From Promethearchaeota archaeon (GTDB taxonomy: Archaea; Asgardarchaeota; Lokiarchaeia; Sigyniarchaeales; SOKP01): a stretch of 64,000 nt of DNA. The notes below the pieces were generated by a model. The model was not told where the DNA came from. It worked only from the letters and a program-made list of their open reading frames with translations, and did not search any database. The DNA is taken from assembly GCA_029838195.1 (NCBI GenBank), contig JALGVJ010000004.1, positions 160,001 to 224,000 on the forward strand, given 5' to 3'. Both the position numbers and the translations under genes were made by a program. Below, in pieces: positions 1 through 64,000 of the stretch. Positions within the stretch are counted from its first letter, which is position 1; each line of letters opens with the position of its first letter.

Positions 1-121
1 AAAATTCACTTCCAGATTTAAAAACTCATGTTTAAACTTTTTTTATAAGCAAATAAAAAAGGTTCTTTTATAAAAAAAATAAAATAGAGTTAAGATAATG
101 TAAAAAAAAAATAGAAATCGA

Positions 122-823
122 TCATGTTTTTATTCCCCAGAATAATAAAATCCCGCTGATGATAATTCCAATTCTTACGATTGGTAATAGGAGTCCTGGC
201 GGGATTAAAGCGTCAAATACAGTGGTTATGGAAAAGATTATAAATCCAATGGATAATGAAAGAAATTTTTTTCTGATTACTCCAGTTGCTTGAAGGGCCT
301 TGTTTAGGAATCCCAATCCATTAAATATAAGAGTAGATAAGAGAAAGATTCCAATCAATATGAACGTGGGACCAATTCTATTCGAAGTATCTATTAAATT
401 TTCTCCTGGAGTTTCGGGAAAAGTATAATAAAACGATCCTTCTAAGTTGGTGAAGAGAAAAATCTCATATAAAATTCCCAAGACCAGATAAGTGATTATG
501 AAGATCATTTTCTTCTTTGGAATTAGGAGTTCTGCCCCCAAATACATGGCGAAAAAGATTGCGGGAGCAGCCCACATATAGCTCAACATTCCATACAACC
601 AAAAGGGCTCTATGTTAGATTGCGTGAATAATATTACTAAGAAATCTGAAGAGGGTCCCATCCATAAGGTTCCTGTAAAGAATATGGTAAGGCCGGTTAT
701 TTTCAGTAATTTGGCATCTATTTTTCTTGCTTTATAAATACAATAAGATCCCACGATGACATCAAAGAGGAGTACTATTAAAGCAGTAGAGCCATTTAAC
801 CATCCTTCTACATTTAAAGCCAT
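122..823 (-). CDS. Polytopic (~7 TM) membrane protein of unknown function; probable paralog of 38851-39708
   Basis: 233-aa ORF with about seven hydrophobic segments; GGGGATGTG upstream of ATG; C-terminal pattern ATGVIRKKFLSLSIGFIIF resembles TFGILRRSYTLNALGFFLY of 38851-39708. Confidence 0.75.
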   Translation of the reverse strand: MALNVEGWLNGSTALIVLLFDVIVGSYCIYKARKIDAKLLKITGLTIFFTGTLWMGPSSDFLVILFTQSNIEPFWLYGMLSYMWAAPAIFFAMYLGAELLIPKKKMIFIITYLVLGILYEIFLFTNLEGSFYYTFPETPGENLIDTSNRIGPTFILIGIFLLSTLIFNGLGFLNKALQATGVIRKKFLSLSIGFIIFSITTVFDALIPPGLLLPIVRIGIIISGILLFWGIKT

Positions 824-1065
824 TGCTCACATCCCCTTAATGAGAAAATAAATTATTATTATAATTAATTTTAAGATTGGACATATTTTATATAAATTTT
901 TATTAATTTTAATAAAATAAAAATTATTTTAAAATTTATTCAATTTTTAATAGAAAATAATTTTCTAAAAGATGAGGATCTTTAACGAAACATTGTAAAC
1001 GGGCAGATTTAAGAAAATTGACATCTTTTAATTATATTTACTCTCAAAAATCAACTCCATGATAA

Positions 1066-1650
1066 GATATCGAGAAAGAATAACCTATAAGAGGAAAAGA
1101 TGGTTTCATGCAAAAAGTGAAGAAAGAAGATATCGGCCCCTTATTACTTGATAGAAGGGATAAAAAGACCTTTGTTGGATATATGGATCAAAAGGCAACG
1201 GAGAGAAAGATTTTCAGAAATGTCTTTAAAGAAGGAGATGAATGGTTCAATACGAGGGATTTAGTTAGAGATCAAGGTTGCTTCCATATCCCATTCCTAG
1301 ATCGGTTAAAAGAAACGTTCCACTGGAAAGGACATAATGTATCCATCACGGAAATAGAAAAAATCTTGAATTTAAATGATAATAATTTCGTTTCATTCGT
1401 GAACAGAGTAAAAATTTCTAATACGGAAGGACGGGTGGGTATGACATCCCTTATTTTAAAGATCATTTTAGAAGATTTTGATTTCTCAAGACTCTTGATA
1501 TTCCTTAAAAAAAATTTAGTCTTCCATGCGATTCCATAGTTTTTGGGAATTAAAACGGAGATAGAAACTACTTTAACCTATAAATTCAAAAATTTAACCT
1601 TAAAAGCAGAAAGATTTTTTATCCTATCACGGGAGATTAATATTAATTAA
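1066..1650 (+). pseudogene. Remnant of FATP-type very-long-chain acyl-CoA synthetase (C-terminal part only)
   Basis: GYMDQKATERKIFRNVFKEGDEWFNTRDL and DRLKETFHWKGHNVS match FATP motifs with degenerate residues (GD->RD, DTFRWKG->ETFHWKG). Similarity continues across in-frame stops TAA 1081-1083 (DIEKE*PIRGKDGF) and TAG 1537-1539 (HAIP*FLGIKTEIETTLTYKFK). AMP-binding N-terminus absent. Confidence 0.8.
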
Positions 1651-1792
1651 ATGGACTTAAATAGAACTTACTGAACACTTAAACTCTTGAATTGTTCTTT
1701 TAGGACGAATAATAATAAAAAAGAAAATAAAGAAGAAGCAAATTTTTAGCTTTTATCCACTTCTTAAAAAGATTTAAGATTAAAAAAGAAAA

Positions 1793-2170
1793 TTATTTTA
1801 AAGCTATAACATCAATTTCAATAAGCATGGAAGGAACGGGCAAATTAGCAACTTGAACCGTCGTTCTGGCAGGGAACTTCTCATCAACACCATTGTCTTT
1901 AAAAAATTTTTTGTAAGCCCGATTCATCATGCTAAAATCGTTAATATCTTTCAAGAAGACCGTAACTTTTACAATATCAGCGACTGATGCTCCTGCGGCT
2001 TCTAAAATGGTTTTCACATTTTCAAAGGCAGTAAGGGTTTGGTCAGTAATGCCTTCCGTGTTAGCTTTTGGTCCTTGACCTGATACGAATATTAAATTAC
2101 CTACTTTTACAGCAGGCGTGTAGGGACCAGCCACGGGGGTCCCTGGATTGATAAATTCTTTTTCCGTCAT
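1793..2170 (-). CDS. ridA: RidA/YjgF/UK114 family enamine/imine deaminase
   Basis: GPYTPAVKVGNLIFVSGQ, VKVTVFLKD, FPARTTVQV, LIEIDVIA. Confidence 0.9.
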   Translation of the reverse strand: MTEKEFINPGTPVAGPYTPAVKVGNLIFVSGQGPKANTEGITDQTLTAFENVKTILEAAGASVADIVKVTVFLKDINDFSMMNRAYKKFFKDNGVDEKFPARTTVQVANLPVPSMLIEIDVIALK

Positions 2171-2289
2171 TTTTTTCCCATTATCTTATAATTAATTTGA
2201 TGTATAAGAAAGGAGATATAAAAATAAAAATTTGTTGAATAAAAGATTGCCATGTTCATGTTTCATGAGCATGTTGAGGATTCACCAAA

Positions 2290-3378
2290 TTAGTAATTTT
2301 TTCCTCGAGCCAATACCGGCCAAGTACCGATATATTTTCCATCTTTTATCACGTGGATGAAATCATAAAGATTTACTGTAATGCAGACGTGTGCGGGAAT
2401 TAATTCAATTTTATCTCCAATTTTATAGTTTGTGCCGGGTGCTGCTTTAAATTGGGCATGTTCTTCAGTGAAAACGCGCCACCTATTTTTTGGATTGTCT
2501 TTAAAAATGGGTTTTCCATCGCCCGTTGGCACTGCTTTCAAACCAGAGTCAATAGTAAATAATCTTGGACCCGTTTTATTTTGAATCGTGCCTAATACCG
2601 TAACAGCAGGCTTGAATATGGGATTTACCATTTCTATGTGCTCATCAGAAAAAACATAGGTACCTGGTTGAATTTCAGTAATTCCTTCACATTTTCCCGC
2701 AAACATGTAAGTTCCTGAGCCGGAAGCCGTGATGTAATTAATGTCAAATCCATTTGCATTTAAGAGATCTCTTGTATCCAGAGCCAATTTCATGCATTCT
2801 CTCGTCATTCTTTCCTTATCTTCGAGATTTGTCATGGGAGTTAGATGGCCTTCATAGGCTTGAAGTCCTACTAACTCTAAATGCGGTGCTTTTTTTATTA
2901 AACGTGCTAATTGAAGAGCGGGGCCACCAGGTTTAATTCCACATCTTCCGAATCCCACGTCAAGGTCAATTAAGACTTCAATTTATTGGGAGTATTTTGA
3001 AGCCATTTCTTCGAGATCTTTTATATTTTTTTCCGAATCGACGCAAGCGCGGGTTAGACTAAATTTGTTTAATAAAACTAGCCTTTTTATTTGATTAGGA
3101 ATGATGATTTCATTGGTGATGAGGATATCATTAAAGCCACATTGCGCATAAACTTCAGCTTCTCCAACATTAGCTACAGCGATGCCTTTCGCATTATTTC
3201 CGGCTAATTTTTGCTGGATATGGGCGACTAAAGGAATTTTAGCAGTTTTTACATGTTGTCGCAAGTTAATTCCTTGTTCTTTAACGAAATGGGCCATGTG
3301 TTTCATGTTTTGTTCCATTATATTATAATTTAATATTAAAGCGGGTGTAGAGATTTCTTCTTTCCAAGAGTCATCCAT
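2290..3378 (-). pseudogene. DSD1/D-threonine aldolase-like PLP enzyme (alanine racemase fold) interrupted by one in-frame TAA
   Basis: ORFs 2983-3387 and 2290-2958 are in the same frame and read SKYSQ*IEVLIDLDVGFGRCG through TAA at 2983-2985; motifs TPALIL, LRQHVKT, AYEGH, EIQPGTYVFSD, PAHVC. Confidence 0.85.
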
Positions 3379-3623
3379 GTTCTTCACTTTTTTATAAAAA
3401 ATTGATAAAAAATTATCTTAGAACATGTTTTTTAATTAAATAACGTTTAATAAATTAATCGAGACTAGCATTATATAAAAAATAACCATATTTGCTTTTT
3501 CTTACGGATGATACATCCAATTTTAATTTTAATTAAGTTTTAATCAGAGATTTTTTTCTTTTTATTTGATCTGATTAAATAAAAATGCCTATCAATGATA
3601 AAACAAGTGATAAAGGGGATACG

Positions 3624-5423
3624 ATGAATGTAATCTGGGTTGCATGTTTTGAATACCAAGGTATTGCAAAGGTGGGAGGCCTTGGAGAAGTTTCAGCGCA
3701 TCAAACGAGCAGTTTAAGCAAGGATTTTGATTTTTGCGTCTTTCTTCCCTCTCACGGTCAAATTGAAAGATTGAAAACATATTATCAGGTGCAACAATTA
3801 CCTTTTCATTGTAAAGGGAAGCAAAAATTTTCATTCACTAAAAACAAGAAGAAAAGGCAAGAATTTCGAATTAATTTTTATAAGGTTAAGATGGAAGATA
3901 TTAATGTTATATTATTGTCCGGCGGAAATTCATTTACTCGTGGATTTTTGGATGATAAAATAGTGTACAATCCTGATTCCCTTCAAGGAAAGATATGCTT
4001 TTTTAGTATTGGAATGAAATTTTATGTTAATAAATTATTGAAAAAAAAAAATTATGATGCTTTACCGAAAATCATCCATCTCCATGATTATCACGTGGTT
4101 CTCCCTTATATTTCCATCAAACAAGCACTCATGAAGAAAGGATTTGATATTTCCTCCCTCATCACTTTTCATTTATTAACGTGGCCCCGTTTCGAATTAG
4201 ATTTCTATAAAGATTGCGGTATTGACGATACTCCCTTTCGGATCCTGACACGAGAAGGCAATAAAAATCTTACGATCAGTGAAATTTTTAACTTAATTTT
4301 AGAAACTCGGAAAGAACAACAAGCCAGAAAGAGTTTAAATACGCATGAAATTCCTACGGTAGAACAAGTGGGTGCAGTAGTGTCCGATCTGGTTATAACG
4401 GTGAGTGAATCTTACTTGAAATCAGATATCATTCCCAATTTAGGCAATGAATTGATTAAATTTAAAACAGATTTCGTATGGAACGGATGTGATTGGAATC
4501 ATGATATCATGCTCGAAAACATCTTAAAAGAATTGGGAAACGAAATCCAAGAAGTCTTACGTTTACCAACCCGTCATTCCATTTCAAGAGAAGATTTAAA
4601 AAGATATTTACTCACGTTTAAATTGGGTAATTTAACCGAAAGCCCTCTCATTCAATCCAAGAAAATATTGGCTGTAATCAATGAAATTTCCAATGGGAAT
4701 TCCTTCATTAAAAATGGCAAGATTAAAAATTTTTCGGATTCTGGTCCTTTAGCAATCTCAACGGGTAGAGTTTCAAGACAGAAAGGATTTGATATCATTT
4801 TTGACGCAATTCCCCTTGTTCTTGAAAAAATCCCCAATGCCAAGTTTTTGATTTTAGCGCTTCCAACCGAATACAGCTTAGAAGAGATTAAACATTATGC
4901 CGAACAAGTTAAAAAATATCCTTACAACCTTAGAATATTATTTGGACTTGCTCCGAATATATTCAAATTAGCACATGTTTCTGCCGATGTATATGCTGCG
5001 ATGTCCCGATGGGAACCTTTTGGAATTATCGCATTGGAAGCCATGGCATCAAAATTACCCGTAATAGCCTCAAGAGTCGGAGGACTACAAGAGACAATTA
5101 TAGATATCAGAGAAGATGTCGAAAATGGCACGGGTATCTTGATTCCTAAGGAGAGCCCGATAAATTTAGCTGAAGCTCTTATTACTTTTTTTCAATTAGC
5201 TCGAATAAATGAATTGAGCAAGAGAGGGATTTCATTAGAAAAAATCCAAAAGAAAATTGATATAAACGGGATTCCCATTTCAATATTAAAAAATCAAGTA
5301 ATAAAAAACCCCCGATTATATGAAAAGATTAGAGAAAATTGTCATGGAAGAGTACAAGAACGCTTTCGATGGACTGTCGTTTCGAAAAAATTAAAACATC
5401 TCTACGAGGGCTTGTTAAAATAA
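3624..5423 (+). CDS. glgA: Glycogen/starch synthase-like glycosyltransferase (GT5/GT-B)
   Basis: KVGGLGEV, IIHLHDYH, TVSESY, WNGCD, GRVSRQKG, SRWEPFGIIALEAMA; start placed at ATG 3624 behind AAGGGGA (ORF track start 3585). Confidence 0.85.
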   Translation: MNVIWVACFEYQGIAKVGGLGEVSAHQTSSLSKDFDFCVFLPSHGQIERLKTYYQVQQLPFHCKGKQKFSFTKNKKKRQEFRINFYKVKMEDINVILLSGGNSFTRGFLDDKIVYNPDSLQGKICFFSIGMKFYVNKLLKKKNYDALPKIIHLHDYHVVLPYISIKQALMKKGFDISSLITFHLLTWPRFELDFYKDCGIDDTPFRILTREGNKNLTISEIFNLILETRKEQQARKSLNTHEIPTVEQVGAVVSDLVITVSESYLKSDIIPNLGNELIKFKTDFVWNGCDWNHDIMLENILKELGNEIQEVLRLPTRHSISREDLKRYLLTFKLGNLTESPLIQSKKILAVINEISNGNSFIKNGKIKNFSDSGPLAISTGRVSRQKGFDIIFDAIPLVLEKIPNAKFLILALPTEYSLEEIKHYAEQVKKYPYNLRILFGLAPNIFKLAHVSADVYAAMSRWEPFGIIALEAMASKLPVIASRVGGLQETIIDIREDVENGTGILIPKESPINLAEALITFFQLARINELSKRGISLEKIQKKIDINGIPISILKNQVIKNPRLYEKIRENCHGRVQERFRWTVVSKKLKHLYEGLLK

Positions 5424-5533
5424 CTCTTCCCTTTCTCTCCTTTTCTTTCAAAAAATCTCATGATTGAATATAAAAAGATAATCTGTTTATAAAAAACTCA
5501 AAAGGGGTAAAAAAAAAGGGATATTTAATAAGA

Positions 5534-6358
5534 TTATTTCCATTTCCATTTTGGCTTGGTCTTTTGCAAGCGAGCTAAAGCCCCGGATACCGCATCTTTC
5601 GTTTGGAGGAGCTGTGAGCTTATTAGGGTCTCCAGTTCGTTTCCAAATGCAATATCCTTACCATAGCAGTCATCAATGAGTTTTTTAGTTAAGCCCACAG
5701 CTAAAGGAGCCGAATCGATTAACTCATCTGTATACATTTTAATGATTGAATTTAATTCTTCTGCAGTGCTGGCAAACCGATTTACCACTCCTAAACGATA
5801 CGCTTCCTTACCATCAAATCTTCTTCCGGTCAACGCAATATCTTTCGCATTAGGTATACCCACTAATCTGGTCAGTCGAATTGATCCCCCAACGTCAGGA
5901 TTCATGCCAATTTTGGTTTCTAGCATGCTAAAAATGGAACTTTCAAGGGCAAATCGAAAATCACATGCTAAAGCTAGTTCAAAACCAAGCCCAAAACAAT
6001 ATCCTCGAATATCTGCGATTACGGGCTTTTCCATCTTTTCTAATTTGGACAAAACGGGTTGAATGAAAGTATTAGCGAAATAGCGAAAATTTCTTGGAAT
6101 CCTCAAATCAGGAATTTTTCCTTCCGGATCTTTTTCTTGTCCCGTGAGAAAGTTTAAATCAATACCGGCGCTAAAAATGTCATCTCCACCCGTAATAATT
6201 ACCACTCGGGTATTAGTTCTTTCAATCTTATCAAAAGCATCATTTAAACCCACTAACATGTCGAAATTAATTGCATTTTTCTTATCCGGTCGATTCATTT
6301 TAATGGTGGTGATGGTTTTGTCTTCGTTTTCTTCAATTAATACTACCTTTTCACTCAT
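5534..6358 (-). CDS. Enoyl-CoA hydratase/isomerase (crotonase family)
   Basis: MNRPDKKNAI, FSAGIDL, GLGFELALACD, ETKIGMNPDVGG. Confidence 0.92.
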   Translation of the reverse strand: MSEKVVLIEENEDKTITTIKMNRPDKKNAINFDMLVGLNDAFDKIERTNTRVVIITGGDDIFSAGIDLNFLTGQEKDPEGKIPDLRIPRNFRYFANTFIQPVLSKLEKMEKPVIADIRGYCFGLGFELALACDFRFALESSIFSMLETKIGMNPDVGGSIRLTRLVGIPNAKDIALTGRRFDGKEAYRLGVVNRFASTAEELNSIIKMYTDELIDSAPLAVGLTKKLIDDCYGKDIAFGNELETLISSQLLQTKDAVSGALARLQKTKPKWKWK

Positions 6359-6438
6359 TTTTTTTCATCTTTAAAATTTACAATTAATTCTATTTAATGG
6401 AAAAGAGGGAATTAAATTAAAAGGATTTTAATTTTTCG

Positions 6439-8430
6439 TTAATGTCTAAAAATTTGTTTGGAATGCCAAAAAGGATAAAGTGTTTGATATATTGCATTCT
6501 CTTTATCGGGAACTAATTCTAATTCCGTGCGGAGCCAGTTTGAAATCCAATTTGATTTATCCCTAAAACGCTCATCTAAAAATATTATAGCGCCTTTATC
6601 ATCAATTTTCCTTATGGGACGGCCCGCTGCTTGGTTTGCCCTTTGGACAGCGGGATATAAATAAGCAAAATTCCAGCCTTGCTTATCAAACACTTTATCA
6701 TAATAAGTAATTTTTGCCTGAACTCGAGGTGAAGGAAGATGATAGGGAAACCCCGCAATAACCACGGAATTCATATATTCTCCTGGAAAATCTTCTCCTT
6801 CTGAGTTCCTTCCGCCACACACCCCTAATAAGACACCCCCTCCTCCATCTTTTACTCTTGTCATTGATTTAAAATTTTCAATCATCAATGAATTTTCAGT
6901 TGCAGATAAATTTGGAGATTCAATGAAAAGTTTCTTTTCATATCTCATGATTGAACGTTCTAAACCAAAACGAAGGAGTGCTTGAAGTATTTTATAGGAT
7001 GCACAGAAAATACCAACATTAGCGGGCGTACAAGCAATAACTTCTTCTATTTTATTTACTATCTTTGTAAACATGCGCGGATTTCTATCCTCTTTTCTCG
7101 TACTCACGCCTTCAACGATCAATACCCTAATATTTTCTTTTTTGAAAGGAGATTCTGCTATTATCGCTTTATAGCCTTTTCCACATCTGTTTAATCCCAT
7201 GAGATGGTTATACACGTACGGATTAACCGTTCCCGATAAATTCAAGCACGAATGACAATTTTTAAGGATCGGTATGGAAATTTCCCTTGGTTCCAAAGCA
7301 ACAATTTCTAGTGCTATATATTTCTTATTTTTTTTTTGAGTTATTTTATAACAAAAAAAATAGGAATCCAAGTCCAAAGTTTCAAGCCATTTTAACCAAA
7401 AATTCGCAAGATTACCGAGATAATCCCTAGAGAATATCCCATTAGCCAATTTTTCTTCATGAATAGCTAACCCATATTCTAATAAATCTTCCAAAAATAG
7501 CTTAAAATTATTTAAATTCTCAAAGCCTAATTTAATTATAATATTATTCAATAATTTCTTCGGATTAATGGGTTCTTCTGCTTTTTTGAGGAACTCTTTA
7601 CGTTTATTCAACAGATCTAATAAGAAATTTACAAATCTCCGAATAGAATATGGCCCCTGGTACGATTGCAAATCTTTCTGACATTGTCTTAAGGAATAAG
7701 GAGTAAGTTTCATGGAATTGATCTCTGTTGCCACATCGATAATATTATGACACTCATCTAAAATTAGAATGCAATCTTTCAATTCTCTTTCAATAAACTG
7801 TAAAAACGAGTCTCGTATAAAAGGATTGAAAATCCATTGATAATTGCAAATAATAATTTTCATCTCTTTTAAAAGAAACTTACTGAGAAAATAAGGGCAA
7901 ATTTTTTTTTCCTTACAAATTGTAATTAATTCATCTGCTTCCACGGGCTGATTAAAAATCTCCGGTTCGATGAGGATAGGTGAATCAACGTTTACCCGCT
8001 TTTTTAATAAATTAAGAAAATATCTACAATTCTTATTTTTTCTTAGATCCGTGCAGACAGTCATGGATTCTTGAGGATTTAATTTAAGAGATAAGAGTGT
8101 TTCATTCAAGCACATTTCATTTCTCCCACGGATTGACAAGCCATTAATCATGACGGGCTCTTCAAATTTTTCTAAAAAAGAATGGATTTTCTTTAATTCT
8201 TTTATGACACGAGCATTTTGTGCGTACGTGCGACATAAATAAATGACTTTTAAATCATTTTTGAGGGCAATGGGGAGAGCCGCACATAAGGCCATGATTG
8301 TTTTTCCCGTACCATTTGGGGCACTTAAAAGAATTATTTTCTCTTGAGCTAAGCTCTCTTCTATTTGTTTTATGATTTTTTCTTGGGAAATGCGAAATTG
8401 TTCGTATGGAAAAAATTTTAAATAATTTAT
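6439..8430 (-). CDS. xpd: XPD/Rad3-family Fe-S DNA helicase; inferred ATA start at 8430
   Basis: Q motif FPYEQFRISQ and Walker A APNGTGKT lie in frame upstream of the ATG at 8295; Fe-S cysteines (GRNEMC, VC, NC, ICPYF), DECH, LSGT, SEGEDFPG, QAAGRPIR; AGGTG 7 nt before ATA. Confidence 0.92.
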   Translation of the reverse strand: MNYLKFFPYEQFRISQEKIIKQIEESLAQEKIILLSAPNGTGKTIMALCAALPIALKNDLKVIYLCRTYAQNARVIKELKKIHSFLEKFEEPVMINGLSIRGRNEMCLNETLLSLKLNPQESMTVCTDLRKNKNCRYFLNLLKKRVNVDSPILIEPEIFNQPVEADELITICKEKKICPYFLSKFLLKEMKIIICNYQWIFNPFIRDSFLQFIERELKDCILILDECHNIIDVATEINSMKLTPYSLRQCQKDLQSYQGPYSIRRFVNFLLDLLNKRKEFLKKAEEPINPKKLLNNIIIKLGFENLNNFKLFLEDLLEYGLAIHEEKLANGIFSRDYLGNLANFWLKWLETLDLDSYFFCYKITQKKNKKYIALEIVALEPREISIPILKNCHSCLNLSGTVNPYVYNHLMGLNRCGKGYKAIIAESPFKKENIRVLIVEGVSTRKEDRNPRMFTKIVNKIEEVIACTPANVGIFCASYKILQALLRFGLERSIMRYEKKLFIESPNLSATENSLMIENFKSMTRVKDGGGGVLLGVCGGRNSEGEDFPGEYMNSVVIAGFPYHLPSPRVQAKITYYDKVFDKQGWNFAYLYPAVQRANQAAGRPIRKIDDKGAIIFLDERFRDKSNWISNWLRTELELVPDKENAIYQTLYPFWHSKQIFRH

Positions 8431-8806
8431 GAAGATACACCTGAGTTCTCTTTTTAAACCTTGATTCTATTTTTATATTTTAAATAAAATATTCGTTTTC
8501 GACTATTCAAGAAAAATTAGTAGTTCCAATAAATTTTACATGTCAAGAATTCTATTTTAAATTTTTTTGACTTTTTTAATTTCCTTATATCTTTTTCTTT
8601 CATGAAAAAGAATTTTCATTACAATTACAAGTTTTCTATTGAAATGGACGCTTATTAAGAGTTGTCAATATGTGGAATGTAAATAAATTTCCTTGGAGTT
8701 TGAGGAATGTTTAAAATTTTTTATTCATGGTTATTAAATTAATTATTTTTGTTTTGGTACATACCATTATTTTTTATTAATTTGAAATGTTTATATCTTA
8801 GAGAAG

Positions 8807-9706
8807 ATGTCAAAAATTACCGAACTAAGATTTAGGAACTTGGTTTCAGAAGGCTTTTTACGAGAGTTAATCTTGTTTTTTTTTCTCTTTTTATTGACAA
8901 TAGCTCAGGTTTGGGAGTCCATTTTATTGTTCATTTTTCCGCTTATATCTTTTGGATTTTATGTTTTCTTCAGGATATTAAGCATAAATAAATGGAAGCT
9001 CACGTTTTCTAAAGATATAATCATCTATAATCCTTTAGGCGTGGAAAAAAGACATGCTAATCGATTCTACTTTGTTTCTCTTTTTACCCTCATCTTAATC
9101 TTTTGGATTGGAGCAGAAAGTTTATATCATCCTCAGTTAATCGAAGATTACTCGAGTTATTTCTTAGCATTATTGATTTTCGTGTATACTTTTGGGTTTA
9201 TTTGGATTTTTATTGACATGTGGAAATATAGTAAAATTCAAATTAAATTAGGAAAAATCATTGAGGATAATGAAAATTTAAACATCCATTCAATTTCTCC
9301 ATCAACTTCTCAGAAAAAAGAGATCACGAGTTCTCTGAGCTTTAAAGTCTTTAAACAAATCATTATTATGAACTGGATCATTTTCGTGAGCACCAATATT
9401 TTGAATTTACTTTCTATAATGTTCTTGGAAAACCGAATTCTTATGGGTTTTAACATTATCTTACCCGGTACAAGCCCTTTAAATCAAAATGGGATACATG
9501 TGTCTTTTTTAATTTTCTTCTTCATGATTATTCCGCCCAGTTCTTGTCTAATCAGTTTTCTTCTTCTCTATAACAATATAATGAAAATTAGTCTTGAAAA
9601 ATTTGAAATATTGTTAGGGGCTTTACCAAGGGACAAGCAACTCAAAATAAAACAAGAATTATTCTCCTTGAATGATAAATTTAAATTAATTTCAAGATTA
9701 GAATAA
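8807..9706 (+). CDS. Hypothetical polytopic membrane protein
   Basis: 299-aa ORF with about six hydrophobic segments; first gene of an apparent operon with a Rab-like GTPase. Confidence 0.7.
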   Translation: MSKITELRFRNLVSEGFLRELILFFFLFLLTIAQVWESILLFIFPLISFGFYVFFRILSINKWKLTFSKDIIIYNPLGVEKRHANRFYFVSLFTLILIFWIGAESLYHPQLIEDYSSYFLALLIFVYTFGFIWIFIDMWKYSKIQIKLGKIIEDNENLNIHSISPSTSQKKEITSSLSFKVFKQIIIMNWIIFVSTNILNLLSIMFLENRILMGFNIILPGTSPLNQNGIHVSFLIFFFMIIPPSSCLISFLLLYNNIMKISLEKFEILLGALPRDKQLKIKQELFSLNDKFKLISRLE

Positions 9707-9769
9707 AATTAATTAATATTAATTTCATGTTAATTATATAAAAATTCTTGATGAGAAATAGGCACTTCA

Positions 9770-10309
9770 ATGAAACGGAAGAAACTCTTATATAAGTGCG
9801 TTATCGTAGGTGATGGCGGCGTTGGGAAGACCACAATGGTCCAGAGATTGATTACCGGCAATTATATTCCCCAAAAAATGACCATTGGCACGGATTTAGC
9901 TACTTATTCTATTGAAATTAATGATGAGGATGGAACTATTTATGATATAATATTGCAGCTGTGGGATTTTGCGGGTGAGGCGAGATTTCGGTTCTTTTTG
10001 CCAAACTATGCGAAAGGAGCCCGTGGCTGCTTAATTTGTTATGATATCACGAGATATTCGAGTTATGAACATTTAGAAGAATGGTATAATATAGTAAATG
10101 AGAATGCTGCTAATCCAGTGTACATATTGGTGGGGCAAAAATATGATTTAGCGGAGCAAAAACGCGTTGTAGACGTGGAAAAAGCGAGAGAATTTCAACA
10201 ACATTATGACATTCCCCATCTATTTGAAACATCTAGTAAAACAGGTTATAATAATAAAATTATTTTTGAAACTTTAGCAAAAGAAATTATTAAGAAAACC
10301 CATGCTTGA
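9770..10309 (+). CDS. Rab-like small GTPase (Ras superfamily)
   Basis: G1 GDGGVGKT, TIGTDL, LQLWDFAGE, RFRFF, YAKGA, LICYDIT, G4 QKYD, G5 ETSSK; no C-terminal Cys prenylation motif. Confidence 0.92.
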   Translation: MKRKKLLYKCVIVGDGGVGKTTMVQRLITGNYIPQKMTIGTDLATYSIEINDEDGTIYDIILQLWDFAGEARFRFFLPNYAKGARGCLICYDITRYSSYEHLEEWYNIVNENAANPVYILVGQKYDLAEQKRVVDVEKAREFQQHYDIPHLFETSSKTGYNNKIIFETLAKEIIKKTHA

Positions 10310-11504
10310 ATCTTCCTTTAAATATTTCTCTACGGATTTCGTGAGAAAATTATCTTTTCCGCGTCTTGCCGGCTCTGATGGGGAACAAAAAGCTCAAGAA
10401 CTTATTGAGTCAGAATTGAAGCGTCTCGGTATTGATGCTTTTGAAAAGGAACCTTTTAACTACACTACTTTTTTTATGAACGTATTATTACGATTTTATA
10501 ATCCCCTTATTGGACTTCTGATGATCTTCATTTACTTATCACTTCATTTTAAATTTCATGGATTGACTATCGTGTTAACCATTTTATTATTTATTTTATC
10601 GTGGTTTGGGAGGCAAATTAGGGAAAAAATCCAATTTACGTTTAGGAAAATAGGAAAGCTGAAGACATCATTTAATTATATCATTAAATTGCAAGCTAAT
10701 AAGGAGGAGGAAAAAAATAAGAAGAATATAGTGCTTTTTGCCCATTATGATTCCATTAGTCATGAATTTCATCCTTTATTCGCAGGCGCAATTTATCTTT
10801 TTTCACTTTTGGGGGGCTCAATTTTTTCAGTCCATGTCATTATCGTTTTATTTTTATTTTATTTCAATTTTGTTTCAGACCTTATTTTAATCCAATTTAT
10901 CTATAGTTTTTTCCTTGCGGGGTTCTATGGGATTCAATTATTTAATCGACGCCATAATAAATCGTCAGGAACTGCTGATAATGCTACCGGCGTGGCATGT
11001 GCCCTATATTTAGCGGATTATTTTAACAAAAATAGATTAAAATACTTGAATTTAATAATCGTGCTCACCGGAGCCGAAGAAATGGGAGATTACGGCGCGT
11101 ATAGCTTCATTAAAACGCATTGTAAAGAATTTGAAAAAACCAATTCATTTTTTCTAATTTTTGATACCTTAGGCTCAAAAAAACAAATGAATTTTTATGC
11201 TTGGTCGCAGGGCTTGCTCCCACGACACGTGTTCTCTCCCACATTGAATAAACACCTCCAAGAGTTTTTAGAAAAAAAGGGTGTTAATAAGTATAAAATA
11301 AAACCGTTTGCCATTCCTCCCTTCATTCATTATTCCACGGATCACGCCCCTTTAAAACCTCTTAGATACGAATTCCTTGTATTTTTCTCTAATGCTCCGA
11401 TTCATTCTTCTCGTGATAATCTTCAAAATTATTCTCCTGAAATGCTTGAAGATTTTAATAGATTCATGACGGATTTTATACTTCATTTAGATGAAAAACT
11501 ATAA
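10302..11504 (+). CDS. Membrane-embedded M28 family metallopeptidase
   Basis: RLAGSDGE, AHYDS, GTADNATGVA, GAEEMG, FDTLG, STDH, HSSRD, plus four TM segments; 8-bp overlap with the GTPase gene. Confidence 0.85.
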   Translation: MLESSFKYFSTDFVRKLSFPRLAGSDGEQKAQELIESELKRLGIDAFEKEPFNYTTFFMNVLLRFYNPLIGLLMIFIYLSLHFKFHGLTIVLTILLFILSWFGRQIREKIQFTFRKIGKLKTSFNYIIKLQANKEEEKNKKNIVLFAHYDSISHEFHPLFAGAIYLFSLLGGSIFSVHVIIVLFLFYFNFVSDLILIQFIYSFFLAGFYGIQLFNRRHNKSSGTADNATGVACALYLADYFNKNRLKYLNLIIVLTGAEEMGDYGAYSFIKTHCKEFEKTNSFFLIFDTLGSKKQMNFYAWSQGLLPRHVFSPTLNKHLQEFLEKKGVNKYKIKPFAIPPFIHYSTDHAPLKPLRYEFLVFFSNAPIHSSRDNLQNYSPEMLEDFNRFMTDFILHLDEKL

Positions 11505-11510
11505 AAAAAA

Positions 11511-11823
11511 TATGAGGTAGCAAATTAATCTCATCTCCGGCCAAATTGCGGCCCCGCCTTTTTTTATTTTTTGTCGAACATGCTTATTCACATCCACGTC
11601 AAATTCCTTGTATTGCTTGCTTCTTGCCCGACCAATAGCGCTTATTTCCCGCATGGTAGCGCTTAATTGCTTATGCCGGCTCGTCCCGTTCACAATTTTT
11701 CGATTCATTAATATATAATGGATCGTCATGTCTTTCAACTTTCTGGTAGTTCAACTTTCTGGTGGTTTTGTCGTCAATCTTAGAGCTGGAGCGTGGTAAC
11801 TGAGATTAATTTGCTACCTCATA
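11511..11823. mobile_element. MITE / non-autonomous IS derivative with perfect 23-bp terminal inverted repeats
   Basis: TATGAGGTAGCAAATTAATCTCA (11511-11533) is the exact reverse complement of TGAGATTAATTTGCTACCTCATA (11801-11823); inserted in an A tract; interior more GC-rich than the flanks. Confidence 0.85.
11734..11763 (+). repeat. Tandem 14-bp direct repeat inside the MITE
   Basis: TTCAACTTTCTGGT at 11734-11747 and 11750-11763. Confidence 0.9.
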
Positions 11824-11864
11824 AAAAAAAAATCGAAAAAGAAAAAGAAAATAAGGAATTTCGT

Positions 11865-12806
11865 TTATTCCTTTAAAAGGTCTAAAATTTCTTCTTTTGT
11901 TAATTCTAAATATTTCGCTTTTATTAATGAGTCACCAATTAAAGTTTTAAAATTCTTCTTGCGTTTTTTATTTATGAATTTCTTCATTTCCGTTAAGTCC
12001 GGGTTATCGTTGGTAATTTCAAGCAATTTCTTCTTGACCGCCCCATCCACCACCTTTTGTCCTACTTCCGTTCGAATGATTAACATGGCTTCTCCTTTTG
12101 GAGCACCCCACGGTGAATAAGAAATGTCGGAAAATTCTCCCGAAAAATCCGTGCAATATTTGCACGCTGTCATGCCTCCAGAAGAACAAGCATATGCAAT
12201 CTTTAGAGAAAGCGTTTCCCTAATGCCAGTATTAAAATCTGAATTGTAAATTTTAGCAATCCCTCGAATATGACACGGATTTCCAACAAATCCCACTTGC
12301 TTTTTCCTCTCAAGATAAGCTTTCCCAATTCCCGTCACGAGAGGCCCCGCATTATCCATGGTTTTATCAGGAATGTATTTTTTAGCAGTTTCAGCATCAT
12401 CAACAACGACCGGATACGCAACAGGTGGTTTCTTGCTTTTTGGTTCCGTAAGTACCATATGTTTTACAATACCCTCTTCAAAAGCTGCTTTAACAAGATT
12501 ATACAAGATAGAATCCTTATTCTTTGATTTAACTTGTATGATATTTTTATAAACTCCAACGGCAAGGTCCTTTCTTGTTTCTCCAAAAATTCCTGTTTCT
12601 ATTTTGTTAATAGGGAAAAATGTTCTGGGGCATGAGTTATAGCATAAGCCTACTGTTTCTGCACACTCATCAACCACGAATGCTTCCCCCGTTTCCTTAT
12701 TGAAATCCATGTGGGGACAAAATGCATTGCAAGAGCCACAATGAATGCACAATCCCGCATATATTACTTCATTTTCAAGGTCTTGACTTGATTTTTCTAC
12801 TTTCAT
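11865..12806 (-). CDS. FrhB/FdhB-family (F420 hydrogenase/dehydrogenase beta-like) Fe-S protein, compact/divergent
   Basis: N-terminal ferredoxin CIHCGSCNAFCP and CYNSCP, VGNPCHIRGI, ACKYCTDFSGEFSDIS, IIRTEVG. Confidence 0.82.
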   Translation of the reverse strand: MKVEKSSQDLENEVIYAGLCIHCGSCNAFCPHMDFNKETGEAFVVDECAETVGLCYNSCPRTFFPINKIETGIFGETRKDLAVGVYKNIIQVKSKNKDSILYNLVKAAFEEGIVKHMVLTEPKSKKPPVAYPVVVDDAETAKKYIPDKTMDNAGPLVTGIGKAYLERKKQVGFVGNPCHIRGIAKIYNSDFNTGIRETLSLKIAYACSSGGMTACKYCTDFSGEFSDISYSPWGAPKGEAMLIIRTEVGQKVVDGAVKKKLLEITNDNPDLTEMKKFINKKRKKNFKTLIGDSLIKAKYLELTKEEILDLLKE

Positions 12807-12912
12807 CTATTTTTACCTATAAAATAATGTTAAATAAGTATAATGAGATAAAAGAAGCTTCAAATAAAAAGTTTGAAATTTCAAACTATGCGAAGAAGTA
12901 TTATATCTTTTT

Positions 12913-13194
12913 TTATTCCAAAAAACGTGAACAAGTATCTTTTATGGGCTTAATAACGTGTTCTCTATCTTTCCACGCCACCCAACTATTTCCTAATTTT
13001 TCAAAATGAAAGCCACAGTAATTTTCTTGCTTTAATTTTTCCAGTATTTTTTTTACATAAGTCCAAGAGAGATTAGTTTTTGACACGACTTCAGCAATAT
13101 CGATGGGCCTATTCATTTCTAATTCATTATTCAAGAAATCCAAGATTTTTTCGAATCCTGTTTTGGGAGAAGAGGCATTTGAGTTAGAAGAAAT
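12913..13194 (-). CDS. Small winged-helix-like DNA-binding protein; inferred ATT start at 13194
   Basis: IDIAEVVSKTNLSWTYVKKILEKL HTH followed by beta-hairpin FHFEKLGNSWVAW; AGGTGA 7 nt before ATT TCT TCT AAC (ORF track uses TTG 13143). Confidence 0.7.
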   Translation of the reverse strand: MSSNSNASSPKTGFEKILDFLNNELEMNRPIDIAEVVSKTNLSWTYVKKILEKLKQENYCGFHFEKLGNSWVAWKDREHVIKPIKDTCSRFLE

Positions 13195-13430
13195 TTTCTT
13201 TTCACCTTATTTTTTATTGCCGGTATTGTATTAAATTAGGAAGGGAGGCATTTTTTCTCCAAAATTAAATTTTTTCCATGAACAATAATGCATTATTGAA
13301 AATAAATTCATGAATTATAAACGAGAGATTAAACATTAATAATAAAATTTTAATGGAGAGATTATTTTAAAAGGAATTAAATTTAATTCAAAAAAAGATT
13401 TACATCAATCGGTCATTTAAAATTAGAAAA

Positions 13431-14693
13431 ATGGTTTTTAATAAATTGAGAGAAATTTCGGGAACGTTTTTTCAAGACGGAATGAATAAAGAAATATTTC
13501 TGGAATTAACGCCTGCTTTATTTTTTCTCGTGAACCATGTTGAGAGAGAGGGAGATTTTGAAGAGCGCGTTGAAAATCTGAACATGTCATGGATATCTAA
13601 CGAAAAATTATTCGATCTATTGGAATATCTATTAATTTCTGATAAATCACCTTCAATAAGAAGGGGCGCTGCGTTATGTTTGTTGCATTTATATCCGAAA
13701 AAATGTTCCAAGCCTATAATTTGGGCCATTCAACATGAAAGGTCAATAATCATCTTAAAAACCTTGCACGATTTTATTTTCTCTCACGATACATCAGAAA
13801 TGAAGGTTTTACGTTTTTTTTTAAATAAAAGATTAGAACACCTATATAAAATAGTTCCAGAAGAAGCCGGTGTCTTGTTGGAATTAGGCGCAATTAAAGT
13901 TAGGAAAAATATCGTACATGATTATAAAATTATTATTGAAAAAAAGCATGTCATCACGTTAGAGCTTCCCGGCTGGCATTTAAAGAAGCTACCACGGTGC
14001 ATTGGTAATCTTAAAAGATTAAAATTGCTGAATCTTTGGGATAATAATTTGACTCATTTACCTTCCACCTTTAGGAAGCTTACAGCTCTTCAATCGTTAT
14101 ATTTAGATTGGAATCATTTTTCAAAACTTCCCTACGTTCTTTCCCACATGAAATCCTTGAAAAAGATTAGTCTCACGAATAACAACAGGCTAAAAAAACT
14201 TCCAGATTCCATGCTAAAACTTTCAAGAAAAGTCACCGCCCCTCATTATGAGTTTGAAAACGTCCATTCGGAAGATGCTACTATTTTAGGCTTGTTAGAA
14301 ATCATTATAGGGCAGAAATTGAAACAATTACAAGAAAATGGGCCCCTTTCAAAAACGTGTGCTTGTCATTATAAAATAAATCAAGATGGACGAGTTATTG
14401 GAATTTACATCTATGGGTATTATTTTTTCCAAATTTCCTTTTTTCCGGAACAAATAAGTAAATTAAAATATTTAGAAGAGTTGAGTATTCGGGACCAGAA
14501 TATCAATTCCATTCCAAATTCAATTGAGCAATTATTGCATTTAAAAAAATTAGATTTAATGAATAATCAATTTAATGAGATTCCTGATGTTTTACTGAGA
14601 TTAAAATCTTTGAAACTAGTTGATTTAAGTTATAATCAAATTAACCAAATTCCTCCTCGTTTCTTGAGAAAGAAAATGGAAATTTGGGTATAA
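13431..14693 (+). CDS. Leucine-rich repeat protein with N-terminal HEAT-like segment
   Basis: Repeated LxxLxLxxNxLxxLP units (LKLLNLWDNNLTHLP, LQSLYLDWNHFSKLP, LKKLDLMNNQFNEIP); SDKSPSIRRGAA HEAT-like. Confidence 0.88.
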   Translation: MVFNKLREISGTFFQDGMNKEIFLELTPALFFLVNHVEREGDFEERVENLNMSWISNEKLFDLLEYLLISDKSPSIRRGAALCLLHLYPKKCSKPIIWAIQHERSIIILKTLHDFIFSHDTSEMKVLRFFLNKRLEHLYKIVPEEAGVLLELGAIKVRKNIVHDYKIIIEKKHVITLELPGWHLKKLPRCIGNLKRLKLLNLWDNNLTHLPSTFRKLTALQSLYLDWNHFSKLPYVLSHMKSLKKISLTNNNRLKKLPDSMLKLSRKVTAPHYEFENVHSEDATILGLLEIIIGQKLKQLQENGPLSKTCACHYKINQDGRVIGIYIYGYYFFQISFFPEQISKLKYLEELSIRDQNINSIPNSIEQLLHLKKLDLMNNQFNEIPDVLLRLKSLKLVDLSYNQINQIPPRFLRKKMEIWV

Positions 14694-14707
14694 AATTCTG
14701 ATTAAGC

Positions 14708-15892
14708 CTATTTCATGTTCTTAAACTTACCCGTTCGCATTAATTCACAGGGCAAAAAGTATGATTTTCCTGATTCTTCTACAAAATCTTCTAATTTTTT
14801 GCACCATTTTTCATAATTTCTTTTTCCGGGGCCAAAAGGACCGGGAATATCGAACGCTGCTAAAATTGCTTCATCAATTTCCTTATAACTCTTAACTACG
14901 CCCTCTTCTAAAAGGCGGCATGCTTCATTTAATTGTAATGCCATGTATAAATCTACATCAAACAAGTTAGCTTTTTCCGAGGATTTCCTTTTTAACTTAC
15001 CATCTTCCGTCCATTCACATATTCCCTTGCCCGTTTTACGCCCCAAATTGCCCTCTTTCACTAATTTTTGCAATACTCTTCCCGGAGCAAAATCCGGTGA
15101 AAGTGTTTTTTCAAAATATTTTAAAGTATCCATTTGTATATCCAATCCTAAATAATCCCATTTTGCACAAGGTCCCATTTGGTGCATGTACGCAAAATCA
15201 GCATCAATATTTTCAAGTGGAATACCACGATCCATTGCTTTATCAAGAAGCCAACTAATATACACGCTGGTCGGTATCATGACCCGATTTACAATGAATC
15301 CAGGGCTCTCTTTTTCAATTCTAACGCATTTTCTTTTACCTTTTAAGGAAGGAAATCTTTCACCCACGGCAATGGCAATTTCCATGGTTTCTTCAGATGT
15401 TTTTCCCTTGATTATTTCGATTAAGCGGAGTAATGGAACAGGGATAAAAAAATGCATGCCAACTACTTTATCGGGACGATTGCATTTTTCTGCTATTTTA
15501 GTTATGCTCATGGTGGATGTATTCGTCGCTAATATGGAATGAGAAGGAGATAGATGCCCTAATTTTTCAAATAATTCTTGTTTTAATTCTAGTTTTTCTG
15601 GAATGGCTTCTATGATGAAATCTGCTTCCGCCACGGCTTCTTTTAAATCCAAATTTAAATTCAATTTTTTCATCAAAAGAGCTGTTGTAAAATTAGAGGG
15701 CAATTTTCCCTTTTGTTCAATTTTCGAGAGCCCTTTATTAATATAATCCCGTGCATTATTCAATATCTCGGAAGAAATATCAATCATATTAACTTTTTCA
15801 AAACCCGCCATGAGTGCAACTTCCGTTATTTCTCTCCCCATGGTTCCAGCTCCAACCACGGCGATTTGTTTAACATGAGATATATCAACCAT
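14708..15892 (-). CDS. 3-hydroxyacyl-CoA dehydrogenase (NAD-binding) with duplicated C-terminal domain
   Basis: VVGAGTMG, IIEAIPEKLELK, ATNTSTMSI, GMHFF, PGFIVNR, LGRKTGKG; start at ATG 15892 preferred over TTG 15913. Confidence 0.92.
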   Translation of the reverse strand: MVDISHVKQIAVVGAGTMGREITEVALMAGFEKVNMIDISSEILNNARDYINKGLSKIEQKGKLPSNFTTALLMKKLNLNLDLKEAVAEADFIIEAIPEKLELKQELFEKLGHLSPSHSILATNTSTMSITKIAEKCNRPDKVVGMHFFIPVPLLRLIEIIKGKTSEETMEIAIAVGERFPSLKGKRKCVRIEKESPGFIVNRVMIPTSVYISWLLDKAMDRGIPLENIDADFAYMHQMGPCAKWDYLGLDIQMDTLKYFEKTLSPDFAPGRVLQKLVKEGNLGRKTGKGICEWTEDGKLKRKSSEKANLFDVDLYMALQLNEACRLLEEGVVKSYKEIDEAILAAFDIPGPFGPGKRNYEKWCKKLEDFVEESGKSYFLPCELMRTGKFKNMK

Positions 15893-15973
15893 TGTTCTTA
15901 CACTTGATTGCAATTTTCTTTAAATTCATGTATAAAAAACGTAAATTAAATAAAAAATTTAATATTACCATTA

Positions 15974-16184
15974 GAGTGCGGGAAAGTACGCACTCTTTAG
16001 GAGGAGGATGATTCGCCCGTGGATTTAAATACTCACAATCCAATAATGATTATTAAGAAGATAGCCCCCAGCTTCTCTAACCGTAGAAACGAGATGGTTA
16101 ACGTTTGGAAAGAATGTAAAACTGACACTCGTCAGCAATTCTCGATGAGTTACGAATCTTACGCCTTTAGGTGAGAGTCGTTCA
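15974..16184 (+). mobile_element. Non-autonomous IS200/IS605 (IS1341-like) derivative: left end joined to TnpB C-terminal remnant and omega-RNA-like right end
   Basis: Left-end-like GAGTGCGGGAAAGTACGCACTCTTTAGGAGGAGGATGA; right-end-like GAATCTTACGCCTTTAGGTGAGAGTCGTTCA ending in TTCA, both with CTTTAG; internal hairpins; IKKIA and TVETRWLTFGKNVKL reminiscent of TnpB tails. Confidence 0.65.
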
Positions 16185-16198
16185 ATTCTTGACAGAGT

Positions 16199-17233
16199 TC
16201 ATGTTAAAAACAATTGAAAGATATTCCAAGAGATTACCATGGTTAAAATTCCCAGAAAAATGGAGATAGGGAGTCCGGGTAAAATCTTGTTTCGTTTTAA
16301 TCCTGTAATCGTGATCCCCGTCCCGATGATGATAGCAATAGCAGTTAAAATCATTACAATTATATTCTCCGTCTGTATCAAGGCTGCAGATGTTAGCATG
16401 CTGTAAAAAGTTAAATCTCCGATTCCAATCTCTAATTGCGAAGTATCATATTCCAATTCACCTTCTTGTATTTTTTCTTCGATTGCTTCCCTTGCCATCT
16501 CTCGATCAGAATATTCTTCCGAGATATAATCAATCATTCTTCGAATAGGTCCTCTTTTTGCCTTGACTGCATAAATATCCCACAGGGAGATCCCTATTAA
16601 TATGGCTAAAGTTGTCCAAAGAGGCATGATCACTCCAAGAAGTGCGCCGGTCATTAACCCTATATATAAAACTAAGAAATTTCTGAAATGATAGGATTCA
16701 GCCGTGAAATATTTGTATAATATGAACAGAGTGAAAAAAGATATACAAGCAAGAAGGATGTAGTATAAAATAACATAAAGAAGAAGGTTGAATTCAGTAT
16801 ATTCTACATTGTAAAACCCTAAAAAAAGAAGAATTTCAACATAAAATAAGGTTAAAAAGAAACACAGGAATCCAAAACTAATCCCAAACACGTATTTTAA
16901 CACGTTAATGCCCCTCTTTTTAATTAAAAAGATAATTGTAAAAGAAGACACGGCGGCAATTGCAGTAAAAATAATGCCATTTAAAAGTCCAGCGGTTGGA
17001 CCATATTCTTCTTCTGAAATATATCCTCCGTCAATTTGAATTCCGGCCTCTACATAAGTAATATAAGCTAAAATTCCCGCACAAATTACAACAATAATAA
17101 TAGGAATTGGATATAATTCTCGCTTTACTCTATATGTAGGAAAATAATTTGGTATGTTGCTTTTCTTTATCTTTTCTTGAGATTGTTCTCTTATTGAAGG
17201 AGAAGAGTTAGAATTATCGGGGGTTTGAGACAT
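16199..17233 (-). CDS. Presenilin-family intramembrane aspartyl protease (peptidase A22)
   Basis: WTTLAILIGISLWDIYAV (first Asp), RGPIRRMI, IGIGDLTFYSML (GxGD), LPGLPISI (PAL motif); about nine TM helices. Confidence 0.92.
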   Translation of the reverse strand: MSQTPDNSNSSPSIREQSQEKIKKSNIPNYFPTYRVKRELYPIPIIIVVICAGILAYITYVEAGIQIDGGYISEEEYGPTAGLLNGIIFTAIAAVSSFTIIFLIKKRGINVLKYVFGISFGFLCFFLTLFYVEILLFLGFYNVEYTEFNLLLYVILYYILLACISFFTLFILYKYFTAESYHFRNFLVLYIGLMTGALLGVIMPLWTTLAILIGISLWDIYAVKAKRGPIRRMIDYISEEYSDREMAREAIEEKIQEGELEYDTSQLEIGIGDLTFYSMLTSAALIQTENIIVMILTAIAIIIGTGITITGLKRNKILPGLPISIFLGILTMVISWNIFQLFLT

Positions 17234-17346
17234 TCGGAAAATGTGAGTTTTAATGATACTAATTATTCTTTCATTTAAAAAATTATCATGGATAAATTTT
17301 TGGGTAAAATATATATAATTGGAAAAAAAATTAAAGAATAAGACTT

Positions 17347-18273
17347 TTATTCCTCGGAAGCTTCTGATGTGGCCGTGAGAGGGGCATCAATCACTACTAA
17401 GCTGCTTTTTTTCCAAGTTTTCAATGAGATCATCCCAATTATTAGCAATAATATTGGATATATTATAACTTCTAATAGGGAGGGATTCGCATTATATCCG
17501 AGCAATGTTTTCATCAAGGAACCTACAATCTCAAGCCAGGCGGGAGTAGTAGCGAGGTCATCTGGAAAATTTTCGGGTAAAACATGTTTAATATTATAGA
17601 GTTCTTCTACAATGGGGTTAATCAAATTTGCTTCAATTAATTCGTGAAGTCCATACGTGATTAACCCTGCTGCAAAGAAAATCAAAACGATATTAGTAAT
17701 TTTAAAAAAATTTGCTAAGGATAGCGTTTTTACCCTATAAAAAATTAAAATTCCCAAGATAAGAGCCCCGCCAATGCCAACTACTGATCCCAGAATGATG
17801 CTTTCAGGCTCTAAAGACTCCACCGCTGCGTTTCCTGTTAACATTAGAACTAATTCAATGCCTTCTCGAATGATAATGGTGAAAGTCAAAAAGGATATTG
17901 AAATGTATTTTTCTTTTTTGATTGATAATTTTACCTTTTGTTCTAATGTTTTTTTTAACTTAGGACCTTCCTTACTCATCCATAAGATCAATGTAATAAT
18001 GAAGATTCCTGAAAGGATAAAGGTAATTCCCTCAAAAATTTTTTCTAAAATTCCAGAAAATCCTCCTAAAAAGGCCTTAAAAGCCAAAGCAAATCCAACA
18101 CTTGAAATTATTGCTAAAATGCTTCCACCATATACATATTTATAATAATATTGTTGTTGCGTGTTTTTTAGATATAATAACAGAATAACAACGACAAGAA
18201 CGGCCTCTAAGCCTTCTCGAAAACTTAAAAAAATTGGAACCAAAATATCCACGATTGTTACTATTTTTTTCAC
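17347..18273 (-). CDS. FTR1/EfeU-family iron permease
   Basis: Two RExxE motifs (REGLE, REGIE), EKIFEG, FAAGL, HELIE, LLGYNANPS; true start may be ATA 18264 because the GTG at 18273 lies within AGGTGA. Confidence 0.92.
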   Translation of the reverse strand: MKKIVTIVDILVPIFLSFREGLEAVLVVVILLLYLKNTQQQYYYKYVYGGSILAIISSVGFALAFKAFLGGFSGILEKIFEGITFILSGIFIITLILWMSKEGPKLKKTLEQKVKLSIKKEKYISISFLTFTIIIREGIELVLMLTGNAAVESLEPESIILGSVVGIGGALILGILIFYRVKTLSLANFFKITNIVLIFFAAGLITYGLHELIEANLINPIVEELYNIKHVLPENFPDDLATTPAWLEIVGSLMKTLLGYNANPSLLEVIIYPILLLIIGMISLKTWKKSSLVVIDAPLTATSEASEE

Positions 18274-18311
18274 CTATATTTTTAATTATTTTCGTGTTAA
18301 AAAAATAATTT

Positions 18312-18325
18312 TTAGTCATGCCTAA
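18312..18325. promoter_or_regulatory. Putative DtxR/IdeR/MntR-type metal-repressor operator upstream of the iron permease
   Basis: TTAGTCATGCCTAA, a 12/14 palindrome about 40 bp upstream of the FTR1 start and downstream of a TTTAAA TATA-like element on the minus strand. Confidence 0.55.
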
Positions 18326-18460
18326 TTATGAAAAAAATATTAATTTAAAAAACTTAAGGTTTATTTTTTATTAATCTCTTTTTATTCATGAAGTATTTTT
18401 TAAAACCCATCATTTAATATACATGAATTAAAGCAATCTCTAAATCGGTTTATCAAATTA

Positions 18461-19246
18461 ATGCCATCTAAATATAAGTATATAGAGAAAAAAATAAGAA
18501 AATACCGTAAAAATTTTTCAAACATAAAATTTAAAGAGAAGCTAATGAATTATGTTTATAAAATAGGAATATACAGTTCAAAAGATTTTGAATTAAAGGA
18601 AGATCTTGTAAGAAGAAAAATAATATTTCCTTGTCGTCTTGGAATCTTATTTTGTGAAACCGGACTTGCAGAGTCGTTTTTTGAGGAACTTTCAAATAAA
18701 TTGAATAATGTTTTTGACTCTTTCTTTTTTACCATTCAAAATTTAGGGCGTTATACCTTTTCAGATCACATGTTAAAAAAAGCAGTTAAGAATGCAAATA
18801 AAAAGGGAAAAGATTTCGCGGAAAAAAATTATAACCTACACTCGACTAATAAATTTTATACTATCCTGATTCAAGAACGGGTAAAACATGATTTGGATAT
18901 GATTGCAGCAATTACTGATTTACCGCTTTTCTCTTCTCATGATGATACTATTTTATTTTTATTCGGGGAGGCTCATTTAAAACATGCTTGTTGCATTATT
19001 TCTACTTTAAAATTAAAAGAAAGTTTTTATAATCGAAAAGAGAATCAGCGGTTGTTAGAACAAAGAATTATAAAAGAAGTTATCCATGAGATCGGGCATT
19101 TTTTTCTCGGACACGAACATTGCGTTGATCAATCGTGTGTCTTCTGCTTTTCAAATAACTTGGAAGATATTGATAATAAAGCCATTCATTTTTGCAATTC
19201 TTGCCAGCAAAAATTTGAGGATTTGAAAACAAAATTTAATATATGA
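18461..19246 (+). CDS. Archaemetzincin-family zinc metalloprotease (M54)
   Basis: FLFGEA, KEVIHEIGHFFLGHEHC, CVFCFSNNLEDID, FCNSC; real start may be ATG 18545. Confidence 0.88.
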   Translation: MPSKYKYIEKKIRKYRKNFSNIKFKEKLMNYVYKIGIYSSKDFELKEDLVRRKIIFPCRLGILFCETGLAESFFEELSNKLNNVFDSFFFTIQNLGRYTFSDHMLKKAVKNANKKGKDFAEKNYNLHSTNKFYTILIQERVKHDLDMIAAITDLPLFSSHDDTILFLFGEAHLKHACCIISTLKLKESFYNRKENQRLLEQRIIKEVIHEIGHFFLGHEHCVDQSCVFCFSNNLEDIDNKAIHFCNSCQQKFEDLKTKFNI

Positions 19247-19265
19247 AGGTTGCAAAGAGATTTTT

Positions 19266-20513
19266 TTAAAAACTCACATTTGGTAAATGGTGAATAAATT
19301 CTTTTACTAATTCAACCCGTTCTTTACGTTCTTTTCTATAATAACGCAAGGGATATAACTCATTAATTACAAATTTGTAAATTTTTATCCATGTTTTAGC
19401 TACTTCACTAATTTTGTATCGAGATGCTATTTTTTTTGCTTTTTTTCCGAACTCTTCACGCAATGATTCATCTTTTAATAATTTTAAAACATATTCTTCA
19501 AATTCATGTAAATTATTGGCAAGAAAACCAGTCTCTCCATGTCGAATTACATCACGGATTCCATACCCATTTGCACCAACATTTGGCGTACCTTGTGCCA
19601 TGGCTTCAATTAAAACCAATCCTTCGGCTTCTACCCAGCTCCATAAACAAGTTAAATCTGCAGCATTATAAAGTTTCAATAAATCTTCAAAGGGCACCAT
19701 TCCTAAATAGGAAACGCAATTCTCCAAGCGCCATTTTCTAATAAATCTTTTTACTAATCCTGTAGAAGGCCCAGAGTTTCCAACTATAACAAAATGGGAA
19801 TCCGGATCTTTCTTGTGAATGTTTTTAAATGTTTTTATCAAGCTTATGGGATGTTTTTCTGGAGACAATCGGGCCGCAGATAATAAGATTTTTTTATCTT
19901 GCAAGTTGTATTTTTCCCGTATTCCATTTTCCTTGACGTTTTGAAAATAATAATCATGTATGCCGTTGGTAAGACATATAATGGGTTCTTTGAATTTTTT
20001 CTCTCTTAATAATTTCTTTTTGGATTTTGTTGCCACGTGAACTAAATCATATTTATCGACGACATGTCGCTCATAGCGCCAAATAATATCACTATTTGCT
20101 AAAAGACTTCCTAAAAAGGGAACATATTGAGCTGTATAGAATGTCATAGGACTATTATGAGTACCGATCATCGGGATTCCCAAATATTTTGCCCAGTTGA
20201 TTGCCATGGAACCAATGGTCGCATGGGTGTGAATATGAGCTATATCCAGATAATCTTCTTTACAAAAAAAGATTTTATGGATGGGTACGCTCAATACAAA
20301 ACCCGTATCTTTTGAAATCCTCGCTCCCCCTAAATCGTGGTAATAAAGATTTTTTGGCTTCTTATAGCCATTTTCAATTCTGGGGGCAAAAACATGAACA
20401 TTATGGCCTGTTTTAGCAATAGCTTCACTCAAGAATCTAACGGCATGTGCGGTCCCGTTAATTTGAGAATACATGCAACTGAAAAATCCAATGTTAAGTG
20501 CTTGTTTAGCCAT
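19266..20513 (-). CDS. GT4 family glycosyltransferase (similar to glycolipid glucosyltransferases)
   Basis: YSQINGTAH, GHNVHVFAP, HIHT, TNGI, RLSPEK, EAEGLVLIEAMAQGTP. Confidence 0.88.
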   Translation of the reverse strand: MAKQALNIGFFSCMYSQINGTAHAVRFLSEAIAKTGHNVHVFAPRIENGYKKPKNLYYHDLGGARISKDTGFVLSVPIHKIFFCKEDYLDIAHIHTHATIGSMAINWAKYLGIPMIGTHNSPMTFYTAQYVPFLGSLLANSDIIWRYERHVVDKYDLVHVATKSKKKLLREKKFKEPIICLTNGIHDYYFQNVKENGIREKYNLQDKKILLSAARLSPEKHPISLIKTFKNIHKKDPDSHFVIVGNSGPSTGLVKRFIRKWRLENCVSYLGMVPFEDLLKLYNAADLTCLWSWVEAEGLVLIEAMAQGTPNVGANGYGIRDVIRHGETGFLANNLHEFEEYVLKLLKDESLREEFGKKAKKIASRYKISEVAKTWIKIYKFVINELYPLRYYRKERKERVELVKEFIHHLPNVSF

Positions 20514-20869
20514 TGCTTACCTCTTTTAAAATAATGAATTCCTATTTTAAGAGCTCTTTAATTAAGAATCAGGAGAGGAGTTCATTTAATTGAAAAATTA
20601 TCTCTCCATATTTATATAAACAATCGTTTCATTAAAAAATAAAATGTTTTAATAAAAATTTTTCTTGGTTTTAATAACGATTAATTAAATATTTTCATGA
20701 ATTTTCAAATATTTATTCAAAATAGGAGACAAATGTTCTTAATAGAGAGTTCAGAAAGAGTTTTGTACTTTTTAAAAATTTATTTTTATTTTCAAACTTT
20801 CTCTAATTAGTACAAAAATTTTTTTTTTGATACATAATTAATGCATGTTAGAATTCTTTAATTAATGGA

Positions 20870-21055
20870 ATGATCATGGACGAAGCAGAGAAAAGAAAAA
20901 TCGAACAAGATATTATTAAGAAAAGAAGATTACCTTATTCATTAGATTTAATAGAAGTTAACGGAGATAAATACGTAGTGTTGAATAATTATGGCTCTAC
21001 GATAACTTATATTAAAAAAGGCGATGAATACTTCTTGGAAGAGGAATTAAAATAA
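20870..21055 (+). CDS. Small hypothetical protein (61 aa)
   Basis: Protein-like composition in an otherwise very AT-rich spacer; T-tract after the stop. Confidence 0.6.
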   Translation: MIMDEAEKRKIEQDIIKKRRLPYSLDLIEVNGDKYVVLNNYGSTITYIKKGDEYFLEEELK

Positions 21056-21368
21056 CTCCTTTTTATTCTCATAAATAAGATTGAGTTAATAATGGGAGAT
21101 TTTTTTAAGAAAATAAAGAGATAATAAACTCATTTTTAATTAACTAAAATTTAATTTTAATCAAGTGAAACTAGTATTTTAAAATCATGCGGATTAGATG
21201 CTACACTTGATTAATTTAATGATATTAACAAACTCGCCGAGAAATAAGAATTTCTCTCACTTAATAATTCATTATAGATAAGAATTTAAGAAAAAATTAT
21301 TTTTATTAAATTAAGAAATATTAATTTTCAATGACGTTATAAAGTGGGGAAAGATTCAAAGACGAAGG

Positions 21369-22535
21369 ATGGATTCTACTGATTCAGGAAGTAACTTGAG
21401 TGAAAAATTTCGAGCGTGCGTGAATGAGCATACATCTTTATCTATGTATAAAAAAAGAGAAAATTTTTACTGCATTATTCGAAAAGATTTATCTAAACCT
21501 TATGAGGTAGATGTAGATGCGTCCGAAGCGCCTATTACAAATAAAATGACAAAGGTCGCAGAACCATACGAAATCAGTATTGCTGATTTAAAGATTTTAG
21601 AAGATGAAGTATTTCCCATTAATGAGGCAATTAAAAAAGTATTCGGCCCTGAAAATGAGTTGAAATTAAAAACGATTACCTTAGCGATTGGGGGTAGCAT
21701 TACCGATTATGTCACGGTTGATAAAGGCGATTTAATAAAATTTGATGTAACCCCTACTCTTACCGGCTTGATGGAATTCGTGGAAGAAAACAATGAGAGC
21801 ATAATAGGATTCCTAAATTCTGAATATATTAGTGAAGAGGGAAATGTAATTTATTTAAATTGTGGAAGAGAAAAACTATCCAAAAACATTCTTTCGATTA
21901 AATTAAAAATTTTAGCTTCCATGCAACAACGAGGATTATTCTTGCAACAAGAACATAAATATTATGGACTTCAATTATACGTCATTATTGCCTCTCGAGT
22001 ACAAGATGATAATAAATTATTAGAATTCTTAAAAGAATTAGGAATTGATTGGGAGTTAATCTTTTTTAGAAGAAGATTAGCCATTCATGATTGGATTCAA
22101 ATCGAATGTGAGAAAGATAAAGAAAATCTAAAAGGATTCTTACGAGCTAAATATAAAACTTTAAACTATTTTGATGTTAATAATATCACTCTAGTGGTCG
22201 TTAAAAACGAATTACCTTTTATTGTTGCAGATAAAATGGCTTCACTTCTCTCTAACATGAAATCTGAACGTATTAATCAATCCAAGGGGGAATCCTTACA
22301 AGATTCGGCAAGGAGCTCAAGGCTTTCAACCAGAAGAACCTATTATACCCGAGATTTTTATCAACCGAGGGATCACCAAGGAGAAGAATATTCTATAACT
22401 TTAAAAAAAGCAGAAATCGCTGCTGCTGCTAAACTAGCATGTGCTTACTTGGGAATTCAAAAACAAATGGAGTTTGATAGAGATATTCCCATAACTGAAA
22501 TTTTAAAATATCAAGAAGAATTAACCAATATTTAA
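21369..22535 (+). CDS. Hypothetical soluble protein; possible remote PIWI/RNase H-fold resemblance (speculative)
   Basis: 388-aa ORF with no clear family motif; see findings. Confidence 0.7.
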   Translation: MDSTDSGSNLSEKFRACVNEHTSLSMYKKRENFYCIIRKDLSKPYEVDVDASEAPITNKMTKVAEPYEISIADLKILEDEVFPINEAIKKVFGPENELKLKTITLAIGGSITDYVTVDKGDLIKFDVTPTLTGLMEFVEENNESIIGFLNSEYISEEGNVIYLNCGREKLSKNILSIKLKILASMQQRGLFLQQEHKYYGLQLYVIIASRVQDDNKLLEFLKELGIDWELIFFRRRLAIHDWIQIECEKDKENLKGFLRAKYKTLNYFDVNNITLVVVKNELPFIVADKMASLLSNMKSERINQSKGESLQDSARSSRLSTRRTYYTRDFYQPRDHQGEEYSITLKKAEIAAAAKLACAYLGIQKQMEFDRDIPITEILKYQEELTNI

Positions 22536-22578
22536 TTAGTGATAATTAAAATAAAAAATAAAAAAAAATAAGATTCGT

Positions 22579-23586
22579 TCACTCTAATCCGTAAGAAGTT
22601 TTTAATAACTCGTGATTTACTTTTCCTACCGTAATAGTTTTTCCGGTTCTTAGATTATTTATCGTGTATGTTGCTGGAGCAAAAAGCCCAGGATCGATTT
22701 TATAAAAATCATAGTCTGCTTCTTTAAATATGACATTAAATGGTTTTCCATAACTTGATGATTGATTTGCTGGAGCTTTCTTTAAAATCTCAATAATTTC
22801 TGGCTCTTTTTCTTTTTCAGCATCAATTACATAAAAAGTAGATCCGGCAGCGATAATAGAATCATTAGTCAATCCCATGGCCGTAAAATCATCTTTAGCA
22901 ATGGGAGCGATGGTGGTAATTCCAAATCCTTCTTTAATTACATCTAATGGAAAATGTAGTTCATGCAATTTGTGAATCCCCGTTTCTACAATTCGAGCAG
23001 CAACTTGAATTGAACCTGTCAAGCAAGCAGTGGGAGCACAGACGGCATACGTATTTTCTGCGGGTACCTTACAATTATCCGTAATTATTTGCATTACTTC
23101 TTCATTCGGCATTTCTCTCGTCTCAAAAACAATAACCGCACAGTTAGAATTATCCGTGTAATCTAACTCTTCGAAAAGCTTTTCTTTCTTTGCTTTAGAT
23201 CTCGCTGGACCTGAGCCTAATGACTGGAAAACGACTTTCTTCTTAATTTTTCCATCTTTTTCCACTTCTTTTTTTAGTTTTACGCTCCATCCGGCTAATT
23301 GCGAGGCTAAACAAGAGATGATGGGATGAGAGGTATGAACATTGACTGCTGGAAGAAAATGTCCATCCACCTTGTAAGATGTAAATTCTACTGTTCCAAG
23401 ACCCCCCATGCAAATTTCGCCTACTAATTTTCCGCCAATCCATCCCGCATGAGTCATATCTACAATGGTTTGGCCGGAGGTTAATTTAATTACTTTTGCA
23501 CCATAGAGAGTCTGATTTTTTATAATATCTTCTACAATTTTTAGGGCTAAATCATTAACATTAATTTGTTCCAAAAAATTCACCAT
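22579..23586 (-). CDS. mch: Methenyl-tetrahydromethanopterin cyclohydrolase
   Basis: EICMGGLG, CLASQLAGW, LGSGPAR, APTACLTGSIQVAARIVETGIHKL, TNDSIIAAG, YGKPF, DFYKIDPGLFAPA. Confidence 0.96.
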   Translation of the reverse strand: MVNFLEQINVNDLALKIVEDIIKNQTLYGAKVIKLTSGQTIVDMTHAGWIGGKLVGEICMGGLGTVEFTSYKVDGHFLPAVNVHTSHPIISCLASQLAGWSVKLKKEVEKDGKIKKKVVFQSLGSGPARSKAKKEKLFEELDYTDNSNCAVIVFETREMPNEEVMQIITDNCKVPAENTYAVCAPTACLTGSIQVAARIVETGIHKLHELHFPLDVIKEGFGITTIAPIAKDDFTAMGLTNDSIIAAGSTFYVIDAEKEKEPEIIEILKKAPANQSSSYGKPFNVIFKEADYDFYKIDPGLFAPATYTINNLRTGKTITVGKVNHELLKTSYGLE

Positions 23587-23762
23587 TAATGATGTTTTTA
23601 TAATTTTTTAGGTAAAATGATTTTTAAATTTTTAGAATTTTACTGAAATCTTCCAGCATAAAGTCATGATTTAAGCATGAAAAAATTTAAAATTATAATT
23701 AGTTTTTAATATCAAACACGGAATGTTATACATGAAAAATCAAGAAAAACGAATGACATATT

Positions 23763-25283
23763 ATGGACAAGAAAGATCATCGAATCTTGATGTTTTTGGA
23801 TGAAATAAGAAAAGCTTTGAATTATTTTCTAGAACATTATCATGAAAATTCTGCACCTGTTCAAATTTACACGCATTTAGATTCAGATGGATTAACTTCA
23901 GGGGCAATTTTAGGAAAAGCCTTATACAGGGAACAAATTCCTTTTCAAATTCGAGTATTGAAACAATTAGAAAAAAACGAAATTAAAAAATTAAAGGAAT
24001 CGGCTAAAAAATTAAAGAATTTCATTATTTTTTCGGATTTTGGTAGTGGACAGTACAAGGAATTAGTCGAAAGTTTAAATAATACGGAAAAGCCCATATA
24101 TTTTCTCATTTTAGACCATCACCTTCCTCAATCTGTTTCAAGCAAGGAAGAGATTGAATTACTTGAAAAAATTCACGTGCAGACCTCCCCTTTTCATGTT
24201 AATCCTTATTTTCAAAATATTGATGGAAGTTCAGAAATTTCTGGAGCGGGTGTTTGTTATTATTTTTCTAAAGCATTGAATGAAAAAAACGTGGATTTGT
24301 CCGGTCTTGCCATTATAGGTGCTTTAGGAGATATTCAAAATCAAGGAACACATAAATCTTTTAAAGGTGTGAATGAATTAATTTTAAAGGATGCCGTGGA
24401 TATGGGTCTTGTAAAGGTTATTGATGACTTGAATTTTTCAACCACAAGACCATTAAATGAAGCTCTCGCCTATTCCTCTGATATTTACATGCCTGGTTTG
24501 AGTAATGACGTGAATAAATCATTAAAATTTTTACAATCCATAGGAATTTTAATAGAAAAATCTGATGGGCAGATAAAAACACTCTCTGATTTAACTAAAA
24601 AAGAAAAACAAAAATTAACTTCTGCCATAATAGAATATATTTCCATGAAAATGGACGTAGATCCTGGCGAATTTATTAGTCGGCTAATAGTAAACAAGTA
24701 TATTTTAGCCCAAGAGCCCGAAAATACAATTCTTAAAGATATGGGTGAATTTTCTAACCTTCTAAATTCTTGCGGCAGGACAAACAATGCCTCTTTAGGA
24801 ATTGCTATTGCAATGGGAAACAGAACGGACGCTCTCACCAAGGCATTAGAAAACCTACAAGAATACAAGAAAACCTTAATGAACGCATTAAATTGGTTAA
24901 AAGAAGAAGATAAGATTAAACAAAAGAACTATCTTCAATATTTCTATGGGGAAAACATGATAAATGAGAATATCGTGGGAACAATTGCAACCATGCTAAT
25001 TTTTGAAAAAGGACCGGTAATCGATTTAAATAAACCCATATTTGGTCTGGCAGAAAGAAAAGAAGAGCAAGTGTTTAAAGTTTCTGCAAGAGCAAGCAAG
25101 GAATTAGTGGAAAAAGGATTGAATTTATCTGAAGTGATTAGAGAAGCTTGTAAAAGAACTAACATTGACGTGTTAGGCGGCGGCCATCCTCCTGCTGCTG
25201 GCACGAAAGTGCCTCTTGATCGAGCCGAGATTTTTTTAGAACAGTGCAATGAAGTAATAAAAATTCAACTCTCTTCCCAATGA
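23763..25283 (+). CDS. recJ: Archaeal RecJ-like DHH/DHHA1 phosphoesterase (ssDNA exonuclease; Cdc45-related family)
   Basis: THLDSDG, SDFG, LDHH, HVNP, EISGAG, GALGD, LLNSCGR, SAR, GGGHPPAAG. Confidence 0.88.
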   Translation: MDKKDHRILMFLDEIRKALNYFLEHYHENSAPVQIYTHLDSDGLTSGAILGKALYREQIPFQIRVLKQLEKNEIKKLKESAKKLKNFIIFSDFGSGQYKELVESLNNTEKPIYFLILDHHLPQSVSSKEEIELLEKIHVQTSPFHVNPYFQNIDGSSEISGAGVCYYFSKALNEKNVDLSGLAIIGALGDIQNQGTHKSFKGVNELILKDAVDMGLVKVIDDLNFSTTRPLNEALAYSSDIYMPGLSNDVNKSLKFLQSIGILIEKSDGQIKTLSDLTKKEKQKLTSAIIEYISMKMDVDPGEFISRLIVNKYILAQEPENTILKDMGEFSNLLNSCGRTNNASLGIAIAMGNRTDALTKALENLQEYKKTLMNALNWLKEEDKIKQKNYLQYFYGENMINENIVGTIATMLIFEKGPVIDLNKPIFGLAERKEEQVFKVSARASKELVEKGLNLSEVIREACKRTNIDVLGGGHPPAAGTKVPLDRAEIFLEQCNEVIKIQLSSQ

Positions 25284-25313
25284 AATAAACCTTACATGTT
25301 TTCCTTTTAAATT

Positions 25314-26618
25314 TTAAATCATGTATTCTTCTCCAATTTCTGGAGCAACGGAATTATATCCCTTTTTTACTAATGAACTAGAAAAACGGGTAGTAGATTT
25401 TTCATCCCCATGGATGCAAAACACTTGAGAACCATCCCGGAATTTCAAACCATTTACATATTCAAGTAATTGAGTTCCATCAGCATGAGAAGAAAAATCA
25501 AAATATTCATAATCACATTTAGCTACCACCCTTATTGGAGAGAGATCTTCTACAACACTTCCATGATCTCGTTTATAATCAAAATACCCCTTATCTAATA
25601 AGGTTCTTCCTGGGCTATCCTCAACTTGATACCCCACAAAGTATATAGCAGATAAAGGATCCCTCAAAATGGTTTTTAAATATTCCATTACGGCACCTCC
25701 TTTTAACATGCCACTAGATGCGATAAAAACAGCATTTTCTTTTTTAATGGAACCCCTATCTATTTGTCTTGATATAAATTTTGCTTTTTTCAATGCTTTT
25801 TTATAAATTTTATAATCTTTTAACGCTTCGGGATAGTTTAAGTAACTCGTACAAATTTTTCGTGATAGACCATCCACATAAATTTGATCATTATAATTGT
25901 ATTTATGTAAAATTAACAATACTTCTTGGGAACGCGCAACCGCAAACGCCGGAATCAATATTTTGCCTCCATTGCTTATTACATTTGATATCTTGTCAAC
26001 AAAATTTTTCTCAAGCATCTCTCTATTAGGATGAGTTTTCAAGGCATATGTAGACTCAATAATCAAGCAATCAATGGGAGGTAAATTTTCTGTAGAAGTA
26101 GGAAAGCATAAATTAGTGTTTTGGGTGTTGATATCGCCCGAATATAAGATGTTTTTCCCATCTACTTCTATTAAAATAGACACGCTTCCGGGAATATGTC
26201 CTGCATTAATAAAGGTTATATAGAAATTTTCATCAATTTTTTGCCGAATCCCTTCCTCTAAAAACCAAGCATTATTTCTTAACTTTTCTAATTCTCTATA
26301 TCCAAATTGAAAATTATACTTGGAAATATTTAATGAGTCTTTAATTAAAATTTCAGAAATTCTTAATGAAATAGGATTGGTATAAAAAGGTACTTGTTTC
26401 TCTTTATATAATTTAGGGAGGGCTCCCGAATGATCAACATGAGCGTGTGTTAAAGCAACACCTTTAAGATTTTTTATATTAACTGGAAGGGGGAGTCTTG
26501 CATCTTTTTGAAATCCAATACCGTAATCTAATATACATTTTCTTCCATTATTAGAAGTTATTAAAATTCCTGCTCTTCCAATTTCACGGCATGAACCTAA
26601 AAACGTTATTTTCGTCAT
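25314..26618 (-). CDS. Metallo-beta-lactamase/beta-CASP ribonuclease (aCPSF2-like, no KH domains)
   Basis: FLGSCREIGR, LDYG, THAHVDHSG, AGHIPGS, YSGD, IESTY, PAFAVARSQE, SSHAD, IHGD. Confidence 0.92.
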   Translation of the reverse strand: MTKITFLGSCREIGRAGILITSNNGRKCILDYGIGFQKDARLPLPVNIKNLKGVALTHAHVDHSGALPKLYKEKQVPFYTNPISLRISEILIKDSLNISKYNFQFGYRELEKLRNNAWFLEEGIRQKIDENFYITFINAGHIPGSVSILIEVDGKNILYSGDINTQNTNLCFPTSTENLPPIDCLIIESTYALKTHPNREMLEKNFVDKISNVISNGGKILIPAFAVARSQEVLLILHKYNYNDQIYVDGLSRKICTSYLNYPEALKDYKIYKKALKKAKFISRQIDRGSIKKENAVFIASSGMLKGGAVMEYLKTILRDPLSAIYFVGYQVEDSPGRTLLDKGYFDYKRDHGSVVEDLSPIRVVAKCDYEYFDFSSHADGTQLLEYVNGLKFRDGSQVFCIHGDEKSTTRFSSSLVKKGYNSVAPEIGEEYMI

Positions 26619-26888
26619 TTTTAAAGCATTAATAAAATATAGAAATAGTAAACAAGTTAACGTCTTATTTGATTTAATAATTTCAAAAAGATTAATTTTT
26701 GCATTTTTAGAAATTGATGAAATTATTCATTAATTTAAAATTTTATAAAGAATTTTTAAATTATTTTTAGAAAAACATGGGTTTTGCTTGGATAATGGGA
26801 TTTAAAAAAACTCAATATCATTAAAATTTTAATTAATCTAAAATAAAAAGTAAATATACTCTAAACAATTAAAAATAGGGATATTTTC

Positions 26889-27752
26889 ATGAAATTCGAA
26901 GGAAAAGCAGAAATTGGAATTATAGGTGGAACTGGTTCGGATCTGGAATTGGAAAATGCCGAAGATGTTAAAATCTACACGCCTTATGGAAAAACTTCAG
27001 ATTTCATTAAAATTGGAAATTTTCAAGGAAAACGGATTGCTTTTATTCCACGTCATGGAACGGGCCATGTCATTCCCCCTCACCAATTGAATTCGCGGGC
27101 AAATATTTGGGCTCTAAAAGAATTGGGTGTTCAATGCATCATTTCACCCAGTGCTGTAGGCTCTTTAAGAAAAGAACATGGAAAAGGAAAATTCCTTTTG
27201 GTTGATCAATATATAGATCGCACGAAAAAGCGGTTAGATACATTCTATGAAGGAGGGCAAGTATGCCATATATCCCAAGCCGAACCTTATTGCGATTATC
27301 TCAATGGATTATTTCATGATAAAGGGAAAACGATTGAGGGATTGGAAATTCAAAAAGGAGGGACATACGTGTGCATTGAAGGTCCCCGATTCTCCACGAG
27401 AGCTGAATCTATAATGTTTCGGACCTGGGGCGGAGATATAATTGGCATGACCACTTATCCGGAAGTAGTATTGGCTGCTGAAAAAGAAATGTGCTATTGC
27501 TGCATCGCCATGGTCACGGATTTAGATGTATGGGCGGGAGAGTGCCCAAATTGTGGAATTGTTGAATATCAAGAGAAATGTGAAAAATGTGGAGGCCCTG
27601 TTAATAAACTGGCTGTAAGCATAAATGAAATATTAGAGACTATGGAAAAAAATACCAAGAACTTAAAAAAGCTATTGGAAATAACCATTCCCGAAATTGA
27701 TACTTCAAGAGATTGTCCATGCAAGCATTCTCTTACGGGAGCAGTAATATAA
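26889..27752 (+). CDS. mtnP: S-methyl-5'-thioadenosine phosphorylase (MTAP) with inserted zinc ribbon
   Basis: IGIIGGTG, TPYG, PRHG, RANIWAL, SAVGSL, DQYIDRT, IEGPRFSTRAES, IGMTTYPE, VTDLD. Confidence 0.92.
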   Translation: MKFEGKAEIGIIGGTGSDLELENAEDVKIYTPYGKTSDFIKIGNFQGKRIAFIPRHGTGHVIPPHQLNSRANIWALKELGVQCIISPSAVGSLRKEHGKGKFLLVDQYIDRTKKRLDTFYEGGQVCHISQAEPYCDYLNGLFHDKGKTIEGLEIQKGGTYVCIEGPRFSTRAESIMFRTWGGDIIGMTTYPEVVLAAEKEMCYCCIAMVTDLDVWAGECPNCGIVEYQEKCEKCGGPVNKLAVSINEILETMEKNTKNLKKLLEITIPEIDTSRDCPCKHSLTGAVI

Positions 27753-27831
27753 AGAAGAAAGAGAAAAAATTAGGGAAAAAATATTCTTTTTTTTATGTTT
27801 CATTCTTTTCATTACCTTTTTCATTTTAATT

Positions 27832-28359
27832 TTATTCCTCTACGGGAATTTGAACTAAGGTATAGACGTCATATTCTTTAAGTAAATCTCGCCCATGCAA
27901 GCTTCCCGTCAGTTCAATTACAAAAGCCACCCCTACAACAGTTCCTCCTGCTTTTTCAATTAATTTACATGCTGCTCTTGCCGTGCCTCCCGTGGCAAGG
28001 AGATCATCGAAGACTAACACTTTATCGCCCTTTTCAATGGCATCAACATGCATTTCTATGGTATCCGTTCCATATTCTAATTCATAGGTCTCGCTTAATG
28101 TTTTATAAGGTAATTTACCGGGCTTTCTAATTAATATAAAACCTGCTCCTAATTGATAGGCAATCACACCTCCAAAGACGTACCCTCGAGCTTCGATTGC
28201 AGCGACTTTATTAATACCTTTCTTTTTATAATGCTTTACAATTTTATCGCATGCCTCTTTAAAAGGAGCATGTACTTTACATAAGGTCGTGATATCTTTA
28301 AATTGAATGCCTGGTTTAGGAAAATCAGGAACATTTCGAATATATTTTTCTAAGTCCAT
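27832..28359 (-). CDS. apt: Adenine phosphoribosyltransferase
   Basis: PDFPKPGIQFKDIT, EARG, RKPGKLP, YELEYG, VFDDLLATGGT. Confidence 0.96.
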   Translation of the reverse strand: MDLEKYIRNVPDFPKPGIQFKDITTLCKVHAPFKEACDKIVKHYKKKGINKVAAIEARGYVFGGVIAYQLGAGFILIRKPGKLPYKTLSETYELEYGTDTIEMHVDAIEKGDKVLVFDDLLATGGTARAACKLIEKAGGTVVGVAFVIELTGSLHGRDLLKEYDVYTLVQIPVEE

Positions 28360-29171
28360 TTTTTAAACTCCTTTACATGACCTTAATTTATTTTCATGTG
28401 ATACATTTTCTATTAATTATTTGAACTATTTAATATAATCGATTTGGTTAGGGGGTCTAACTAATAAATTAAAATTATTATTTATTTTGTTTTATTTAAT
28501 TTCATTTTTCGCGAAATCTTGTTTAGCTCCAACATTATCAATGGATTTGGACACGTTTATCGTTTTCTTATAATTTCTTTTTCCCATCCATAAGAGAATT
28601 CATGTTTTATTGACTAGGTAATTTCAATTTCTTATTTGGAATTAATTAAGATATGAATTTTTTCATGATTTTCATAGAATTCCTCATTGCTTTTTTCATT
28701 AACAAGTATTTTTAATAAATTGTAAAGAGGGTTCCTGTAAATAATGAGATAATCCACGCGGAATATATTGCTAAGGATGATGATCAACACTTAAAATTCG
28801 GTAAATCACGAATTTCATTTAAAATCAATACCTTGGGAATGGATTAATCTAAATTGAGAGTCACGCAAGAATGAGGAATCTTTTTAATATATGCCCCTTA
28901 CTTAATTGAAAAAATCTAAATATCTCAATATTATTATTACCTTATTTTTAAAAGTAGAATCTTACGTCCTATCGTTATTGTTAATATTCCAATCTGGTTT
29001 ACTCCCTTCTTCAAAAGTAATTTAAAATCATTGACACCATCATCGTTTCATTTAGTAAAGGTTTAAAAAGACATTATTTTTTATTATGATCGTACATGTT
29101 TGTTTAACATTTATTTCCAAAAAATTTAAAATGAGATAAAAACTAATTAATCAAATTGAGTGGCTTTTTGA

Positions 29172-30137
29172 ATGAAAATCCTACTTTTTGGACCCGAAAA
29201 TGCCGGAAAAACTTCTCTAATGCGTACCACGTGCTTAGGCTATAATTTCATGAAAGTAGTAAATCTAAAACCAACGAAAGGGATCAGTAGAGAGAATTTT
29301 ATCTTCCGCGGTTTAGTAGAACTCTCCGTTTGGGATGCAGGTGGCCAACAGAGATATTTAGAAAGGTATTTCTCAAAGTCTCAACGAGAGTTAATCTTTT
29401 CTGAAGTCACAACGGCAATTTTCATGGTAGATTCAACTGTTATTGAGGATCGAATAAAAGAAATTTTCAACATGTTTTTAAAATACATTTTCGAATATAG
29501 CCCACATGTTGAGATGGTATACTGTCTATTAAATAAAATTGATCTTCCGAATTCAAAGGAAGATGAGCTTTATGATTTTTTGATCAAAGATATGGACGAC
29601 GATTTGAAGAAAAAGATTGCGTTCACACCCGTTTCTGTCAAGGAAGGAAGTGCTCAACATCGCTTGATTGAAATTTTAGATCATGAAATCATGAAAAATA
29701 CCCTAAGCATGGCTAAAATGGGAAAAATCCAGCATTTTCTTCATGAATTGAAAAGTACCACGATTGCAGAGTATTTATTGTTCAATCAACCAGATGGATT
29801 ATTAATTGCGTCAACATTAGGGAAATTTGAAAGCGAGCCTTTAAAATTTATGAGTTTAAAATTAAGTTTGCCAAATTCTAATATTTATCAGATCTATAAT
29901 AAAATTTCTAAAATGATTGATTTACAACCTTCTTCCTTAACATTATCAAGCATTTTATTTGAATCAGAAACAAGTTATATCATCACGAAGGAGATTAGTA
30001 ATGGTAAGGTTTTATTAGCCGTAACAAAAAATAAGAAACTTGAAGTAATAATGGACGTATTAAAAGCATTAGCTAATCAAAATCTAAAACAATTGGAGGA
30101 GATCTTAGAAGAACAAAATTTAAAAGAAATTTTATAA
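29172..30137 (+). CDS. Rag/Gtr1-like GTPase with C-terminal roadblock/longin-like domain
   Basis: KILLFGPENAGKTS, PTKG, VWDAGGQQRYLERYF..QRELIFSEV, NKID; C-terminal LLFNQPDGLLIAST. Confidence 0.88.
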   Translation: MKILLFGPENAGKTSLMRTTCLGYNFMKVVNLKPTKGISRENFIFRGLVELSVWDAGGQQRYLERYFSKSQRELIFSEVTTAIFMVDSTVIEDRIKEIFNMFLKYIFEYSPHVEMVYCLLNKIDLPNSKEDELYDFLIKDMDDDLKKKIAFTPVSVKEGSAQHRLIEILDHEIMKNTLSMAKMGKIQHFLHELKSTTIAEYLLFNQPDGLLIASTLGKFESEPLKFMSLKLSLPNSNIYQIYNKISKMIDLQPSSLTLSSILFESETSYIITKEISNGKVLLAVTKNKKLEVIMDVLKALANQNLKQLEEILEEQNLKEIL

Positions 30138-30201
30138 AAAAAAATGCGTAAATTAAAATAAAATAGAATTAATTTGAAGGGGAGTTAAAAAAGCATTTTA
30201 T

Positions 30202-31041
30202 TTATTTTTCCTTTTCCATTAAACCTCTTTTTGATAAAAGTTCCTGGCTTGAACGATGAGGTGTTCTTAAAACGGTATCGTTGGATTTCTCTATTTCTCG
30301 AGCATCATCACACATTTTAGCAGCATAACGCATCATTTCATGGGCAGCAGCCAATAATGGCATGTATTCCTCCCGCTCTTTTAAAACAAAACAAGCTTTA
30401 CTCGTTACCTTTGATACGGAGCTTGCTAGATTAAATGCAGCAATGGCTTTTGCTCGTGCATATGGATTAGAAAATCCGGCAATTTCAGTCGCCAACTCTG
30501 CCGTGATTTCAATTTGAGGAAGTACCGGAGCCTTGCCTTCTAACATGTCCATAATAACTTTATTTAATTCAACAACTATAACTTGTAAAGCACCTGTTAT
30601 AGCTAATACTTTTAATAAATCAGAATTGAATAAACTCATTTCTATCGGATCCAAAAAGGGGCGTCGAGCGCCAATCATGGAATCACAATCTACTAAGATA
30701 TAACCCATGCCTTTTTCTTTAATTTCTTCTATTGCTTTTTTAGCGGGAGCATCAGAAATTACTATTGCGGGTATTTGTCCGACCATTTCTCTTATTTGTT
30801 TAGGGCCTTTCAATGCGGCATTAGGCGAACTCATGATTATCAATTCGGGTTTCCAAGCTAATAATTCTTCCATGGCTTTCACACAGACTTCAGGGGGGTG
30901 CATGGCAGCACCAGATGTGACTTCTCTCACTTCAAGTCGAGTTGCTTCAGCTCTCTCATCAATGAGAAAAGCTAACAAAAGAGAGCTTCCAATAGTACCA
31001 TTTTTGAGAATTCCGATTTTTAATTTCTTTTCTTCGCTCAT
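30202..31041 (-). CDS. mtd: F420-dependent methylene-H4MPT dehydrogenase
   Basis: GILKNGTIG, DERA, SPNAALKGP, DSMIGARRPFLDPIEM, FSNPYARAKA, AAAHEMMR, AREIEKSND, RTPH. Confidence 0.95.
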   Translation of the reverse strand: MSEEKKLKIGILKNGTIGSSLLLAFLIDERAEATRLEVREVTSGAAMHPPEVCVKAMEELLAWKPELIIMSSPNAALKGPKQIREMVGQIPAIVISDAPAKKAIEEIKEKGMGYILVDCDSMIGARRPFLDPIEMSLFNSDLLKVLAITGALQVIVVELNKVIMDMLEGKAPVLPQIEITAELATEIAGFSNPYARAKAIAAFNLASSVSKVTSKACFVLKEREEYMPLLAAAHEMMRYAAKMCDDAREIEKSNDTVLRTPHRSSQELLSKRGLMEKEK

Positions 31042-31214
31042 TATTCTCAACTTTTAATTTCTTCTTGTTATTACTCTTAAATTTTTTACTATATTAATAG
31101 TTTAATTTTTTTTTAACTTTTAAATAAGATTGAAAACTAACTATTTTAACAAGAATTGAAATTGAAATGAAATGTGAAATTTGAAAAATAAATTACCGAT
31201 AAAAGGATTAAAAA

Positions 31215-32126
31215 ATGGAATTAAATGGAGTTGAAATTGAAGATACATATTGCGAAGCGTTTGGGAGCTTTCTTTCAAGAATTATCGTTACGGCTAAGAA
31301 TGAAAAGTGGGCAAAAATTGCTGCTCAAGTAGCCACGGGATATGGCACGTCTACAATTCATTGCGACGCAGAAGCGGGATTTGATGTCTTGATTCCCGCC
31401 GATCAAACCCCGGATAAACGTCCTGGCGTGGCTTTAATGTTTTTTGTTGGAAAGAAGGAAAAAATAGGAAATGTTGTCATGAATCGATTAGGACAATGTG
31501 TTCTGACCTGTCCTACTACTGCTTGTTTTGATGGAATGAAGGAATCCTTAGATCCGAGTAAGGTTTTTGAGATTAAAATTGGAGCAAATTTAAGATATTT
31601 TGGTGATAAGTTCGAAGAAAAGATAGAAGGCACGTATGATTTTGAAGCGTGGAGAATCCCGGTCATGGATGGGGAATTCATCTGCCAAAGCCTGGCTAAA
31701 GTTGGAAAAGGGATTGCAGGAGGTAATTTTTTGATAATCGCAAAAGATCAAGATTCTGGACTTGCAGCTGCTGAAAAGGCTATAGAAGCTATTAATAATG
31801 TTGAAAATGTCATTGCACCATTTCCAGGAGGCATTGCAAGATCTGGTTCAAAAGTTGGTTCGAAATATAGTTTTTTAAATGCTAGTACGAATGATCGTTA
31901 TTGTCCCACGTTAAGAACTAAGATTGAAAATTCTGCGTTGAAAGAAGGGGATAATTGCGTGTATGAAGTCATATTAGATGGAGCGACAGAAGATGCCATA
32001 AAGAAAGCGATAAAAGTTGGCATTGAGGCAGCGGTAACTGTTCCTGGAGTGAACAGAATTTCAGCAGGCAATTATGGAGGCAAATTGGGAAAATTTCTTT
32101 ATAAATTACATGAAATACTAGGATAA
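31215..32126 (+). CDS. ftr: Formylmethanofuran:tetrahydromethanopterin formyltransferase
   Basis: NGVEIEDTYCEAF, CDAEAG, TPDKRPG, GQCVLTCPTTA, YFGD, AGGNF, PFPGGIARSGSKVGS, ISAGNYGGKLG. Confidence 0.97.
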   Translation: MELNGVEIEDTYCEAFGSFLSRIIVTAKNEKWAKIAAQVATGYGTSTIHCDAEAGFDVLIPADQTPDKRPGVALMFFVGKKEKIGNVVMNRLGQCVLTCPTTACFDGMKESLDPSKVFEIKIGANLRYFGDKFEEKIEGTYDFEAWRIPVMDGEFICQSLAKVGKGIAGGNFLIIAKDQDSGLAAAEKAIEAINNVENVIAPFPGGIARSGSKVGSKYSFLNASTNDRYCPTLRTKIENSALKEGDNCVYEVILDGATEDAIKKAIKVGIEAAVTVPGVNRISAGNYGGKLGKFLYKLHEILG

Positions 32127-32185
32127 AAAAAGAAAAGAAATTAAAAAATATATGATTTTTTTAAAAACTAATTTTTTATAAAATT

Positions 32186-33943
32186 TTAAAGTTTCCTGCG
32201 AATTCTTTTTTTAGGCTTTTCCTTTTTCTCTCTTGGAGGTTTAGCCTTTTCTTCACTAATTTCCTCTTTAGGCTTTTTTTCTTCTTTTTCTCCCCGCTTT
32301 TTCCTCTTTTTTTCCCTTATTTTCTTTTTAGGCGTAGGTACTTTTTCTTTTTGTTTTTGAGCAAGCAATTCTTCTTGCTTTTTCAAGAATCGTGTTTTAA
32401 AAAAACCCATTACAACTCCGATTCCGGCCACAGTGCCAAACGATAGACCAATGATGAGCATGGAAATGGGAAATATTTCTTCCATCACGTTTGGTACGAT
32501 TATAATTTCTTGAGGTGCTGCTAAGTAATCATCATTTAATCCCACGGATACCCCATCCGTGTCCGTTACATTAACATACACGTACCATATTCCTTTACTT
32601 AAATCAACGGTTCGAATAGTAATATTGAGATTTTCTACATATTCACGCGTGATATTAAAATATTCATTTTCGGTATTTAATAAAGAGACCGTCACGAAAG
32701 CAATTCCCTCGACATCAGATGCATTAAAGGTAAAAGTTAGTAATTCACCATATTGAACAGTCAAGCTTGTATTCAGGGTTTGATTGTTTATTTTAAATCC
32801 GTATATCTTAGGGGGATTATTTTTCACTTCAAAATTTGCATAATACGTATCATTAACTCCCGAACTATCTTCTGCGGAAATTTGGACATCATAATTTCCT
32901 TTTGGTTGATTGGCTCCTACTGAGATGGTCCCTTCAAAAGAGCCATCATTTTTATTATCTAACATGATTGTTTCCGTTCCGCCTTCCGGATCTTCTACGA
33001 TTGCAGAAACCGTGAGGCTGGATGGATTGTCTTCGTTATCGGAAACATTAAGCGACAACGTGGTTGATTTTGTTCGGAATATCGAATTCCTTGAAAACTG
33101 AACGGTCGAGATTAAAATTGTTGGAGGCGTATTTTCCACGAAAAATTTAAAATATTCATCGATCCATTTAGAACCAGAAGTGGAGTTAATTTTAACATAA
33201 TAATATTTATTTACCGAATACGAGCTATTAATTTCGACAATGATTTGATAAGGATTAAGAGAGAGATCAACCGGATGTTCGAAACTGGGAGTTCTACGAT
33301 TATCATCAACGATGGAAATCTTCCAGGAATCAATACTCTCATTAACGGAAAATTCAGCTTTTAAAGCTTCTCCTCGGCGTAAGATGGTGGAGTTAAGGAA
33401 GGCAAGTGCATTTGATATGATTGTAAAATTTGTTAATGTTTCTCCCGTATTTAATTGAATTGTCTCATTATATACGAGAAATCTAACTTCATGAAATCCT
33501 GAAGGCGTGGTATATGTGGATTTATAGACATAGGTCCATGTATTATTATATTGATTGCCAATCGGAGTCATATCTTCCGTTGTTGTTGTTCCATCATTGA
33601 ATAAAAATTGGATCCTTGTTTTATTTACTCCTTTATTAGCATATCCGGATACATTAACGGTAAAATTAACGGACTCGAAATATCTCCTAATTGGTCTCGT
33701 GACATTTTTCCAAATATTAGAATAATTAAGAGGAATTCTCCCATTAAAAGAACTTAATGGTTTACTATTCTCATCTTTAGTTAAGAAGGGAATTGTTTCA
33801 TTTTCCGAATCAATATCAGGAGACCCCTTACACTCTCGTGGATTAACCACACCACTTGAAAATATAAAGTTAAGAGAGATGCCTACCAATATTAATGCTA
33901 TTAAGGTCAATTTTACAAATTGTCTCGTTTTCACGTGCCTCAT
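32186..33943 (-). CDS. Secreted, C-terminally membrane-anchored beta-sandwich (Ig-like) repeat protein with Lys-rich cytoplasmic tail
   Basis: N-terminal signal/TM; repeats ENTPPTI / KNNPPKI, GNYDVQISAED, GIWYVYVNVTDTDG; many NxS/T sequons; C-terminal TM then K/E-rich tail. Confidence 0.8.
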   Translation of the reverse strand: MRHVKTRQFVKLTLIALILVGISLNFIFSSGVVNPRECKGSPDIDSENETIPFLTKDENSKPLSSFNGRIPLNYSNIWKNVTRPIRRYFESVNFTVNVSGYANKGVNKTRIQFLFNDGTTTTEDMTPIGNQYNNTWTYVYKSTYTTPSGFHEVRFLVYNETIQLNTGETLTNFTIISNALAFLNSTILRRGEALKAEFSVNESIDSWKISIVDDNRRTPSFEHPVDLSLNPYQIIVEINSSYSVNKYYYVKINSTSGSKWIDEYFKFFVENTPPTILISTVQFSRNSIFRTKSTTLSLNVSDNEDNPSSLTVSAIVEDPEGGTETIMLDNKNDGSFEGTISVGANQPKGNYDVQISAEDSSGVNDTYYANFEVKNNPPKIYGFKINNQTLNTSLTVQYGELLTFTFNASDVEGIAFVTVSLLNTENEYFNITREYVENLNITIRTVDLSKGIWYVYVNVTDTDGVSVGLNDDYLAAPQEIIIVPNVMEEIFPISMLIIGLSFGTVAGIGVVMGFFKTRFLKKQEELLAQKQKEKVPTPKKKIREKKRKKRGEKEEKKPKEEISEEKAKPPREKKEKPKKRIRRKL

Positions 33944-36654
33944 GATTTCTTTAGAATATAACTTTTTATTTCCTTATTTTTATAAAATAACACGATTCCA
34001 ACGGGGACTATCATTGGTAATAAGTAAAAGATTAAAAGATTGACGGGAGAAAGTATTATCTGTACTTCATAATAAAGTTTCACAAAGGTGTTACCTTGGG
34101 AATCCTTTATCTCAACGTTATATTCTTTTGTAGAAAAAGCATAGGGATTTAGAGAAGGCGTGATTTCTTTAACAATTCTATTTTCTCCCGGATAAAGTTT
34201 TATTAAATTTGTCTCAACTTGCTCTCCATTGATATATAAAGAGAAATTCTCGGGTTCCTTTTGGTTATTTTGAATTATGAGAATTAACCATGCGGTTTCT
34301 CCTTGCGGTACTTGACTAGGGAAAGAATCCCTAATTAAGCTTAATTTAGGAAGAATGGTAACGCTAAATTGCTTGGTAAAAAAGATCTCATCTCCCTTAG
34401 AAATGCTCATCTCAATCTCGGTAGATTCAACTTCAGTAGTTTCTTTTACCGAGAGTTCATAATAAAAGATTTCATTATCATCGGGAGCTAAAACCTCTTC
34501 TATAGAAATATCTTTTATTCCTTCTCCCGAAAACGACACATTAAATTCTTGAGGGTTTCGAGCCAAATAATTAAACACTTTCATGGAAACATCAATTGTT
34601 CCTCCAGGATAGGCGTTTTTTGAGTAGGAGAATTCCGAGTATTTTAATGCAAGAATAATGGTAATATTAACTCGAAGGGTAAGATACAGTACCCCATCCT
34701 TTTTGAAATTGATATTAAAGGTGGAATTTCCCAGATTAGCATTGGGATTAATTTCTATTTCAAAGGGGACGACATTGCTAGCTGATTTGTTAATATACAT
34801 GTTTTTAGATTGATTTCTTACCACGCCTTCCTCTATCGAGGCTATTAATGTTAAATTTTCATTCCGAATGCTTTTAATTGTAAATTCTATATCAAAAATT
34901 TGTCCTTGATACAATTCATTTAGATTATCAATTTCTTCCGTGCTAACATGATAAATGCCCGAACTAACGTTAAAATATTTCGTGATGGATGCGGGAGCAA
35001 AATAAGTAGTATTGGCAATGATATTAATATAATAATTATTTGCAATAGGAAGCGTTTCATTGATTCTAAAGGTGATTTCGTGAGAATCATCTCCTTCTGA
35101 TAAAAAGGCCGTTTGAGATTGAATTAATGTTCCGTTAGGAAATTTAAATAAATAAGTGATGTTTGCGTTCGTGATGTTATAAGTACTTAAAAGATAAGAT
35201 TCATATACATAGCGAGTGGTCATGTTTAATATATCTTGTTCAAAGATAAATTCGGGGATGTCATCGGAAACGTTATATTCAGCATAAATTTTAGAGGAGT
35301 TATAAATTTCAAGAGCTTTCATGTACGCTTCGCACAGTTTTAAATTAGAATTAAAATTTTTATTTCCATTTGATAACGTTCCAATGGAATAATTATATGC
35401 ATTGGACGTAGTATCGTAAAATGATGTTTCAAAAGTATTATATAACTCAAGAGCTCGATTATAATACGTGATATTTCCTGTTAAAGAGAAGAATTTTAAA
35501 CACGCCATCATCATGAGAGCATTGGACTCCAGATCAATTAAATCACTCACTACCCTCCAATCTTCAGAAGCACTATAATTATATGCTCCATGCTGGGGGC
35601 TCCATAAACTTTGATTTAATTTATTATATAATAGGGTGGCATTAACATAATAGGGTGAATTAACGGTTCCATTCAATTTCCACATTTCTAACATTGCCAT
35701 AATGCCAAGCGCATTAACGTTTAAATATTTAGCATGATCCGTGGAATTCATATCAAATCCAAGAACTGTATCATTCCAACGATTATTGATGAGGGTAAAC
35801 ATGGTAAGATTGGCCAAATAAAATGCTCTATTTCTTATTTGCACGTCTATTTCAGCAGATCTATTAATTAATAACATGGCCAATACAGCTTGTAAATTGC
35901 AATCCGTTCGATAATCAGTAGAGAAATTATAAAACCGAAACAACCCTTCTTGTTCATTCCAAAACTGAGAGGAATTAACTAAATTAAAAGTGGTATTGAT
36001 GATCCTCAATGGAGTGTTGTTATTAATGGTTAAGTTTTCAAAATTCTCTAAAATAAGAAATACAGGCATTAAATTATCAACTAAATATCGATTTGTATCA
36101 ATTTTTTCTCCTGTAGTTCCATTTAATGACCGAATGTATCCATATTCGAAATTACTTCTATTTCCCTCATGCCAAAAGGAAGTTGAATTAAAATCTTGAA
36201 GAACTTGAAGTAATTCATTATCAGTCAACTCATTCTTTAGCAAACTATTATAAAGTAGTAAATTATCCTCTGAATAGGTAATATTAGTTAAAATCGAGCC
36301 GGAGGGATCTCCTTCCCTATAATACAAAATCAAGGGTAAGGTAATATTGGTTTGATATTTTGTTAAGAAAAAATCTTGGATGGATGAAAAATTTCTTGTA
36401 AATGGATCTTGAAAATCCGAAATCCCTAACGCTGATTGAGGGGGAATTTGAGTATGATTACTTGTCAAATTTTTGATATTGCCCGGAACTTGGTCTTGCT
36501 CGTTAATTAATTGAACGTGCGTAGCATCATCATGATTAAAATTTAAAATATTGATAAAAAGAACAAAGATGAGAAAGATACAGAGAAATAACTTGAGAGT
36601 GGTATTTCTTCTGAAGTTTACTTTTTTCAAAAGGACTCGTTCGGCAAAACTCAT
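33940..36654 (-). CDS. Large cell-surface protein: (alpha/alpha)6-barrel (GH76/AGE-like) domain + Ig-like domains + C-terminal TM anchor
   Basis: Signal/TM; repeats FWNEQEGLF, LWSPQHGAY, FYDTTSNAY, KYLNVNALGI, TGNITYYNRA; many sequons; TM LLIFYLLPMIVPVGIVLFY; ATGA overlap with the next gene. Confidence 0.78.
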   Translation of the reverse strand: MSFAERVLLKKVNFRRNTTLKLFLCIFLIFVLFINILNFNHDDATHVQLINEQDQVPGNIKNLTSNHTQIPPQSALGISDFQDPFTRNFSSIQDFFLTKYQTNITLPLILYYREGDPSGSILTNITYSEDNLLLYNSLLKNELTDNELLQVLQDFNSTSFWHEGNRSNFEYGYIRSLNGTTGEKIDTNRYLVDNLMPVFLILENFENLTINNNTPLRIINTTFNLVNSSQFWNEQEGLFRFYNFSTDYRTDCNLQAVLAMLLINRSAEIDVQIRNRAFYLANLTMFTLINNRWNDTVLGFDMNSTDHAKYLNVNALGIMAMLEMWKLNGTVNSPYYVNATLLYNKLNQSLWSPQHGAYNYSASEDWRVVSDLIDLESNALMMMACLKFFSLTGNITYYNRALELYNTFETSFYDTTSNAYNYSIGTLSNGNKNFNSNLKLCEAYMKALEIYNSSKIYAEYNVSDDIPEFIFEQDILNMTTRYVYESYLLSTYNITNANITYLFKFPNGTLIQSQTAFLSEGDDSHEITFRINETLPIANNYYINIIANTTYFAPASITKYFNVSSGIYHVSTEEIDNLNELYQGQIFDIEFTIKSIRNENLTLIASIEEGVVRNQSKNMYINKSASNVVPFEIEINPNANLGNSTFNINFKKDGVLYLTLRVNITIILALKYSEFSYSKNAYPGGTIDVSMKVFNYLARNPQEFNVSFSGEGIKDISIEEVLAPDDNEIFYYELSVKETTEVESTEIEMSISKGDEIFFTKQFSVTILPKLSLIRDSFPSQVPQGETAWLILIIQNNQKEPENFSLYINGEQVETNLIKLYPGENRIVKEITPSLNPYAFSTKEYNVEIKDSQGNTFVKLYYEVQIILSPVNLLIFYLLPMIVPVGIVLFYKNKEIKSYILKKS

Positions 36655-36908
36655 TTATCAATACAATTATTTACCAAAATTCTTATTAACATTCAAAATT
36701 TTTCATATTTTTAAAAGTTTTTTCATGTTTTTCTTTAATTTTCCATAAAGAAGGCTCATTGGGAGGGAAATAAGTAGGTATTCATGTAAAATAATGAAAA
36801 AGAATGAAGAGATTAAAGAATTTAATTTTTCAGAATTTAAAATCTCTTATTGAGAGGATCTTTGAAAGAGAAAAGGATTTGTGATTGGAACTTAGAAAAA
36901 AAGGCTTT

Positions 36909-38417
36909 TTATATCTGAAAATTTTTTACCGTGAATTGCTCATTCAAATATTCCGGAATGTTTTCAATCTCAATTCGAATTTGCTCCATGGAATCTCGTT
37001 CTCGAATCGTCACGGTATTATCATCGAGAGATTCATAATCTATCGTTATGCAATAACAAGTTCCTAACTCATCTTGTCTCCTATATCGTTTTCCAATTGA
37101 TCCTGCCTCGTCGTAAAAAGAGATAATGCGATGATTTAATAATAATTCATGGACTTTTTTGGCTAAATTTTTAATCTCTATCTTGTTCCTCACTAATGGA
37201 AAGACTGCTACTTGATTTGGTGCTAAATAGGGATTTAATTTTAGGTTGATCCTCTCATTATCGACCGTAAAAGAGGTTTCAAGTAATGTATATAAGATTC
37301 TATCAATTCCAAAAGCAATTTCTAAAATTTGAGGAATTTCTTTTTCCTTGCTATTTGGATCCATCATTACACTAAAAACTTGTTTAGAAAATTCCCCGTG
37401 TCGTCTTAAATCATAATCCGTACGGTCATGAATTCCACAAATTTCAACCCATCCAAATTGTCTTGTTTTAATCTCTAAATCCCAAGCATCATCTGCATAA
37501 TGTGCCCTTTCATTGGGAGAATGCTGTCTAAATCTCATGAAATCATCAGTAAAGCCTAATATTCTAGTTAAATAATAGCCTAAATATAAACAGTAAGCGT
37601 AGGCCGGCTTTTTAAGAATTTTTGAATTAATTGCTTCTTCTAAAGTAATTTTGTTTGGAACTTGTACTTTTTCCTCCTGAAGCTTCCAATCTAACAGAGG
37701 CAAGCTGGTAGATTTGATCGTTTCATATTCTTCAAAATTCATCTCTTGCTTTTTGCCGATAAAGAGCTGTAATTCAAATTGATCGAATGCTCGCATTCTT
37801 AATACCATTTGACGAGGAGAGATTTCATTTCGATAGGCTTTGCCGTATTGAAAAACTTTTATTGGGTATTGTCTCCGATTCACTTGATCTAACCGATTAA
37901 ATAATAAATAGGTAGTTGTTGCAGTTTCAGGTCGTAAATAGGCAATTGAATTATTTCCAACTGTAGTTTTTAACATTAAATTATATTCTTCAATCTTCTC
38001 TATGGGAGTATCGCAATTAGGACAAGTAAGCTTGTGTTTTTTGATTAATTTTTCCATTTCATCGAATGAAATGCCATCAATCATGGTATCCGGAAGTTTT
38101 TCTTGAAGAAATTTATCTGCTCGCAATAATGTTTCACATTTAGAACATTTGAGTACGGGATCAATAAATCGATCAAGATGTCCGGAGGCTTTCCATACGA
38201 TTTCGGGCATTACCGTTGGGCATTCGACTTCTCCAAACCCTAATGCCCGCAATTCTTTTCTAAATAATGAGAGGACATTGTTTTTTAAAGCCATGCCTGC
38301 TGGGCCGTAAGAATAAAATCCTGCCAACCCACCATAAATTTCCGGACTAGGGCCCCAAATAAAGCCCGCTCTTTTTAGAAGAGAATTAAAAGTGTCAATA
38401 TTGTCTTCAATTTTCAT
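36909..38417 (-). CDS. glyS: Glycine--tRNA ligase (homodimeric archaeal/eukaryotic type)
   Basis: EIYGGLAGFYSYGP, WKASGHL, YLRPETA, YRNEISPR, RAHYA, EICGIHDRTDYDL, GSIGKRYRRQDELGT. Confidence 0.97.
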   Translation of the reverse strand: MKIEDNIDTFNSLLKRAGFIWGPSPEIYGGLAGFYSYGPAGMALKNNVLSLFRKELRALGFGEVECPTVMPEIVWKASGHLDRFIDPVLKCSKCETLLRADKFLQEKLPDTMIDGISFDEMEKLIKKHKLTCPNCDTPIEKIEEYNLMLKTTVGNNSIAYLRPETATTTYLLFNRLDQVNRRQYPIKVFQYGKAYRNEISPRQMVLRMRAFDQFELQLFIGKKQEMNFEEYETIKSTSLPLLDWKLQEEKVQVPNKITLEEAINSKILKKPAYAYCLYLGYYLTRILGFTDDFMRFRQHSPNERAHYADDAWDLEIKTRQFGWVEICGIHDRTDYDLRRHGEFSKQVFSVMMDPNSKEKEIPQILEIAFGIDRILYTLLETSFTVDNERINLKLNPYLAPNQVAVFPLVRNKIEIKNLAKKVHELLLNHRIISFYDEAGSIGKRYRRQDELGTCYCITIDYESLDDNTVTIRERDSMEQIRIEIENIPEYLNEQFTVKNFQI

Positions 38418-38850
38418 TCTTTATCCAACGCTCGAAAAGATATTTATTCAATTGATTTGAATTAAACATGTTATTTGTATTTTTTTACTATTAGCGATAC
38501 ATTGGCAAATATTTACACGTGGAGATGTAATTCGAAGGATTATTGAACTCTTTAAATTCTATTCTCAAGGGGATCTCTTTATCTGTGAGTCCCTATCTTT
38601 TTTTTCATTTAAAATTTCTTGGTGGACTTCCTTTAAATTAGTTTTTTTTAAGAATCATGAGAGACCTAATTCTTATATGTAAGATTTTTTACTTTGAGAA
38701 GATTAAATAGTATAATATTAAAATTTTAATGGGAAAACGAAAATTTTTCTGAGTTTTCCATTATCAGATATATATAAATAATATAAAAAGATAAAAATAT
38801 CATAAAACATAATAAATAAAATTAAATAAATTACAAGCACTTGATTACTC

Positions 38851-39708
38851 ATGATTTATCAACAAGATTATTTTACTAAATTCACCTTTTATGATGCCGT
38901 GGAGCTCGGACTTTTTAGCTGCATTACGGGATACTATGTTTTGTTCTTTTTTTATTTCTTTTTAATGCGATATCGCACTAGTAAGCGATTTTACTGGCTT
39001 TGTTTTTCATTTTTATTTTTAGCACTCGCTGTGGCACGAATTTTTTTCATTTTATACTACTTTTTCGTACCGGAATTGGAAAATCAGATCTCACTCATGG
39101 AATTAATAAATCTATTAATGTTTACATATCGCATGGCTACTTTCTTTACGTGGATTAGCATATCTTTCATCATGGGCGTGCTAGGGGTATTGCTTTTTCC
39201 TCCGAACAAGGAATTAATCGAAATTCCTACAGAAGACAATAGTTTAAAAACAAAAATTATCTACTTCTTTCTACGGGATAAAGTGAAATTAACTTTGAGA
39301 GTAATATTGATGGGGGTTCCGTTGGTGATGGCGATCCTAGCTTTGACGTTACCAGATGAGCTTTTCATGGATCCTGATATTGCTACAACTTACAATCTAT
39401 CCATTCAATTAAAAACGGTATTTGGCTATCCTTATGGACGTTTTATCTATAACATCATAATGCTCCCGTTGATGGTCTTCTTAATTCCTATTATCTTTCT
39501 CTACTTGGCATTTAAAACATTCGGAATTCTGCGGAGATCTTATACTTTAAATGCATTAGGATTTTTCCTATATTTCGCTGGGCGAGCAAGTACGGGAATT
39601 TTTGATGCTTTAATGTGGTATAATGCAAAAGCGATTATCCCTCCATTGTTTATCATTCTTGCCTTATTGGTTTTCGTGATTGGAAACGTATCAGAATCGC
39701 TTAAATGA
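38851..39708 (+). CDS. Polytopic (~7 TM) membrane protein; probable paralog of 122-823
   Basis: About seven hydrophobic helices; shared C-terminal pattern with 122-823. Confidence 0.72.
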   Translation: MIYQQDYFTKFTFYDAVELGLFSCITGYYVLFFFYFFLMRYRTSKRFYWLCFSFLFLALAVARIFFILYYFFVPELENQISLMELINLLMFTYRMATFFTWISISFIMGVLGVLLFPPNKELIEIPTEDNSLKTKIIYFFLRDKVKLTLRVILMGVPLVMAILALTLPDELFMDPDIATTYNLSIQLKTVFGYPYGRFIYNIIMLPLMVFLIPIIFLYLAFKTFGILRRSYTLNALGFFLYFAGRASTGIFDALMWYNAKAIIPPLFIILALLVFVIGNVSESLK

Positions 39709-39913
39709 AATTATATCATTTATTTCGGGAGAGTCACCCCTATTCTACGAAGTAATTGTGTTTTCACATTTTTATTCTTCTCTTTTATGAAAACATAAAA
39801 AATAATAAATGGAAAAACTTGAATTTTAATATATTAACGAAAAATAATATTTGCGAATACAATCTTTTATTAAATTATTTTTAATTAAAAAAATCATTAT
39901 CAAGGCAATTAAC

Positions 39914-41542
39914 ATGAGCATTCATGGACCTCAATATATTTTACCCTTGTTCATGGACAAACAAAATAAATCTAACACTTTTAAAAACAACGAGGAGTTA
40001 ATTTTAGCATTTTATCTACTTACTAGAGAACTAGACGAAAATTCAAAATTAATCTCTTTCTCTCGCCTCCTATGGCCTTTTATGACCGTGCAAGGGATAA
40101 TAGGAAAGCACATTTTTTTAGATAGCCTCTTTGTATTAAATAAAGAAGGTAGGCTTACAAATCCTCCAAGACAACCTTTAATCGGTCACGTGTTGAGAAA
40201 TATTGAAAATAGGACTCAAATTGAGCAATTAGAAAGAATTATTGAAATCCTTACCTATAAAGATACAGAAGCCGAAGAGATTGGTAAGGGAGAAGAATCT
40301 GAATATCGTTCTTTAGTGATTGAAGGATTAGTATATCCGAGTTTTCTTAAAGCTCTTTCGGGCCTCCTTACTCTCATTGAATATCAACCAATTGATGATT
40401 ACATGCCTCTTGAGACGAATTTATCAGTAGAGAAAGCATTGGATATTGCTCAATTATATACTAATACCATCGAAGAAATGAGAGGAAACGCTCAACGATG
40501 GGACATGCAAGTTGAATTAATCCAAAAAAAAATTGATAAGATCCTCACGGATATAAATGTTGAGATAAAAGATGTAACAACACGTTATGATGCGAAAATA
40601 AAGAAAATCTCTGCTACTATTGATGATACCATGGCAGAAGAACAATTTAAAAAAGAAAGGGATAAAATCGACCAGTGGAAAACTAGCGAGAAAAAAAAAC
40701 TTATCGAAACTTTTTCTTTAACCTTCAAAAATCTTGAACTTTTCTTAGAAGAGATCATAAAAAATAATAAATTTTTTTGCAGTCTTGACCTCTTGAAAAC
40801 TAAACTCGTAGAAGACCTCATCATGGACTACCAAAATCATATAAATTATCTGGAGACAGAAGCAAAAAAATTCAAGCAAACTCTTGGTTCTATTAAAGAA
40901 AAATATCAAGAACTCAAAACTCTAATGGAACAAATTGAAAATGAAGCAAATAAAAAATTAGTGGAATTTAAAAATCAGTTAGATTCAAAAATACGAGAAA
41001 AGAATAAGCAGGTTACCGAAATAACGAATGAGAAAATAGATTTGATTAATAACTTAAATGCTTTAAAAACACGAATAGAAAATTTAGCTTCTAAAATTAA
41101 AGAAATCATTGCTAAAAAAAGAGAGACGTGTTTAAAAGAAGCAGAAGAATTAAAAGAATGGGCCTTGCCGGATGAAGTTTCTGACATTTTTTCACGACCT
41201 ATTCAATGGATATACATGTCCATTTATGTACTTTTTTATGAAAATCAAGGCGCACAGGAAGAAAAAATGAATATTATTTTTCCCGGCTATATAGATAATG
41301 AATCTAACACGTTGTACTTGCATTTTAGTGAAGAATTTGAAAATTTTAAGAAATTAATCTTAAATAAAATTGAAACAGATATAATTTTAAGATCAAATTT
41401 CGAGTTTTCTTGTGAAAACAAAAATTTCCTAAAAGATCCAAATTTTACTAAAAAAATTCAACAAGGACTCTCCAATTTGAGATATTTATTGCATGGAGAA
41501 CAAGAACATCACATTAGAAAAATGTTAAATTCTATCTCGTAA
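39914..41542 (+). CDS. Hypothetical protein with long central coiled coil flanked by globular ends
   Basis: About 250 aa of E/K-rich heptads between N-terminal (LLWPF, NPPRQPLIGH) and C-terminal (WIYMSIYV, IIFPG) segments; ATG 39914 preferred over TTG 39851. Confidence 0.75.
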   Translation: MSIHGPQYILPLFMDKQNKSNTFKNNEELILAFYLLTRELDENSKLISFSRLLWPFMTVQGIIGKHIFLDSLFVLNKEGRLTNPPRQPLIGHVLRNIENRTQIEQLERIIEILTYKDTEAEEIGKGEESEYRSLVIEGLVYPSFLKALSGLLTLIEYQPIDDYMPLETNLSVEKALDIAQLYTNTIEEMRGNAQRWDMQVELIQKKIDKILTDINVEIKDVTTRYDAKIKKISATIDDTMAEEQFKKERDKIDQWKTSEKKKLIETFSLTFKNLELFLEEIIKNNKFFCSLDLLKTKLVEDLIMDYQNHINYLETEAKKFKQTLGSIKEKYQELKTLMEQIENEANKKLVEFKNQLDSKIREKNKQVTEITNEKIDLINNLNALKTRIENLASKIKEIIAKKRETCLKEAEELKEWALPDEVSDIFSRPIQWIYMSIYVLFYENQGAQEEKMNIIFPGYIDNESNTLYLHFSEEFENFKKLILNKIETDIILRSNFEFSCENKNFLKDPNFTKKIQQGLSNLRYLLHGEQEHHIRKMLNSIS

Positions 41543-41559
41543 TACCTCCTACCAAGATC

Positions 41560-42240
41560 ATGTCAAATCATAGAGCCTCAAGATTAATTCTCAAAAAAAA
41601 TCGCATTCGGGCTTTTTTTGCCTCTCTTGAAAAAAAGGCAGAGAAAAAAATTAAATATGAATCTATCGAGGAACAAATTCTAAGAGAAGGCATGGTTTAC
41701 CGCCAAATGCGTCTTCCCGTGGAAAAAATTACTCCTGAATTCGAAGAAAAATTAAGAAAAAAAGTAGAAGAAAATTTTCTTCGCGCGAAAGTTAGACGGG
41801 TAGAAAGAGAATCAAAACATGATTTAAGAAGTGTGATGGATATTTATAATAAAGCATGGCTCACGGCATCCACTCCGTTTAGACCTTTAACTCTAGAAGC
41901 CTTAAAGAAAATTTATAGCGATCCTGATACGGTGATTTTAATCGCGCGCGTATATAACATGGATGTCGGCTTTGTGATTCTCGATTTTGAGGGAGAGAAT
42001 AAAGAGATTGGAGTTATAGCGGGATTGGGCGTTTTACCTCGATTTCAGCGCAAAGGACTCGGAACGGTCATTGGAATGGCCGCGTGGAATTTTTTTAAAG
42101 AAAAGGGAGTTAAAGAACTCAGATGTGAAGTATATAAAGATAATGTTGTTTCTTATTCATTCATAAAGAAAATTGGTTTCGAGGAATTCGGAGTTAAAGC
42201 GTACAAACCGGAGGATTTTGAAATAGAAGAACGAACATGA
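41560..42240 (+). CDS. GNAT family N-acetyltransferase
   Basis: LGVLPRFQRKGLGT acetyl-CoA motif, LRCEVYKDNVVSYSFIKKIGF. Confidence 0.9.
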   Translation: MSNHRASRLILKKNRIRAFFASLEKKAEKKIKYESIEEQILREGMVYRQMRLPVEKITPEFEEKLRKKVEENFLRAKVRRVERESKHDLRSVMDIYNKAWLTASTPFRPLTLEALKKIYSDPDTVILIARVYNMDVGFVILDFEGENKEIGVIAGLGVLPRFQRKGLGTVIGMAAWNFFKEKGVKELRCEVYKDNVVSYSFIKKIGFEEFGVKAYKPEDFEIEERT

Positions 42241-42300
42241 ATAATTTTTTAAAAAGAATTAATTGAAATATAAGAGAATTAGATAAATTTAAATAAAATT

Positions 42301-42957
42301 ATGGCAAATTCAAGGCTTAATTTAAAGAGAAGAAGAATCAGGAGCTTTTTTTTATTAGCTGATAAAGCAGAAACAACACGAGAAAAACTCCAAAATGAAT
42401 TAGAAACTAAAGGCCTTACTTATATTCAAATGAAACTTCCCGTGGCAGAAATCACGGCTGAATTGGAAAAAAAACTCAAGGAAAAAGTAGAAAAAAATAT
42501 TCTTAATGCGAAAATTCGAGAAGCAAGAGAAGAAGATTTAGAAAGTATAAGGGACATTCACAATCGGGCTTGGATGACGGCTGGAGAGCCATTCCGCCCA
42601 GTAACTTTAGATACTATAAAGAAAATCTACGATCATCCGGACACTCAAATTTTAATTGCCAAGGTATATGGAACAGATGCAGGATTTATCATATTAGATT
42701 TCGAGGGAGAAAATAAAGAGATCGGAGTAATCGCAGGGTTAGGCGTTTTACCTCGATTTCAAAGAAAAGGTCTTGGAACCGTAATCGGAATGGCGGCTTG
42801 GAATTATTTTAAGGAAAAAGGAGTGAAGGAGCTAAGGTGCGAGGTTCATGTAGACAATAAAGTTTCTTATAATTTCATTAAATCAATTGGATTTAGAGAA
42901 TATGATAGGAAAACTTATACTCGAGATGATTTTTTAATAGAAGAAGATGATGACTGA
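42301..42957 (+). CDS. GNAT family N-acetyltransferase (tandem paralog)
   Basis: LGVLPRFQRKGLGT, LRCEVHVDNKVSYNFIKSIGF. Confidence 0.9.
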   Translation: MANSRLNLKRRRIRSFFLLADKAETTREKLQNELETKGLTYIQMKLPVAEITAELEKKLKEKVEKNILNAKIREAREEDLESIRDIHNRAWMTAGEPFRPVTLDTIKKIYDHPDTQILIAKVYGTDAGFIILDFEGENKEIGVIAGLGVLPRFQRKGLGTVIGMAAWNYFKEKGVKELRCEVHVDNKVSYNFIKSIGFREYDRKTYTRDDFLIEEDDD

Positions 42958-42997
42958 ATAGATCATCCTTTTCCTAAGTACCATTCAAACGGAAGAT

Positions 42998-44434
42998 TTA
43001 ATCATCATTTAGATTCATTAAAGATGTGATTTTCTCTGTTAATAATCTTACATTAAACTCGTCTAACAATTCAGAATAATAACTCTTGGCTTTTTCAAAA
43101 TATGAAATAGCAAGGTCTGCTGAAATATCTAAATAAATGTCCCCTAGTATGTTTAATGTTTCAGCGCATTTTTTTAAATGATTTTTTTTTTCATAAATTT
43201 CCAATGCCTTATTATAATATTCAATAGCTTTTGATGAATCTTGTAAAATCTCGAAAAATAGAGTTCCTATATGGAAAATTATATTGGCTTGTTGAAGATC
43301 TTTCCCATATTTATATGAAATCTCGGCCGCGAGTTCATGATATTCAATAGCTTTGAAGAAATCTTTCTTTTTCTCATAAAAATTACCTAACGACTCTAAT
43401 ATCATGCTTTCTTTAATATCTTCCCCAATCTCCAAGATTCTCACGGCTTCTAAGCTTCTAAAGAGAAAATCTTCCGCAGCGTTAAAATCATTTAATTCAG
43501 AATGGATTTTTCCTAAAAGAAAATAACATTCCCATGCTAATTGAGCCTTAATGATTCGGTAAGATTTAGCATCGTTAATTTTCTCAATTAATTTCTCAGC
43601 AGTATTTAACTCTTCTAAAGCAAGGTCATAATAATGCTTTCCCCATTCATAATATAATTTACCCATTTTCGTATGCGTATGAATGATTCCAAATAAATCC
43701 CTTTCACTTTTAAAATAATAAAGATTTCTTTCTAAAATTTGCTTTATTTTATCATGTTCTTTTAATTCAAATAATACATCGATTAAATTACTGGAAGTCT
43801 TGATTTCTAAAGAGTGAAAACCATGTTTTCTTGCTAATTCCAACGCTTTAGAGTAATAGTCATGAGATTTTTCAATTTCTTCTAGTATGAAATAGATATT
43901 TCCTAGATTATTATAGACTTGAATGATTTTTTCAATTTCATTTAATTTTTTTAATATATCCGCAGAATTATTAAAAAACAAAATAGCTTGATCGAAAAAT
44001 CCCATTTCCTCGTGAATAATACCTAATTCATTAAATACAATCGCAATTTTTAAAAGATTATTTTCTTGAGTATAATTATCGAGGGCTAGATTTAAAACCT
44101 TAACAGCCGCATCTAAATCTCTTTTTTTATAATATAAAGCGGATTTTTCAAGAAGCAATTCACTAATTGACTCTCCTAATTCAATTTTCCGTTCGATAAG
44201 TGTGTCTATTTCTTGAATTCTGTTGTCAATTTCAGGATTTTCTATAATTGTAAAATCCATTACATCTTTTTCCCAATATTCTCCAATAGAGGGTTGAGCA
44301 TCATTAAAAGCATCTTGCTTTTGCATTAATGAATGAGATTTTCCTTGAATTCGCGATAATAATGGTTTATTACAATTAGGACAATAAAGAGAATCTGACG
44401 GTATTAGATTTTTACAATATGGACAAGGTTTCAT
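42998..44434 (-). CDS. Zinc-ribbon + tetratricopeptide repeat protein
   Basis: CPYC...CPNC at the N-terminus; multiple TPRs (FNELGIIH, YNNLGNIY, AIEYYNKALEI). Confidence 0.88.
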   Translation of the reverse strand: MKPCPYCKNLIPSDSLYCPNCNKPLLSRIQGKSHSLMQKQDAFNDAQPSIGEYWEKDVMDFTIIENPEIDNRIQEIDTLIERKIELGESISELLLEKSALYYKKRDLDAAVKVLNLALDNYTQENNLLKIAIVFNELGIIHEEMGFFDQAILFFNNSADILKKLNEIEKIIQVYNNLGNIYFILEEIEKSHDYYSKALELARKHGFHSLEIKTSSNLIDVLFELKEHDKIKQILERNLYYFKSERDLFGIIHTHTKMGKLYYEWGKHYYDLALEELNTAEKLIEKINDAKSYRIIKAQLAWECYFLLGKIHSELNDFNAAEDFLFRSLEAVRILEIGEDIKESMILESLGNFYEKKKDFFKAIEYHELAAEISYKYGKDLQQANIIFHIGTLFFEILQDSSKAIEYYNKALEIYEKKNHLKKCAETLNILGDIYLDISADLAISYFEKAKSYYSELLDEFNVRLLTEKITSLMNLNDD

Positions 44435-44522
44435 GGCATAATAATGTTTTTATTATTTATTCTCTAAGATTTTTTTAGTATTAAGCAAATAAAAACTCAA
44501 GTTTTTAAATGAAAAGATTTTT

Positions 44523-45428
44523 CTATTGCTCATTTAATTCTTTTTGAATATCTTGTTCCTTAAGACCCAATGATTGCAATAAAATGGTTAATTGAATAAT
44601 GGCATTTTTTGCATTAATTTTTTTTGCTAGTTTTAAGGCTTTTATGAATTCATCCTTTGCAGCTTTAATTTGTCCCATGTAAAACAAGGATTCTCCTACT
44701 AAACTTAATCCTTTTAAAATATATTCGGCAAGATTAGCTTCTTCCGCTTTTTTAATTGCTTTTTTAAAGAGAGTTAAGGCACTATCGTGTTTCTTATATT
44801 TTTTATTTATTATTCCTAAATTTAATAATGATACAATGATTCCTTTTTGGTCCTTTAATTGCTGATAAGCTTTTAAAGTTTTTCTATATAATTCCTCTAC
44901 AACTTCCCAATTTTCTTGTGTTTCATGAATGGTAATTAAATTAGCTAGACAATCTAATAATCCATGAATATCTTCATGGTCAGAACAAATAGAACTGCAC
45001 TCAATAAAGACGTCAGTTGCCTCATCATATTTCTTCAGTTTAAAATAATTTAAACCGATCATCTTTAAACACGTGGTCATTTCTTGATATTGATGAAGTT
45101 CTTTATAAATTTTCAGAGCTTCCTCACATGCTTCTATTGATTTTTCATTGTCTCCTTTTTTATATAATAGCGTACCAAGGAGTCCAAGAGAAGCAGAAAT
45201 TCCTAATCTATCTTTCTGCTTTTTAAAATGGGTTAAACAAATGGATAGATTTTTTTCTGCTTCTTCAAATTCACCAATTTCTATTTGTAATAATGCCAAA
45301 TCACTTAATTCTTGGATATAAATGGAAGTTTTTCCTTTTTTTTCCAAGTCTTTTAATTGTTCTTTTTTTTGTTTAATTAATTTTTCAATCTCTTCTCTTG
45401 TTAATTCTACATCCTTTTGAACAATAAT
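44523..45428 (-). CDS. Tetratricopeptide repeat protein; inferred ATT start at 45428
   Basis: About 40-aa TPR units (LGLLGTLLYKKGD, LLNLGIINKK); frame extends 27 codons upstream of TTG 45347 to ATT preceded by AGGTGA. Confidence 0.82.
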   Translation of the reverse strand: MIVQKDVELTREEIEKLIKQKKEQLKDLEKKGKTSIYIQELSDLALLQIEIGEFEEAEKNLSICLTHFKKQKDRLGISASLGLLGTLLYKKGDNEKSIEACEEALKIYKELHQYQEMTTCLKMIGLNYFKLKKYDEATDVFIECSSICSDHEDIHGLLDCLANLITIHETQENWEVVEELYRKTLKAYQQLKDQKGIIVSLLNLGIINKKYKKHDSALTLFKKAIKKAEEANLAEYILKGLSLVGESLFYMGQIKAAKDEFIKALKLAKKINAKNAIIQLTILLQSLGLKEQDIQKELNEQ

Positions 45429-45709
45429 AGAAAGAGCTCACCTTTTTTCACTAATCATCTATCTAAAACTAATACTATAAATTAAAATTAGCTATTTTAC
45501 ATGATAATATTTAATTGGACATGTTTCTTCCATTAGAGAGGAGAAAATGGTAAAAATGAGAAAAATATTAAATAATACCTCTCTTTGAACCCCAAAAAGA
45601 GATTAGTATAAAACATCTGGTAATATTATTAATCTTAGAGAAAAATTATAAAAATATTCATCTATTTTAGCTATTGGAAAAAAGAAAACTAAATTAGAAG
45701 GGAAAAACC

Positions 45710-46822
45710 ATGAAACATCTGGCAAGATTATGGGATAAAATTGATGACAATAAAGTTAAATGTCATGTATGCGCTAATGAATGCTTAATAACTCCGGGTA
45801 ATGTTGGGATTTGTAGGACTCGGAAAAATTTTGATGGAAAATTGTTCACTTTGATTTATGGTTCTTTAATTTCTTCAGGAAGCATAGATCCTATTGAAAA
45901 AAAACCTCTTTATAATTTCTGGCCAGGAGCAACGGCTTATTCAATCGCCTCTATTGGATGCTCCTTCCGTTGCGCAAATTGCCAAAATTGGTCTATTAGT
46001 CAAGCAAGTCCTTCCGACAACGGAAAAAATGGTTTTTACACATTAGAGGGGTTAGAAAATCGAAGAATGTCCTTAATAGAATTAAGTCCAGAAGAATTAG
46101 TAAAAAGGGTCGTGAAAAGTAAGGCAAAAACCTTAGCCTACACGTATAATGAGCCTTTAATTTGGCATGAATGGATTTTAGACGTTACACCCTTATTAAA
46201 GAGGGAAAATATAAAATCTATTTTGGTTACAAATGGATATTCTACGCCTGAAGCCTCAAAAGAGTTAATAGAAGTGGGGATTGATGCCGCAAATATAGAT
46301 GTTAAATCAATGTCTGATACGTTTTATAAAAAGATATGTGGTGTCAAATCTGTTAAACCCGTATTGGAAACAGCAAAAAGGTTTAAAGAATACGGAATTC
46401 ACGTGGAAATAACCAATTTAATCATCCCGGACTTGAACGACAAGAAAGAAGAGATTAAACAATTATGTGATTGGGTGGTAAATAATTTAGGAAAGGACAC
46501 TCCGGTACATTTTTCGGCATATCATCCTGATTTCAAAATGCCTTCAAGAAAAAGAACATCTTATCGCACTCTTGATATGGCTTATAATATCGCAAGAGAA
46601 GCTGGCTTATATTTTCCTTATATAGGAAACATACACCATGAAAAAGGAAGTAATACCTACTGTCCTCAATGCAATCACTTACTCATTGGAAGAGAAGGAT
46701 ATAGTTTTACCAAAATTGATATTACAGAGGATAAGAAATGTCCAAATTGTGGATATAGCTTAGAAAATGCAATAATTGGTGAAATAAATAAAAATCGCAA
46801 GGATAGATTTGCCTTTTTTTAA
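45710..46822 (+). CDS. amrS: AmmeMemoRadiSam system radical SAM enzyme
   Basis: CHVCANEC, DPIEKKPLYNF, CSFRCANCQNW, AYTYNEP, AANIDVKS, HVEITNLIIP, YIGNI, TYCPQC. Confidence 0.92.
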   Translation: MKHLARLWDKIDDNKVKCHVCANECLITPGNVGICRTRKNFDGKLFTLIYGSLISSGSIDPIEKKPLYNFWPGATAYSIASIGCSFRCANCQNWSISQASPSDNGKNGFYTLEGLENRRMSLIELSPEELVKRVVKSKAKTLAYTYNEPLIWHEWILDVTPLLKRENIKSILVTNGYSTPEASKELIEVGIDAANIDVKSMSDTFYKKICGVKSVKPVLETAKRFKEYGIHVEITNLIIPDLNDKKEEIKQLCDWVVNNLGKDTPVHFSAYHPDFKMPSRKRTSYRTLDMAYNIAREAGLYFPYIGNIHHEKGSNTYCPQCNHLLIGREGYSFTKIDITEDKKCPNCGYSLENAIIGEINKNRKDRFAFF

Positions 46823-46873
46823 AGAAAAAAGAAAAAATAGTTTTAAAATAAAAGATTTAAGATTTATTTGTTC

Positions 46874-47527
46874 TTAAACCAGCGAAACACCATATATTAA
46901 TAGAGCAAATCCTTGTACGAAACAAAATCCAGCAACAATTAAAGCAAAGGGTGGAAAAGAGAGAATTTTAGACACGAACATCACGCCAGTTAAATAAAAT
47001 TTCACCGTGAGCCCTATAATCGTAAAGATGATGAAAAAAATAACGATTAACACGATTTTAGGATCAATATAATTCTCTATTAAAGCAACGGCTGAATCTG
47101 GTATGAGGAACGCAATTGCTATTGTTACACCACCCGCAACAAGAAAACCAATGATACTGGGAATGGGCAAATCATTTAAGGGTTTCATTAACGTTAAAAT
47201 GCCTAAAACAATTAGAAATATGGATGTAAAATAATTTCGTTCATTTGCCGTTTGAGTCTGATAAGCTATACTAGGAGCGATATTAAGGATTAATCCGGCA
47301 ACCCCTGAAATAATACAAAATAACCCAGCAAAAAATCCTAAAGCGGTTAAAAATTTCAAAAAGGCCGTGATATTAAAGTCCCATTCCTCAACTTTTGTTA
47401 ATTTTCGCCATGATTTTCTTCTACTTGCCTCATAAAAAGCAAAAATTAGCCAAAAAACACCAAGAATAATGACAAATAATCCCGCTAATTGGCCAAGCGG
47501 AATTAAGAATTGATCAGTTATCGCCAT
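46874..47527 (-). CDS. Hypothetical polytopic membrane protein
   Basis: About six hydrophobic helices; ATG 47527 preferred over GTG 47536. Confidence 0.72.
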   Translation of the reverse strand: MAITDQFLIPLGQLAGLFVIILGVFWLIFAFYEASRRKSWRKLTKVEEWDFNITAFLKFLTALGFFAGLFCIISGVAGLILNIAPSIAYQTQTANERNYFTSIFLIVLGILTLMKPLNDLPIPSIIGFLVAGGVTIAIAFLIPDSAVALIENYIDPKIVLIVIFFIIFTIIGLTVKFYLTGVMFVSKILSFPPFALIVAGFCFVQGFALLIYGVSLV

Positions 47528-47664
47528 GATATTCACATCTTTATTTTTAAATTTATATTAATCATTAAAATGGAATTATTTAAAGTTAATATTATAATGT
47601 ACTTGTAGTATAAAAAAATATTGTAGTCCAAAAATTTTCGAATGTAAAATAAGAAAATTAAAAA

Positions 47665-49344
47665 TTAAATAAAGGCGATAGTCTTCTTGATATAATCCAA
47701 GTATGTATTAATTTCTTGATTTTTTTTTTTTTCATTCCACCCATATTCCTTAGCCATGATATCTGCAACTATTCTTGCTGCTTTTTCTTGCTTTCTATGG
47801 TCGATGAAAATTGCCATTTCAGTACGCCTACAGAATACATCGATCAGATGAAGCGTGAGTTCATAACGGAGAGTGTAAACAATTTCAGCTTTAATAAAAT
47901 AATAATCCTCTAAAATTTTCTCAGAAAGGTGAGGATTTTCTTGAATGATTTCTAATATTTTCAAGGCTCCTCTTCTATATTGTTGAAAAAGATGATTAGA
48001 GATTTTCTCATCCAATTCAAATCCACTTTCTTCAAGAGCCATTAGCCAATCTTCTTTTTCTATCATGATAATGAATTTTTGTTTTGAAAAGCCTTTTTCT
48101 CTATGAATGTTAGGAAAAATGTCTTTTTTTTCCACCTCCTCAAAAAGATCCTCTGCCATTGCTCGCCATTCGGTCAATTTTCCTCCAGTGATTGTCAAAA
48201 GCCCATCATCAGAGAAAAATATTACATGCTTTCGAGAAACCTCACTCTCTGATTTCCCTTTTTGCATTACTAAAGGACGAATCCCCGCATAAGTAGAGAG
48301 AATATTATCATAATCCAATTCTGCATTTGGAAAATAATATTTTACCGATTTTATTAGATAATCAGCATCTTTTTTCGTACAAAAAGGACTTGATAAATCT
48401 CCTTCATAATCCGTATCTGTAGTTCCGATAATGGTGAAATCATCATTGCGAGGAAGTACAAAAAATGATCTATCGTCGGTTATAGAACTGATAATCGTTG
48501 CCATTCTATTTTTCACATGTTTTCTTAGAAATTGAACGTGCACTCCTTTTGTTGGTCGAATAAGAGGTTTGGGAATATTTTCAGGATAATTTCTTAGTAA
48601 TTGATCTGTCCATATGCCAGTGGCGCTTACGATTAATTTGCCTTTTATAATAACTTCCATGTTATTTTCGAGATCTTCACATTTTACCCCAATAATCTTT
48701 CCATTTTCTATTATATAATCCATAACCTTGCAATAATTAATTATATCCGCCCCTCTTACAACTGCTTCTTTTAGGATTTCAAGAGTCAATCTTGCATCAT
48801 CTACATTGCAATCATAATATACTACTCCCCCTTTGACTCCTTCTTGAATAAATTCTGGTTCCATCTCGTGAATTTTTTCGGCTGAATACCATTTATATTT
48901 CTTATAATTCTTGAATTCTTGACCATTATCACTTAAATAATCATAAATTTTACACGCTCCAGTGATATCTCTTCTTTTATACTTACCGCCTTCGATTTCG
49001 GCAAATAAAAAAGGGATGGGTCGGACTGTCGGGCAATGATGACGCATCCAATTTCGCTCGGTCGTAGCAGTTTTTACTAAATCCATTTCTCCGTAAGCCA
49101 AGTATCTAATTCCCCCATGAGCTAATTTAGAGCTTCGAGAAGATGTGCCTGCCGCAAAGTCTTGCATTTCAACTAGAGCAACTTTTAGATCTCGCATAGC
49201 TGCTTCTCGAGCTACTCCTGCTCCAGTGACTCCGCCTCCAATTATAATTAAATCGTAATAAGTAGACTGGAGTTTTTCAATTATATCATTTCTTGCAAAA
49301 TTATTCCAAGATATATCAAATATTTTACGTTCCAATTCGCTCAA
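47665..49344 (-). CDS. glpD: FAD-dependent glycerol-3-phosphate dehydrogenase/oxidase (GlpD/GlpA family)
   Basis: DLIIIGGGVTGAG, DFAAGTSSRSSKLAHGGIRYL, DDARL, RPTKGVH, IGTTD, YAGIRPL, SRKH, TGGKLT, RRTE. Confidence 0.93.
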   Translation of the reverse strand: MSELERKIFDISWNNFARNDIIEKLQSTYYDLIIIGGGVTGAGVAREAAMRDLKVALVEMQDFAAGTSSRSSKLAHGGIRYLAYGEMDLVKTATTERNWMRHHCPTVRPIPFLFAEIEGGKYKRRDITGACKIYDYLSDNGQEFKNYKKYKWYSAEKIHEMEPEFIQEGVKGGVVYYDCNVDDARLTLEILKEAVVRGADIINYCKVMDYIIENGKIIGVKCEDLENNMEVIIKGKLIVSATGIWTDQLLRNYPENIPKPLIRPTKGVHVQFLRKHVKNRMATIISSITDDRSFFVLPRNDDFTIIGTTDTDYEGDLSSPFCTKKDADYLIKSVKYYFPNAELDYDNILSTYAGIRPLVMQKGKSESEVSRKHVIFFSDDGLLTITGGKLTEWRAMAEDLFEEVEKKDIFPNIHREKGFSKQKFIIMIEKEDWLMALEESGFELDEKISNHLFQQYRRGALKILEIIQENPHLSEKILEDYYFIKAEIVYTLRYELTLHLIDVFCRRTEMAIFIDHRKQEKAARIVADIMAKEYGWNEKKKNQEINTYLDYIKKTIAFI

Positions 49345-49434
49345 TTATTCATCACTCTTAAAGGTTTTAGAATAATAATTTAAAAGGAATATAAAAGTTA
49401 AGTGTTTATATTTTTTCATGAAAACCACATGGTT

Positions 49435-50244
49435 TTATTTTGAAATTAAAAATTTGCGTTTAGATAAACGAATTCCAACATAAGAAATTGAAAAAGAAAC
49501 GAAAAAAGCAAAAGGTAAGTTAGCAATAATGATATAGGCAAATAGAGGGGTGGTAGAGAAAAAATAAAGAGAAATAATGAGAATCACTAAAAAAAACGAG
49601 CTAATAAATGTAATTTTTAAATGCCCTATTAGGAAACCTAAAATGAAGTTAGGAACGGTAAAAATTATAAGAATATTCGCAATGGCTAAAACCACTAATG
49701 CTGGCATGAACATGGTGAAAATTTCTAATTGGCTATATAATAATTGATCTAGCTGAAAAAGAGAATATAAAAATTGGGTGGTATTAAGAGAAATAAATAA
49801 TAAAAAGTATGATAAAGGGGCTACAATTAACCAAGAGAAAATTACCCTTTTTTTCATGGATGGCTGTTTTTTACCTTTTAAAGAGTTAGCAACTATTTTA
49901 TTCATTAAAACAGGATCAATTTTATTCACGTCATATTCAGGTGAATATTCGTCAATAAAATCTAATAATATCGTCTTTAAAATTTTATTAAGAAGGATAT
50001 TATTATCTTTCGAATTTGCAATCATTGCGCCCAAAAGACCTTCTCGACTCATTGAAATAATTATTAATTTTTTATTTTCACCCAAATCGAGATAATTAAT
50101 AACGCTATTTAAGGCCTCCCGAGAAAAATTTGTAATAGAGGAGAAGAATCCTATCAGTAAATTACTGTCAAATACGCTTTCTGTTAACAACTTTTCATAT
50201 AATAGAACACCATTTTCATTTAAAATATAAATGCTTTCTATCAC
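49435..50244 (-). CDS. Longin-like N-terminal domain fused to four TM helices
   Basis: MIESIYILNENGVLLYEK...DSNLLIGFFSSITNFSRE is a longin/sigma-adaptin-like start; C-terminal half hydrophobic. Confidence 0.72.
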   Translation of the reverse strand: MIESIYILNENGVLLYEKLLTESVFDSNLLIGFFSSITNFSREALNSVINYLDLGENKKLIIISMSREGLLGAMIANSKDNNILLNKILKTILLDFIDEYSPEYDVNKIDPVLMNKIVANSLKGKKQPSMKKRVIFSWLIVAPLSYFLLFISLNTTQFLYSLFQLDQLLYSQLEIFTMFMPALVVLAIANILIIFTVPNFILGFLIGHLKITFISSFFLVILIISLYFFSTTPLFAYIIIANLPFAFFVSFSISYVGIRLSKRKFLISK

Positions 50245-50280
50245 GAATCTTCACATTTTTTTGTTAGTCATGCCATGCTA

Positions 50281-52083
50281 TTAATTTTTCCCGGATGAGA
50301 TGGAATTCACATTGGTTTGTTGAACATATTCAATAAAATCATCTAAATCAGCTTGATATTTTTTAAAACTATATAAATGTTGTCCAAAAATTTTAATTAA
50401 TAGGAGGAATACATCGTGAGAATTTCGTTTAGTGTAAATTTTGTACTTTTCATTCTTCCTTTCTTCGAGGATAAGCAAAGATTCCATATTTTTCATCCTC
50501 TCAATATCCTCTTGTTTTGGATTATCCAATTCGATTAAGAGAATTTCTCCGGATTGAGGCAACTTAGACCTATAATCTTTTAGAGAACCTGTTTCCACGA
50601 TAAACTTTGAAATTATCAAGATCTTATCACATTGCGCAATAATTTCCTCAGGGCCTTGAAATATAAAAATTACATGATATTTAGCTTTTATTTTTTTAAT
50701 GAATTCGTTGAATTTATCATATTGAAGTTTATTTAAATAAAATTGTGGTATTTTAACTAAAAGGATGGTAGGAAGCTGTAATAAGACTCTACATGTTGAA
50801 AAAATTAAAAATTCCAGAGGATTTAGCTCATGCATTTTTTTATCTTTTTTATGGGTTAATCCGGAAATTTTCATTAATTCATCAATAAAATCCTTTTTCT
50901 CTTTCCATTTTCTTAATATTTTAAAAAGTCTTGCTCTTTTTTCAAACTCCTCATAAATCTCATCTTTTAGACCTAATAATCCGGCTTTTTTTAGTACCTT
51001 TTCTAATGCCTTTCTATGAATTCTTAAAGGACTTTTAACTTTAATGCCTTTTTTTAATGCTTTAGATAGAGGTAAATTTTTAATATTTTTCTTTTCCTCT
51101 GCAGAAAATATGAAAATATTATTTTTTTCTTCTGTGGTAAGTAATTGAACATGTTTTCCAAATATTTTAATGGTACCAACAAAATCCTCTTTAGTTCCTA
51201 TAAGAAAATCATGTAATTTAGGCAAAATTAAATCTATTTCTTCTTGAGTTAAATGATTCGAATCAATATAGATTCCTAGGGTCTGACTATTTCGAAGTTT
51301 AAAACTAATTTTATCTACATTCGACATGAGGGATACATTTTCAAAAATTAAATGCTGCGAATCTTTGAGAAGTGGGGGTAGTTTTAAGCGCTTTAAGATC
51401 TTTTCAATTAGTAATTCAACGAGTTCATGTACGTGCAACGGTTTATTTTCATCCCATTCTTTAATAGAAGGAATTTCTAAAAAATCTTTTAATTTGATAA
51501 TTCTTGAAAGTTTTGGAGAAAATGATATTTTAGGAACTAAAGGATACACTTCAAAATTCACGAATAAATTCAAAAAGAAATTGGGAAAATGAATAAAAAT
51601 TTCTCTATTAAAGGGATTGTTCTCAATACTATATGATTCAAAATGTTCGTCTAAAAGTTCTAATTCTTTTTCTAAAACAGATAAATGATAGCTATATTCT
51701 CTAACAATTGTTCTATTTAACCGTTTAATAATTTTTATTGGACTAATTAATCCATCTTCATCAAAATCGGGCTCTGCAGTAATTTCATTAAAATCAATTT
51801 CAGTTTCAACCGGAGTATGGATTTTTATTAAAGGAACTCCTTTTTCTAATACATCACGATTTGTGAAAAATAATACTTCTACATAGCTTTTCTTATAAAT
51901 TAAATTAAGAATTGTCATGACACCGAAGGTTCCCTCTCTATAAATCATCCAATACCGTTTTGAACTTCGCACGGCATCCAAGATTTTTGCTCTTAATAAT
52001 TTTAATTCTTGTTCCCGCTCATCTTTTTTTTTTAGATTTTCTTCTTCTATTGTTTCATTTTTTTCTTTTTCTTTAATCGTCAT
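50281..52083 (-). CDS. RWD/UBC-like domains fused to a degenerate (inactive) ABC ATPase domain
   Basis: LEKELELLDEHF...NFEVYPLVPKISF...WDENKPLHVHELVELL; ABC-like scaffold lacking Walker A, LSGGQ (LNPLE), Walker B (ILLVKIP) and H-loop (FQG); ATG 52083 behind GAGGAG. Confidence 0.7.
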   Translation of the reverse strand: MTIKEKEKNETIEEENLKKKDEREQELKLLRAKILDAVRSSKRYWMIYREGTFGVMTILNLIYKKSYVEVLFFTNRDVLEKGVPLIKIHTPVETEIDFNEITAEPDFDEDGLISPIKIIKRLNRTIVREYSYHLSVLEKELELLDEHFESYSIENNPFNREIFIHFPNFFLNLFVNFEVYPLVPKISFSPKLSRIIKLKDFLEIPSIKEWDENKPLHVHELVELLIEKILKRLKLPPLLKDSQHLIFENVSLMSNVDKISFKLRNSQTLGIYIDSNHLTQEEIDLILPKLHDFLIGTKEDFVGTIKIFGKHVQLLTTEEKNNIFIFSAEEKKNIKNLPLSKALKKGIKVKSPLRIHRKALEKVLKKAGLLGLKDEIYEEFEKRARLFKILRKWKEKKDFIDELMKISGLTHKKDKKMHELNPLEFLIFSTCRVLLQLPTILLVKIPQFYLNKLQYDKFNEFIKKIKAKYHVIFIFQGPEEIIAQCDKILIISKFIVETGSLKDYRSKLPQSGEILLIELDNPKQEDIERMKNMESLLILEERKNEKYKIYTKRNSHDVFLLLIKIFGQHLYSFKKYQADLDDFIEYVQQTNVNSISSGKN

Positions 52084-52093
52084 TTTCTTAATT

Positions 52094-55000
52094 CTACTCC
52101 TCAATTTCTATAGTTCTATATCTAAAATATTCTTCCATTCTTGATTCTGTTTGGAGAATTTTTTCTATAGAATCTTCTCCAAATTCTCTTTTAATAATTT
52201 CTTCGACCTCATTAATGGGCAGATCGGAATAAATAGAATAATCCGTTCCCGCCTTATCTTCTAAAACTTTAGAAATTCCTTCCATTTTTTCTAATTTCAT
52301 AATGACATTTTCTTGAACTTCTTTAAAAACAATTGTAATGGTTCTTCCTTTTCCTGGAAGCTGTTCTAAAAGCTCCTTAGGACTTCCGTAATCTATCAAC
52401 CCTCGATTCCTTCTAAATATGGCCACTTTATGACAAAAACGCGATTCTTCTGGATAATGAGTTATAACAATCAAAGTAGTATTAAATTGTTCATTGATCC
52501 GAGTGAGTGAAAGCCATAAATTTTCTCTCACGATGGGATCAAGACCACTCGTCGGCTCGTCCAGCCACAGAATGATTGGTTCATGAATTAAGGAAATCGC
52601 AATTGAAACACGCCGTTTCTGACCTCCTGATAAATTTTTCACGGGTTCATACATTTTATCCTCAATTTCTAATGCTCTTAAAATTCTACGGGCCCTTCGC
52701 CTCATCTCTTTTTCTGGAATCCCATATTGGTTGCCAAAATAGAGTAAATTTTGCAAAGTCGTGAAATTTTGATAAATTTTAGAAAGGTCTTGAGGACAAT
52801 ATCCATAAATGGGGCGAATTTTCTTGGCATTTTTTTTCACATCCATCCCATAAATTTGAGAAATCCCTTTAGTTTTTCTCATGCCCAATAATCCCTTGAT
52901 AAACGTACTTTTCCCAGCTCCGCTTTCTCCTAACACGCCTAAAATTTCTCCGTGTTTTAATTCCAGAGAAACTGAATCTACAATCAATTTTCGTCCAGCA
53001 TAAATACATAAATCTTCGCAGAATATTGCCGGAGAATTTTTTAAATAATCGATATTTAACTTTTCTCTAATATTTAATAACGATTTTACTCTTTCTATTA
53101 AATCAAAATACGAGAGGAAAGTTATAAAACCTAACAACCAAAAAAAAGCAATTTCAACTGAAAGAATCGATATTAATAATTGATTCCAAGGTGTAGGATC
53201 AAATGCACGATCATATTGGAAATAATCTATAATAGTGATCCCGAAAGGGCAATTTCTTAAATCTCCTCCGAAATTGGGGGCATCCCCTAATCCTCCCGTT
53301 TTTTTACTCACGCATTCTAAAAACCAATCTATTAAAGCGTTCATGTCTTCGGGTTGATACCGATAATCATACAATGCTTTAGAAGCACTATACGTGACTA
53401 GAAAATAAGAAATACTTATGCCTACATAAGTAGAAAGAGAGGGCATGATCGTAAACCCTCCATTATCTATTTGAGCTAATTTTAAAAATTCAACCGCTGA
53501 AATTTTTGATAAGGGATCTTTTTCCAGTGAAATCAATAATTCTAAACCATAATAGGTGGATATCACGTCACTATAAAATCCCATGAATAATGAAAAACCG
53601 CCATCCGCATTTTGGCAAGACTTTATCCAATGTTCTAATGAACTTATATTAATTTTTCCCAGACCACCTAATATTTTTAAAGATGAATAGGCCCAATAAC
53701 TGGTTTCTACAGTGGAAATATTTGTGTTGATTAAATCTATAATTAAATAATAATAGGAGCCAAAAAGAAATGAAATGTATTCGGTATCATTTCCTGCCCT
53801 AAAACCACCATCTGGATTTTGTAAATCAGCTAAATAATCTTGAGTGGTGGTTCGATTCGGAAGATAAATTTGTTCATGGGTAAAAAAAATTCTATACAAT
53901 TCAATAGCGCAAAATGTAGAAAATAAACTAGAATTCATTTGAGGACGAGAACCAAAACCGCCATCTTGGGGATTGTAACAATTTTCCACGAATTCCCAGG
54001 TATTATTAATGTTTATAAGTTCAGGAATTGCTGTTGAATTGTGCTGGTAAACCGAAAGTATACCTAAATAATTTGATTCAATTGTTATATGCCCAAACAA
54101 ACCATTTCTCGCTTGATGTTCATATAACCATTGATAATAATTAGAACGCACTTGTTTAATTCTTTCTTTAAACTCATCATCTAATAGAGAATATTTTTCA
54201 AATAGAGCAATTGTATTCATAGCAGCCCATCCCGATTTAAAAGTAGATTCATGTTTATCTCCCGGCCGTAAACCAAAGCCACCATCAGAATTATTACAAT
54301 TCAATACATAATTTAAAGTTTCAAATCTTTGTAAAGGCGTGAAACCGATTTCATACAGGGAAGAAACCGCATAAAACGTAGATTGTATATCCGAAGGTTC
54401 TCCCACTTGTCTGGCATATCCGCCGTCTAAATTGGCATACCTTAAAAGAGTAAAATAACTTATTATTAAACCCCTTTCTATTAAGCTATAGGTCATGTTC
54501 AATTCTAAGAAAGCTTTTATTCCATAGTAGGTGCTCTCAGGCGTTGGTAAAATAGTGGTGTTTGTATACGCGTACCCTCCTTCTCGCCATGTAGAATTAA
54601 TGAAACTTGAAAGATTGACGTTATTTAACAAGGAATGGGCAGAAAAATTTCCTGCTAATTTCACGGCACAATAAGTTGAGATGATGTCAGAATCATTCAC
54701 AATTGGATTAAGCCTAAAGCCATATCCATGGGGCTCTTGACTTTCTTTCAAATAATTGATAATTTTGTCAATTTTTTCCTCATCTATTACGGGATCAAAA
54801 AAACTGGGTTCCAATTTAGTGAGAGTTGCAACAACTTCATACGTGGAAAACATGTTGCTTAATCCATAAATATCTGAAAAGCCCCCATCATCATTTTGTT
54901 TTTCAAATAAATAATGAAAGAATAAATCGTCTACCTCGGGTTTAAGTAAGGAATTCGATTTAGGGTTTATCAAGTTAGACTGAGAAAATTCATCATCAGA

Positions 55001-55243
55001 GAAATTAATTGAATAAATGGCTCTATGCGTGGAATCTATATCAACTTCAATGAATAAACCAGAACTAGGATTTTGATGGGTTAATGCGAAGTAGAGCATG
55101 TCATCTTTAAGTTCTCTGATTTCTTCATCGTTAAAATACTGTTTATATGGTGTGTTTATGATTATCAATAGTAGTATGGGCGTCGCAAGTACCAGCGATA
55201 TGATAATAGTTGTTTTTATTCTTCGCTTCCATAAGTAATCTAT
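52094..55243 (-). CDS. TM - prenyltransferase/squalene-oxidase-repeat barrel - TM - ABC ATPase fusion protein; inferred ATA start at 55243
   Basis: Repeats QNDDGGF, CNNSDGGFG, CYNPQDGGFG, LQNPDGGF, CQNADGGF, AQIDNGGF; TM LLISILSVEIAFFWLLGFITFL; GESGAGKST, LSGGQ, LWLDEPTSGLD, ITH; upstream frame encodes WKRRIKTTIIISLVLATPILLLIII. Confidence 0.88.
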   Translation of the reverse strand: MDYLWKRRIKTTIIISLVLATPILLLIIINTPYKQYFNDEEIRELKDDMLYFALTHQNPSSGLFIEVDIDSTHRAIYSINFSDDEFSQSNLINPKSNSLLKPEVDDLFFHYLFEKQNDDGGFSDIYGLSNMFSTYEVVATLTKLEPSFFDPVIDEEKIDKIINYLKESQEPHGYGFRLNPIVNDSDIISTYCAVKLAGNFSAHSLLNNVNLSSFINSTWREGGYAYTNTTILPTPESTYYGIKAFLELNMTYSLIERGLIISYFTLLRYANLDGGYARQVGEPSDIQSTFYAVSSLYEIGFTPLQRFETLNYVLNCNNSDGGFGLRPGDKHESTFKSGWAAMNTIALFEKYSLLDDEFKERIKQVRSNYYQWLYEHQARNGLFGHITIESNYLGILSVYQHNSTAIPELININNTWEFVENCYNPQDGGFGSRPQMNSSLFSTFCAIELYRIFFTHEQIYLPNRTTTQDYLADLQNPDGGFRAGNDTEYISFLFGSYYYLIIDLINTNISTVETSYWAYSSLKILGGLGKINISSLEHWIKSCQNADGGFSLFMGFYSDVISTYYGLELLISLEKDPLSKISAVEFLKLAQIDNGGFTIMPSLSTYVGISISYFLVTYSASKALYDYRYQPEDMNALIDWFLECVSKKTGGLGDAPNFGGDLRNCPFGITIIDYFQYDRAFDPTPWNQLLISILSVEIAFFWLLGFITFLSYFDLIERVKSLLNIREKLNIDYLKNSPAIFCEDLCIYAGRKLIVDSVSLELKHGEILGVLGESGAGKSTFIKGLLGMRKTKGISQIYGMDVKKNAKKIRPIYGYCPQDLSKIYQNFTTLQNLLYFGNQYGIPEKEMRRRARRILRALEIEDKMYEPVKNLSGGQKRRVSIAISLIHEPIILWLDEPTSGLDPIVRENLWLSLTRINEQFNTTLIVITHYPEESRFCHKVAIFRRNRGLIDYGSPKELLEQLPGKGRTITIVFKEVQENVIMKLEKMEGISKVLEDKAGTDYSIYSDLPINEVEEIIKREFGEDSIEKILQTESRMEEYFRYRTIEIEE

Positions 55244-56256
55244 TTAGCACCACCCCCCTTAACTTCCATTTGATACTCCCATTCTCTTTTTTCTTTTAAT
55301 TCTTCTTCTTGTATTCTTAATTGAAAATATCTTCGAAAAGTTGCCCTATCTTTATTAAAAGAATTAATTTTTACATTATTTTTAATTAAATATTCAATCA
55401 AATTTGGTAATTCTTGTTCAAAATTTTCAATAAATACCTCAATGACATCGTTTCCTACTCGTATTATTTTTTCTACCGGAAAGGTTTTAAAAACATTCAT
55501 GACATCTTGGTTTAATCTTTCAATCGTGAATCTAGCCAACATGCCTTTACTCGGAAGAGTTGAGATTAATATCTGAGGATTTTCAAATTCAAGGATTTTC
55601 CCTTGCCGTAAGATGGCAGCTTTATCGCAGATTAAAGAGCATTCCATGTCATGTGAGATTATAAACATTGTAGTGCCTAATGTTTGATTTAATTTCTTGA
55701 GATAACTTAAGATTTCATATCGTTTACTAGCATCGACTCCTGTTGTAGGCTCATCAAGAAATAGAACCTCTGGTTGATGAATGAGCCCAATTGCCATAGA
55801 CACTCGTTTCTTCTCACCACCACTCATGCGCTCTAATGGTTTTTTCCACGTATCTTCCGGAATATCTAAAATGTGAAAGAGCTGTTCCGCAACTTCTTCC
55901 GATTTTTTTGTTTTCAAACCGTATGCAGAAGCAAAGGTATCAATATTAGCTTTAGGTTTCAAATCATAGTAAAGATTTAACTCTTCGAGCTGAGGAACAT
56001 ACCCTATGGAAGCTAAAATTTCTGCATGATTGCTCTTTTTAGCAGGTGACAACCCATTTACAAGAATCTTTCCAGTCCAATATTTTTTACTCAATTGGCA
56101 TGTAATCGCTCGAATTATGGTAGTTTTTCCTGCACCAGAAATCCCAAAAAAACCGATAATCTCACCTTTTTTAACAGAAAATGAAACGTCGTGAATGACT
56201 TGTTTTTTGCCGAACTTTACGTTTAGATTCTCTACGATAATTACTAGTTCTCTCAA
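55240..56256 (-). CDS. ABC transporter ATP-binding protein (ABC-2/multidrug-type)
   Basis: GISGAGKTT, YVPQ, MSGGEKKR, LFLDEPTTGVD, ISHD. Confidence 0.94.
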   Translation of the reverse strand: MRELVIIVENLNVKFGKKQVIHDVSFSVKKGEIIGFFGISGAGKTTIIRAITCQLSKKYWTGKILVNGLSPAKKSNHAEILASIGYVPQLEELNLYYDLKPKANIDTFASAYGLKTKKSEEVAEQLFHILDIPEDTWKKPLERMSGGEKKRVSMAIGLIHQPEVLFLDEPTTGVDASKRYEILSYLKKLNQTLGTTMFIISHDMECSLICDKAAILRQGKILEFENPQILISTLPSKGMLARFTIERLNQDVMNVFKTFPVEKIIRVGNDVIEVFIENFEQELPNLIEYLIKNNVKINSFNKDRATFRRYFQLRIQEEELKEKREWEYQMEVKGGGAK

Positions 56257-56341
56257 TTTTATGTTCCTTCCACGTGTTTTGTTCAGATTTTTAATTTTTT
56301 AATGGGATTCATGATGGTTTTTTAAAAATTTCAAGAATTGT

Positions 56342-57571
56342 TTAAACCTCATATTTTCTTAAATAAAAAACGATGAAGCTAAGCACGAAAAATAAACAAC
56401 TTATGCCTAATAACCAATAAAAATCAAAACCAAAAACCGACTTTCCTTTCGTGACTATTCCCGTTATAATGGGTTTTCCATGGGATAAAGGCAACATGTA
56501 TGCTGCAACTTGTAAATAGACGGGCATGGATTCGATTGGAACGAAAATCCCGCTTAAAATCACGATTAAGATGAAAAAAGCAAAAAATAATTGATTAGCT
56601 TCCGTTTTGGTATTACTCGTACAACTTATGAATATGCCCATGCTTAAGGCGGCAAAACCAATCATGTATAATGCAAGAAATAAATCAAATAATGAGCCAA
56701 CCAAATACAAGCCATTCAAGAGGCTTGAAGTTAAAAGTATGATAACTTGGGCCAATAAGATAAGGGAATACGTGATGTATTTTGATAATAAGATCTCATG
56801 TCTTTTAAGCGGCGTGAGAAGTAATCGTGCGATGGGTTTTTCTCGAACGACGACTAAAATCGTCAAGACCATTGAAATACCAAAAATCATCATTGGTAAT
56901 AACAATGTCATGGCATTATTAAATTGAAAATTATAATTGGGAGGAATGGAAAATTCTTCATAACCAACAATCTTGAATTGCGATGTTAATTTATTGTCAT
57001 GAACAAATATATTAAGAGAATCTTGAACTGCATTCAAGAATTCCTGTAATTTTTGAATGTCAGAGGAATCTACAATGCATTGAATGAACGCCGGTTGACC
57101 CCAGTTGATCATTTCAGAAAAATCCATGGGAAGGACGATGATTATACTGATTTTATTCGAAAGCAACTGATTTCTTGCTTTTTCCATTGCATAAACTTCT
57201 TCAGAAGCATTATAAAATTGCTCTAATGAAAGTTTTTGAGATTTATTCACTGCATTCACGTAAGGAATGGTATAATTATCAATTTTATGCTCAGTATAGT
57301 CATTAGGATTTATGAATGTATTTGAATCGTAAGATATAACTATTGTTTTAATAGGAATGGGATTCTGACTAGAACTAATGGATAAATAGGCAAAAAGCGT
57401 GATGATCAAGGGAGGAAGTACTAAGGCTATAAATAAATTATAAGGGTCACTGCGTAATAATCGAAATTCTTTTTTAACCATTTTTAAAATTCTGAAAAGG
57501 CTGGCTTTTATATTTCGAAAGAATCGCCTTGAATTCCCCTTCTTTCTCAGTCTTAAAATGCTAGAAGCCAC
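56342..57571 (-). CDS. ABC-2 type permease with extracellular domain
   Basis: MVKKEFRLLRSD, VVREKPIARLLLTPLKRHEILLSK, LSGIFVPIESMP, LPLSHG; start at GTG 57571 behind GGAGG. Confidence 0.9.
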   Translation of the reverse strand: MASSILRLRKKGNSRRFFRNIKASLFRILKMVKKEFRLLRSDPYNLFIALVLPPLIITLFAYLSISSSQNPIPIKTIVISYDSNTFINPNDYTEHKIDNYTIPYVNAVNKSQKLSLEQFYNASEEVYAMEKARNQLLSNKISIIIVLPMDFSEMINWGQPAFIQCIVDSSDIQKLQEFLNAVQDSLNIFVHDNKLTSQFKIVGYEEFSIPPNYNFQFNNAMTLLLPMMIFGISMVLTILVVVREKPIARLLLTPLKRHEILLSKYITYSLILLAQVIILLTSSLLNGLYLVGSLFDLFLALYMIGFAALSMGIFISCTSNTKTEANQLFFAFFILIVILSGIFVPIESMPVYLQVAAYMLPLSHGKPIITGIVTKGKSVFGFDFYWLLGISCLFFVLSFIVFYLRKYEV

Positions 57572-57572
57572 T

Positions 57573-58733
57573 TCAAACCTCCACTTTTTTAATTTTAAAT
57601 ACAAGATAAGCCAAGAATAGAAAAACTAAACTAATCAAGTTTAATGGGATAAAATCTTCAAGAGAAATGGATAATCCCTTAAGTGTAATGCCGGTTAACA
57701 GGGAGATCGCATGACCTAATGGTAGACTATTGATTAATACTAGCATTACGGGAGACAAGGAGGATTCATCGACAAAAGCTCCCGAGAAGATTAGAATTGT
57801 AATGAAAAACATGATATAAAGTTGATTTGCAGTTTGTTCTGAAGGACTTATGGCTGATATGAATAATCCAATGCACGTGCCACAAAATCCGATGGATACC
57901 AACACCAGATATAGCTCGAGTAAAGAACCTAAAGAATATAACCCAAATAACGCAATAGTAACAAAAATTTCTGCTGATTGTAAGATCATGATCAAGGTAT
58001 TTGCTAATAACTTGCTTAAAATGATTTCGATTTTTGCTGTCGGAGTTAATAACATTCGAGGAAGCGGCCCTTCGGAAACAATGGAAAGCGAGGTTAGATT
58101 CATTGTCGTTCCTAGAACGATAAGAGGAAGCATGATGGAAACGGCATAATTTAAAACTTGTGTTTCCCAAAAGGGAACATCAAATTCGAGGGAAGGCGCC
58201 ATGACGGTCATGTTTTCTGTCATTCCCACTTCAATCCGGAATAAAGCAATGGGCTCTTGCAAGGATACTTCAATGGCGGCTACTGCGTTTAAATCTGAAC
58301 CATCGACATGATAAATGATAACAGGATCTACTTTCTTAATAACGGATTCAGAAAAGTTTTCAGGTAATACGATAAACACATCAATGGTTTCTTGCCTCAA
58401 TAATTCAATATATCTATTAAAAGTATACTCATATCCAGAATAATTATGAGCAATATACGATTCATAGAGACCGAAAGAACTCGTATTATCCCGCATTATG
58501 GAAATAAAAACATCATCATACTGATGCGCATCCTTCTCCTTTCTAAAACCCTTCCAACAATGCATTTCATCCTTACTTAAAACCGCGGCATTAAAATATT
58601 TCGTCGGGCCTCCCCCTGAAGTGAGACCAAATACGATAATTAAAATTAAGGGGATAAGAAACAAAAGGATGAGAGTCCTTCTATCAGATCGAATACGACC
58701 AAATTCTTTAAAAATCAACCCGCGAATATTCAA
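57573..58733 (-). CDS. ABC-2 type permease with extracellular domain
   Basis: KEFGRIRSDRR, VDGSD, RMLLTPTAKIEIILSK, GLFISA, FSGAF, LPLGHA. Confidence 0.9.
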   Translation of the reverse strand: MNIRGLIFKEFGRIRSDRRTLILLFLIPLILIIVFGLTSGGGPTKYFNAAVLSKDEMHCWKGFRKEKDAHQYDDVFISIMRDNTSSFGLYESYIAHNYSGYEYTFNRYIELLRQETIDVFIVLPENFSESVIKKVDPVIIYHVDGSDLNAVAAIEVSLQEPIALFRIEVGMTENMTVMAPSLEFDVPFWETQVLNYAVSIMLPLIVLGTTMNLTSLSIVSEGPLPRMLLTPTAKIEIILSKLLANTLIMILQSAEIFVTIALFGLYSLGSLLELYLVLVSIGFCGTCIGLFISAISPSEQTANQLYIMFFITILIFSGAFVDESSLSPVMLVLINSLPLGHAISLLTGITLKGLSISLEDFIPLNLISLVFLFLAYLVFKIKKVEV

Positions 58734-59144
58734 GAAATGAGTCTACCCCCTTATTTTGATATTTAACAATAATAAATTAAATTTCTTTCTTTTATTTTTT
58801 TTTATTTTTAACACGCAAATTAGAAAAATTATAGTAATTTAGATTTCACAAAGCCTCACTCCTAAAATTAATAGTAGTAATATTTCCTTTAATTAAAATA
58901 GTAGTGATTGAGATTTGTTAGAATAAAGAAAAAATAACAAATATTTTTTTTTCATTCCTGTTTTCTAAAACCACTATGATCCGTGTCTCAAGCGTTCAGT
59001 ATAAAATGAATGAATTTAAAAAAATAGAGAAAAAATCACTTCTTAATACAATGTAAATTAAATTATATTGATGAGAAAGAGATATCAATTGAGAATTTGG
59101 ATTCAAATAAATAACTTTTTTTTTAATCGATAAAATCATGATTT

Positions 59145-60587
59145 CTACATGAGATAAGTATTTTGAAACCATTCTTCTAAATTTTTAAATCTTCTCGATT
59201 TAAACGATAAGAGGAGATGATTGCGAGCATCCTTATTTATTCTTTCAAACAAAGCCTTACAAAGATCTGGATTGTCTCTGGCAATATCGTGTTCCCATTT
59301 AGGATCCTTGCTAAGATCAAATAATTTTTGAAAAGTTTGGTCATTAGAAGTTATTAAGGCATGATGATCATCTTTATATAGCGTCCAAAGGGCCATTCCA
59401 CAAGTCACGTAATTTCTTCCTTCAATAAAATGATCATCTTCGTTAACAAACACGGATAAATCTATACCTTCAAAAATATCCGGAATTTCTTTATTTAAAA
59501 ATCCAAGAATCGTAGGCAAGACATCATGAATGTACACGTGCGTTTTTTTCACGCGCTTAGGCCCATTTACTCCGCCAGGAGGTTTGATAATAAAGGGAAT
59601 CTCAACTAATTCAGGATATAAGAAAGTAGGAATTTTTCCAATAGCTCCATGCTCCCCTAATAAGTGCCCATGATCACTAGTTAAAATAATTAAAGAATCT
59701 TCATATAGCTCCATTTCTTTCAATTTTTCCATGAAATATCCAAACCACGCATCACATTGAGAAACTTCTCCCGCATAACAAGCTCTCATGCAGTTTAATT
59801 CTTCTTCAGATAAATAATCATGAGTCTCAGAATAGAGAGGATGTATGATTTTATTACCATTATAGTTCTCATCTAAATAGAGATTTAAATATTTATCAGG
59901 AGGATCCCAAGGCTCATGCGGGTCGAACTCATCAATTAAAAGAAAGACATTATTATAGTGTTTTAAAGTTTCCAACGTTTCAACAGCTTGTCGAAAAGTT
60001 CTTGCCGGAAAATAATCTTTTTCTTCTTTTCTATCCTGGACATTGGCGAGATATCGATTTAATAAGAGTTTTTGTATTTGAACTTGCGAGCGATTTTCTT
60101 TAGTCTTTTTTATTAAGAACTGGCGTACAAGTTGATTAATTTCTCGTTTATCTCCCTTTATTCTCGCCCGATATTTATCAAATTCTTGTCCCCGAATGAA
60201 ATGCCATTCATCAAATCCAAGATGGAAATTCATGTTGGGTTTAAATTGATGATACGTGCTGGAAATAAAAGCTGTAATAAAGGCAAATCGATTTAAATAC
60301 TCTGATAGATGAACTTGATGGGAAGGAATGGGAGTCCAACCGGGCGATTCAGTCATATCATCTGTTCGAAGGTAGGGTGGATCGTTATCAAAAGGAAATG
60401 TTCGAATGCCGGTATGAATCGCTCTTCGAGCTGGAATAGTTGGTAAAGATTCGGGATAAGCATTATCAAATACTATCGCGTCTTTAGCAAATGCATCGAA
60501 ATTAGGTGTTTTTATCCAGTCATTGCCATGAGTTTTTCCCGTGTGATCTTTACGGAGTGTATCAAAAATGATGAGAAAGATTTTCAT
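59145..60587 (-). CDS. Sulfatase-like hydrolase (alkaline phosphatase superfamily) with Thr at the nucleophile position
   Basis: FDTLRKDH, TPNFD, PTIPARRAIHTG, FDPHEPWDPP, YAGEV, TSDHG, DVLPTIL, LFDLSKDP. Confidence 0.88.
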   Translation of the reverse strand: MKIFLIIFDTLRKDHTGKTHGNDWIKTPNFDAFAKDAIVFDNAYPESLPTIPARRAIHTGIRTFPFDNDPPYLRTDDMTESPGWTPIPSHQVHLSEYLNRFAFITAFISSTYHQFKPNMNFHLGFDEWHFIRGQEFDKYRARIKGDKREINQLVRQFLIKKTKENRSQVQIQKLLLNRYLANVQDRKEEKDYFPARTFRQAVETLETLKHYNNVFLLIDEFDPHEPWDPPDKYLNLYLDENYNGNKIIHPLYSETHDYLSEEELNCMRACYAGEVSQCDAWFGYFMEKLKEMELYEDSLIILTSDHGHLLGEHGAIGKIPTFLYPELVEIPFIIKPPGGVNGPKRVKKTHVYIHDVLPTILGFLNKEIPDIFEGIDLSVFVNEDDHFIEGRNYVTCGMALWTLYKDDHHALITSNDQTFQKLFDLSKDPKWEHDIARDNPDLCKALFERINKDARNHLLLSFKSRRFKNLEEWFQNTYLM

Positions 60588-60726
60588 GAGCTTCGCTTAC
60601 AATAATTTATTATGATGAATTTACTTATTATTTTATTTAAATGATTCATTTTAATTGAAAATTTATATTCTTTTTAAAGTAAAGAGAAATGAGTTTTTAT
60701 GCGTGGTAACCAAAATTAAGTATTGT

Positions 60727-61704
60727 TCATTGCTTGATTAATTCCTTTAAGATTAAAAGCATAGAAAAAATATCGTGATAATTATGTTCAATGCATTTTT
60801 TAACCAATCCAACGTAGCGCTTTGGATTGTCCACATATTTACGATAACACAAGCCCACTAAACTGCTTGGTAATACGTTCTCTCTTTGAAAATCTAATAA
60901 TTGACATTCAATATTCGTTAAAGTATAATTATCATGCAATCCCTTATATTTTCGGCGACAATTATGATAGAGATCCACGTGGTAATAAAGTGTATTGCTC
61001 TTTTCATAAGGATCTTCGTTATCATATACCAAAGGATTCTCATCAAAAAAATATAATAATCTATTGGCAATATAAGGGATGTCATAACTCTTTCCATTAT
61101 ATGTAATAAAGCCTTTAAAGTTTGGAAGCACGATTTTTTTGAAATGCTCTAAAACCGCCACTTCTTCTTCTAATTGGCGTGCAAAATATTGTAAAATGCG
61201 AAATTTATCCTTATCTTGATATCCCATCCCTAAGATAATAATGGGACTATCATATAAATCTAATGTTTCAATATCAAGAAAAAGAAGATCCTTTTTCTCA
61301 AAACAAAAAAGTAAATCTATATCATGAATGTATCTATTTTGAATAAGATGGGAAAAGTCCTTTTCTTTAATTAACTTTAATAGTTCATTTGCCGAATCTT
61401 TGTAACGCACGTTATATATTAAATCCTCTATGGTGTTAATCCCTCTCCTAAATAATTGCTGCTCAATTACCTCTCCTACCTGATATATGGCTTTTAAATT
61501 CCCTAATAAGTGTTTTCGGGTAATAGATAAATCTAATTCGATATCAGGATGCTCAATTTCCCATTGAATTTCCATGAAGCATCCCATATCATTCTCTCGA
61601 ATCACGTGATTAGGAAATAATTCTGTAAGGGTTTTTCCCTTATATTTACTGATATCCTCTGAAATATCAACACTAAATTCATCAAAATTTAAACGAAAAT
61701 CCAT
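60727..61704 (-). CDS. YprB/RNase_H_2 family DEDD exonuclease with HhH-like N-terminal region
   Basis: FLDIETL, TYNGKSYDIPYI, HVDLYH, LTNIECQLL, HNYHDI. Confidence 0.85.
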   Translation of the reverse strand: MDFRLNFDEFSVDISEDISKYKGKTLTELFPNHVIRENDMGCFMEIQWEIEHPDIELDLSITRKHLLGNLKAIYQVGEVIEQQLFRRGINTIEDLIYNVRYKDSANELLKLIKEKDFSHLIQNRYIHDIDLLFCFEKKDLLFLDIETLDLYDSPIIILGMGYQDKDKFRILQYFARQLEEEVAVLEHFKKIVLPNFKGFITYNGKSYDIPYIANRLLYFFDENPLVYDNEDPYEKSNTLYYHVDLYHNCRRKYKGLHDNYTLTNIECQLLDFQRENVLPSSLVGLCYRKYVDNPKRYVGLVKKCIEHNYHDIFSMLLILKELIKQ

Positions 61705-61877
61705 TATTCCTCTCTTAGCATTGCGTATTATTTAAGAATAAAAGGCCATTGAATTTTAATAAAATAATACATCAGAACCTTTTTAATTTAAACTTTTATA
61801 ATTAAAAATAACATGAAAAAAATCTAAACTCTTTGTTTCTTCCTAAAGGTTTCCCCTTTAAATCATTATTATAGCTT

Positions 61878-63224
61878 TCATTTAAAAAACATGTCAATGT
61901 TCGGAATGGTATCCTCATATCTTGAAGGAGATGCCCCCGTTTTGAAGAATTTTCTAGATTCCGAATCTTCTAATACATAGTTCGAACCTCCTCCGTGGAT
62001 CATGCAATAGGGATCTAAAAATCCAATTGGCGCAGAATATTGGCGAATGAATCCGCGCCCGCCCATCGTCCTGAAGCAATGAATAGCACTTTCAAAAGCT
62101 AACTCTGTTGTTTGGATTTTTAGCCCCATGGTATTCGCCGCCATTATTTTTGAAGTCCCTAACTCGGGATGAATATCTAATTCCCGAACGTAATTAATTA
62201 AAGCAGAGATCAAAAGATTTAATTGACGTATGTTTTCAGAAATTGGGAATCGAATGACTTGATATTTATGTAACCTTCGATTGAACTGATGCCTATTTAA
62301 CGCCCACGTGTGAGAATATAAGAGTTTTTTCATCGCATCTCCTAAAGCCTCTGCTGAAATTACAAGACGCTCCTCTGTCAATTGGTGAAACGCAATCTCT
62401 AAGCCATGACCTTGAAGTAAATTTTCACGAGGAATGTCCACCCGATCAAAAATTAATCGACTTACGAAAGCGTCGTTCATACCGTACGTCCTAATTCTTG
62501 CTGAGCGAAAATTCTTTAATTTCTGATGCTCCGTATCCACGATTACTGCTCCTATGGGTCCATTATTCAAGCGACCATATAGCACTAAGTAATCACATAA
62601 CATGCCATTCGTGATGAAAACTTTTTTACCTTTAGCAATAATCTTATCGTCTTGGACTTGTAGATTTAGCTCCATACTGGAAATATCACTCCCAGCATTA
62701 AATTCAGTCATTGCGGAAGCAGCTATTGCGCCGTCTCTTGCAACCGGCAGCAAGAATTTTTCTCTTTGGTAATCATTAGCCTTGTAATCAACAGGATTAC
62801 AATAAAGGGTACCACCGGCTAAGCGTCCCATTTCCACGCTCCAATTTCCGGCAATATATCGTTCGCTATATTCCGACCACCTGCCACCGCATAAAGCAAA
62901 GGCGATTAGGGCATTTCTCATTACTTTTCCGACTTCATGTTCATCTTTATCAACCAGAACCGTGCTATAATATCCTTTTTGAGCTAGTTTTTTCATGATG
63001 CGGAAGATGATTTCTTTTTTTTTATCTTGGGTGGGCTCTTCCACGTAATAATTAAGTTCTTCCAATTCTCTCAAATCCTCATCAAGTTCTTTTTCGAGAA
63101 ATTCGTAGAATTCTTCTAAAAACTCTTTTTCATTAGGTTTTAGAAGCGGATTGTTCAAAATATCGAGTTCCGGCACGTAGCGCGTTATTCGAATCGGTTC
63201 AAATTCACGTAATCTTATATCCAT
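61878..63224 (-). CDS. Acyl-CoA dehydrogenase (IVD/LCAD-type catalytic arrangement)
   Basis: AMTEFNAGSD, GKKVFITNG, LTEERLV, RHQF..YQVI, MGGRGF. Confidence 0.9.
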   Translation of the reverse strand: MDIRLREFEPIRITRYVPELDILNNPLLKPNEKEFLEEFYEFLEKELDEDLRELEELNYYVEEPTQDKKKEIIFRIMKKLAQKGYYSTVLVDKDEHEVGKVMRNALIAFALCGGRWSEYSERYIAGNWSVEMGRLAGGTLYCNPVDYKANDYQREKFLLPVARDGAIAASAMTEFNAGSDISSMELNLQVQDDKIIAKGKKVFITNGMLCDYLVLYGRLNNGPIGAVIVDTEHQKLKNFRSARIRTYGMNDAFVSRLIFDRVDIPRENLLQGHGLEIAFHQLTEERLVISAEALGDAMKKLLYSHTWALNRHQFNRRLHKYQVIRFPISENIRQLNLLISALINYVRELDIHPELGTSKIMAANTMGLKIQTTELAFESAIHCFRTMGGRGFIRQYSAPIGFLDPYCMIHGGGSNYVLEDSESRKFFKTGASPSRYEDTIPNIDMFFK

Positions 63225-63547
63225 TTTTTATCTTCTTTTTGTTTTTTATTAGGTATACTAATTGGTAAATAGTAAAAGATATAAATAAATGTTATAAAAA
63301 AGGTCAATAATTTTACGTTGATTTTTTGATGAGAAGTGTTGATGGTGAAAATTAAAATGTATGTTTAGTATATAGAATAAAAATATAAATTCAAGAAATT
63401 TAATTCAATTTTAAATTCAGAGGGAAAAAATTACATCCGGTATATTTGTAAAATAAGATACAATCAAGTTAAAGCGATAAATTCATAATTCTCCAATTAT
63501 ATCAATATTAATTATTTAAAAGAAAAACCTAAAAAAAAAAAGTTAAA

Positions 63548-64000
63548 TTAAAAAGTAAATCCTGCTGGTAAATCGGATTCAGGTGTATTTTCTGGAACGA
63601 ACATTAAATCTAAAATAGTATAGGTAGGATCTTTAGTCCTAAAAATGGGAATAACTCTTTTACCAATTTTCGGTTCACCTACCGCTAAAACACTCATTAA
63701 AATAGTCTTCACTTCCTCGTCGAATTCAACATTAATAAACTTGATTGGTTTCGGTAACATGTTAAAAGCACCTGAACGATGTGTAATGATGAAAGAATGA
63801 ATGCGAGCACAATTTTTTGCTTTATCCGTTATATCTACTATCATGGCTTTACGGAGACAATCAGGACAATAGATTCTGAAGGGTTCAAAAACAGACCCTT
63901 TTGCAAGACAATTATCATTATCACAGCGGGTTGCCAATAATCGCCCTTTTCCTAATGATTCAAAAAAAATGGCTTCTCCTCCATAAGAATGAATATACGT
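63548..64000 (-). CDS. DUF35/ChsH2 zinc-ribbon OB-fold protein (5' end beyond window)
   Basis: Frame open to the window edge (TYIHSYGGEAIFFESLGKGRLLATRC), YCPDC, IHSFII, PKIGKRV. Confidence 0.85.
   Translation of the reverse strand, partial: TYIHSYGGEAIFFESLGKGRLLATRCDNDNCLAKGSVFEPFRIYCPDCLRKAMIVDITDKAKNCARIHSFIITHRSGAFNMLPKPIKFINVEFDEEVKTILMSVLAVGEPKIGKRVIPIFRTKDPTYTILDLMFVPENTPESDLPAGFTF

Follow-up and report, generated by a model that had tools for sequence, protein, structure and literature searches.

Four genes in the window (the whole stretch of 64,000 nucleotides that was analysed, from a Promethearchaeota archaeon) were read as intact genes whose translation would start at AUA or AUU, at a codon positioned by a Shine-Dalgarno (SD) sequence and kept as a habit across one archaeal family. 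They encode an XPD/Rad3-type helicase, a small winged-helix (wHTH) protein, a TPR protein and an ABC fusion protein, and the probability of this reading is put at about 0.8. Most likely, these four genes and probably a few percent of the genes of the genome begin at ATA or ATT behind a ribosome-binding site. A sequence-only reading of the same DNA had claimed non-canonical starts for XPD (ATA 8430), wHTH (ATT 13194), TPR (ATT 45428) and the ABC fusion (ATA 55243), as well as their recurrence across the lineage; both claims agree with the start-site anatomy and with the orthologues of one family, which keep ATA or ATT behind an SD at the same codon, without a canonical alternative. The four genes, together with the FTR1 gene discussed below, all lie on the minus strand.

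Probable start sites of the XPD helicase and the ABC fusion

The XPD coding sequence (6439..8430, minus strand, 663 aa) starts at ATA 8430-8428, 7 nt behind an SD (AGGTG, 8438..8442) that is complementary to the 16S rRNA 3' end (...GGAUCACCUCCU). An in-frame TAG is located at 8469-8467, with no ATG, GTG or TTG from this stop to the ATA, and the Walker A motif (APNGTGKT, 8322-8299) lies upstream of the first ATG (8295). In the protein started at ATA, Pfam ResIII and DEAD matches begin at residues 12-16 and are followed by DEAD_2 (E-value 3.9e-31), HBB (8.6e-21) and Helicase_C_2 (7.1e-37), which, with the N-terminal Walker A, identify an XPD/Rad3 helicase.

The ABC fusion (52094..55243, minus strand, 1049 aa) consists of a transmembrane (TM) helix, prenyltransferase-type repeats, a further TM segment and an ABC ATPase, with Pfam Prenyltrans and ABC_tran matches. 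It starts at ATA 55243-55241, behind a G-rich SD read directly from the sequence (GGGGGGTGGTG, containing GGTGGTG; 55248..55258, minus strand) that ends 4 nt before the ATA, or 7 nt when counted from the first GGTG, and that sits within the 3' end of the upstream gene. An in-frame TAA occupies 55246-55244. Because the ATA overlaps the TAG of the upstream gene (ATAG), translational coupling to that gene is possible. The next canonical codon (TTG 55168) falls within the N-terminal TM helix. In six orthologues (L017, L021, L022, L023, L026, L028) an ATA stands behind AGGTGA or AGGAGGTGG plus 6-7 nt; L024 has ATT, and L025 has ATG at the same codon by ungapped reading.

Probable start sites of the wHTH and TPR proteins

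The wHTH coding sequence (12913..13194, minus strand, 93 aa) starts at ATT 13194-13192, 7 nt behind a directly read SD (AGGTGA, 13202..13207) that recurs in orthologues; an in-frame TAA is found at 13209-13207. The only Pfam match is to the TBPIP winged helix, weak and below the cutoff. At the homologous codon, ATT or ATA is found behind (A)GGTGA or AGGTG in L049, L051, L053, L054 and L059 and behind AAGTGA in L056, with a spacer of 6 nt in all of them but L051 (9 nt), while the codon is ATG in L055 and TTG in L050.

The TPR coding sequence (44523..45428, minus strand, 301 aa, Pfam TPR_12 match) starts at ATT 45428-45426, 9 nt behind an AGGTGA (45438..45443) whose own TGA (45440-45438) is the in-frame stop. 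Its 27-codon extension is conserved at the protein level among orthologues and has a coding score of +7.8 bits. Three orthologues (L036, L040, L041) have ATT plus an SD; by ungapped reading, the homologous position is ATG in L035, and an in-frame TTG coincides with or adjoins it in L034 and L043. In some TPR orthologues the GTG within GGTG is in frame and could be an alternative start.

Translation of all four genes from the first downstream canonical codon (ATG 8295, TTG 13143, TTG 45347 and TTG 55168), with the upstream stretches left untranslated, is considered very unlikely. Such codons do exist in frame, and wHTH would be shortened by only 17 residues and TPR by 27, but XPD would lose its Walker A motif and the beginning of its N-terminal helicase domain, and the ABC fusion would begin inside its TM helix, in agreement with the statement that essential elements lie within the extension in two cases. 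Moreover, the extensions are conserved as protein, and some relatives have ATG or TTG where ATH (ATA, ATT or ATC) stands here; the positions coincide exactly in XPD and wHTH, and ungapped reading puts them at the same or a neighbouring codon in the ABC fusion and TPR. An upstream in-frame stop bounds each of the four genes; the further claim that no canonical start is available stands for XPD and the ABC fusion, for which a complete protein cannot be made from a canonical start, but not for wHTH and TPR, whose completeness is defined by orthologues only; since an in-frame TTG is available downstream (13143 and 45347), these two cases rest on orthologues and not on necessity. A wHTH or TPR protein started at that TTG would be shorter and could still fold.

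Conservation of the XPD start and its link with the SD

Among 85 distinct XPD sequences, the homologous start codon is ATA in 54, a codon shared by more than 50 species, and a GGTG-type SD precedes it in 53 of the 54, at an aligned spacing of 6 in 42 of these 53. The codon is ATG in 12 sequences, none of which has an SD; the SD is likewise absent from all 26 sequences with a non-ATH codon, against 53/54 with ATA. ATA, rather than ATT or ATC, is used in 54 of the 59 ATH-bearing sequences. Two XPD genes about 90% identical, L171 (GCTG, ATG) and L180 (GGTG, ATA), differ at both sites, which indicates that SD and codon changed together. Phylogenetically independent pairs on the XPD tree (SD versus ATG/ATH) all go in the same direction (3/3), an underpowered comparison (p = 0.25). 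About ten XPD orthologues have the GTG of GGTG in frame, as a possible alternative start.

This GTG could also be imagined as the true start throughout, a +1 shift on a T-run or some other recoding then leading into the gene frame. In XPD the GTG frame (8440) is open for about 50 codons, and a TTT-to-TTT slip on TTTTTT is mechanically possible. The frame nevertheless meets a TAA before the FFPY motif in L005, L002 and L010 have the GTG in another phase, the corresponding frame of aIF1 closes after 5 codons, and the fixed spacing of 6-7 nt to ATH suits an SD and not a start codon. The reading is extremely improbable overall, and the XPD orthologues rule it out.

Assembly or consensus errors, or decaying pseudogenes, could be suspected in a metagenome-assembled genome (94 contigs, 7.9% estimated contamination), and an ATG in the reads had been named as the observation that would speak against the non-canonical starts. 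Contigs from two other studies are identical to this one at the XPD and wHTH starts, the two sites compared, and have the same non-ATG codon there. With the same XPD codon recurring across species, and with all four ORFs long, intact and conserved, the probability of this explanation is close to nil.

FTR1 and other loci in the window

The FTR1 iron permease gene (17347..18273, minus strand, Pfam FTR1 match) had been proposed as a possible fifth case. It was discounted as evidence and left uncounted because a GTG (18273) lies in frame within the supposed SD (AGGTGA), which makes the start ambiguous between this GTG and ATA 18264. The TTG start of one orthologue (L114) aligns with ATA 18264, and the other orthologues have ATG. 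A scan of the window for an SD of at least 5 bases plus a near-cognate start gave no further case; one weak candidate was noted, ATT 13386 behind a 4-base AGGA, at an LRR gene (13431-14693). A presenilin homologue (16199-17233) with 51 open upstream codons showed neither an N-terminal Pfam match nor an SD plus near-cognate site. A beta-CASP gene (25314-26618) has 36 open upstream codons, and its Pfam match fits the canonical ATG.

Genome-wide extent

In-frame open stretches upstream of genes exceed expectation genome-wide. From the counts of in-frame versus off-frame open upstream stretches, near-cognate starts were estimated in roughly 70-190 genes (2-6% of the total), a figure with a wide error that is reported only as a broad range. 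The proportion first put forward was 4-5 of roughly 45 genes; a count of four in about 50 window genes fits the genome-wide 2-6%.

Codons placed behind an SD were counted by spacing. ATT peaks genome-wide at an aligned spacing of 6-7 (18 and 17, versus 2-8 at other spacings); no clear peak is seen for ATA by itself. A GGTGA followed by 5-7 nt and an ATH opening a long ORF was found 14 times, versus 4 for six composition-matched control codons. Simple counts of the codons that follow GGTGA, AGGTG and GGAGG are swamped by the coding background and were uninformative, as was a first table of SD given codon. A dicodon coding-potential model is of limited power, its sensitivity being about 40-47% when the specificity is 95%. 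The score-mixture estimate depends on the null chosen: a generic intergenic one gives about 147 genes and a context-matched one about 65, every length-bin interval of the latter including zero.

Candidates combining an SD and a near-cognate codon number 42 in the genome. Six further cases were compared with Pfam profiles and all fit them from residue 1-17 (6/6): aIF5A, uS3, a response regulator, an SDR, a MinD-like ATPase at CTG and a C69 peptidase at ACG. The highly expressed core genes of uS3 and aIF5A use ATT; in some aIF5A orthologues the GTG within GGTG is in frame and may be an alternative start.

Initiation machinery, proposed mechanism and genetic code

The 3' end of the 16S gene gave the anti-SD, to which the SDs of the window are complementary at spacings of 4-9 nt. 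In the mechanism we propose, an SD with a GGUGA core would pair with the 16S 3' end (...GAUCACCUCCU) and hold the small subunit with the codon 6-7 nt past GGUGA in its P site, the exceptions in the window being the TPR site (9 nt) and the ABC site (4-7 nt). The ordinary Met-initiator tRNA (anticodon CAU) would then pair with the first two bases, the mismatch at the third position being tolerated, and the SD would offset the weak start codon, as suggested by relatives with ATG at the same XPD codon and no SD. The arrangement would represent a conserved habit of one Loki-type Asgard (Promethearchaeota) family, covering some 2-6% of genes, among them the core genes of aIF1, aIF5A and uS3. The start-site anatomy, its conservation between species, the association of SD with codon type and the need for the extension in XPD and the ABC fusion are established from the sequences; decoding by Met-tRNAi, the efficiency of initiation and any change in fidelity are aspects that we infer.

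A reassignment of AUA to Met was tried as an explanation and rejected: opposite the five internal ATA codons of XPD, the aligned residues are Ile in 81% of cases and Met in 0% (85 distinct sequences, its own included). The initiator tRNA, located by pattern search, is canonical; ARAGORN found only 15-16 tRNAs in 4.5 Mb.

The aIF1 gene starts at ATT or ATC in about 14 of 18 family genomes, and its first ATG comes only after the first Cys of the zinc knuckle; in most sister-family genomes the start is TTG or ATG. In the sister families XPD and aIF5A start at canonical codons, as aIF1 mostly does; the ATH habit is concentrated in one family. No aIF1 column fixed in the family yet different in sister families was found. 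Relaxed start-codon selection, which the sequence-only reading had suggested, thus receives no support from the initiator tRNA or from a family-specific aIF1 residue, and the sole hint of it is the ATT/ATC start of aIF1 itself; because most family members share that start, relaxed initiation fidelity is plausible. An SD that compensates a weak codon while the machinery remains unchanged is an equally good reading.

The origin of such starts with unchanged machinery could lie in AT mutation pressure, which would turn ATG into ATA or ATT, a well-placed SD (already present or gained) compensating for the loss and tuning expression. This has somewhat less than an even chance of being right. On this view neither relaxed fidelity nor an aIF1-linked circuit would be involved. 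It fits the low GC content of the genome (33%), the XPD SD present with ATA and absent with ATG, the canonical initiator tRNA and the absence of a family-specific fixed residue in aIF1, and in prokaryotes GUG and UUG starts are known to be compensated by the SD (PMC5622118). Against it, sister families of the same order and of similar size (GC was outside the comparison) are canonical for XPD and aIF5A and largely so for aIF1, only 1 of 61,358 AUG starts was found switched to AUU across 36 prokaryote groups by Belinky, Rogozin and Koonin in 2017 (PMC5622118), ATT is used by highly expressed genes (uS3, aIF5A), and the retention of ATA over ATT and ATC in the XPD sequences argues for selection and not drift.

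A more tentative proposal, which we consider rather unlikely, is that the family lowered its start-codon stringency and that a class of genes with an SD and a near-cognate codon (aIF1, aIF5A, uS3, XPD) depends on the level of aIF1, the AUU start of aIF1 closing a feedback loop. The weak start expected of an autoregulation loop of the infC/IF3 or eIF1 type is present in aIF1.

Consequences for annotation and for the study of start selection

Gene callers limited to ATG, GTG and TTG would shorten genes of this type, and truncate or shift the N-termini of a few percent of the proteins of the family, among them helicases, transporters, translation factors and ribosomal proteins. The mis-annotation had been thought systematic, which is only partly borne out: the placement by NCBI is inconsistent, a 91%-identical XPD being started at this very ATA and that of another relative at an ATA that lies 7 codons too early. 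Mis-called N-termini touch the Asgard domain inventories that are used in reasoning on the origin of eukaryotes. A conserved and frequent use of AUA and AUU behind SDs, in which SD and codon strength change jointly, may offer a natural system for the trade-off between SD anchoring and aIF1 proofreading, and bears on whether fidelity-factor feedback predates eukaryotes.

Comparison with known systems

No description of AUA or AUU starts in Asgard archaea was found in the literature, and reviews state only that SDs are rare in Lokiarchaea (PMC7531240, PMC12993045).

As regards codon usage, genetic-code tables accept ATA, ATT and ATC as initiators (the alternatives of table 11, mitochondria, and table 4 of Mycoplasma), and NCBI has already annotated a close XPD orthologue with an ATA start. 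Several mitochondrial codes also read AUA as Met within genes, whereas internal AUA is Ile here.

The E. coli infC (IF3) and pcnB genes are bacterial examples of AUU starts led by an SD. The likeness lies in a near-cognate AUU behind an SD and in an ordinary initiator tRNA, which would also decode these codons here, and, for infC, in the weak codon of the fidelity factor's own gene (IF3 in E. coli, aIF1 here), although autoregulation of aIF1 would be putative. Those genes are isolated regulatory cases, whereas an estimated few percent of genes with family-wide conservation are concerned here; AUA and AUU are equally prominent, and initiation involves factors of archaeal/eukaryotic type (aIF1, aIF1A, aIF2).

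Near-cognate initiation is known in eukaryotes, where eIF1 is autoregulated through its weak start context, and archaea share the eukaryote-type start-selection factors aIF1, aIF1A and aIF2, which are thought to reject non-AUG codons. As the homologue of eIF1, aIF1 destabilises non-AUG complexes (PMC6237735). The codon set is the same (AUA, AUU, AUC, CUG, ACG), but the start appears to be positioned here through SD pairing instead of scanning and a Kozak context, and there is no sign here of dual AUG/non-AUG isoforms.

A parallel to the XPD pattern, ATA with an SD and ATG without, is the start codon-SD compensation of prokaryotes, in which weaker codons have stronger or better conserved SDs (PMC5622118). 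That study concerned GUG and UUG only, whereas the relation observed here comes close to all-or-none, and its codons are near-cognates that differ at the third position.

Probable start sites in the window

The five genes named by the sequence-only reading all lie on the minus strand of the window (30-34% GC), and their start regions were read by hand. Positions and spacings were right for four of them. The probable start of the XPD gene is ATA 8430, 7 nt behind the Shine-Dalgarno (SD) site AGGTG (8442-8438); from the in-frame stop TAG 8469-8467, ATG, GTG and TTG are absent until ATG 8295, which is preceded by the Walker A motif APNGTGKT (8322-8299). That of the wHTH gene is ATT 13194, 7 nt behind AGGTGA (13207-13202), with an in-frame TAA at 13209-13207, and that of the TPR gene ATT 45428, 9 nt behind an AGGTGA (45443-45438) whose own TGA is the in-frame stop. 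The ABC fusion would open at ATA 55243, 4 nt behind GGGGGGTGGTG (55258-55248), immediately after an in-frame TAA and overlapping the TAG of the upstream gene. The statement that no canonical codon was available holds for XPD up to ATG 8295, but wHTH and TPR have in-frame TTG codons downstream (13143 and 45347). FTR1, suggested as a possible fifth case, was set aside: its start is ambiguous, an in-frame GTG (18273) lying within the supposed SD and the TTG of one orthologue aligning with ATA 18264. Among about 50 genes, these four are indeed the only window cases combining an SD of at least 5 bases with a near-cognate codon; one further weak candidate has an SD of 4 bases.

Consensus error, under which ATG would be found at these positions, was examined with Logan contigs from two different studies (one of which may be the source sample) over 8200-8565 and 12964-13300; they agree with the window at the start sites of XPD and of wHTH. 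The sharing of the feature by independent genomes argues against error more decisively than this match.

Initiation at the downstream canonical codons is very unlikely. The ResIII and DEAD profiles (Pfam) begin at residues 12-16 of the ATA-started XPD, the first ATG being residue 46, and the TTG of the ABC fusion falls within its N-terminal transmembrane (TM) helix; with such starts XPD would be destroyed and the ABC protein would lose its signal anchor, and this reading also ignores the conserved extensions.

Two window genes are described for their own sake. The ABC fusion (52094-55243, minus strand) joins an ABC ATPase (PF00005) to long prenyltransferase/squalene-hopene-cyclase-type alpha-alpha toroid repeats (PF00432) between TM helices, an unusual architecture. 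A presenilin-family gene (16199-17386, minus strand; PF01080 in the C-terminal part) has its first ATG at 17233 and, upstream of it, 51 open codons without a canonical codon, in which no SD with a near-cognate site was found.

Orthologues

In a first set of 15 same-family genomes, ATA stands at the homologous XPD codon behind GGTG, without a canonical in-frame codon, in six (the window's included). A seventh (locus L010) has ATA and SD plus an in-frame TTG further upstream, and one genome has ATG at exactly this codon. A larger set, drawn from a species-representative collection, comprised 85 distinct sequences after removal of duplicates. The codon is ATA in 54 of these, 53 of them with a GGTG-type SD, at an aligned spacing of 6 (42 sequences), 5 (9) or 7 (2). 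It is ATG in 12, none with an SD, ATT in three and ATC in two; the remaining 14 sequences all have a canonical start further upstream and lack the SD. Two XPD proteins about 90% identical differ in both respects (L171, upstream TTGCTGTACAAAA, ATG; L180, upstream TTGGTGTACAAAA, ATA), so that SD and codon have changed together. A quick tree gives at least five switches between ATG and ATH (ATA, ATT or ATC), and the SD shifts the same way in 3/3 well-supported independent pairs, too few for significance (p = 0.25). In L009, L014 and database proteins of about 716-741 aa, an N-terminal zinc ribbon (PF02150-type matches) is fused to XPD; these fusions begin at a canonical ATG far upstream.

The ABC fusion has ATA 6-7 nt behind AGGTGA or AGGAGGTGG in six relatives and ATT in one; three others have a canonical ATG, and in an ungapped reading L025, a further relative, carries its ATG at this very codon. 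For wHTH, ATT or ATA follows an SD-type motif (GGTGA, AGGTG or AAGTGA) in six relatives, with a spacer of 6 nt in five and 9 nt in L051; the homologous codon is ATG in L055 and TTG in L050, both without SD. The 27-residue extension of TPR is kept as protein among orthologues. ATT with SD occurs in three relatives; in ungapped readings, ATG falls on the codon homologous to ATT 45428 in L035, and an in-frame TTG lies at or adjoining it in L034 and L043. Several other relatives are ambiguous, the GTG of GGTGA being in frame.

The reading of a GTG start followed by a +1 slip was rejected, as the GTG frame closes at TAA in L005 and the phase differs in L002 and L010. A code change making AUA Met was also rejected: the residues aligned with XPD's internal ATA codons are Ile in 81% and Met in 0%, and ATT and ATC fill the same role as ATA.

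Genome-wide extent

The assembly (G000; 4.52 Mb, 94 contigs) contains the window at C22:160001-224000, and the window's DNA was present in the four metagenome runs examined (hydrothermal vent, X1 and X2; sediment and marine sediment, X3 and X5). Its 16S 3' end, ...GGAUCACCUCCU, implies the SD consensus AGGAGGUGAUCC. The initiator tRNA is ordinary (A1:U72, GGG/CCC anticodon stem, anticodon CAU). Of 934 ATG starts placed with confidence, just 16.8% have an SD of at least 5 bases at an aligned spacing of 3-10 (shifted control, 1.1%), which agrees with the published rarity of SDs in Lokiarchaea (PMC7531240, PMC12993045). Base -1 of confident ATG starts is A in 52% and C in 33%; G and T are almost absent there. 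The genome has a tRNA-Sec; ARAGORN detected only 15-16 tRNAs, a number suggesting that many tRNA genes contain introns or are atypical in other ways.

When triplets were counted relative to SDs, ATT peaked at aligned spacings 6-7 (18 and 17 vs 2-8 at other spacings), ATG was scattered over spacings 3-10, and ATA gave no separate peak in this genome-wide count. GGTGA followed by 5-7 nt and ATH (strict criteria) opens 14 long ORFs, and six control codons open four; the ATH rate is 3.7 per 1000 motifs vs 0.2-2.1 for scrambled motifs. Screening for near-cognate codons that follow an SD of at least 5 bases and open an extension of 11 codons or more gave 42 candidates (ATT 21, ATA 10, ATC 5, ACG 4, CTG 1, AGG 1). 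All six candidates tested with Pfam match profiles from residue 1-17: aIF5A, uS3 and a short-chain dehydrogenase (ATT), a response regulator (ATA), a MinD/CooC-like P-loop ATPase (apparent CTG, 7-8 nt behind AGGTG; C35:164345-165145, plus strand) and a C69-family peptidase (apparent ACG, 6 nt behind AGGAGAGGA; C22:157739-158944, plus strand). In the peptidase, ACG immediately precedes the catalytic Cys and aligns with profile position 1, and no canonical start occurs for 63 codons; the locus lies 1.06 kb (1,057 bases) ahead of the window's first base. The CTG start of the ATPase gives M-K-I-A-V-S-G-K-G-G-V-G-K-T, the first canonical codon being 39 codons downstream.

Stretches without canonical codons, open in frame upstream of the first canonical start, were compared with off-frame controls in 3210 genes. 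The in-frame excess was 84 (at least 10 codons) and 23 (at least 40 codons). Extrapolation from this excess, canonical start codons making up 5.1% of coding codons, gives roughly 70-190 genes (2-6%) with near-cognate starts, with a wide error. The uL11 gene (C47, minus strand, reverse-strand index 26740-26797) has an unusually GC-rich upstream stretch of 34 open codons without a canonical start, and its N-terminal sequence is unlike the usual uL11 N-terminus.

Distribution in the order

The order has two other well-sampled families; in both, XPD starts at ATG, TTG or GTG and aIF5A at ATG throughout. In the aIF1 gene of the window's genome, the zinc knuckle's first Cys is encoded ahead of the first ATG, and no canonical codon precedes it. 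Of 18 genomes of the family to which the window belongs, about 14 start aIF1 at ATT or ATC; sister families have TTG or ATG, except for one genus with ATA. From these three genes, weak starts, the proofreading factor's included, cluster in one family; no aIF1 residue fixed solely in this family was found in comparison with sister families. One aIF5A orthologue (L219, G018:C126) has TTT, 7 nt behind GGTGA, where relatives have ATT, TTG or ATG. It has no canonical codon nearby, and its only in-frame near-cognates are an ACG that directly follows the stop codon and lies upstream of the SD, and an ATT two codons further down, at 13 nt from GGTGA.

Proposed mechanism and comparison with known systems

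The SD duplex would most likely hold the 30S subunit in place, with the P site occupied by the triplet 6-7 nt downstream of GGUGA; in structural work, the P. abyssi model mRNA has GGAGGUGA, 5 nt and AUG. Met-tRNAi would then accept AUA or AUU through two-base pairing, no AUG being within reach. Since aIF1 is reported to destabilise non-AUG complexes (PMC6237735), it would set the yield of such near-cognate starts. The apparent SD requirement is supported by the covariation of SD and codon in XPD. Start-codon fidelity may be truly relaxed, as the sequence-only reading proposed, or a well-placed SD may merely compensate under AT mutation pressure.

Code table 11 lists ATT, ATA and ATC as alternative starts. 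The N-terminal mis-annotation also proposed is seen in one relative, whose XPD the NCBI annotation makes 7 codons too long by starting at an upstream ATA, but a 91%-identical XPD is already annotated from the same ATA as in the window.

A literature search found no paper describing ATA, ATT or ATC starts in Asgard archaea. The present analysis adds an almost all-or-none association of SD with codon type at one fixed homologous position across the 85 XPD sequences, the restriction of the habit to one family, and the checks of tRNA and genetic code. Starts of this kind are very rare in typical prokaryotes, 1 of 61,358 starts having switched from AUG to AUU (PMC5622118).

Follow-up and report, generated by a model that had tools for sequence, protein, structure and literature searches.

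A conserved six-gene cluster of Lokiarchaeia-type archaea predicted to combine an ABC-2 transporter with a prenyltransferase-like toroid and with longin and RWD/UBC-like proteins

Introduction

Longin and RWD/UBC-like domains belong to the "eukaryotic signature" folds that have made Asgard archaea central to ideas on the origin of eukaryotes, and to our knowledge almost nothing is known of what these domains do in archaea. A locus within a 64,000-nt stretch of a Promethearchaeota genome (hereafter, the window, meaning the whole stretch of DNA analysed) raises this question in a concrete setting, as two genes for proteins with such folds, G5 and G6, stand in line with the genes of an ABC-2 transporter: two permeases (P1 and P2), a soluble ATPase (A1) and a membrane-spanning fusion protein (F). 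In this work, we ask what the six proteins are, how widely and how firmly their genes are linked, and whether they are best regarded as one machine.

Results

Locus layout and gene starts

According to ORF calls, the six genes span positions 49435-58733 in the order P1-P2-A1-F-G5-G6 (Table 1). All six minus-strand frames were found where the initial annotation had described a co-oriented, tightly packed set, and its distances (1, 85, an overlap, 10 and 36 bp) are reproduced when P2 begins at GTG 57571, F at ATA 55243 and G5 at ATG 52083; taking the first ATG, GTG or TTG of each frame gives instead an overlap, 85, 71, an overlap and 36. The GTG of P2 is the likely start, since the resulting 409 aa match the length of its orthologs (407-411 aa). 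The frame of F opens at ATA 55243, which overlaps the A1 stop (ATAG), and its first canonical start is TTG 55168; residues of F are numbered here from 55243. The N-terminal anchor segment of F lies upstream of that TTG and is conserved at the protein level in 15 of the 15 orthologs having the 5' end of F on the contig, about 10 of which likewise lack a canonical start upstream of it.

Table 1. Genes of the cluster and features of their products (positions in the window).
Feature	Position	Strand	Residues	Description
P1	57573-58733	-	386 aa	ABC-2 permease; N-terminal TM, extracellular loop of ~150 aa, 5 C-terminal TMs (hydropathy)
P2	56342-57571/57604	-		second ABC-2 permease; ORF 56342..57604
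A1	55240-56256	-	338 aa	soluble DrrA-type ABC ATPase
F	52094-55168/55243	-		TM / alpha-alpha toroid / TM / ATPase fusion
F N-terminal signal anchor	55157-55243	-	helix 11-29	basic KRRIK stretch, then hydrophobic helix, hydropathy 2.74
F ectodomain	53180-55156	-	30-688	predicted extracellular
F second TM	53123-53179	-	689-707	hydropathy 2.37; followed by basic stop-transfer segment
F ABC ATPase domain	52094-53122	-		predicted cytoplasmic; DrrA-type C-terminal domain from LPGKG (962)
G5	50281-52083/52104	-	607 aa	two RWD/UBC-like units + degenerate ABC domain
G5 N-terminal region	51364-52020	-	29-247	two alpha-beta4-alpha units, RWD/UBC/UEV fold (AF2)
G5 C-terminal half	50281-51363	-	248-607	degenerate ABC NBD + DrrA-type C-terminal domain from LPQSG (515)
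G6	49435-50244	-	269 aa	longin fold + about 4 TM helices
G6 longin-fold domain	49870-50244	-	1-125	beta-beta-alpha-beta-beta-beta-alpha-alpha (AF2)
G6 membrane domain	49435-49857	-	130-264	about 4 TM helices, basic C-terminus (AF2 helices, hydropathy)

Permeases and ATPase domains

P1 and P2 are paralogs of about 30% identity in alignment, and both score above the Pfam cutoffs of PF12698 (ABC2_membrane_3; E 3.6e-20 and 1.2e-29, respectively), PF01061 and PF12679. Their hydropathy profiles, a first TM followed by a C-terminal TM bundle, fit an ABC2_membrane subunit with about 6 TM helices. A1 matches PF00005 (ABC_tran, E 4.9e-25) and, over aa 14-307, TIGR01188 (drrA, E 6.5e-54), with an intact Walker A (GISGAGKT), signature (SGGEKKR), Walker B (LFLDEP) and H-loop. 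The NBD of F is equally intact (GESGAGKS, LSGGQ, WLDEP and H-loop; PF00005, E 3.1e-27; TIGR01188, E 2.4e-53), and its catalytic residues are invariant in 19 orthologs. The two NBDs of an ABC-2 (type V) exporter are thus present, as A1 and F each carry Walker A, Q-loop, signature, Walker B and H-loop. As a separate observation, the A1 gene of 12 orthologs carries a bulge-helix-bulge intron of 31-34 nt, supported by covariation.

The initial annotation had also singled out a C-terminal module opening with LPxxG in the three ATPase-like domains. The motif is present in each, as LPSKG in A1 (aa 234) and as LPGKG and LPQSG in F and G5 (Table 1); the module itself is nothing special, being the C-terminal domain that ABC-2 ATPases of the DrrA/GldA type normally have, and TIGR01188 covers it.

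Fusion protein F

The description of F as a TM-barrel-TM-ATPase fusion was borne out by hydropathy and Pfam, the barrel being a toroid flanked by the two TM helices, with the ATPase domain at the C-terminus. Both helices obey the positive-inside rule, and N-x-S/T sequons are about twofold enriched in the F ectodomain (15 against 7.0 +/- 2.4 expected) and the P1 loop (4 against 0.8 expected), with no enrichment in cytoplasmic parts.

The toroid matches PF00432 (Prenyltrans, E 9e-40) in 4 stretches and, among PDB entries, RabGGTase-beta (E 7.5e-15), and all of its atlas neighbours carry Prenyltrans or SQHop_cyclase. It comprises about 10-11 repeats of the prenyltransferase-beta/terpene-cyclase type (D-G-G-F/Y, spaced by roughly 50 aa), which is about twice the number of a single prenyltransferase beta subunit and suffices for about two alpha/alpha toroids. 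Among 19 orthologs, the ectodomain has no invariant His, and neither a D-C-H type Zn triad nor a conserved DxDD motif is present; Pfam searches of the cluster and neighbouring genes revealed no gene for a prenyltransferase alpha subunit. Given the lack of an invariant His for a Zn site and the enrichment in N-glycosylation sequons, the toroid sequence more likely represents an extracellular binding domain than an enzyme. A protein prenyltransferase beta subunit is therefore an unlikely reading: the repeats fit, whereas a Zn triad and an alpha partner were not found and the predicted location is not cytoplasmic.

G5, RWD/UBC-like units joined to a dead ATPase

Structure searches with Foldseek and VIA, using an AF2 model of the G5 N-terminal region (pLDDT 87), recovered the RWD/UBC-like fold that had been suspected from sequence. 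The VIA Z-scores were 9.3 for an E2, 8.5 for the UEV-like domain of VPS37A, and 8.4 and 8.1 for RWD domains, over ~100 residues; of the top 50 matches, almost every one belonged to the RWD/UBC/UEV superfamily. Tandem matches included the FANCL DRWD and Knl1, the first unit reached a borderline Z of 7.8 against the Ltn1 RWD, and Foldseek matched FANCL, CENP-O and UbcH5. A Y-P-x-x-P turn is conserved, with Y187, P188 and P191 invariant or nearly so. The domain has no direct Pfam match, and its link to UQ_con and RWD is transitive only, through an HMM of the domain that matches Loki proteins (E about 3e-15) where Pfam assigns UQ_con (36 bits) and RWD (34.5 bits). A role as E2 was rejected, the N-domain alignment having no invariant Cys.

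The C-terminal half of G5 proved to be the dead ATPase that had been proposed, lacking Walker A, signature and Walker B and still aligning to ABC NBDs. The P-loop GxxGxGK[ST], LSGGQ and the Walker B D-E are absent from G5 of the window and from its orthologs in family f1, and divergent orthologs keep remnants only (e.g., LSEGEKRR), one of them passing the PF00005 cutoff. The similarity comprises weak matches to TIGR03522 and TIGR01188 and PDB profiles of ABC NBDs (E 5.6e-9), and the NBD and C-terminal domain align throughout with those of A1 and F. An HMM of G5 favoured the F-type over the A1-type NBD in two of the three loci compared (E 3.6e-15 against 2e-11 in L054; 7.9e-11 against 2.6e-9 in L057); in the third, L056, both matches overlap. 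These sequence comparisons are consistent with an origin of G5 by duplication of the neighbouring F-like ATPase.

G6, a longin domain on a membrane anchor

The longin-like fold attributed to G6 was likewise recovered: the top 50 Foldseek matches in the PDB for the AF2 model of its N-domain (pLDDT 85) are all of longin/roadblock type, including AP sigma and AP mu-N, zeta-COP, TRAPP Bet5/Trs23, Sec22b, Mon1-Ccz1 and LAMTOR (best E 4.6e-5; TMt 0.5-0.71). In the atlas, it lies next to AP sigma and to longin-Arf fusions of Asgard archaea. At the level of Pfam profiles, Sybindin is matched by one of 18 orthologs (E 0.016), and none of the 18 passes the cutoff of a longin-type family such as Longin, Sybindin or Clat_adaptor_s. 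No homology between the membrane domain and ABC-2 permeases was detected with hhalign.

Conservation and linkage of the cluster

The gene arrangement is not due to chance: in other genomes, the order P1-P2-A1-F-G5-G6 is repeated in 13 complete loci, representing at least 10 genera, and additional loci show it in part or as a variant. G5 and G6 thereby maintain synteny with the transporter across genera and families, one of the points on which the initial annotation had staked its proposal. Five additional GTDB families of this class (Lokiarchaeia-type) have variant forms: all six genes are present in f7 (locus L054); the order from P2 to G6 is kept in f2 (L057), on a contig that begins inside P2; A1-F-G5 are present in f4 and f6; and in f5 the set is rearranged but adjacent, with G5 divergently oriented and no G6 found near the locus. 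The other classes of the phylum that were searched gave no strong match to the cluster.

Among 400 sampled genomes of the phylum, those with F are also the ones with strong G5 matches; among the matches listed, both lie within a few kb wherever they share a contig, and they are adjacent in about 70 genomes. Within the home family, the cluster is patchily distributed (74 of 134 genomes) and is therefore an accessory system, which, considering also that no strong match was found outside the class, appears to have been gained and lost as a unit. G5 and G6 are tied less tightly to the pump than the other genes: besides the f5 locus, two antisense genes lie between F and G5 in genus g4, and in genome G033 G6 and a truncated G5 occur with no pump genes adjacent. 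Neither a GTPase gene nor a gene of the ubiquitin system was found as a conserved neighbour of the cluster.

Discussion

The analysis shows which genes are present and what motifs they encode, the topology and folds predicted for their products, and the conservation of their linkage and co-occurrence. Our favoured reading, of moderate confidence, is that these genes specify a variant, particular to this lineage, of an ABC-2 exporter or lipid extractor (type V, DrrAB/YbhFSR-like), in which a pump core is complemented by an outer toroid and by G5 and G6 as accessories. P1 and P2 would constitute a heterodimeric membrane domain, and A1 together with the ATPase domain of F a catalytically competent heterodimeric motor. 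F would be threaded twice through the membrane, placing its double prenyltransferase-like toroid of roughly 660 aa outside, above the loops of the permeases, where it would most likely receive or hold the exported molecule; a plausible cargo is a lipid built on isoprenoids or a surface component linked to lipid, because such toroids bind prenyl chains in their central cavity. On the cytoplasmic face, G5 and G6 would be non-catalytic accessory subunits that may regulate the pump or act as its scaffold, in the manner of MlaB in MlaFEDB. We infer a single complex of all six proteins from gene linkage; transport direction, cargo and the roles of G5 and G6 are inferences as well. Against the complex, the two NBD sites of an ABC-2 pump leave no obvious dock for a third NBD-like subunit.

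A less likely arrangement is that two units lie side by side: P1-P2-A1-F as a complete transporter, and G5-G6 as a distinct pair at the membrane, with a role in signalling or as a scaffold, that is inherited along with the pump and does not bind it. The exceptions in linkage described for G033, genus g4 and family f5 favour such a separation, as does the presence of two competent NBDs in the pump itself. Conversely, the co-occurrence of F and strong G5 matches, so often adjacent, speaks for a closer tie, and the derivation of G5 from an ABC NBD, with a C-terminal domain of the kind found in F and A1, suggests that it interacts with other parts of the ABC machinery.

It is somewhat less probable again that the six-gene system is a mechanotransmission device following the principle of FtsEX, MacB and LolCDE, whereby hydrolysis at the F NBD would move the toroid through the TM helix and remodel or release a surface component. 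An NBD joined covalently to an ectodomain by a single TM is odd for transport and natural for force transmission, and the toroid lacks catalytic signatures; however, the permeases are of ABC-2 (type V) families, in which those members that have been characterised move lipids, glycolipids or drugs, and not of the MacB/FtsX type.

The initial annotation went a step further and linked the exporter to small-GTPase or ubiquitin-like signalling. That G5 and G6 are true subunits through which such signalling in Asgard archaea acts on an exporter of isoprenoid lipids we regard as doubtful. If true, it would constitute a prokaryotic case of eukaryote-type trafficking and regulatory modules controlling the export of membrane lipids or surface components.

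There is little to recommend an active extracytoplasmic prenyltransferase or terpene-cyclase-like toroid that modifies the exported substrate, despite its significant match to the beta subunits of RabGGTase and FTase and the name geranylgeranyltransferase given to orthologs in some database records: the 19 orthologs share none of the catalytic signatures named above, the cluster has no alpha-subunit gene, and prenyl diphosphate donors are cytoplasmic. Such names of F-type proteins should therefore not be taken as evidence of protein prenylation in Asgard archaea. Least probable of all is an importer in which the tethered toroid passes a ligand to P1/P2, since, although some importers do have fused substrate-binding proteins, the ABC-2 membrane domains and DrrA-type ATPases are of exporter-type families and the toroid is fused to the ATPase rather than to a permease.

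The cluster places the longin and RWD/UBC-like folds in a concrete and testable membrane context, alongside a well-understood ABC-2 pump that can be expressed and purified, thus offering a direct experimental handle on them. Questions that can now be asked are whether G5 and G6 attach to the pump and control its ATPase, and which ligand occupies the outward-facing domain of prenyl-binding type.

Comparison with known systems

In the literature searched, we found no published description of this architecture, in agreement with the initial annotation, nor of a longin domain on a four-helix anchor or an RWD/UBC domain on a dead ABC domain. The closest relatives of the pump are exporters of the DrrAB/NatAB/YbhFSR type, which share ABC2_membrane_3 permeases with a large first extracellular loop, DrrA-family ATPases with a C-terminal domain from LPxxG and, as in YbhFSR, the possibility of heterodimeric permeases with two ATPase domains. 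In contrast to these, one ATPase is here fused across the membrane to the toroid, predicted to be extracellular, and a conserved third, dead NBD with RWD/UBC-like domains is accompanied by a longin-TM protein.

By analogy, MlaFEDB and LptB2FGC also combine an ABC motor with a TM-anchored extracytoplasmic accessory that binds lipid (MlaD and LptC, respectively), and in MlaFEDB the ATPase also binds a small accessory on the cytoplasmic side, MlaB. Their permease folds and accessory domains are unrelated to those described here (MCE, STAS and beta-jellyroll against toroid, RWD and longin), and F carries its ectodomain on the same chain as the ATPase. F shares the alpha/alpha toroid of D-G-G-F-type repeats with the beta subunits of protein prenyltransferases and with class II terpene cyclases, whereas the toroid of F is predicted to be extracellular and has no Zn triad, DxDD motif or alpha subunit. 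Finally, the N-domain of G6 shares with Asgard longin/roadblock families a longin fold like that of AP sigma, TRAPP and Sec22, and that of G5 shares with Asgard UBC/RWD families the RWD/UEV/E2 fold and is related in sequence to Loki multi-UBC/RWD proteins; unlike in those families, the two folds are here fused to a four-helix anchor and to a dead ABC domain, respectively, inside a transporter cluster.

Organization and distribution of the gene cluster

The window is AT-rich (~32% G+C) and sits on contig C22 of a 4.5-Mb assembly of 94 contigs; six sequencing runs containing its DNA, from hydrothermal or sediment samples, were listed, all of them of metagenomic DNA and none of RNA. Six minus-strand ORFs fill positions 49435-58733, and the intergenic distances reported in the initial annotation, which had proposed a six-component ABC exporter, were reproduced with the starts that its reader evidently chose. 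A shared C-terminal module starting with LPxxG had also been described in the three ATPase-like proteins, namely the soluble ATPase A1, the fusion protein F, and G5. The motifs are real (LPSKG, LPGKG and LPQSG) and the three regions can be aligned with one another, but the module is not a novelty, since TIGR01188 (DrrA) spans the LPxxG region in A1, which identifies it as the C-terminal domain that ABC-2 ATPases ordinarily carry.

Coordinates of the cluster genes, flanking genes and related features. Positions without a prefix are those of the window; L-numbers are fetched loci.
Feature	Position	Strand	Length	Description
P1	57573-58733	-	386 aa	ABC2_membrane_3 permease
P2	56342-57604	-	409-420 aa	ABC2_membrane_3 permease
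A1	55240-56256	-	338 aa	DrrA-type ATPase, all catalytic motifs present
F	52094-55243	-	1049 codons	TM/toroid ectodomain/TM/ABC ATPase fusion
F signal anchor	55169-55243	-	25 codons	basic, then hydrophobic
G5	50281-52104	-	607 aa	RWD/UBC-like domains and dead ATPase
G6	49435-50244	-	269 aa	longin and membrane domain
Radical SAM protein	45710-46822	+		flanking gene
GlpD-like FAD oxidoreductase	47665-49344	-		flanking gene
Sulfatase	59145-60587	-		flanking gene
A1 interruption	L036:7667-7724
A1 interruption	L040:7272-7330
A1 interruption	L044:4041-4100
A1 interruption	L046:7595-7655	-
A1 interruptions	L061-L068
Antisense gene pair	L041:9686-11068; equivalent stretch of L044		239 and 152 aa	between F and G5, genus g4
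Truncated G5 with G6	L047:1311-2947			genome G033
ATPase of another ABC-2 cluster	L056:8360-10138		592 aa	genome G033
Multi-UBC/RWD protein	L051:9428-11194
Multi-UBC/RWD protein	L055:8725-10425
Multi-UBC/RWD protein	L052:7638-8633			own genome (G000:C4)

When the six proteins were searched by tblastn on the fetched loci, 13 complete loci from at least 10 genera of the home family showed the same gene order, which bears out the earlier grouping of G5 and G6 with the transporter; a 14th locus is truncated where its contig ends, and three short contigs agree with this order. In other families of the class, all six genes are present (f7), or the genes from P2 to G6, the contig beginning inside P2 (f2), A1-F-G5 (f4 and f6), or A1-F-P1-P2 with a divergently oriented G5, G6 not being found (f5). 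Of 400 genomes sampled from the phylum, 83 had a match to the F ectodomain with E <= 1e-60, every one belonging to the same class; strong matches to the G5 N-terminal domain occurred in the same genomes, and F and G5 lie within a few kb wherever both are listed on one contig. The database homologs (229 for F and 96 for G5) came solely from Promethearchaeota or Loki-type metagenome bins, bearing generic or "hypothetical" names, with a few labelled geranylgeranyltransferase.

The cluster occurs in 74 of the 134 home-family genomes and is patchy within genera, which indicates an accessory system acquired or lost in one piece. Neither F nor G5 had a strong match in the closed single-contig relatives G032, G038, G171, G198 and G199, and cultured strains may therefore be without the system. 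Clustering of the flanking ORFs yielded no conserved seventh gene: 5 loci have an ORF of ~180 aa close to the cluster, and 4 have an RNase_H_2 gene. Among the flanking genes, none for a GTPase or a ubiquitin-system component was found to accompany the cluster, and the adjacency of the oxidoreductase, the sulfatase and the radical SAM protein is unconserved in other genomes.

Variant arrangements were also observed. In genus g4, the antisense gene pair divides the cluster between two transcription units. In the closed 3.7-Mb genome G033, a truncated G5 of 267 aa, consisting only of the C-terminal half of the pseudo-ATPase, adjoins G6 with no pump genes nearby; elsewhere, this genome carries a different ABC-2 cluster, whose ATPase has an N-terminal domain of ~290 aa of no recognised family.

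A putative intron in A1 orthologs

The A1 gene of the window is uninterrupted. In 12 of ~70 orthologous clusters, from six genera, it is interrupted by 31-34 nt placed exactly between the DEPTT and GVD codons (Walker B/D-loop), and these insertions bring stops or shift the frame. All 12 fold as a canonical bulge-helix-bulge (BHB), with a three-pair outer helix of exon bases, a four-pair central helix, an inner hairpin, and 3-nt bulges at the two junctions on opposite strands; cuts within the bulges restore the A1 frame. Across the alignment, 97.2% of cells were paired versus 83.3% in shuffles, and slid controls reached at most 50%. Compensatory changes were found in seven pairs, one of which links two synonymous sites across the exons, the third base of a Glu codon and that of a Gly codon; uninterrupted alleles mostly have GGA at that Gly codon, which is unable to pair. 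Re-initiation at a second start codon was rejected, as most alleles lack a start codon in frame, and so was ribosomal bypassing, as the take-off codon is matched by a landing codon in none of them. Folding and covariation indicate that the insertion in this protein-coding gene of Lokiarchaeia is likely an intron spliced by EndA. Asgard tRNA genes contain BHB introns in abundance (bioRxiv 10.64898/2026.10.13.758758), and such introns have been described in protein-coding genes, namely crenarchaeal cbf5 (PMC2738675); no published example from a protein-coding gene of an Asgard archaeon was found.

Start, topology and toroid of F

The open frame of F runs from ATA 55243, overlapping the A1 stop (ATAG), and a canonical start codon is reached only at TTG 55168. 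The codons in between encode a signal anchor that is kept at the protein level in all orthologs with the F 5' end on the contig, about 10 of which also have no upstream ATG, GTG or TTG, with only ATA or ATT near the frame start, which suggests that F starts non-canonically or by coupled re-initiation.

Hydropathy analysis predicted exactly two TM helices (aa 11-29 and 689-707). Between them lie ten recognisable D-G-G-F/Y repeats with ~50-aa spacing (PF00432, E 9e-40; RabGGTase-beta, E 7.5e-15), and a complete ABC ATPase follows the second helix. Since positive charges lie beside the cytoplasmic ends of both helices and the ATPase is necessarily cytoplasmic, the repeats should face outward. In support of this orientation, the ectodomain contains 15 N-x-S/T sequons against 7.0 +/- 2.4 expected from composition-matched shuffles, 0.2% of which reach 15; the P1 loop is also enriched relative to such shuffles, and sequons are at or below expectation in A1, G5, the nucleotide-binding domain of F and the longin domain of G6. 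An alignment of 19 orthologs revealed no invariant His or DxDD motif in the ectodomain, leaving a canonical prenyltransferase Zn site and a class II cyclase acid unsupported; binding thus appears a more likely role for the toroid than catalysis.

The putative accessory proteins G5 and G6

The initial annotation had assigned RWD/UBC-like domains and a dead ATPase to G5, and a longin-like domain with TM helices to G6, and both assignments hold. A Pfam scan of G5 gave no match, and direct Pfam scans of its orthologs gave no RWD or UQ_con above cutoff. Weak NCBIfam matches, to GldA and DrrA, cover aa 386-578, a 15-ortholog profile matches solved ABC nucleotide-binding domains (E 5.6e-9), and one divergent ortholog clears the PF00005 cutoff. 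When aligned with A1 and F, G5 has lost Walker A, the signature and the Walker B aspartate, and retains the H-loop region and the entire C-terminal domain.

Residues 29-247 of G5 form two alpha-beta4-alpha units in the AlphaFold2 model (pLDDT 87). In a VIA search against 48,161 chains, the second unit matched E2, UEV and RWD domains (Z 9.3-8.1), almost all of the top 50 belonging to this superfamily, the first resembled the Ltn1 RWD (Z 7.8), and the two units taken together aligned with the DRWD of FANCL and the tandem RWD of Knl1 (Z about 7.4-7.6); these values are at the borderline level of the tool, and the argument is the consistency of the list, not the score. Foldseek concurred. An HMM of the domain matches Loki proteins of 566-588 aa (E about 3e-15) in segments that are Pfam UQ_con and RWD above cutoff, an indirect link that lends independent sequence support to the RWD/UBC fold. 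The ortholog alignment holds no invariant Cys, so G5 is not an E2. Two apparent fusions were discarded: the 316 extra N-terminal residues of an 896-aa G5 homolog (P0175), read as a G5-G6 fusion, match neither protein, and a 1509-aa F-G5 ORF in G232 is spurious, produced by a scaffold gap filled with N.

G6 had no Pfam match and no PDB sequence-profile match, and its orthologs no Pfam Longin match above cutoff. Its AF2 model (pLDDT 85) shows a domain of beta-beta-alpha-beta-beta-beta-alpha-alpha topology and, after it, four to five long helices. The top Foldseek matches were all of longin/roadblock type (AP sigma, mu-N, zeta-COP, TRAPP Bet5/Trs23, Sec22b, Mon1-Ccz1 and LAMTOR; best E 4.6e-5), and an ESM-Atlas shape search returned its own Promethearchaeota cluster first, followed by longin-Arf fusions of Asgard archaea and AP sigma of eukaryotes. 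A single Pfam ABC2_membrane_3 match among the orthologs suggested a truncated permease as the origin of the membrane domain, which was rejected on an hhalign probability of 0.1 against the P1/P2 alignment. Complex prediction with full-length G5 and G6 scored 0.00, which weighs neither way.

Discussion

With moderate confidence, we favor the reading of this cluster as an ABC-2 exporter or extractor, in which P1 and P2 would form the membrane core and A1 and F the ATPase pair, F would carry an extracellular acceptor domain, probably isoprenoid-binding, and G5 and G6 would act as non-catalytic accessory subunits on the cytoplasmic face. The linkage of G5 and G6 is looser than that of the core. 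The main alternatives are that both constitute a module separate from the pump, which we consider unlikely, and that the system is a mechanotransmitter, not a transporter, which seems to us somewhat less likely still. A full-text literature search including the Asgard transporter census, the ESCRT survey, the asCOG paper and a Loki cell-biology review found no description of this system, in agreement with the original view of an undescribed architecture.

The closest sequence relatives of the G5 N-terminal domain are the Loki proteins of 566-588 aa (Table), one of them encoded in the same genome. They contain about four UBC/RWD-like units, for which Pfam UQ_con, RWD and UBC_like score above the cutoff or close to it, and one displays a weak C-terminal Prok-RING_1 match (E 0.02). 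These proteins resemble the architecture of FANCL, which is composed of an E2-like fold, a double RWD and a RING.

Follow-up and report, generated by a model that had tools for sequence, protein, structure and literature searches.

A six-gene transporter operon with a third ATPase-like gene

The window, by which we mean the whole 64,000-nucleotide stretch of Promethearchaeota archaeon DNA analysed here, contains a six-gene operon. It encodes two ABC-2 permeases, an ABC ATPase, a fusion of a prenyltransferase toroid, a TM segment and a second ABC ATPase, a protein with a degenerate ABC nucleotide-binding domain (pseudo-NBD), and a 4-TM protein of longin-like appearance. The genes, with the evidence for each in brackets, are:

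57573..58733, minus strand: ABC-2 permease 2 (ORF; present in 45 related loci and in distant loci)
56342..57604, minus strand: ABC-2 permease 1 (Pfam ABC2_membrane_3, synteny)
55240..56256, minus strand: ATPase1, a soluble active ABC ATPase (Pfam, synteny)
52094..55168, minus strand: ATPase2, prenyltransferase-like toroid, TM segment and active ABC ATPase (Pfam, synteny, tree)
50281..52083, minus strand: whole gene of the 600-aa tandem-RWD-like/pseudo-ABC-NBD protein (ORF, Shine-Dalgarno-like GAGGAG, >120 homologues)
50281-50283, minus strand: TAA stop of the 600-aa gene (alternative TTG start at 52104)
49435..50244, minus strand: 269-aa protein with a soluble N-terminal domain, which by eye looks longin/roadblock-like, and ~4 TM helices (ORF)

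The reading frame at 50281..52104 (minus strand), when read from a TTG, runs uninterrupted over 607 aa, and the likely start of the pseudo-NBD gene is the ATG at 52083, giving a protein of 600 aa (P0001). This ATG lies 10 nt from the stop of the upstream gene, the ATPase2 fusion, whose final codons contain the GAGGAG run. All of the strings quoted in a preliminary description of this DNA were located in the 600-aa protein: LEKELELLDEHF at residues 137-148, YPLVP at 180-184, IPSIKEWDENKPLHVHELVELL at 203-224, ISFKL..QTLGI at 258-271, GTIKIFGK at 303-310, RVLLQLPTILL at 432-442 and AQCDKILII at 483-491.

More than 120 full-length homologues of the protein were found, with 35-85% identity, all of them in Asgard (Promethearchaeota) metagenome-assembled genomes. 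Loci with a homologue numbered 73, each from the genome of a different GTDB species, and no stop interrupted the N-terminal HSPs that were checked there. Orthologues are restricted to one Asgard class. Among complete genomes of the same family, ~78 of 135 carry an orthologue, counted as rows at E below 1e-50; with so many genomes lacking it, the gene must be dispensable for the lineage. A search for longer fused forms of the protein found none. One homologue of 896 aa (P0008) has a 300-aa N-terminal extension, but this is unrelated to the downstream gene and is probably a mis-called start rather than a Rosetta-stone fusion.

The association of these genes is also conserved. Permease 1, ATPase1, the toroid-ATPase2 fusion, the pseudo-NBD gene and the 4-TM gene occur together in ~70 loci, and permease 2 in 45. 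The gene for the 269-aa protein is directly downstream of the pseudo-NBD gene in most loci, in a distant order too (L090:11300-12184). The operon core is kept in distant orders with the gene order rearranged, and further families of the class keep the linkage, including cases in which the pseudo-NBD gene is divergently oriented. No gene of the ubiquitin system was seen in or beside the operon in any locus examined. A search for sequencing runs turned up four metagenome DNA runs and no RNA run.

An ABC ATPase fold without catalytic motifs

The C-terminal 360 aa consist of an ABC NBD fold and a C-terminal domain, with these features:

50569..51366, minus strand: degenerate ABC NBD, residues 240-505, with a variable helical insert at ~331-415 (profile, Foldseek, paralogue alignment)
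51235..51288, minus strand: lost Walker A/P-loop position, residues 266-283 (alignment, column counts)
50803..50826, minus strand: lost LSGGQ signature position, residues 420-427, LNPLEFLI (alignment, column counts)
50743..50766, minus strand: lost Walker B position, residues 440-447, ILLVKIPQ, family consensus IIMFSIP (alignment, column counts)
50284..50568, minus strand: C-terminal alpha/beta domain, residues 506-600, LPxxG ... EERxxEKYK ... DYLEF (alignment, Foldseek)

A family profile compared with the PDB matched MacB (8e-9) and LolD (7e-7), and also FtsE and CFTR NBD2. With the C-terminal half as query, Foldseek returned TM_1403, NosF and ABCA1/4/7 at a probability of 1.00 and E-values of 1.7e-12 to 1e-10, aligned over ~350 columns to TM_1403 and NosF and over ~380-450 to ABCA. 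The Pfam ABC_tran model (PF00005) scored under the cut-off in P0001 and weakly in 10 of 31 homologues, with a best E of 3e-4. TM_1403, NosF and ABCA1/4/7 are type-V/ABC-2 NBDs with C-terminal domains. Like TM_1403, NosF of NosDFY, the NBD-R portion of ABCA1/4/7, and ATPase1 and ATPase2, the 600-aa protein joins the NBD fold to a C-terminal alpha/beta domain. This domain is common to both active ATPases of the operon, with which the pseudo-NBD is collinear from its first strand to the C-terminus. Unlike all of these proteins, it has lost Walker A, the Q-loop, LSGGQ and the Walker B Asp-Glu pair, and it has gained the helical insert at ~331-415 and a 240-aa N-terminal module.

The losses were read from the alignment with the two active ATPases and from column counts over 87 homologues. 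No GxxGxGK[ST] Walker A occurs in the 87 homologues or in distant orthologues: the P-loop GxSGAGK[ST] of the active ATPases aligns to a variable stretch without a conserved Lys, in which only G270 is conserved. The Q-loop Gln is absent family-wide. At the signature, LSGGQ/MSGGE of the active ATPases gives way to L-[TSN]-x-L-[ED] in the family and to LNPLE here, with remnants (LSEGEKRRV, LAAGEKRRV) kept in some distant orthologues. Walker B, hhhhDEP in active enzymes, has become I-I-M-F-S-I-P in the family and ILLVKIP here; P446 is invariant, the Asp is replaced by S/K/L and the Glu by I/L/V, and the Asp-Glu pair is absent. The H-loop residue is Gln here and His in 74 of 87 homologues. Judged from these sequences, the pseudo-NBD has most likely lost canonical ATP binding and hydrolysis. 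The preliminary description had called this half an ABC-like scaffold that had lost all catalytic motifs. It is a true NBD homologue, and the loss extends throughout the family, including orthologues from other orders.

Loss of every catalytic motif is what an ABC ATPase gene copy decaying into a pseudogene would display, and random decay among homologues had been named as grounds for abandoning the functional reading. Conservation already refutes such decay, and we give it practically no credence: intact frames of ~520-650 aa exist in >70 species, residues are invariant across 87 sequences, the operon position is fixed, the predicted model is compact and confident (pTM 0.82), and the homologues are under purifying selection.

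In a tree with the ABC ATPases of the genome, the pseudo-NBD and ATPase2 were separated from ATPase1 and 25 other ABC ATPases with an SH-aLRT of 96, which makes the ATPase2 NBD its nearest relative. Branch lengths indicate that the pseudo-NBD evolves ~three times faster than its active paralogues, and the grouping could be an attraction between two long branches. We take the 600-aa protein to be functional but non-catalytic, a paralogue of the ABC-2-type ATPases encoded beside it, most likely from the ATPase2 lineage.

NBDs that do not hydrolyse ATP are known from heterodimeric ABC exporters with a degenerate site, such as TM287/288, TAP1/2 and CFTR NBD1. Retention of such an NBD for a structural or regulatory role is established in those systems and is proposed here. 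In those exporters, however, the NBD retains Walker A and one degenerate composite site still binds ATP, whereas the 600-aa protein has neither P-loop nor signature and would leave both composite sites of a canonical dimer unable to form.

The protein might instead be a core subunit, in which case the dead NBD would pair head-to-tail with an active ATPase at the permeases and act as a brake or resting-state cap, the resulting assembly being an alternative, ATPase-incompetent or single-turnover form. The whole NBD scaffold is kept, along with the same C-terminal domain as in both active ATPases; the signature-helix Arg R432 is invariant in 31 homologues and nearly invariant in 87; the protein comes from the same ATPase lineage; and three NBD-type proteins are always co-encoded. 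All of this would suit a pairing partner. But by the established ABC mechanism a partner without Walker A and signature disables both composite ATP sites of a canonical NBD dimer, the transporter is already complete with two permeases and two active ATPases, and it is unit 1 of the N-terminal module (below), not the fast-evolving NBD, that is under the strongest constraint. We regard a core subunit as unlikely.

A tandem UBC/RWD-like module at the N-terminus

The N-terminal part of the protein is divided as follows:

52021..52083, minus strand: N-terminal tail, residues 1-21, K/E-rich and poorly conserved, with the start of the long helix alpha1
51745..52020, minus strand: unit 1, residues 22-113, alpha1, three strands, a short helix and a fourth strand; RWD-like by structure only
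51751..51771, minus strand: P-D-F-D-x-D-G loop, residues 105-111, invariant, at the unit 1/unit 2 junction (column counts)
51376..51744, minus strand: unit 2, residues 114-236, long alpha1 (115-147), four strands and C-terminal helices; UBC/RWD-like
51532..51546, minus strand: YPLVP motif, residues 180-184, at strand 3/strand 4 of unit 2 (conservation, strand positions)

The tail has a pairwise identity of 0.29 and a pLDDT of 57-58; the N-terminal region as a whole was modelled with a pLDDT of 88. In two independent structure searches the neighbours of this model were almost exclusively RWD/UEV/E2 folds, with FANCL and BRE/BABAM2 aligned across both units. Foldseek ranked tandem-RWD proteins first, and in the wide structure search nearly all of the best 50 matches belonged to one superfold. 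The best named cluster in the ESM Atlas was BRE at 0.75, a score that counts as a lead at most. The model has the alpha1 helix, four-stranded antiparallel sheet and C-terminal helices of the superfold, in two consecutive UBC/RWD lobes of one chain, and unit 1 aligns with the first lobe of the FANCL URD (UBC-RWD domain) and of BRE. Tandem UBC/UEV-like lobes are thus shared with the FANCL URD and BRE/BABAM2. Unlike in those proteins, there is no sequence similarity, the lobe orientation differs (rmsd 7-9 Å), a RING or MPN-complex context is lacking, and the module shares its chain with an ABC pseudo-NBD encoded in an archaeal transporter operon. Single RWD/UEV domains also resemble it in structure, namely the RWD domains of Listerin/Ltn1, GCN2 and Knl1, the UEV of Vps23/Tsg101 and the UEV-like domain of VPS37A; unit 1 differs from them in having no YPxxxP turn and in the additional helix that separates its strands 3 and 4, and neither the Pfam RWD nor the UEV model matches. 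The Pfam models RWD (PF05773), UQ_con and UEV, like the rest of the UBC clan, gave no match at E up to 10 in 31 family members, the P0001 locus was not among the RWD or UQ_con matches of its own genome, and BRE and FANCL_d1 did not match P0001; weak matches to these two were confined to the multi-UBC-like Asgard proteins related to unit 2, described below.

For unit 2 the assignment extends to sequence. In YPLVP, Y180 is nearly invariant, P181 invariant and P184 invariant or nearly so, and in the model the motif sits between strands E170-176 and E185-188, the place of the E2 YPxxPP or RWD YPxxxP turn. The HPN motif of E2 enzymes (UQ_con, PF00179) is absent, the matching segment being W-D-E-N-K-P-L-H-V, and residues 1-240 contain no conserved Cys; the first invariant one is C485, in the NBD. 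A unit 2 profile search of 1.84 billion proteins returned 61 matches only. Those outside the family were Asgard proteins in which Pfam recognises UQ_con, RWD, UBC_like, BRE and FANCL_d1 domains, at hmmsearch E-values of 2.6e-12 to 8.1e-4 in that database. These multi-UBC-like/RWD proteins with RING-like zinc fingers are the sole sequence relatives of unit 2 outside the family, and include L083:1390-2355 and L083:2516-2950 of the same genome as well as P0148, P0149 and P0152. They share with unit 2 the pattern [FY]PxxP ... W-[DN]-x-x-x-P-x-H-[IV], but have 3-5 UBC-like domains with Pfam-recognisable UQ_con/RWD and a zinc finger, are without an ABC domain and lie outside transporter operons. With hhalign, unit 2 scored 93.9% against its own-genome paralogue and 81.8% (E 1e-5, 99 columns) against the UQ_con-recognised Asgard domains, which in turn scored 94.2% against RWD-recognised regions. 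Direct profile comparison of unit 2 with the Asgard RWD set was insignificant.

Unit 1 is a different case. No other segment of the protein is as well conserved: its mean pairwise identity is 0.70, vs. 0.39-0.52 for the other structured segments. It has no YPxxP/YPxxxP motif, only a conserved G-V-P84. Profile comparison with the Asgard UQ_con-like and RWD sets found nothing, and hhalign detected no similarity to unit 2 (probability below 1%), so an internal duplication is not demonstrable by sequence. An RWD-like nature for unit 1 is suggested by its predicted structure. The loop at its junction with unit 2 has P105 in 87/87, D108 in 86/87, D110 in 87/87 and G111 in 84/87 sequences, and is a candidate DxDxDG-type metal-binding or interface loop; the N-terminal profile compared with PDB sequences gave only weak EF-hand-loop and Rpb8 matches, at E 0.14 or worse.

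The region, and unit 1 especially, might instead be a convergent alpha/beta sandwich rather than an RWD/UBC homologue. We think this improbable: the best wide-search matches are nearly all of one superfold with no mixture, the independent Foldseek search puts tandem-RWD proteins on top, unit 2 is homologous at profile level to UQ_con-recognised domains, and unit 1 takes the first-lobe position of the FANCL URD and BRE. The tandem RWD/UBC-like domains proposed in the preliminary description, with FANCL and BRE/BABAM2 as likenesses, therefore hold up in both structure searches, the fold being UBC-like, and for unit 2 the profile link to Asgard UQ_con/RWD proteins adds to this. Its picture of a similar degenerate unit upstream fares less well: unit 1 does lack YPxxP, but it is far from decaying, and no similarity between its sequence and that of unit 2 could be detected.

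A probable accessory subunit of an ABC-2 exporter

We favour, as the probable reading, a non-catalytic paralogue of the ATPase2 lineage that belongs to the six-gene ABC-2 exporter of Lokiarchaeia as an accessory subunit. The idea of a regulatory subunit rests on the strict conservation of the operon. By imitating an NBD, the pseudo-NBD with its C-terminal domain would attach the protein to the transporter, and the highly conserved tandem RWD-like module would serve as a platform for protein-protein contacts that link the pump with a further partner in the cytoplasm, perhaps in the manner of the tandem RWD/UEV scaffolds in FANCL, BRE/BABAM2 and kinetochore proteins. Against this stand the silence of Pfam RWD, UQ_con and UEV, the long-branch grouping and the dispensability of the gene. 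Moreover, with a complete transporter already encoded by the other operon genes, the docking place for a third NBD-like protein is not obvious.

A more specific adaptor would bind ubiquitin, an E2 or a RING E3 through the UBC-like module, and so tie the activity or turnover of the exporter to ubiquitin-like signalling. The genome encodes ubiquitin-like genes, on contigs 8, 26 and 87, and E2s, with a ubiquitin-E2 neighbourhood on contig 26, and the RING-bearing relatives of unit 2 are named ubiquitin-protein ligases in some sources. An analogy may also be drawn with UEV and FANCL ELF domains, which bind ubiquitin non-covalently (PMC4543658; PMC9192718). The operon and its flanks, however, are free of ubiquitin-system genes at all loci examined, and many eukaryotic RWD domains (kinetochore, Mediator, GCN2) are unrelated to ubiquitin. 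A dedicated ubiquitin link is therefore doubtful, and we retain the broader accessory-subunit reading.

We searched the literature on Asgard archaea together with RWD, UEV, FANCL or ABC transporters and found no description of this architecture. Elsewhere, to our knowledge, tandem RWD/UBC-like scaffolds have been described in assemblies of eukaryotes, for instance in the kinetochore, BRCA1-A/BRISC, Mediator and the Fanconi core complex. A two-lobe UBC/RWD-like module in Lokiarchaeia, together with multi-lobe RING relatives, would date the double-RWD arrangement back to archaea; Tromer et al. put RWD diversification down to a radiation during eukaryogenesis. It is a speculative thought that tandem scaffolds were already interaction platforms in Asgard archaea, one of them wired to a transporter via a dead ATPase, and that together with the longin-like protein this might be a prokaryotic forerunner of eukaryote-style, possibly ubiquitin-linked, transport regulation. 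A third NBD-like subunit without ATP-handling motifs in a fixed operon is an unusual ABC design, and a dead third NBD would indicate a mode of regulation or assembly undescribed for ABC-2 exporters.

Genomic setting and intactness of the gene

The pseudo-ATPase gene lies in a minus-strand frame (50281-52104) that has 607 open codons counted from a TTG. We take the ATG at 52083 as the start, yielding a product of 600 aa (P0001). The end of the upstream toroid-ATPase gene (GAG GAG TAG; 52084-52105, minus strand) provides a Shine-Dalgarno-like GAGGAG for this ATG within its final codons, and the gap from the TAG to the ATG is 10 nt, an arrangement that suggests translational coupling. The gene is the fifth of a co-directional set of six.

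Co-directional gene set, from first to sixth (window positions)
57573-58733, minus strand: permease 2
56342-57604, minus strand: permease 1
55240-56256, minus strand: ATPase1, a soluble active ABC ATPase
52094-55168, minus strand: prenyltransferase-toroid/TM/ATPase fusion, 1024 aa, its active ATPase part being ATPase2
50281-52083, minus strand: pseudo-ATPase gene
49435-50244, minus strand: 4-TM protein, 269 aa: soluble N-terminal domain, about four TM helices

Could the gene be a pseudogene? This is ruled out by more than 120 full-length relatives (520–650 aa, 35–85% identity; word-seeded search of 5.8 billion proteins), by 73 loci in a scan of GTDB species genomes, and by 19 invariant columns, with many others nearly invariant, in an 87-sequence alignment. 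The named relatives all come from Promethearchaeota (Asgard) MAGs, and the window's genome has a single copy. In a profile search of 400 genomes of the phylum, matches were confined to seven families of one class, with none in the 241 genomes outside that class. About 78 of the 135 genomes in the window's own family have strong orthologues, counted as rows with E below 1e-50. Several complete genomes contain only multi-UBC-like paralogues, without an orthologue of the target.

By tblastn, permease 1, ATPase1, the fusion, the pseudo-ATPase and the 4-TM protein keep the same order in essentially all sufficiently long related loci, and permease 2 was detected in 45 related loci. Other families of the class contribute seven loci, in each of which a distant orthologue adjoins ATPase1, the toroid fusion or both; the four loci of sufficient length all have the permeases, and in three of the seven the orthologue is divergently oriented. 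Linkage that outlasts rearrangement argues for a functional tie of the pseudo-ATPase with the exporter genes. The 4-TM protein has no Pfam match. Its soluble N-terminal domain is conserved (invariant G12, G32-F33, S36, F40 and E43) and, by eye, looks longin/roadblock-like. In one locus from a distant taxonomic order (L090:11300-12184), the protein was recognisable by eye, not by BLAST. After the operon of this distant relative lies a gene (L090:12470-13657, plus strand) for a 395-aa protein whose N-terminus is vWA-like and which has several CxxC RING/PHD-like fingers. In one MAG only, a single 1505-aa ORF (L099:3934-8451, minus strand; G222 contig 87, the contig that also carries locus L049) runs in frame from the toroid/ATPase2 gene (to about residue 900) into the pseudo-ATPase (from about residue 53); it may be a genuine deletion-fusion or an artefact of assembly.

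The degenerate nucleotide-binding domain

Pfam found no family in P0001. Searching PDB sequences with the family profile matched the C-terminal 360 residues to ABC nucleotide-binding domains (NBDs), including MacB (7.9e-9), an Mn ABC ATPase (3.6e-8), LolD, FtsE and CFTR NBD2. The full-length AlphaFold2 model was confident (pLDDT 87.7, pTM 0.82), and Foldseek with this model returned TM_1403 (1.7e-12), NosF and ABCA1/4/7, which are ABC-2/type-V NBDs that likewise bear a C-terminal domain. Catalytic motifs were judged by alignment with the two active ATPases of the operon and by column counts over 87 homologues. The P-loop position is a variable stretch without Gly-Lys-Ser/Thr, the Q-loop Gln is absent, and L-[TSN]-x-L-[ED] stands in place of LSGGQ and IIMFSIP in place of Walker B. 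The H-loop His is the sole surviving motif in most members, and is Gln in P0001. The preliminary description had proposed an ABC-like half stripped of its catalytic motifs; both the homology and the losses bear this out, and each motif string it quoted was found in place. The most distant orthologues show the same losses, while some keep remnants (e.g., LSEGEKRRV, FEPE), so inactivation of the NBD is old and progressive.

In a tree of the pseudo-NBDs, ATPase1, ATPase2 and a further 25 ABC ATPases from the window's genome, the pseudo-NBDs group as a single clade (SH-aLRT 99) whose branches are about three times as long as in the active paralogues, and the split of pseudo-NBD plus ATPase2 from all others has a support of 96. 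On these sequences, the simplest reading would be that the pseudo-NBD arose by duplication of the ATPase2 NBD. Long-branch attraction may lie behind this grouping, as both stems are long.

The tandem UBC/RWD-like module

The N-terminal region comprises unit 1 (residues 22-113) and unit 2 (residues 114-236). Modelled alone from the 87-row alignment, the N-terminal 220 residues reached a pLDDT of 88.2, each unit having a long helix, a four-stranded sheet and then more helices. An invariant Y-P-x-x-P in unit 2 (180-184) falls exactly between strands 3 and 4, the same place as the YPxxP(P) turn of E2/RWD domains. Foldseek against the PDB gave weak E-values (0.02–0.1), with top matches to CENP-O, FANCL, BRE/BABAM2, Knl1 and Ctf19/Mcm21, each of them a tandem RWD/UBC-like protein; E2 enzymes come next. 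The tandem RWD/UBC-like N-terminus proposed earlier is supported; its upstream unit, there described as degenerate, is the part under the strongest constraint.

Mean pairwise identity along the protein
Unit 1: 0.70
Unit 2: 0.51
NBD segments: 0.39-0.52
C-terminal domain: 0.49

An invariant P-D-F-D-x-D-G loop (residues 105-111; 51751-51771, minus strand) joins the units. Its pattern is similar to that of DxDxDG calcium-binding loops, except that Lys replaces Glu at position 12, and profile alignments to EF-hands among PDB sequences were weak only. Family alignments contain no conserved cysteine in residues 1-240, which rules out conjugating activity for either unit. In a subgroup (P0108, P0110-P0121; loci L058, L065, L067 and L068), an insertion of ~75 aa directly follows the YPxxP turn (columns 226-306 of family alignment A1) and ~45 aa are deleted from the pseudo-NBD's helical insert, so large changes are tolerated in both places.

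Pfam UBC-clan models gave no direct match to the protein. A profile of the N-terminal region only (A4, from 54 loci), searched against 1.84 billion representatives, found just 61 proteins at E 0.001 or better. Apart from family members and their distant orthologues, these hits are Asgard proteins, each chain having two to four matches to the unit-2 part of the profile. The same proteins match Pfam UQ_con (up to 46 bits), RWD (up to 41 bits), UBC_like, BRE and FANCL_d1 and also have RING-like zinc fingers; in some sources they are named ubiquitin-protein ligases. Unit 2 aligned helix to helix with their UQ_con-recognised domains (hhalign 81.8%, E 1.1e-5, 99 columns), which in turn matched their RWD-recognised regions at 94.2% (profile-profile). 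The window's genome has a single locus of this kind (contig 4, ~14.7–16.2 kb). Its 322-aa protein (L083:1390-2355) has a UQ_con-like domain 1 (26.9 bits) and a domain 2 that matches unit 2 (hhalign 93.9%, E 1.6e-7). In the ORF that follows (L083:2516-2950), an RWD match is combined with a cysteine-rich RING/PHD-like finger. P0148, P0149 and P0152, relatives from elsewhere, have three to five UBC-like repeats together with a finger, so that these Asgard proteins are laid out like FANCL or RNF25. Unit 1 showed no comparable sequence link to PDB sequences, unit 2, or the Asgard UQ_con-like and RWD sets.

Proposed role

The linked ABC-2 exporter genes already include two permeases and two competent ATPases. 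We infer the mechanism from this context: the NBD-like body, with the C-terminal domain common to the active ATPases, would dock the protein on the transporter, while a further partner would be bound by the N-terminal module. A connection to the ubiquitin system encoded in this genome would be an attractive possibility. The dead NBD could also act as a brake by pairing with an active ATPase at the pump, but a canonical head-to-tail dimer would disable both ATP sites, so that braking, though possible, is less likely to be its chief function. Of the inactive regulatory subunit with a ubiquitin-conjugation-like fold first proposed, the inactive NBD and the UBC/RWD-like lobes stand, and a regulatory role is proposed from the genomic context. 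Literature searches found no description of an RWD-like/pseudo-ABC-NBD architecture; Tromer et al. (PMC6601020) mention Asgard archaea only as having "an RWD-like domain". Its domain architecture is new, made from known kinds of parts.
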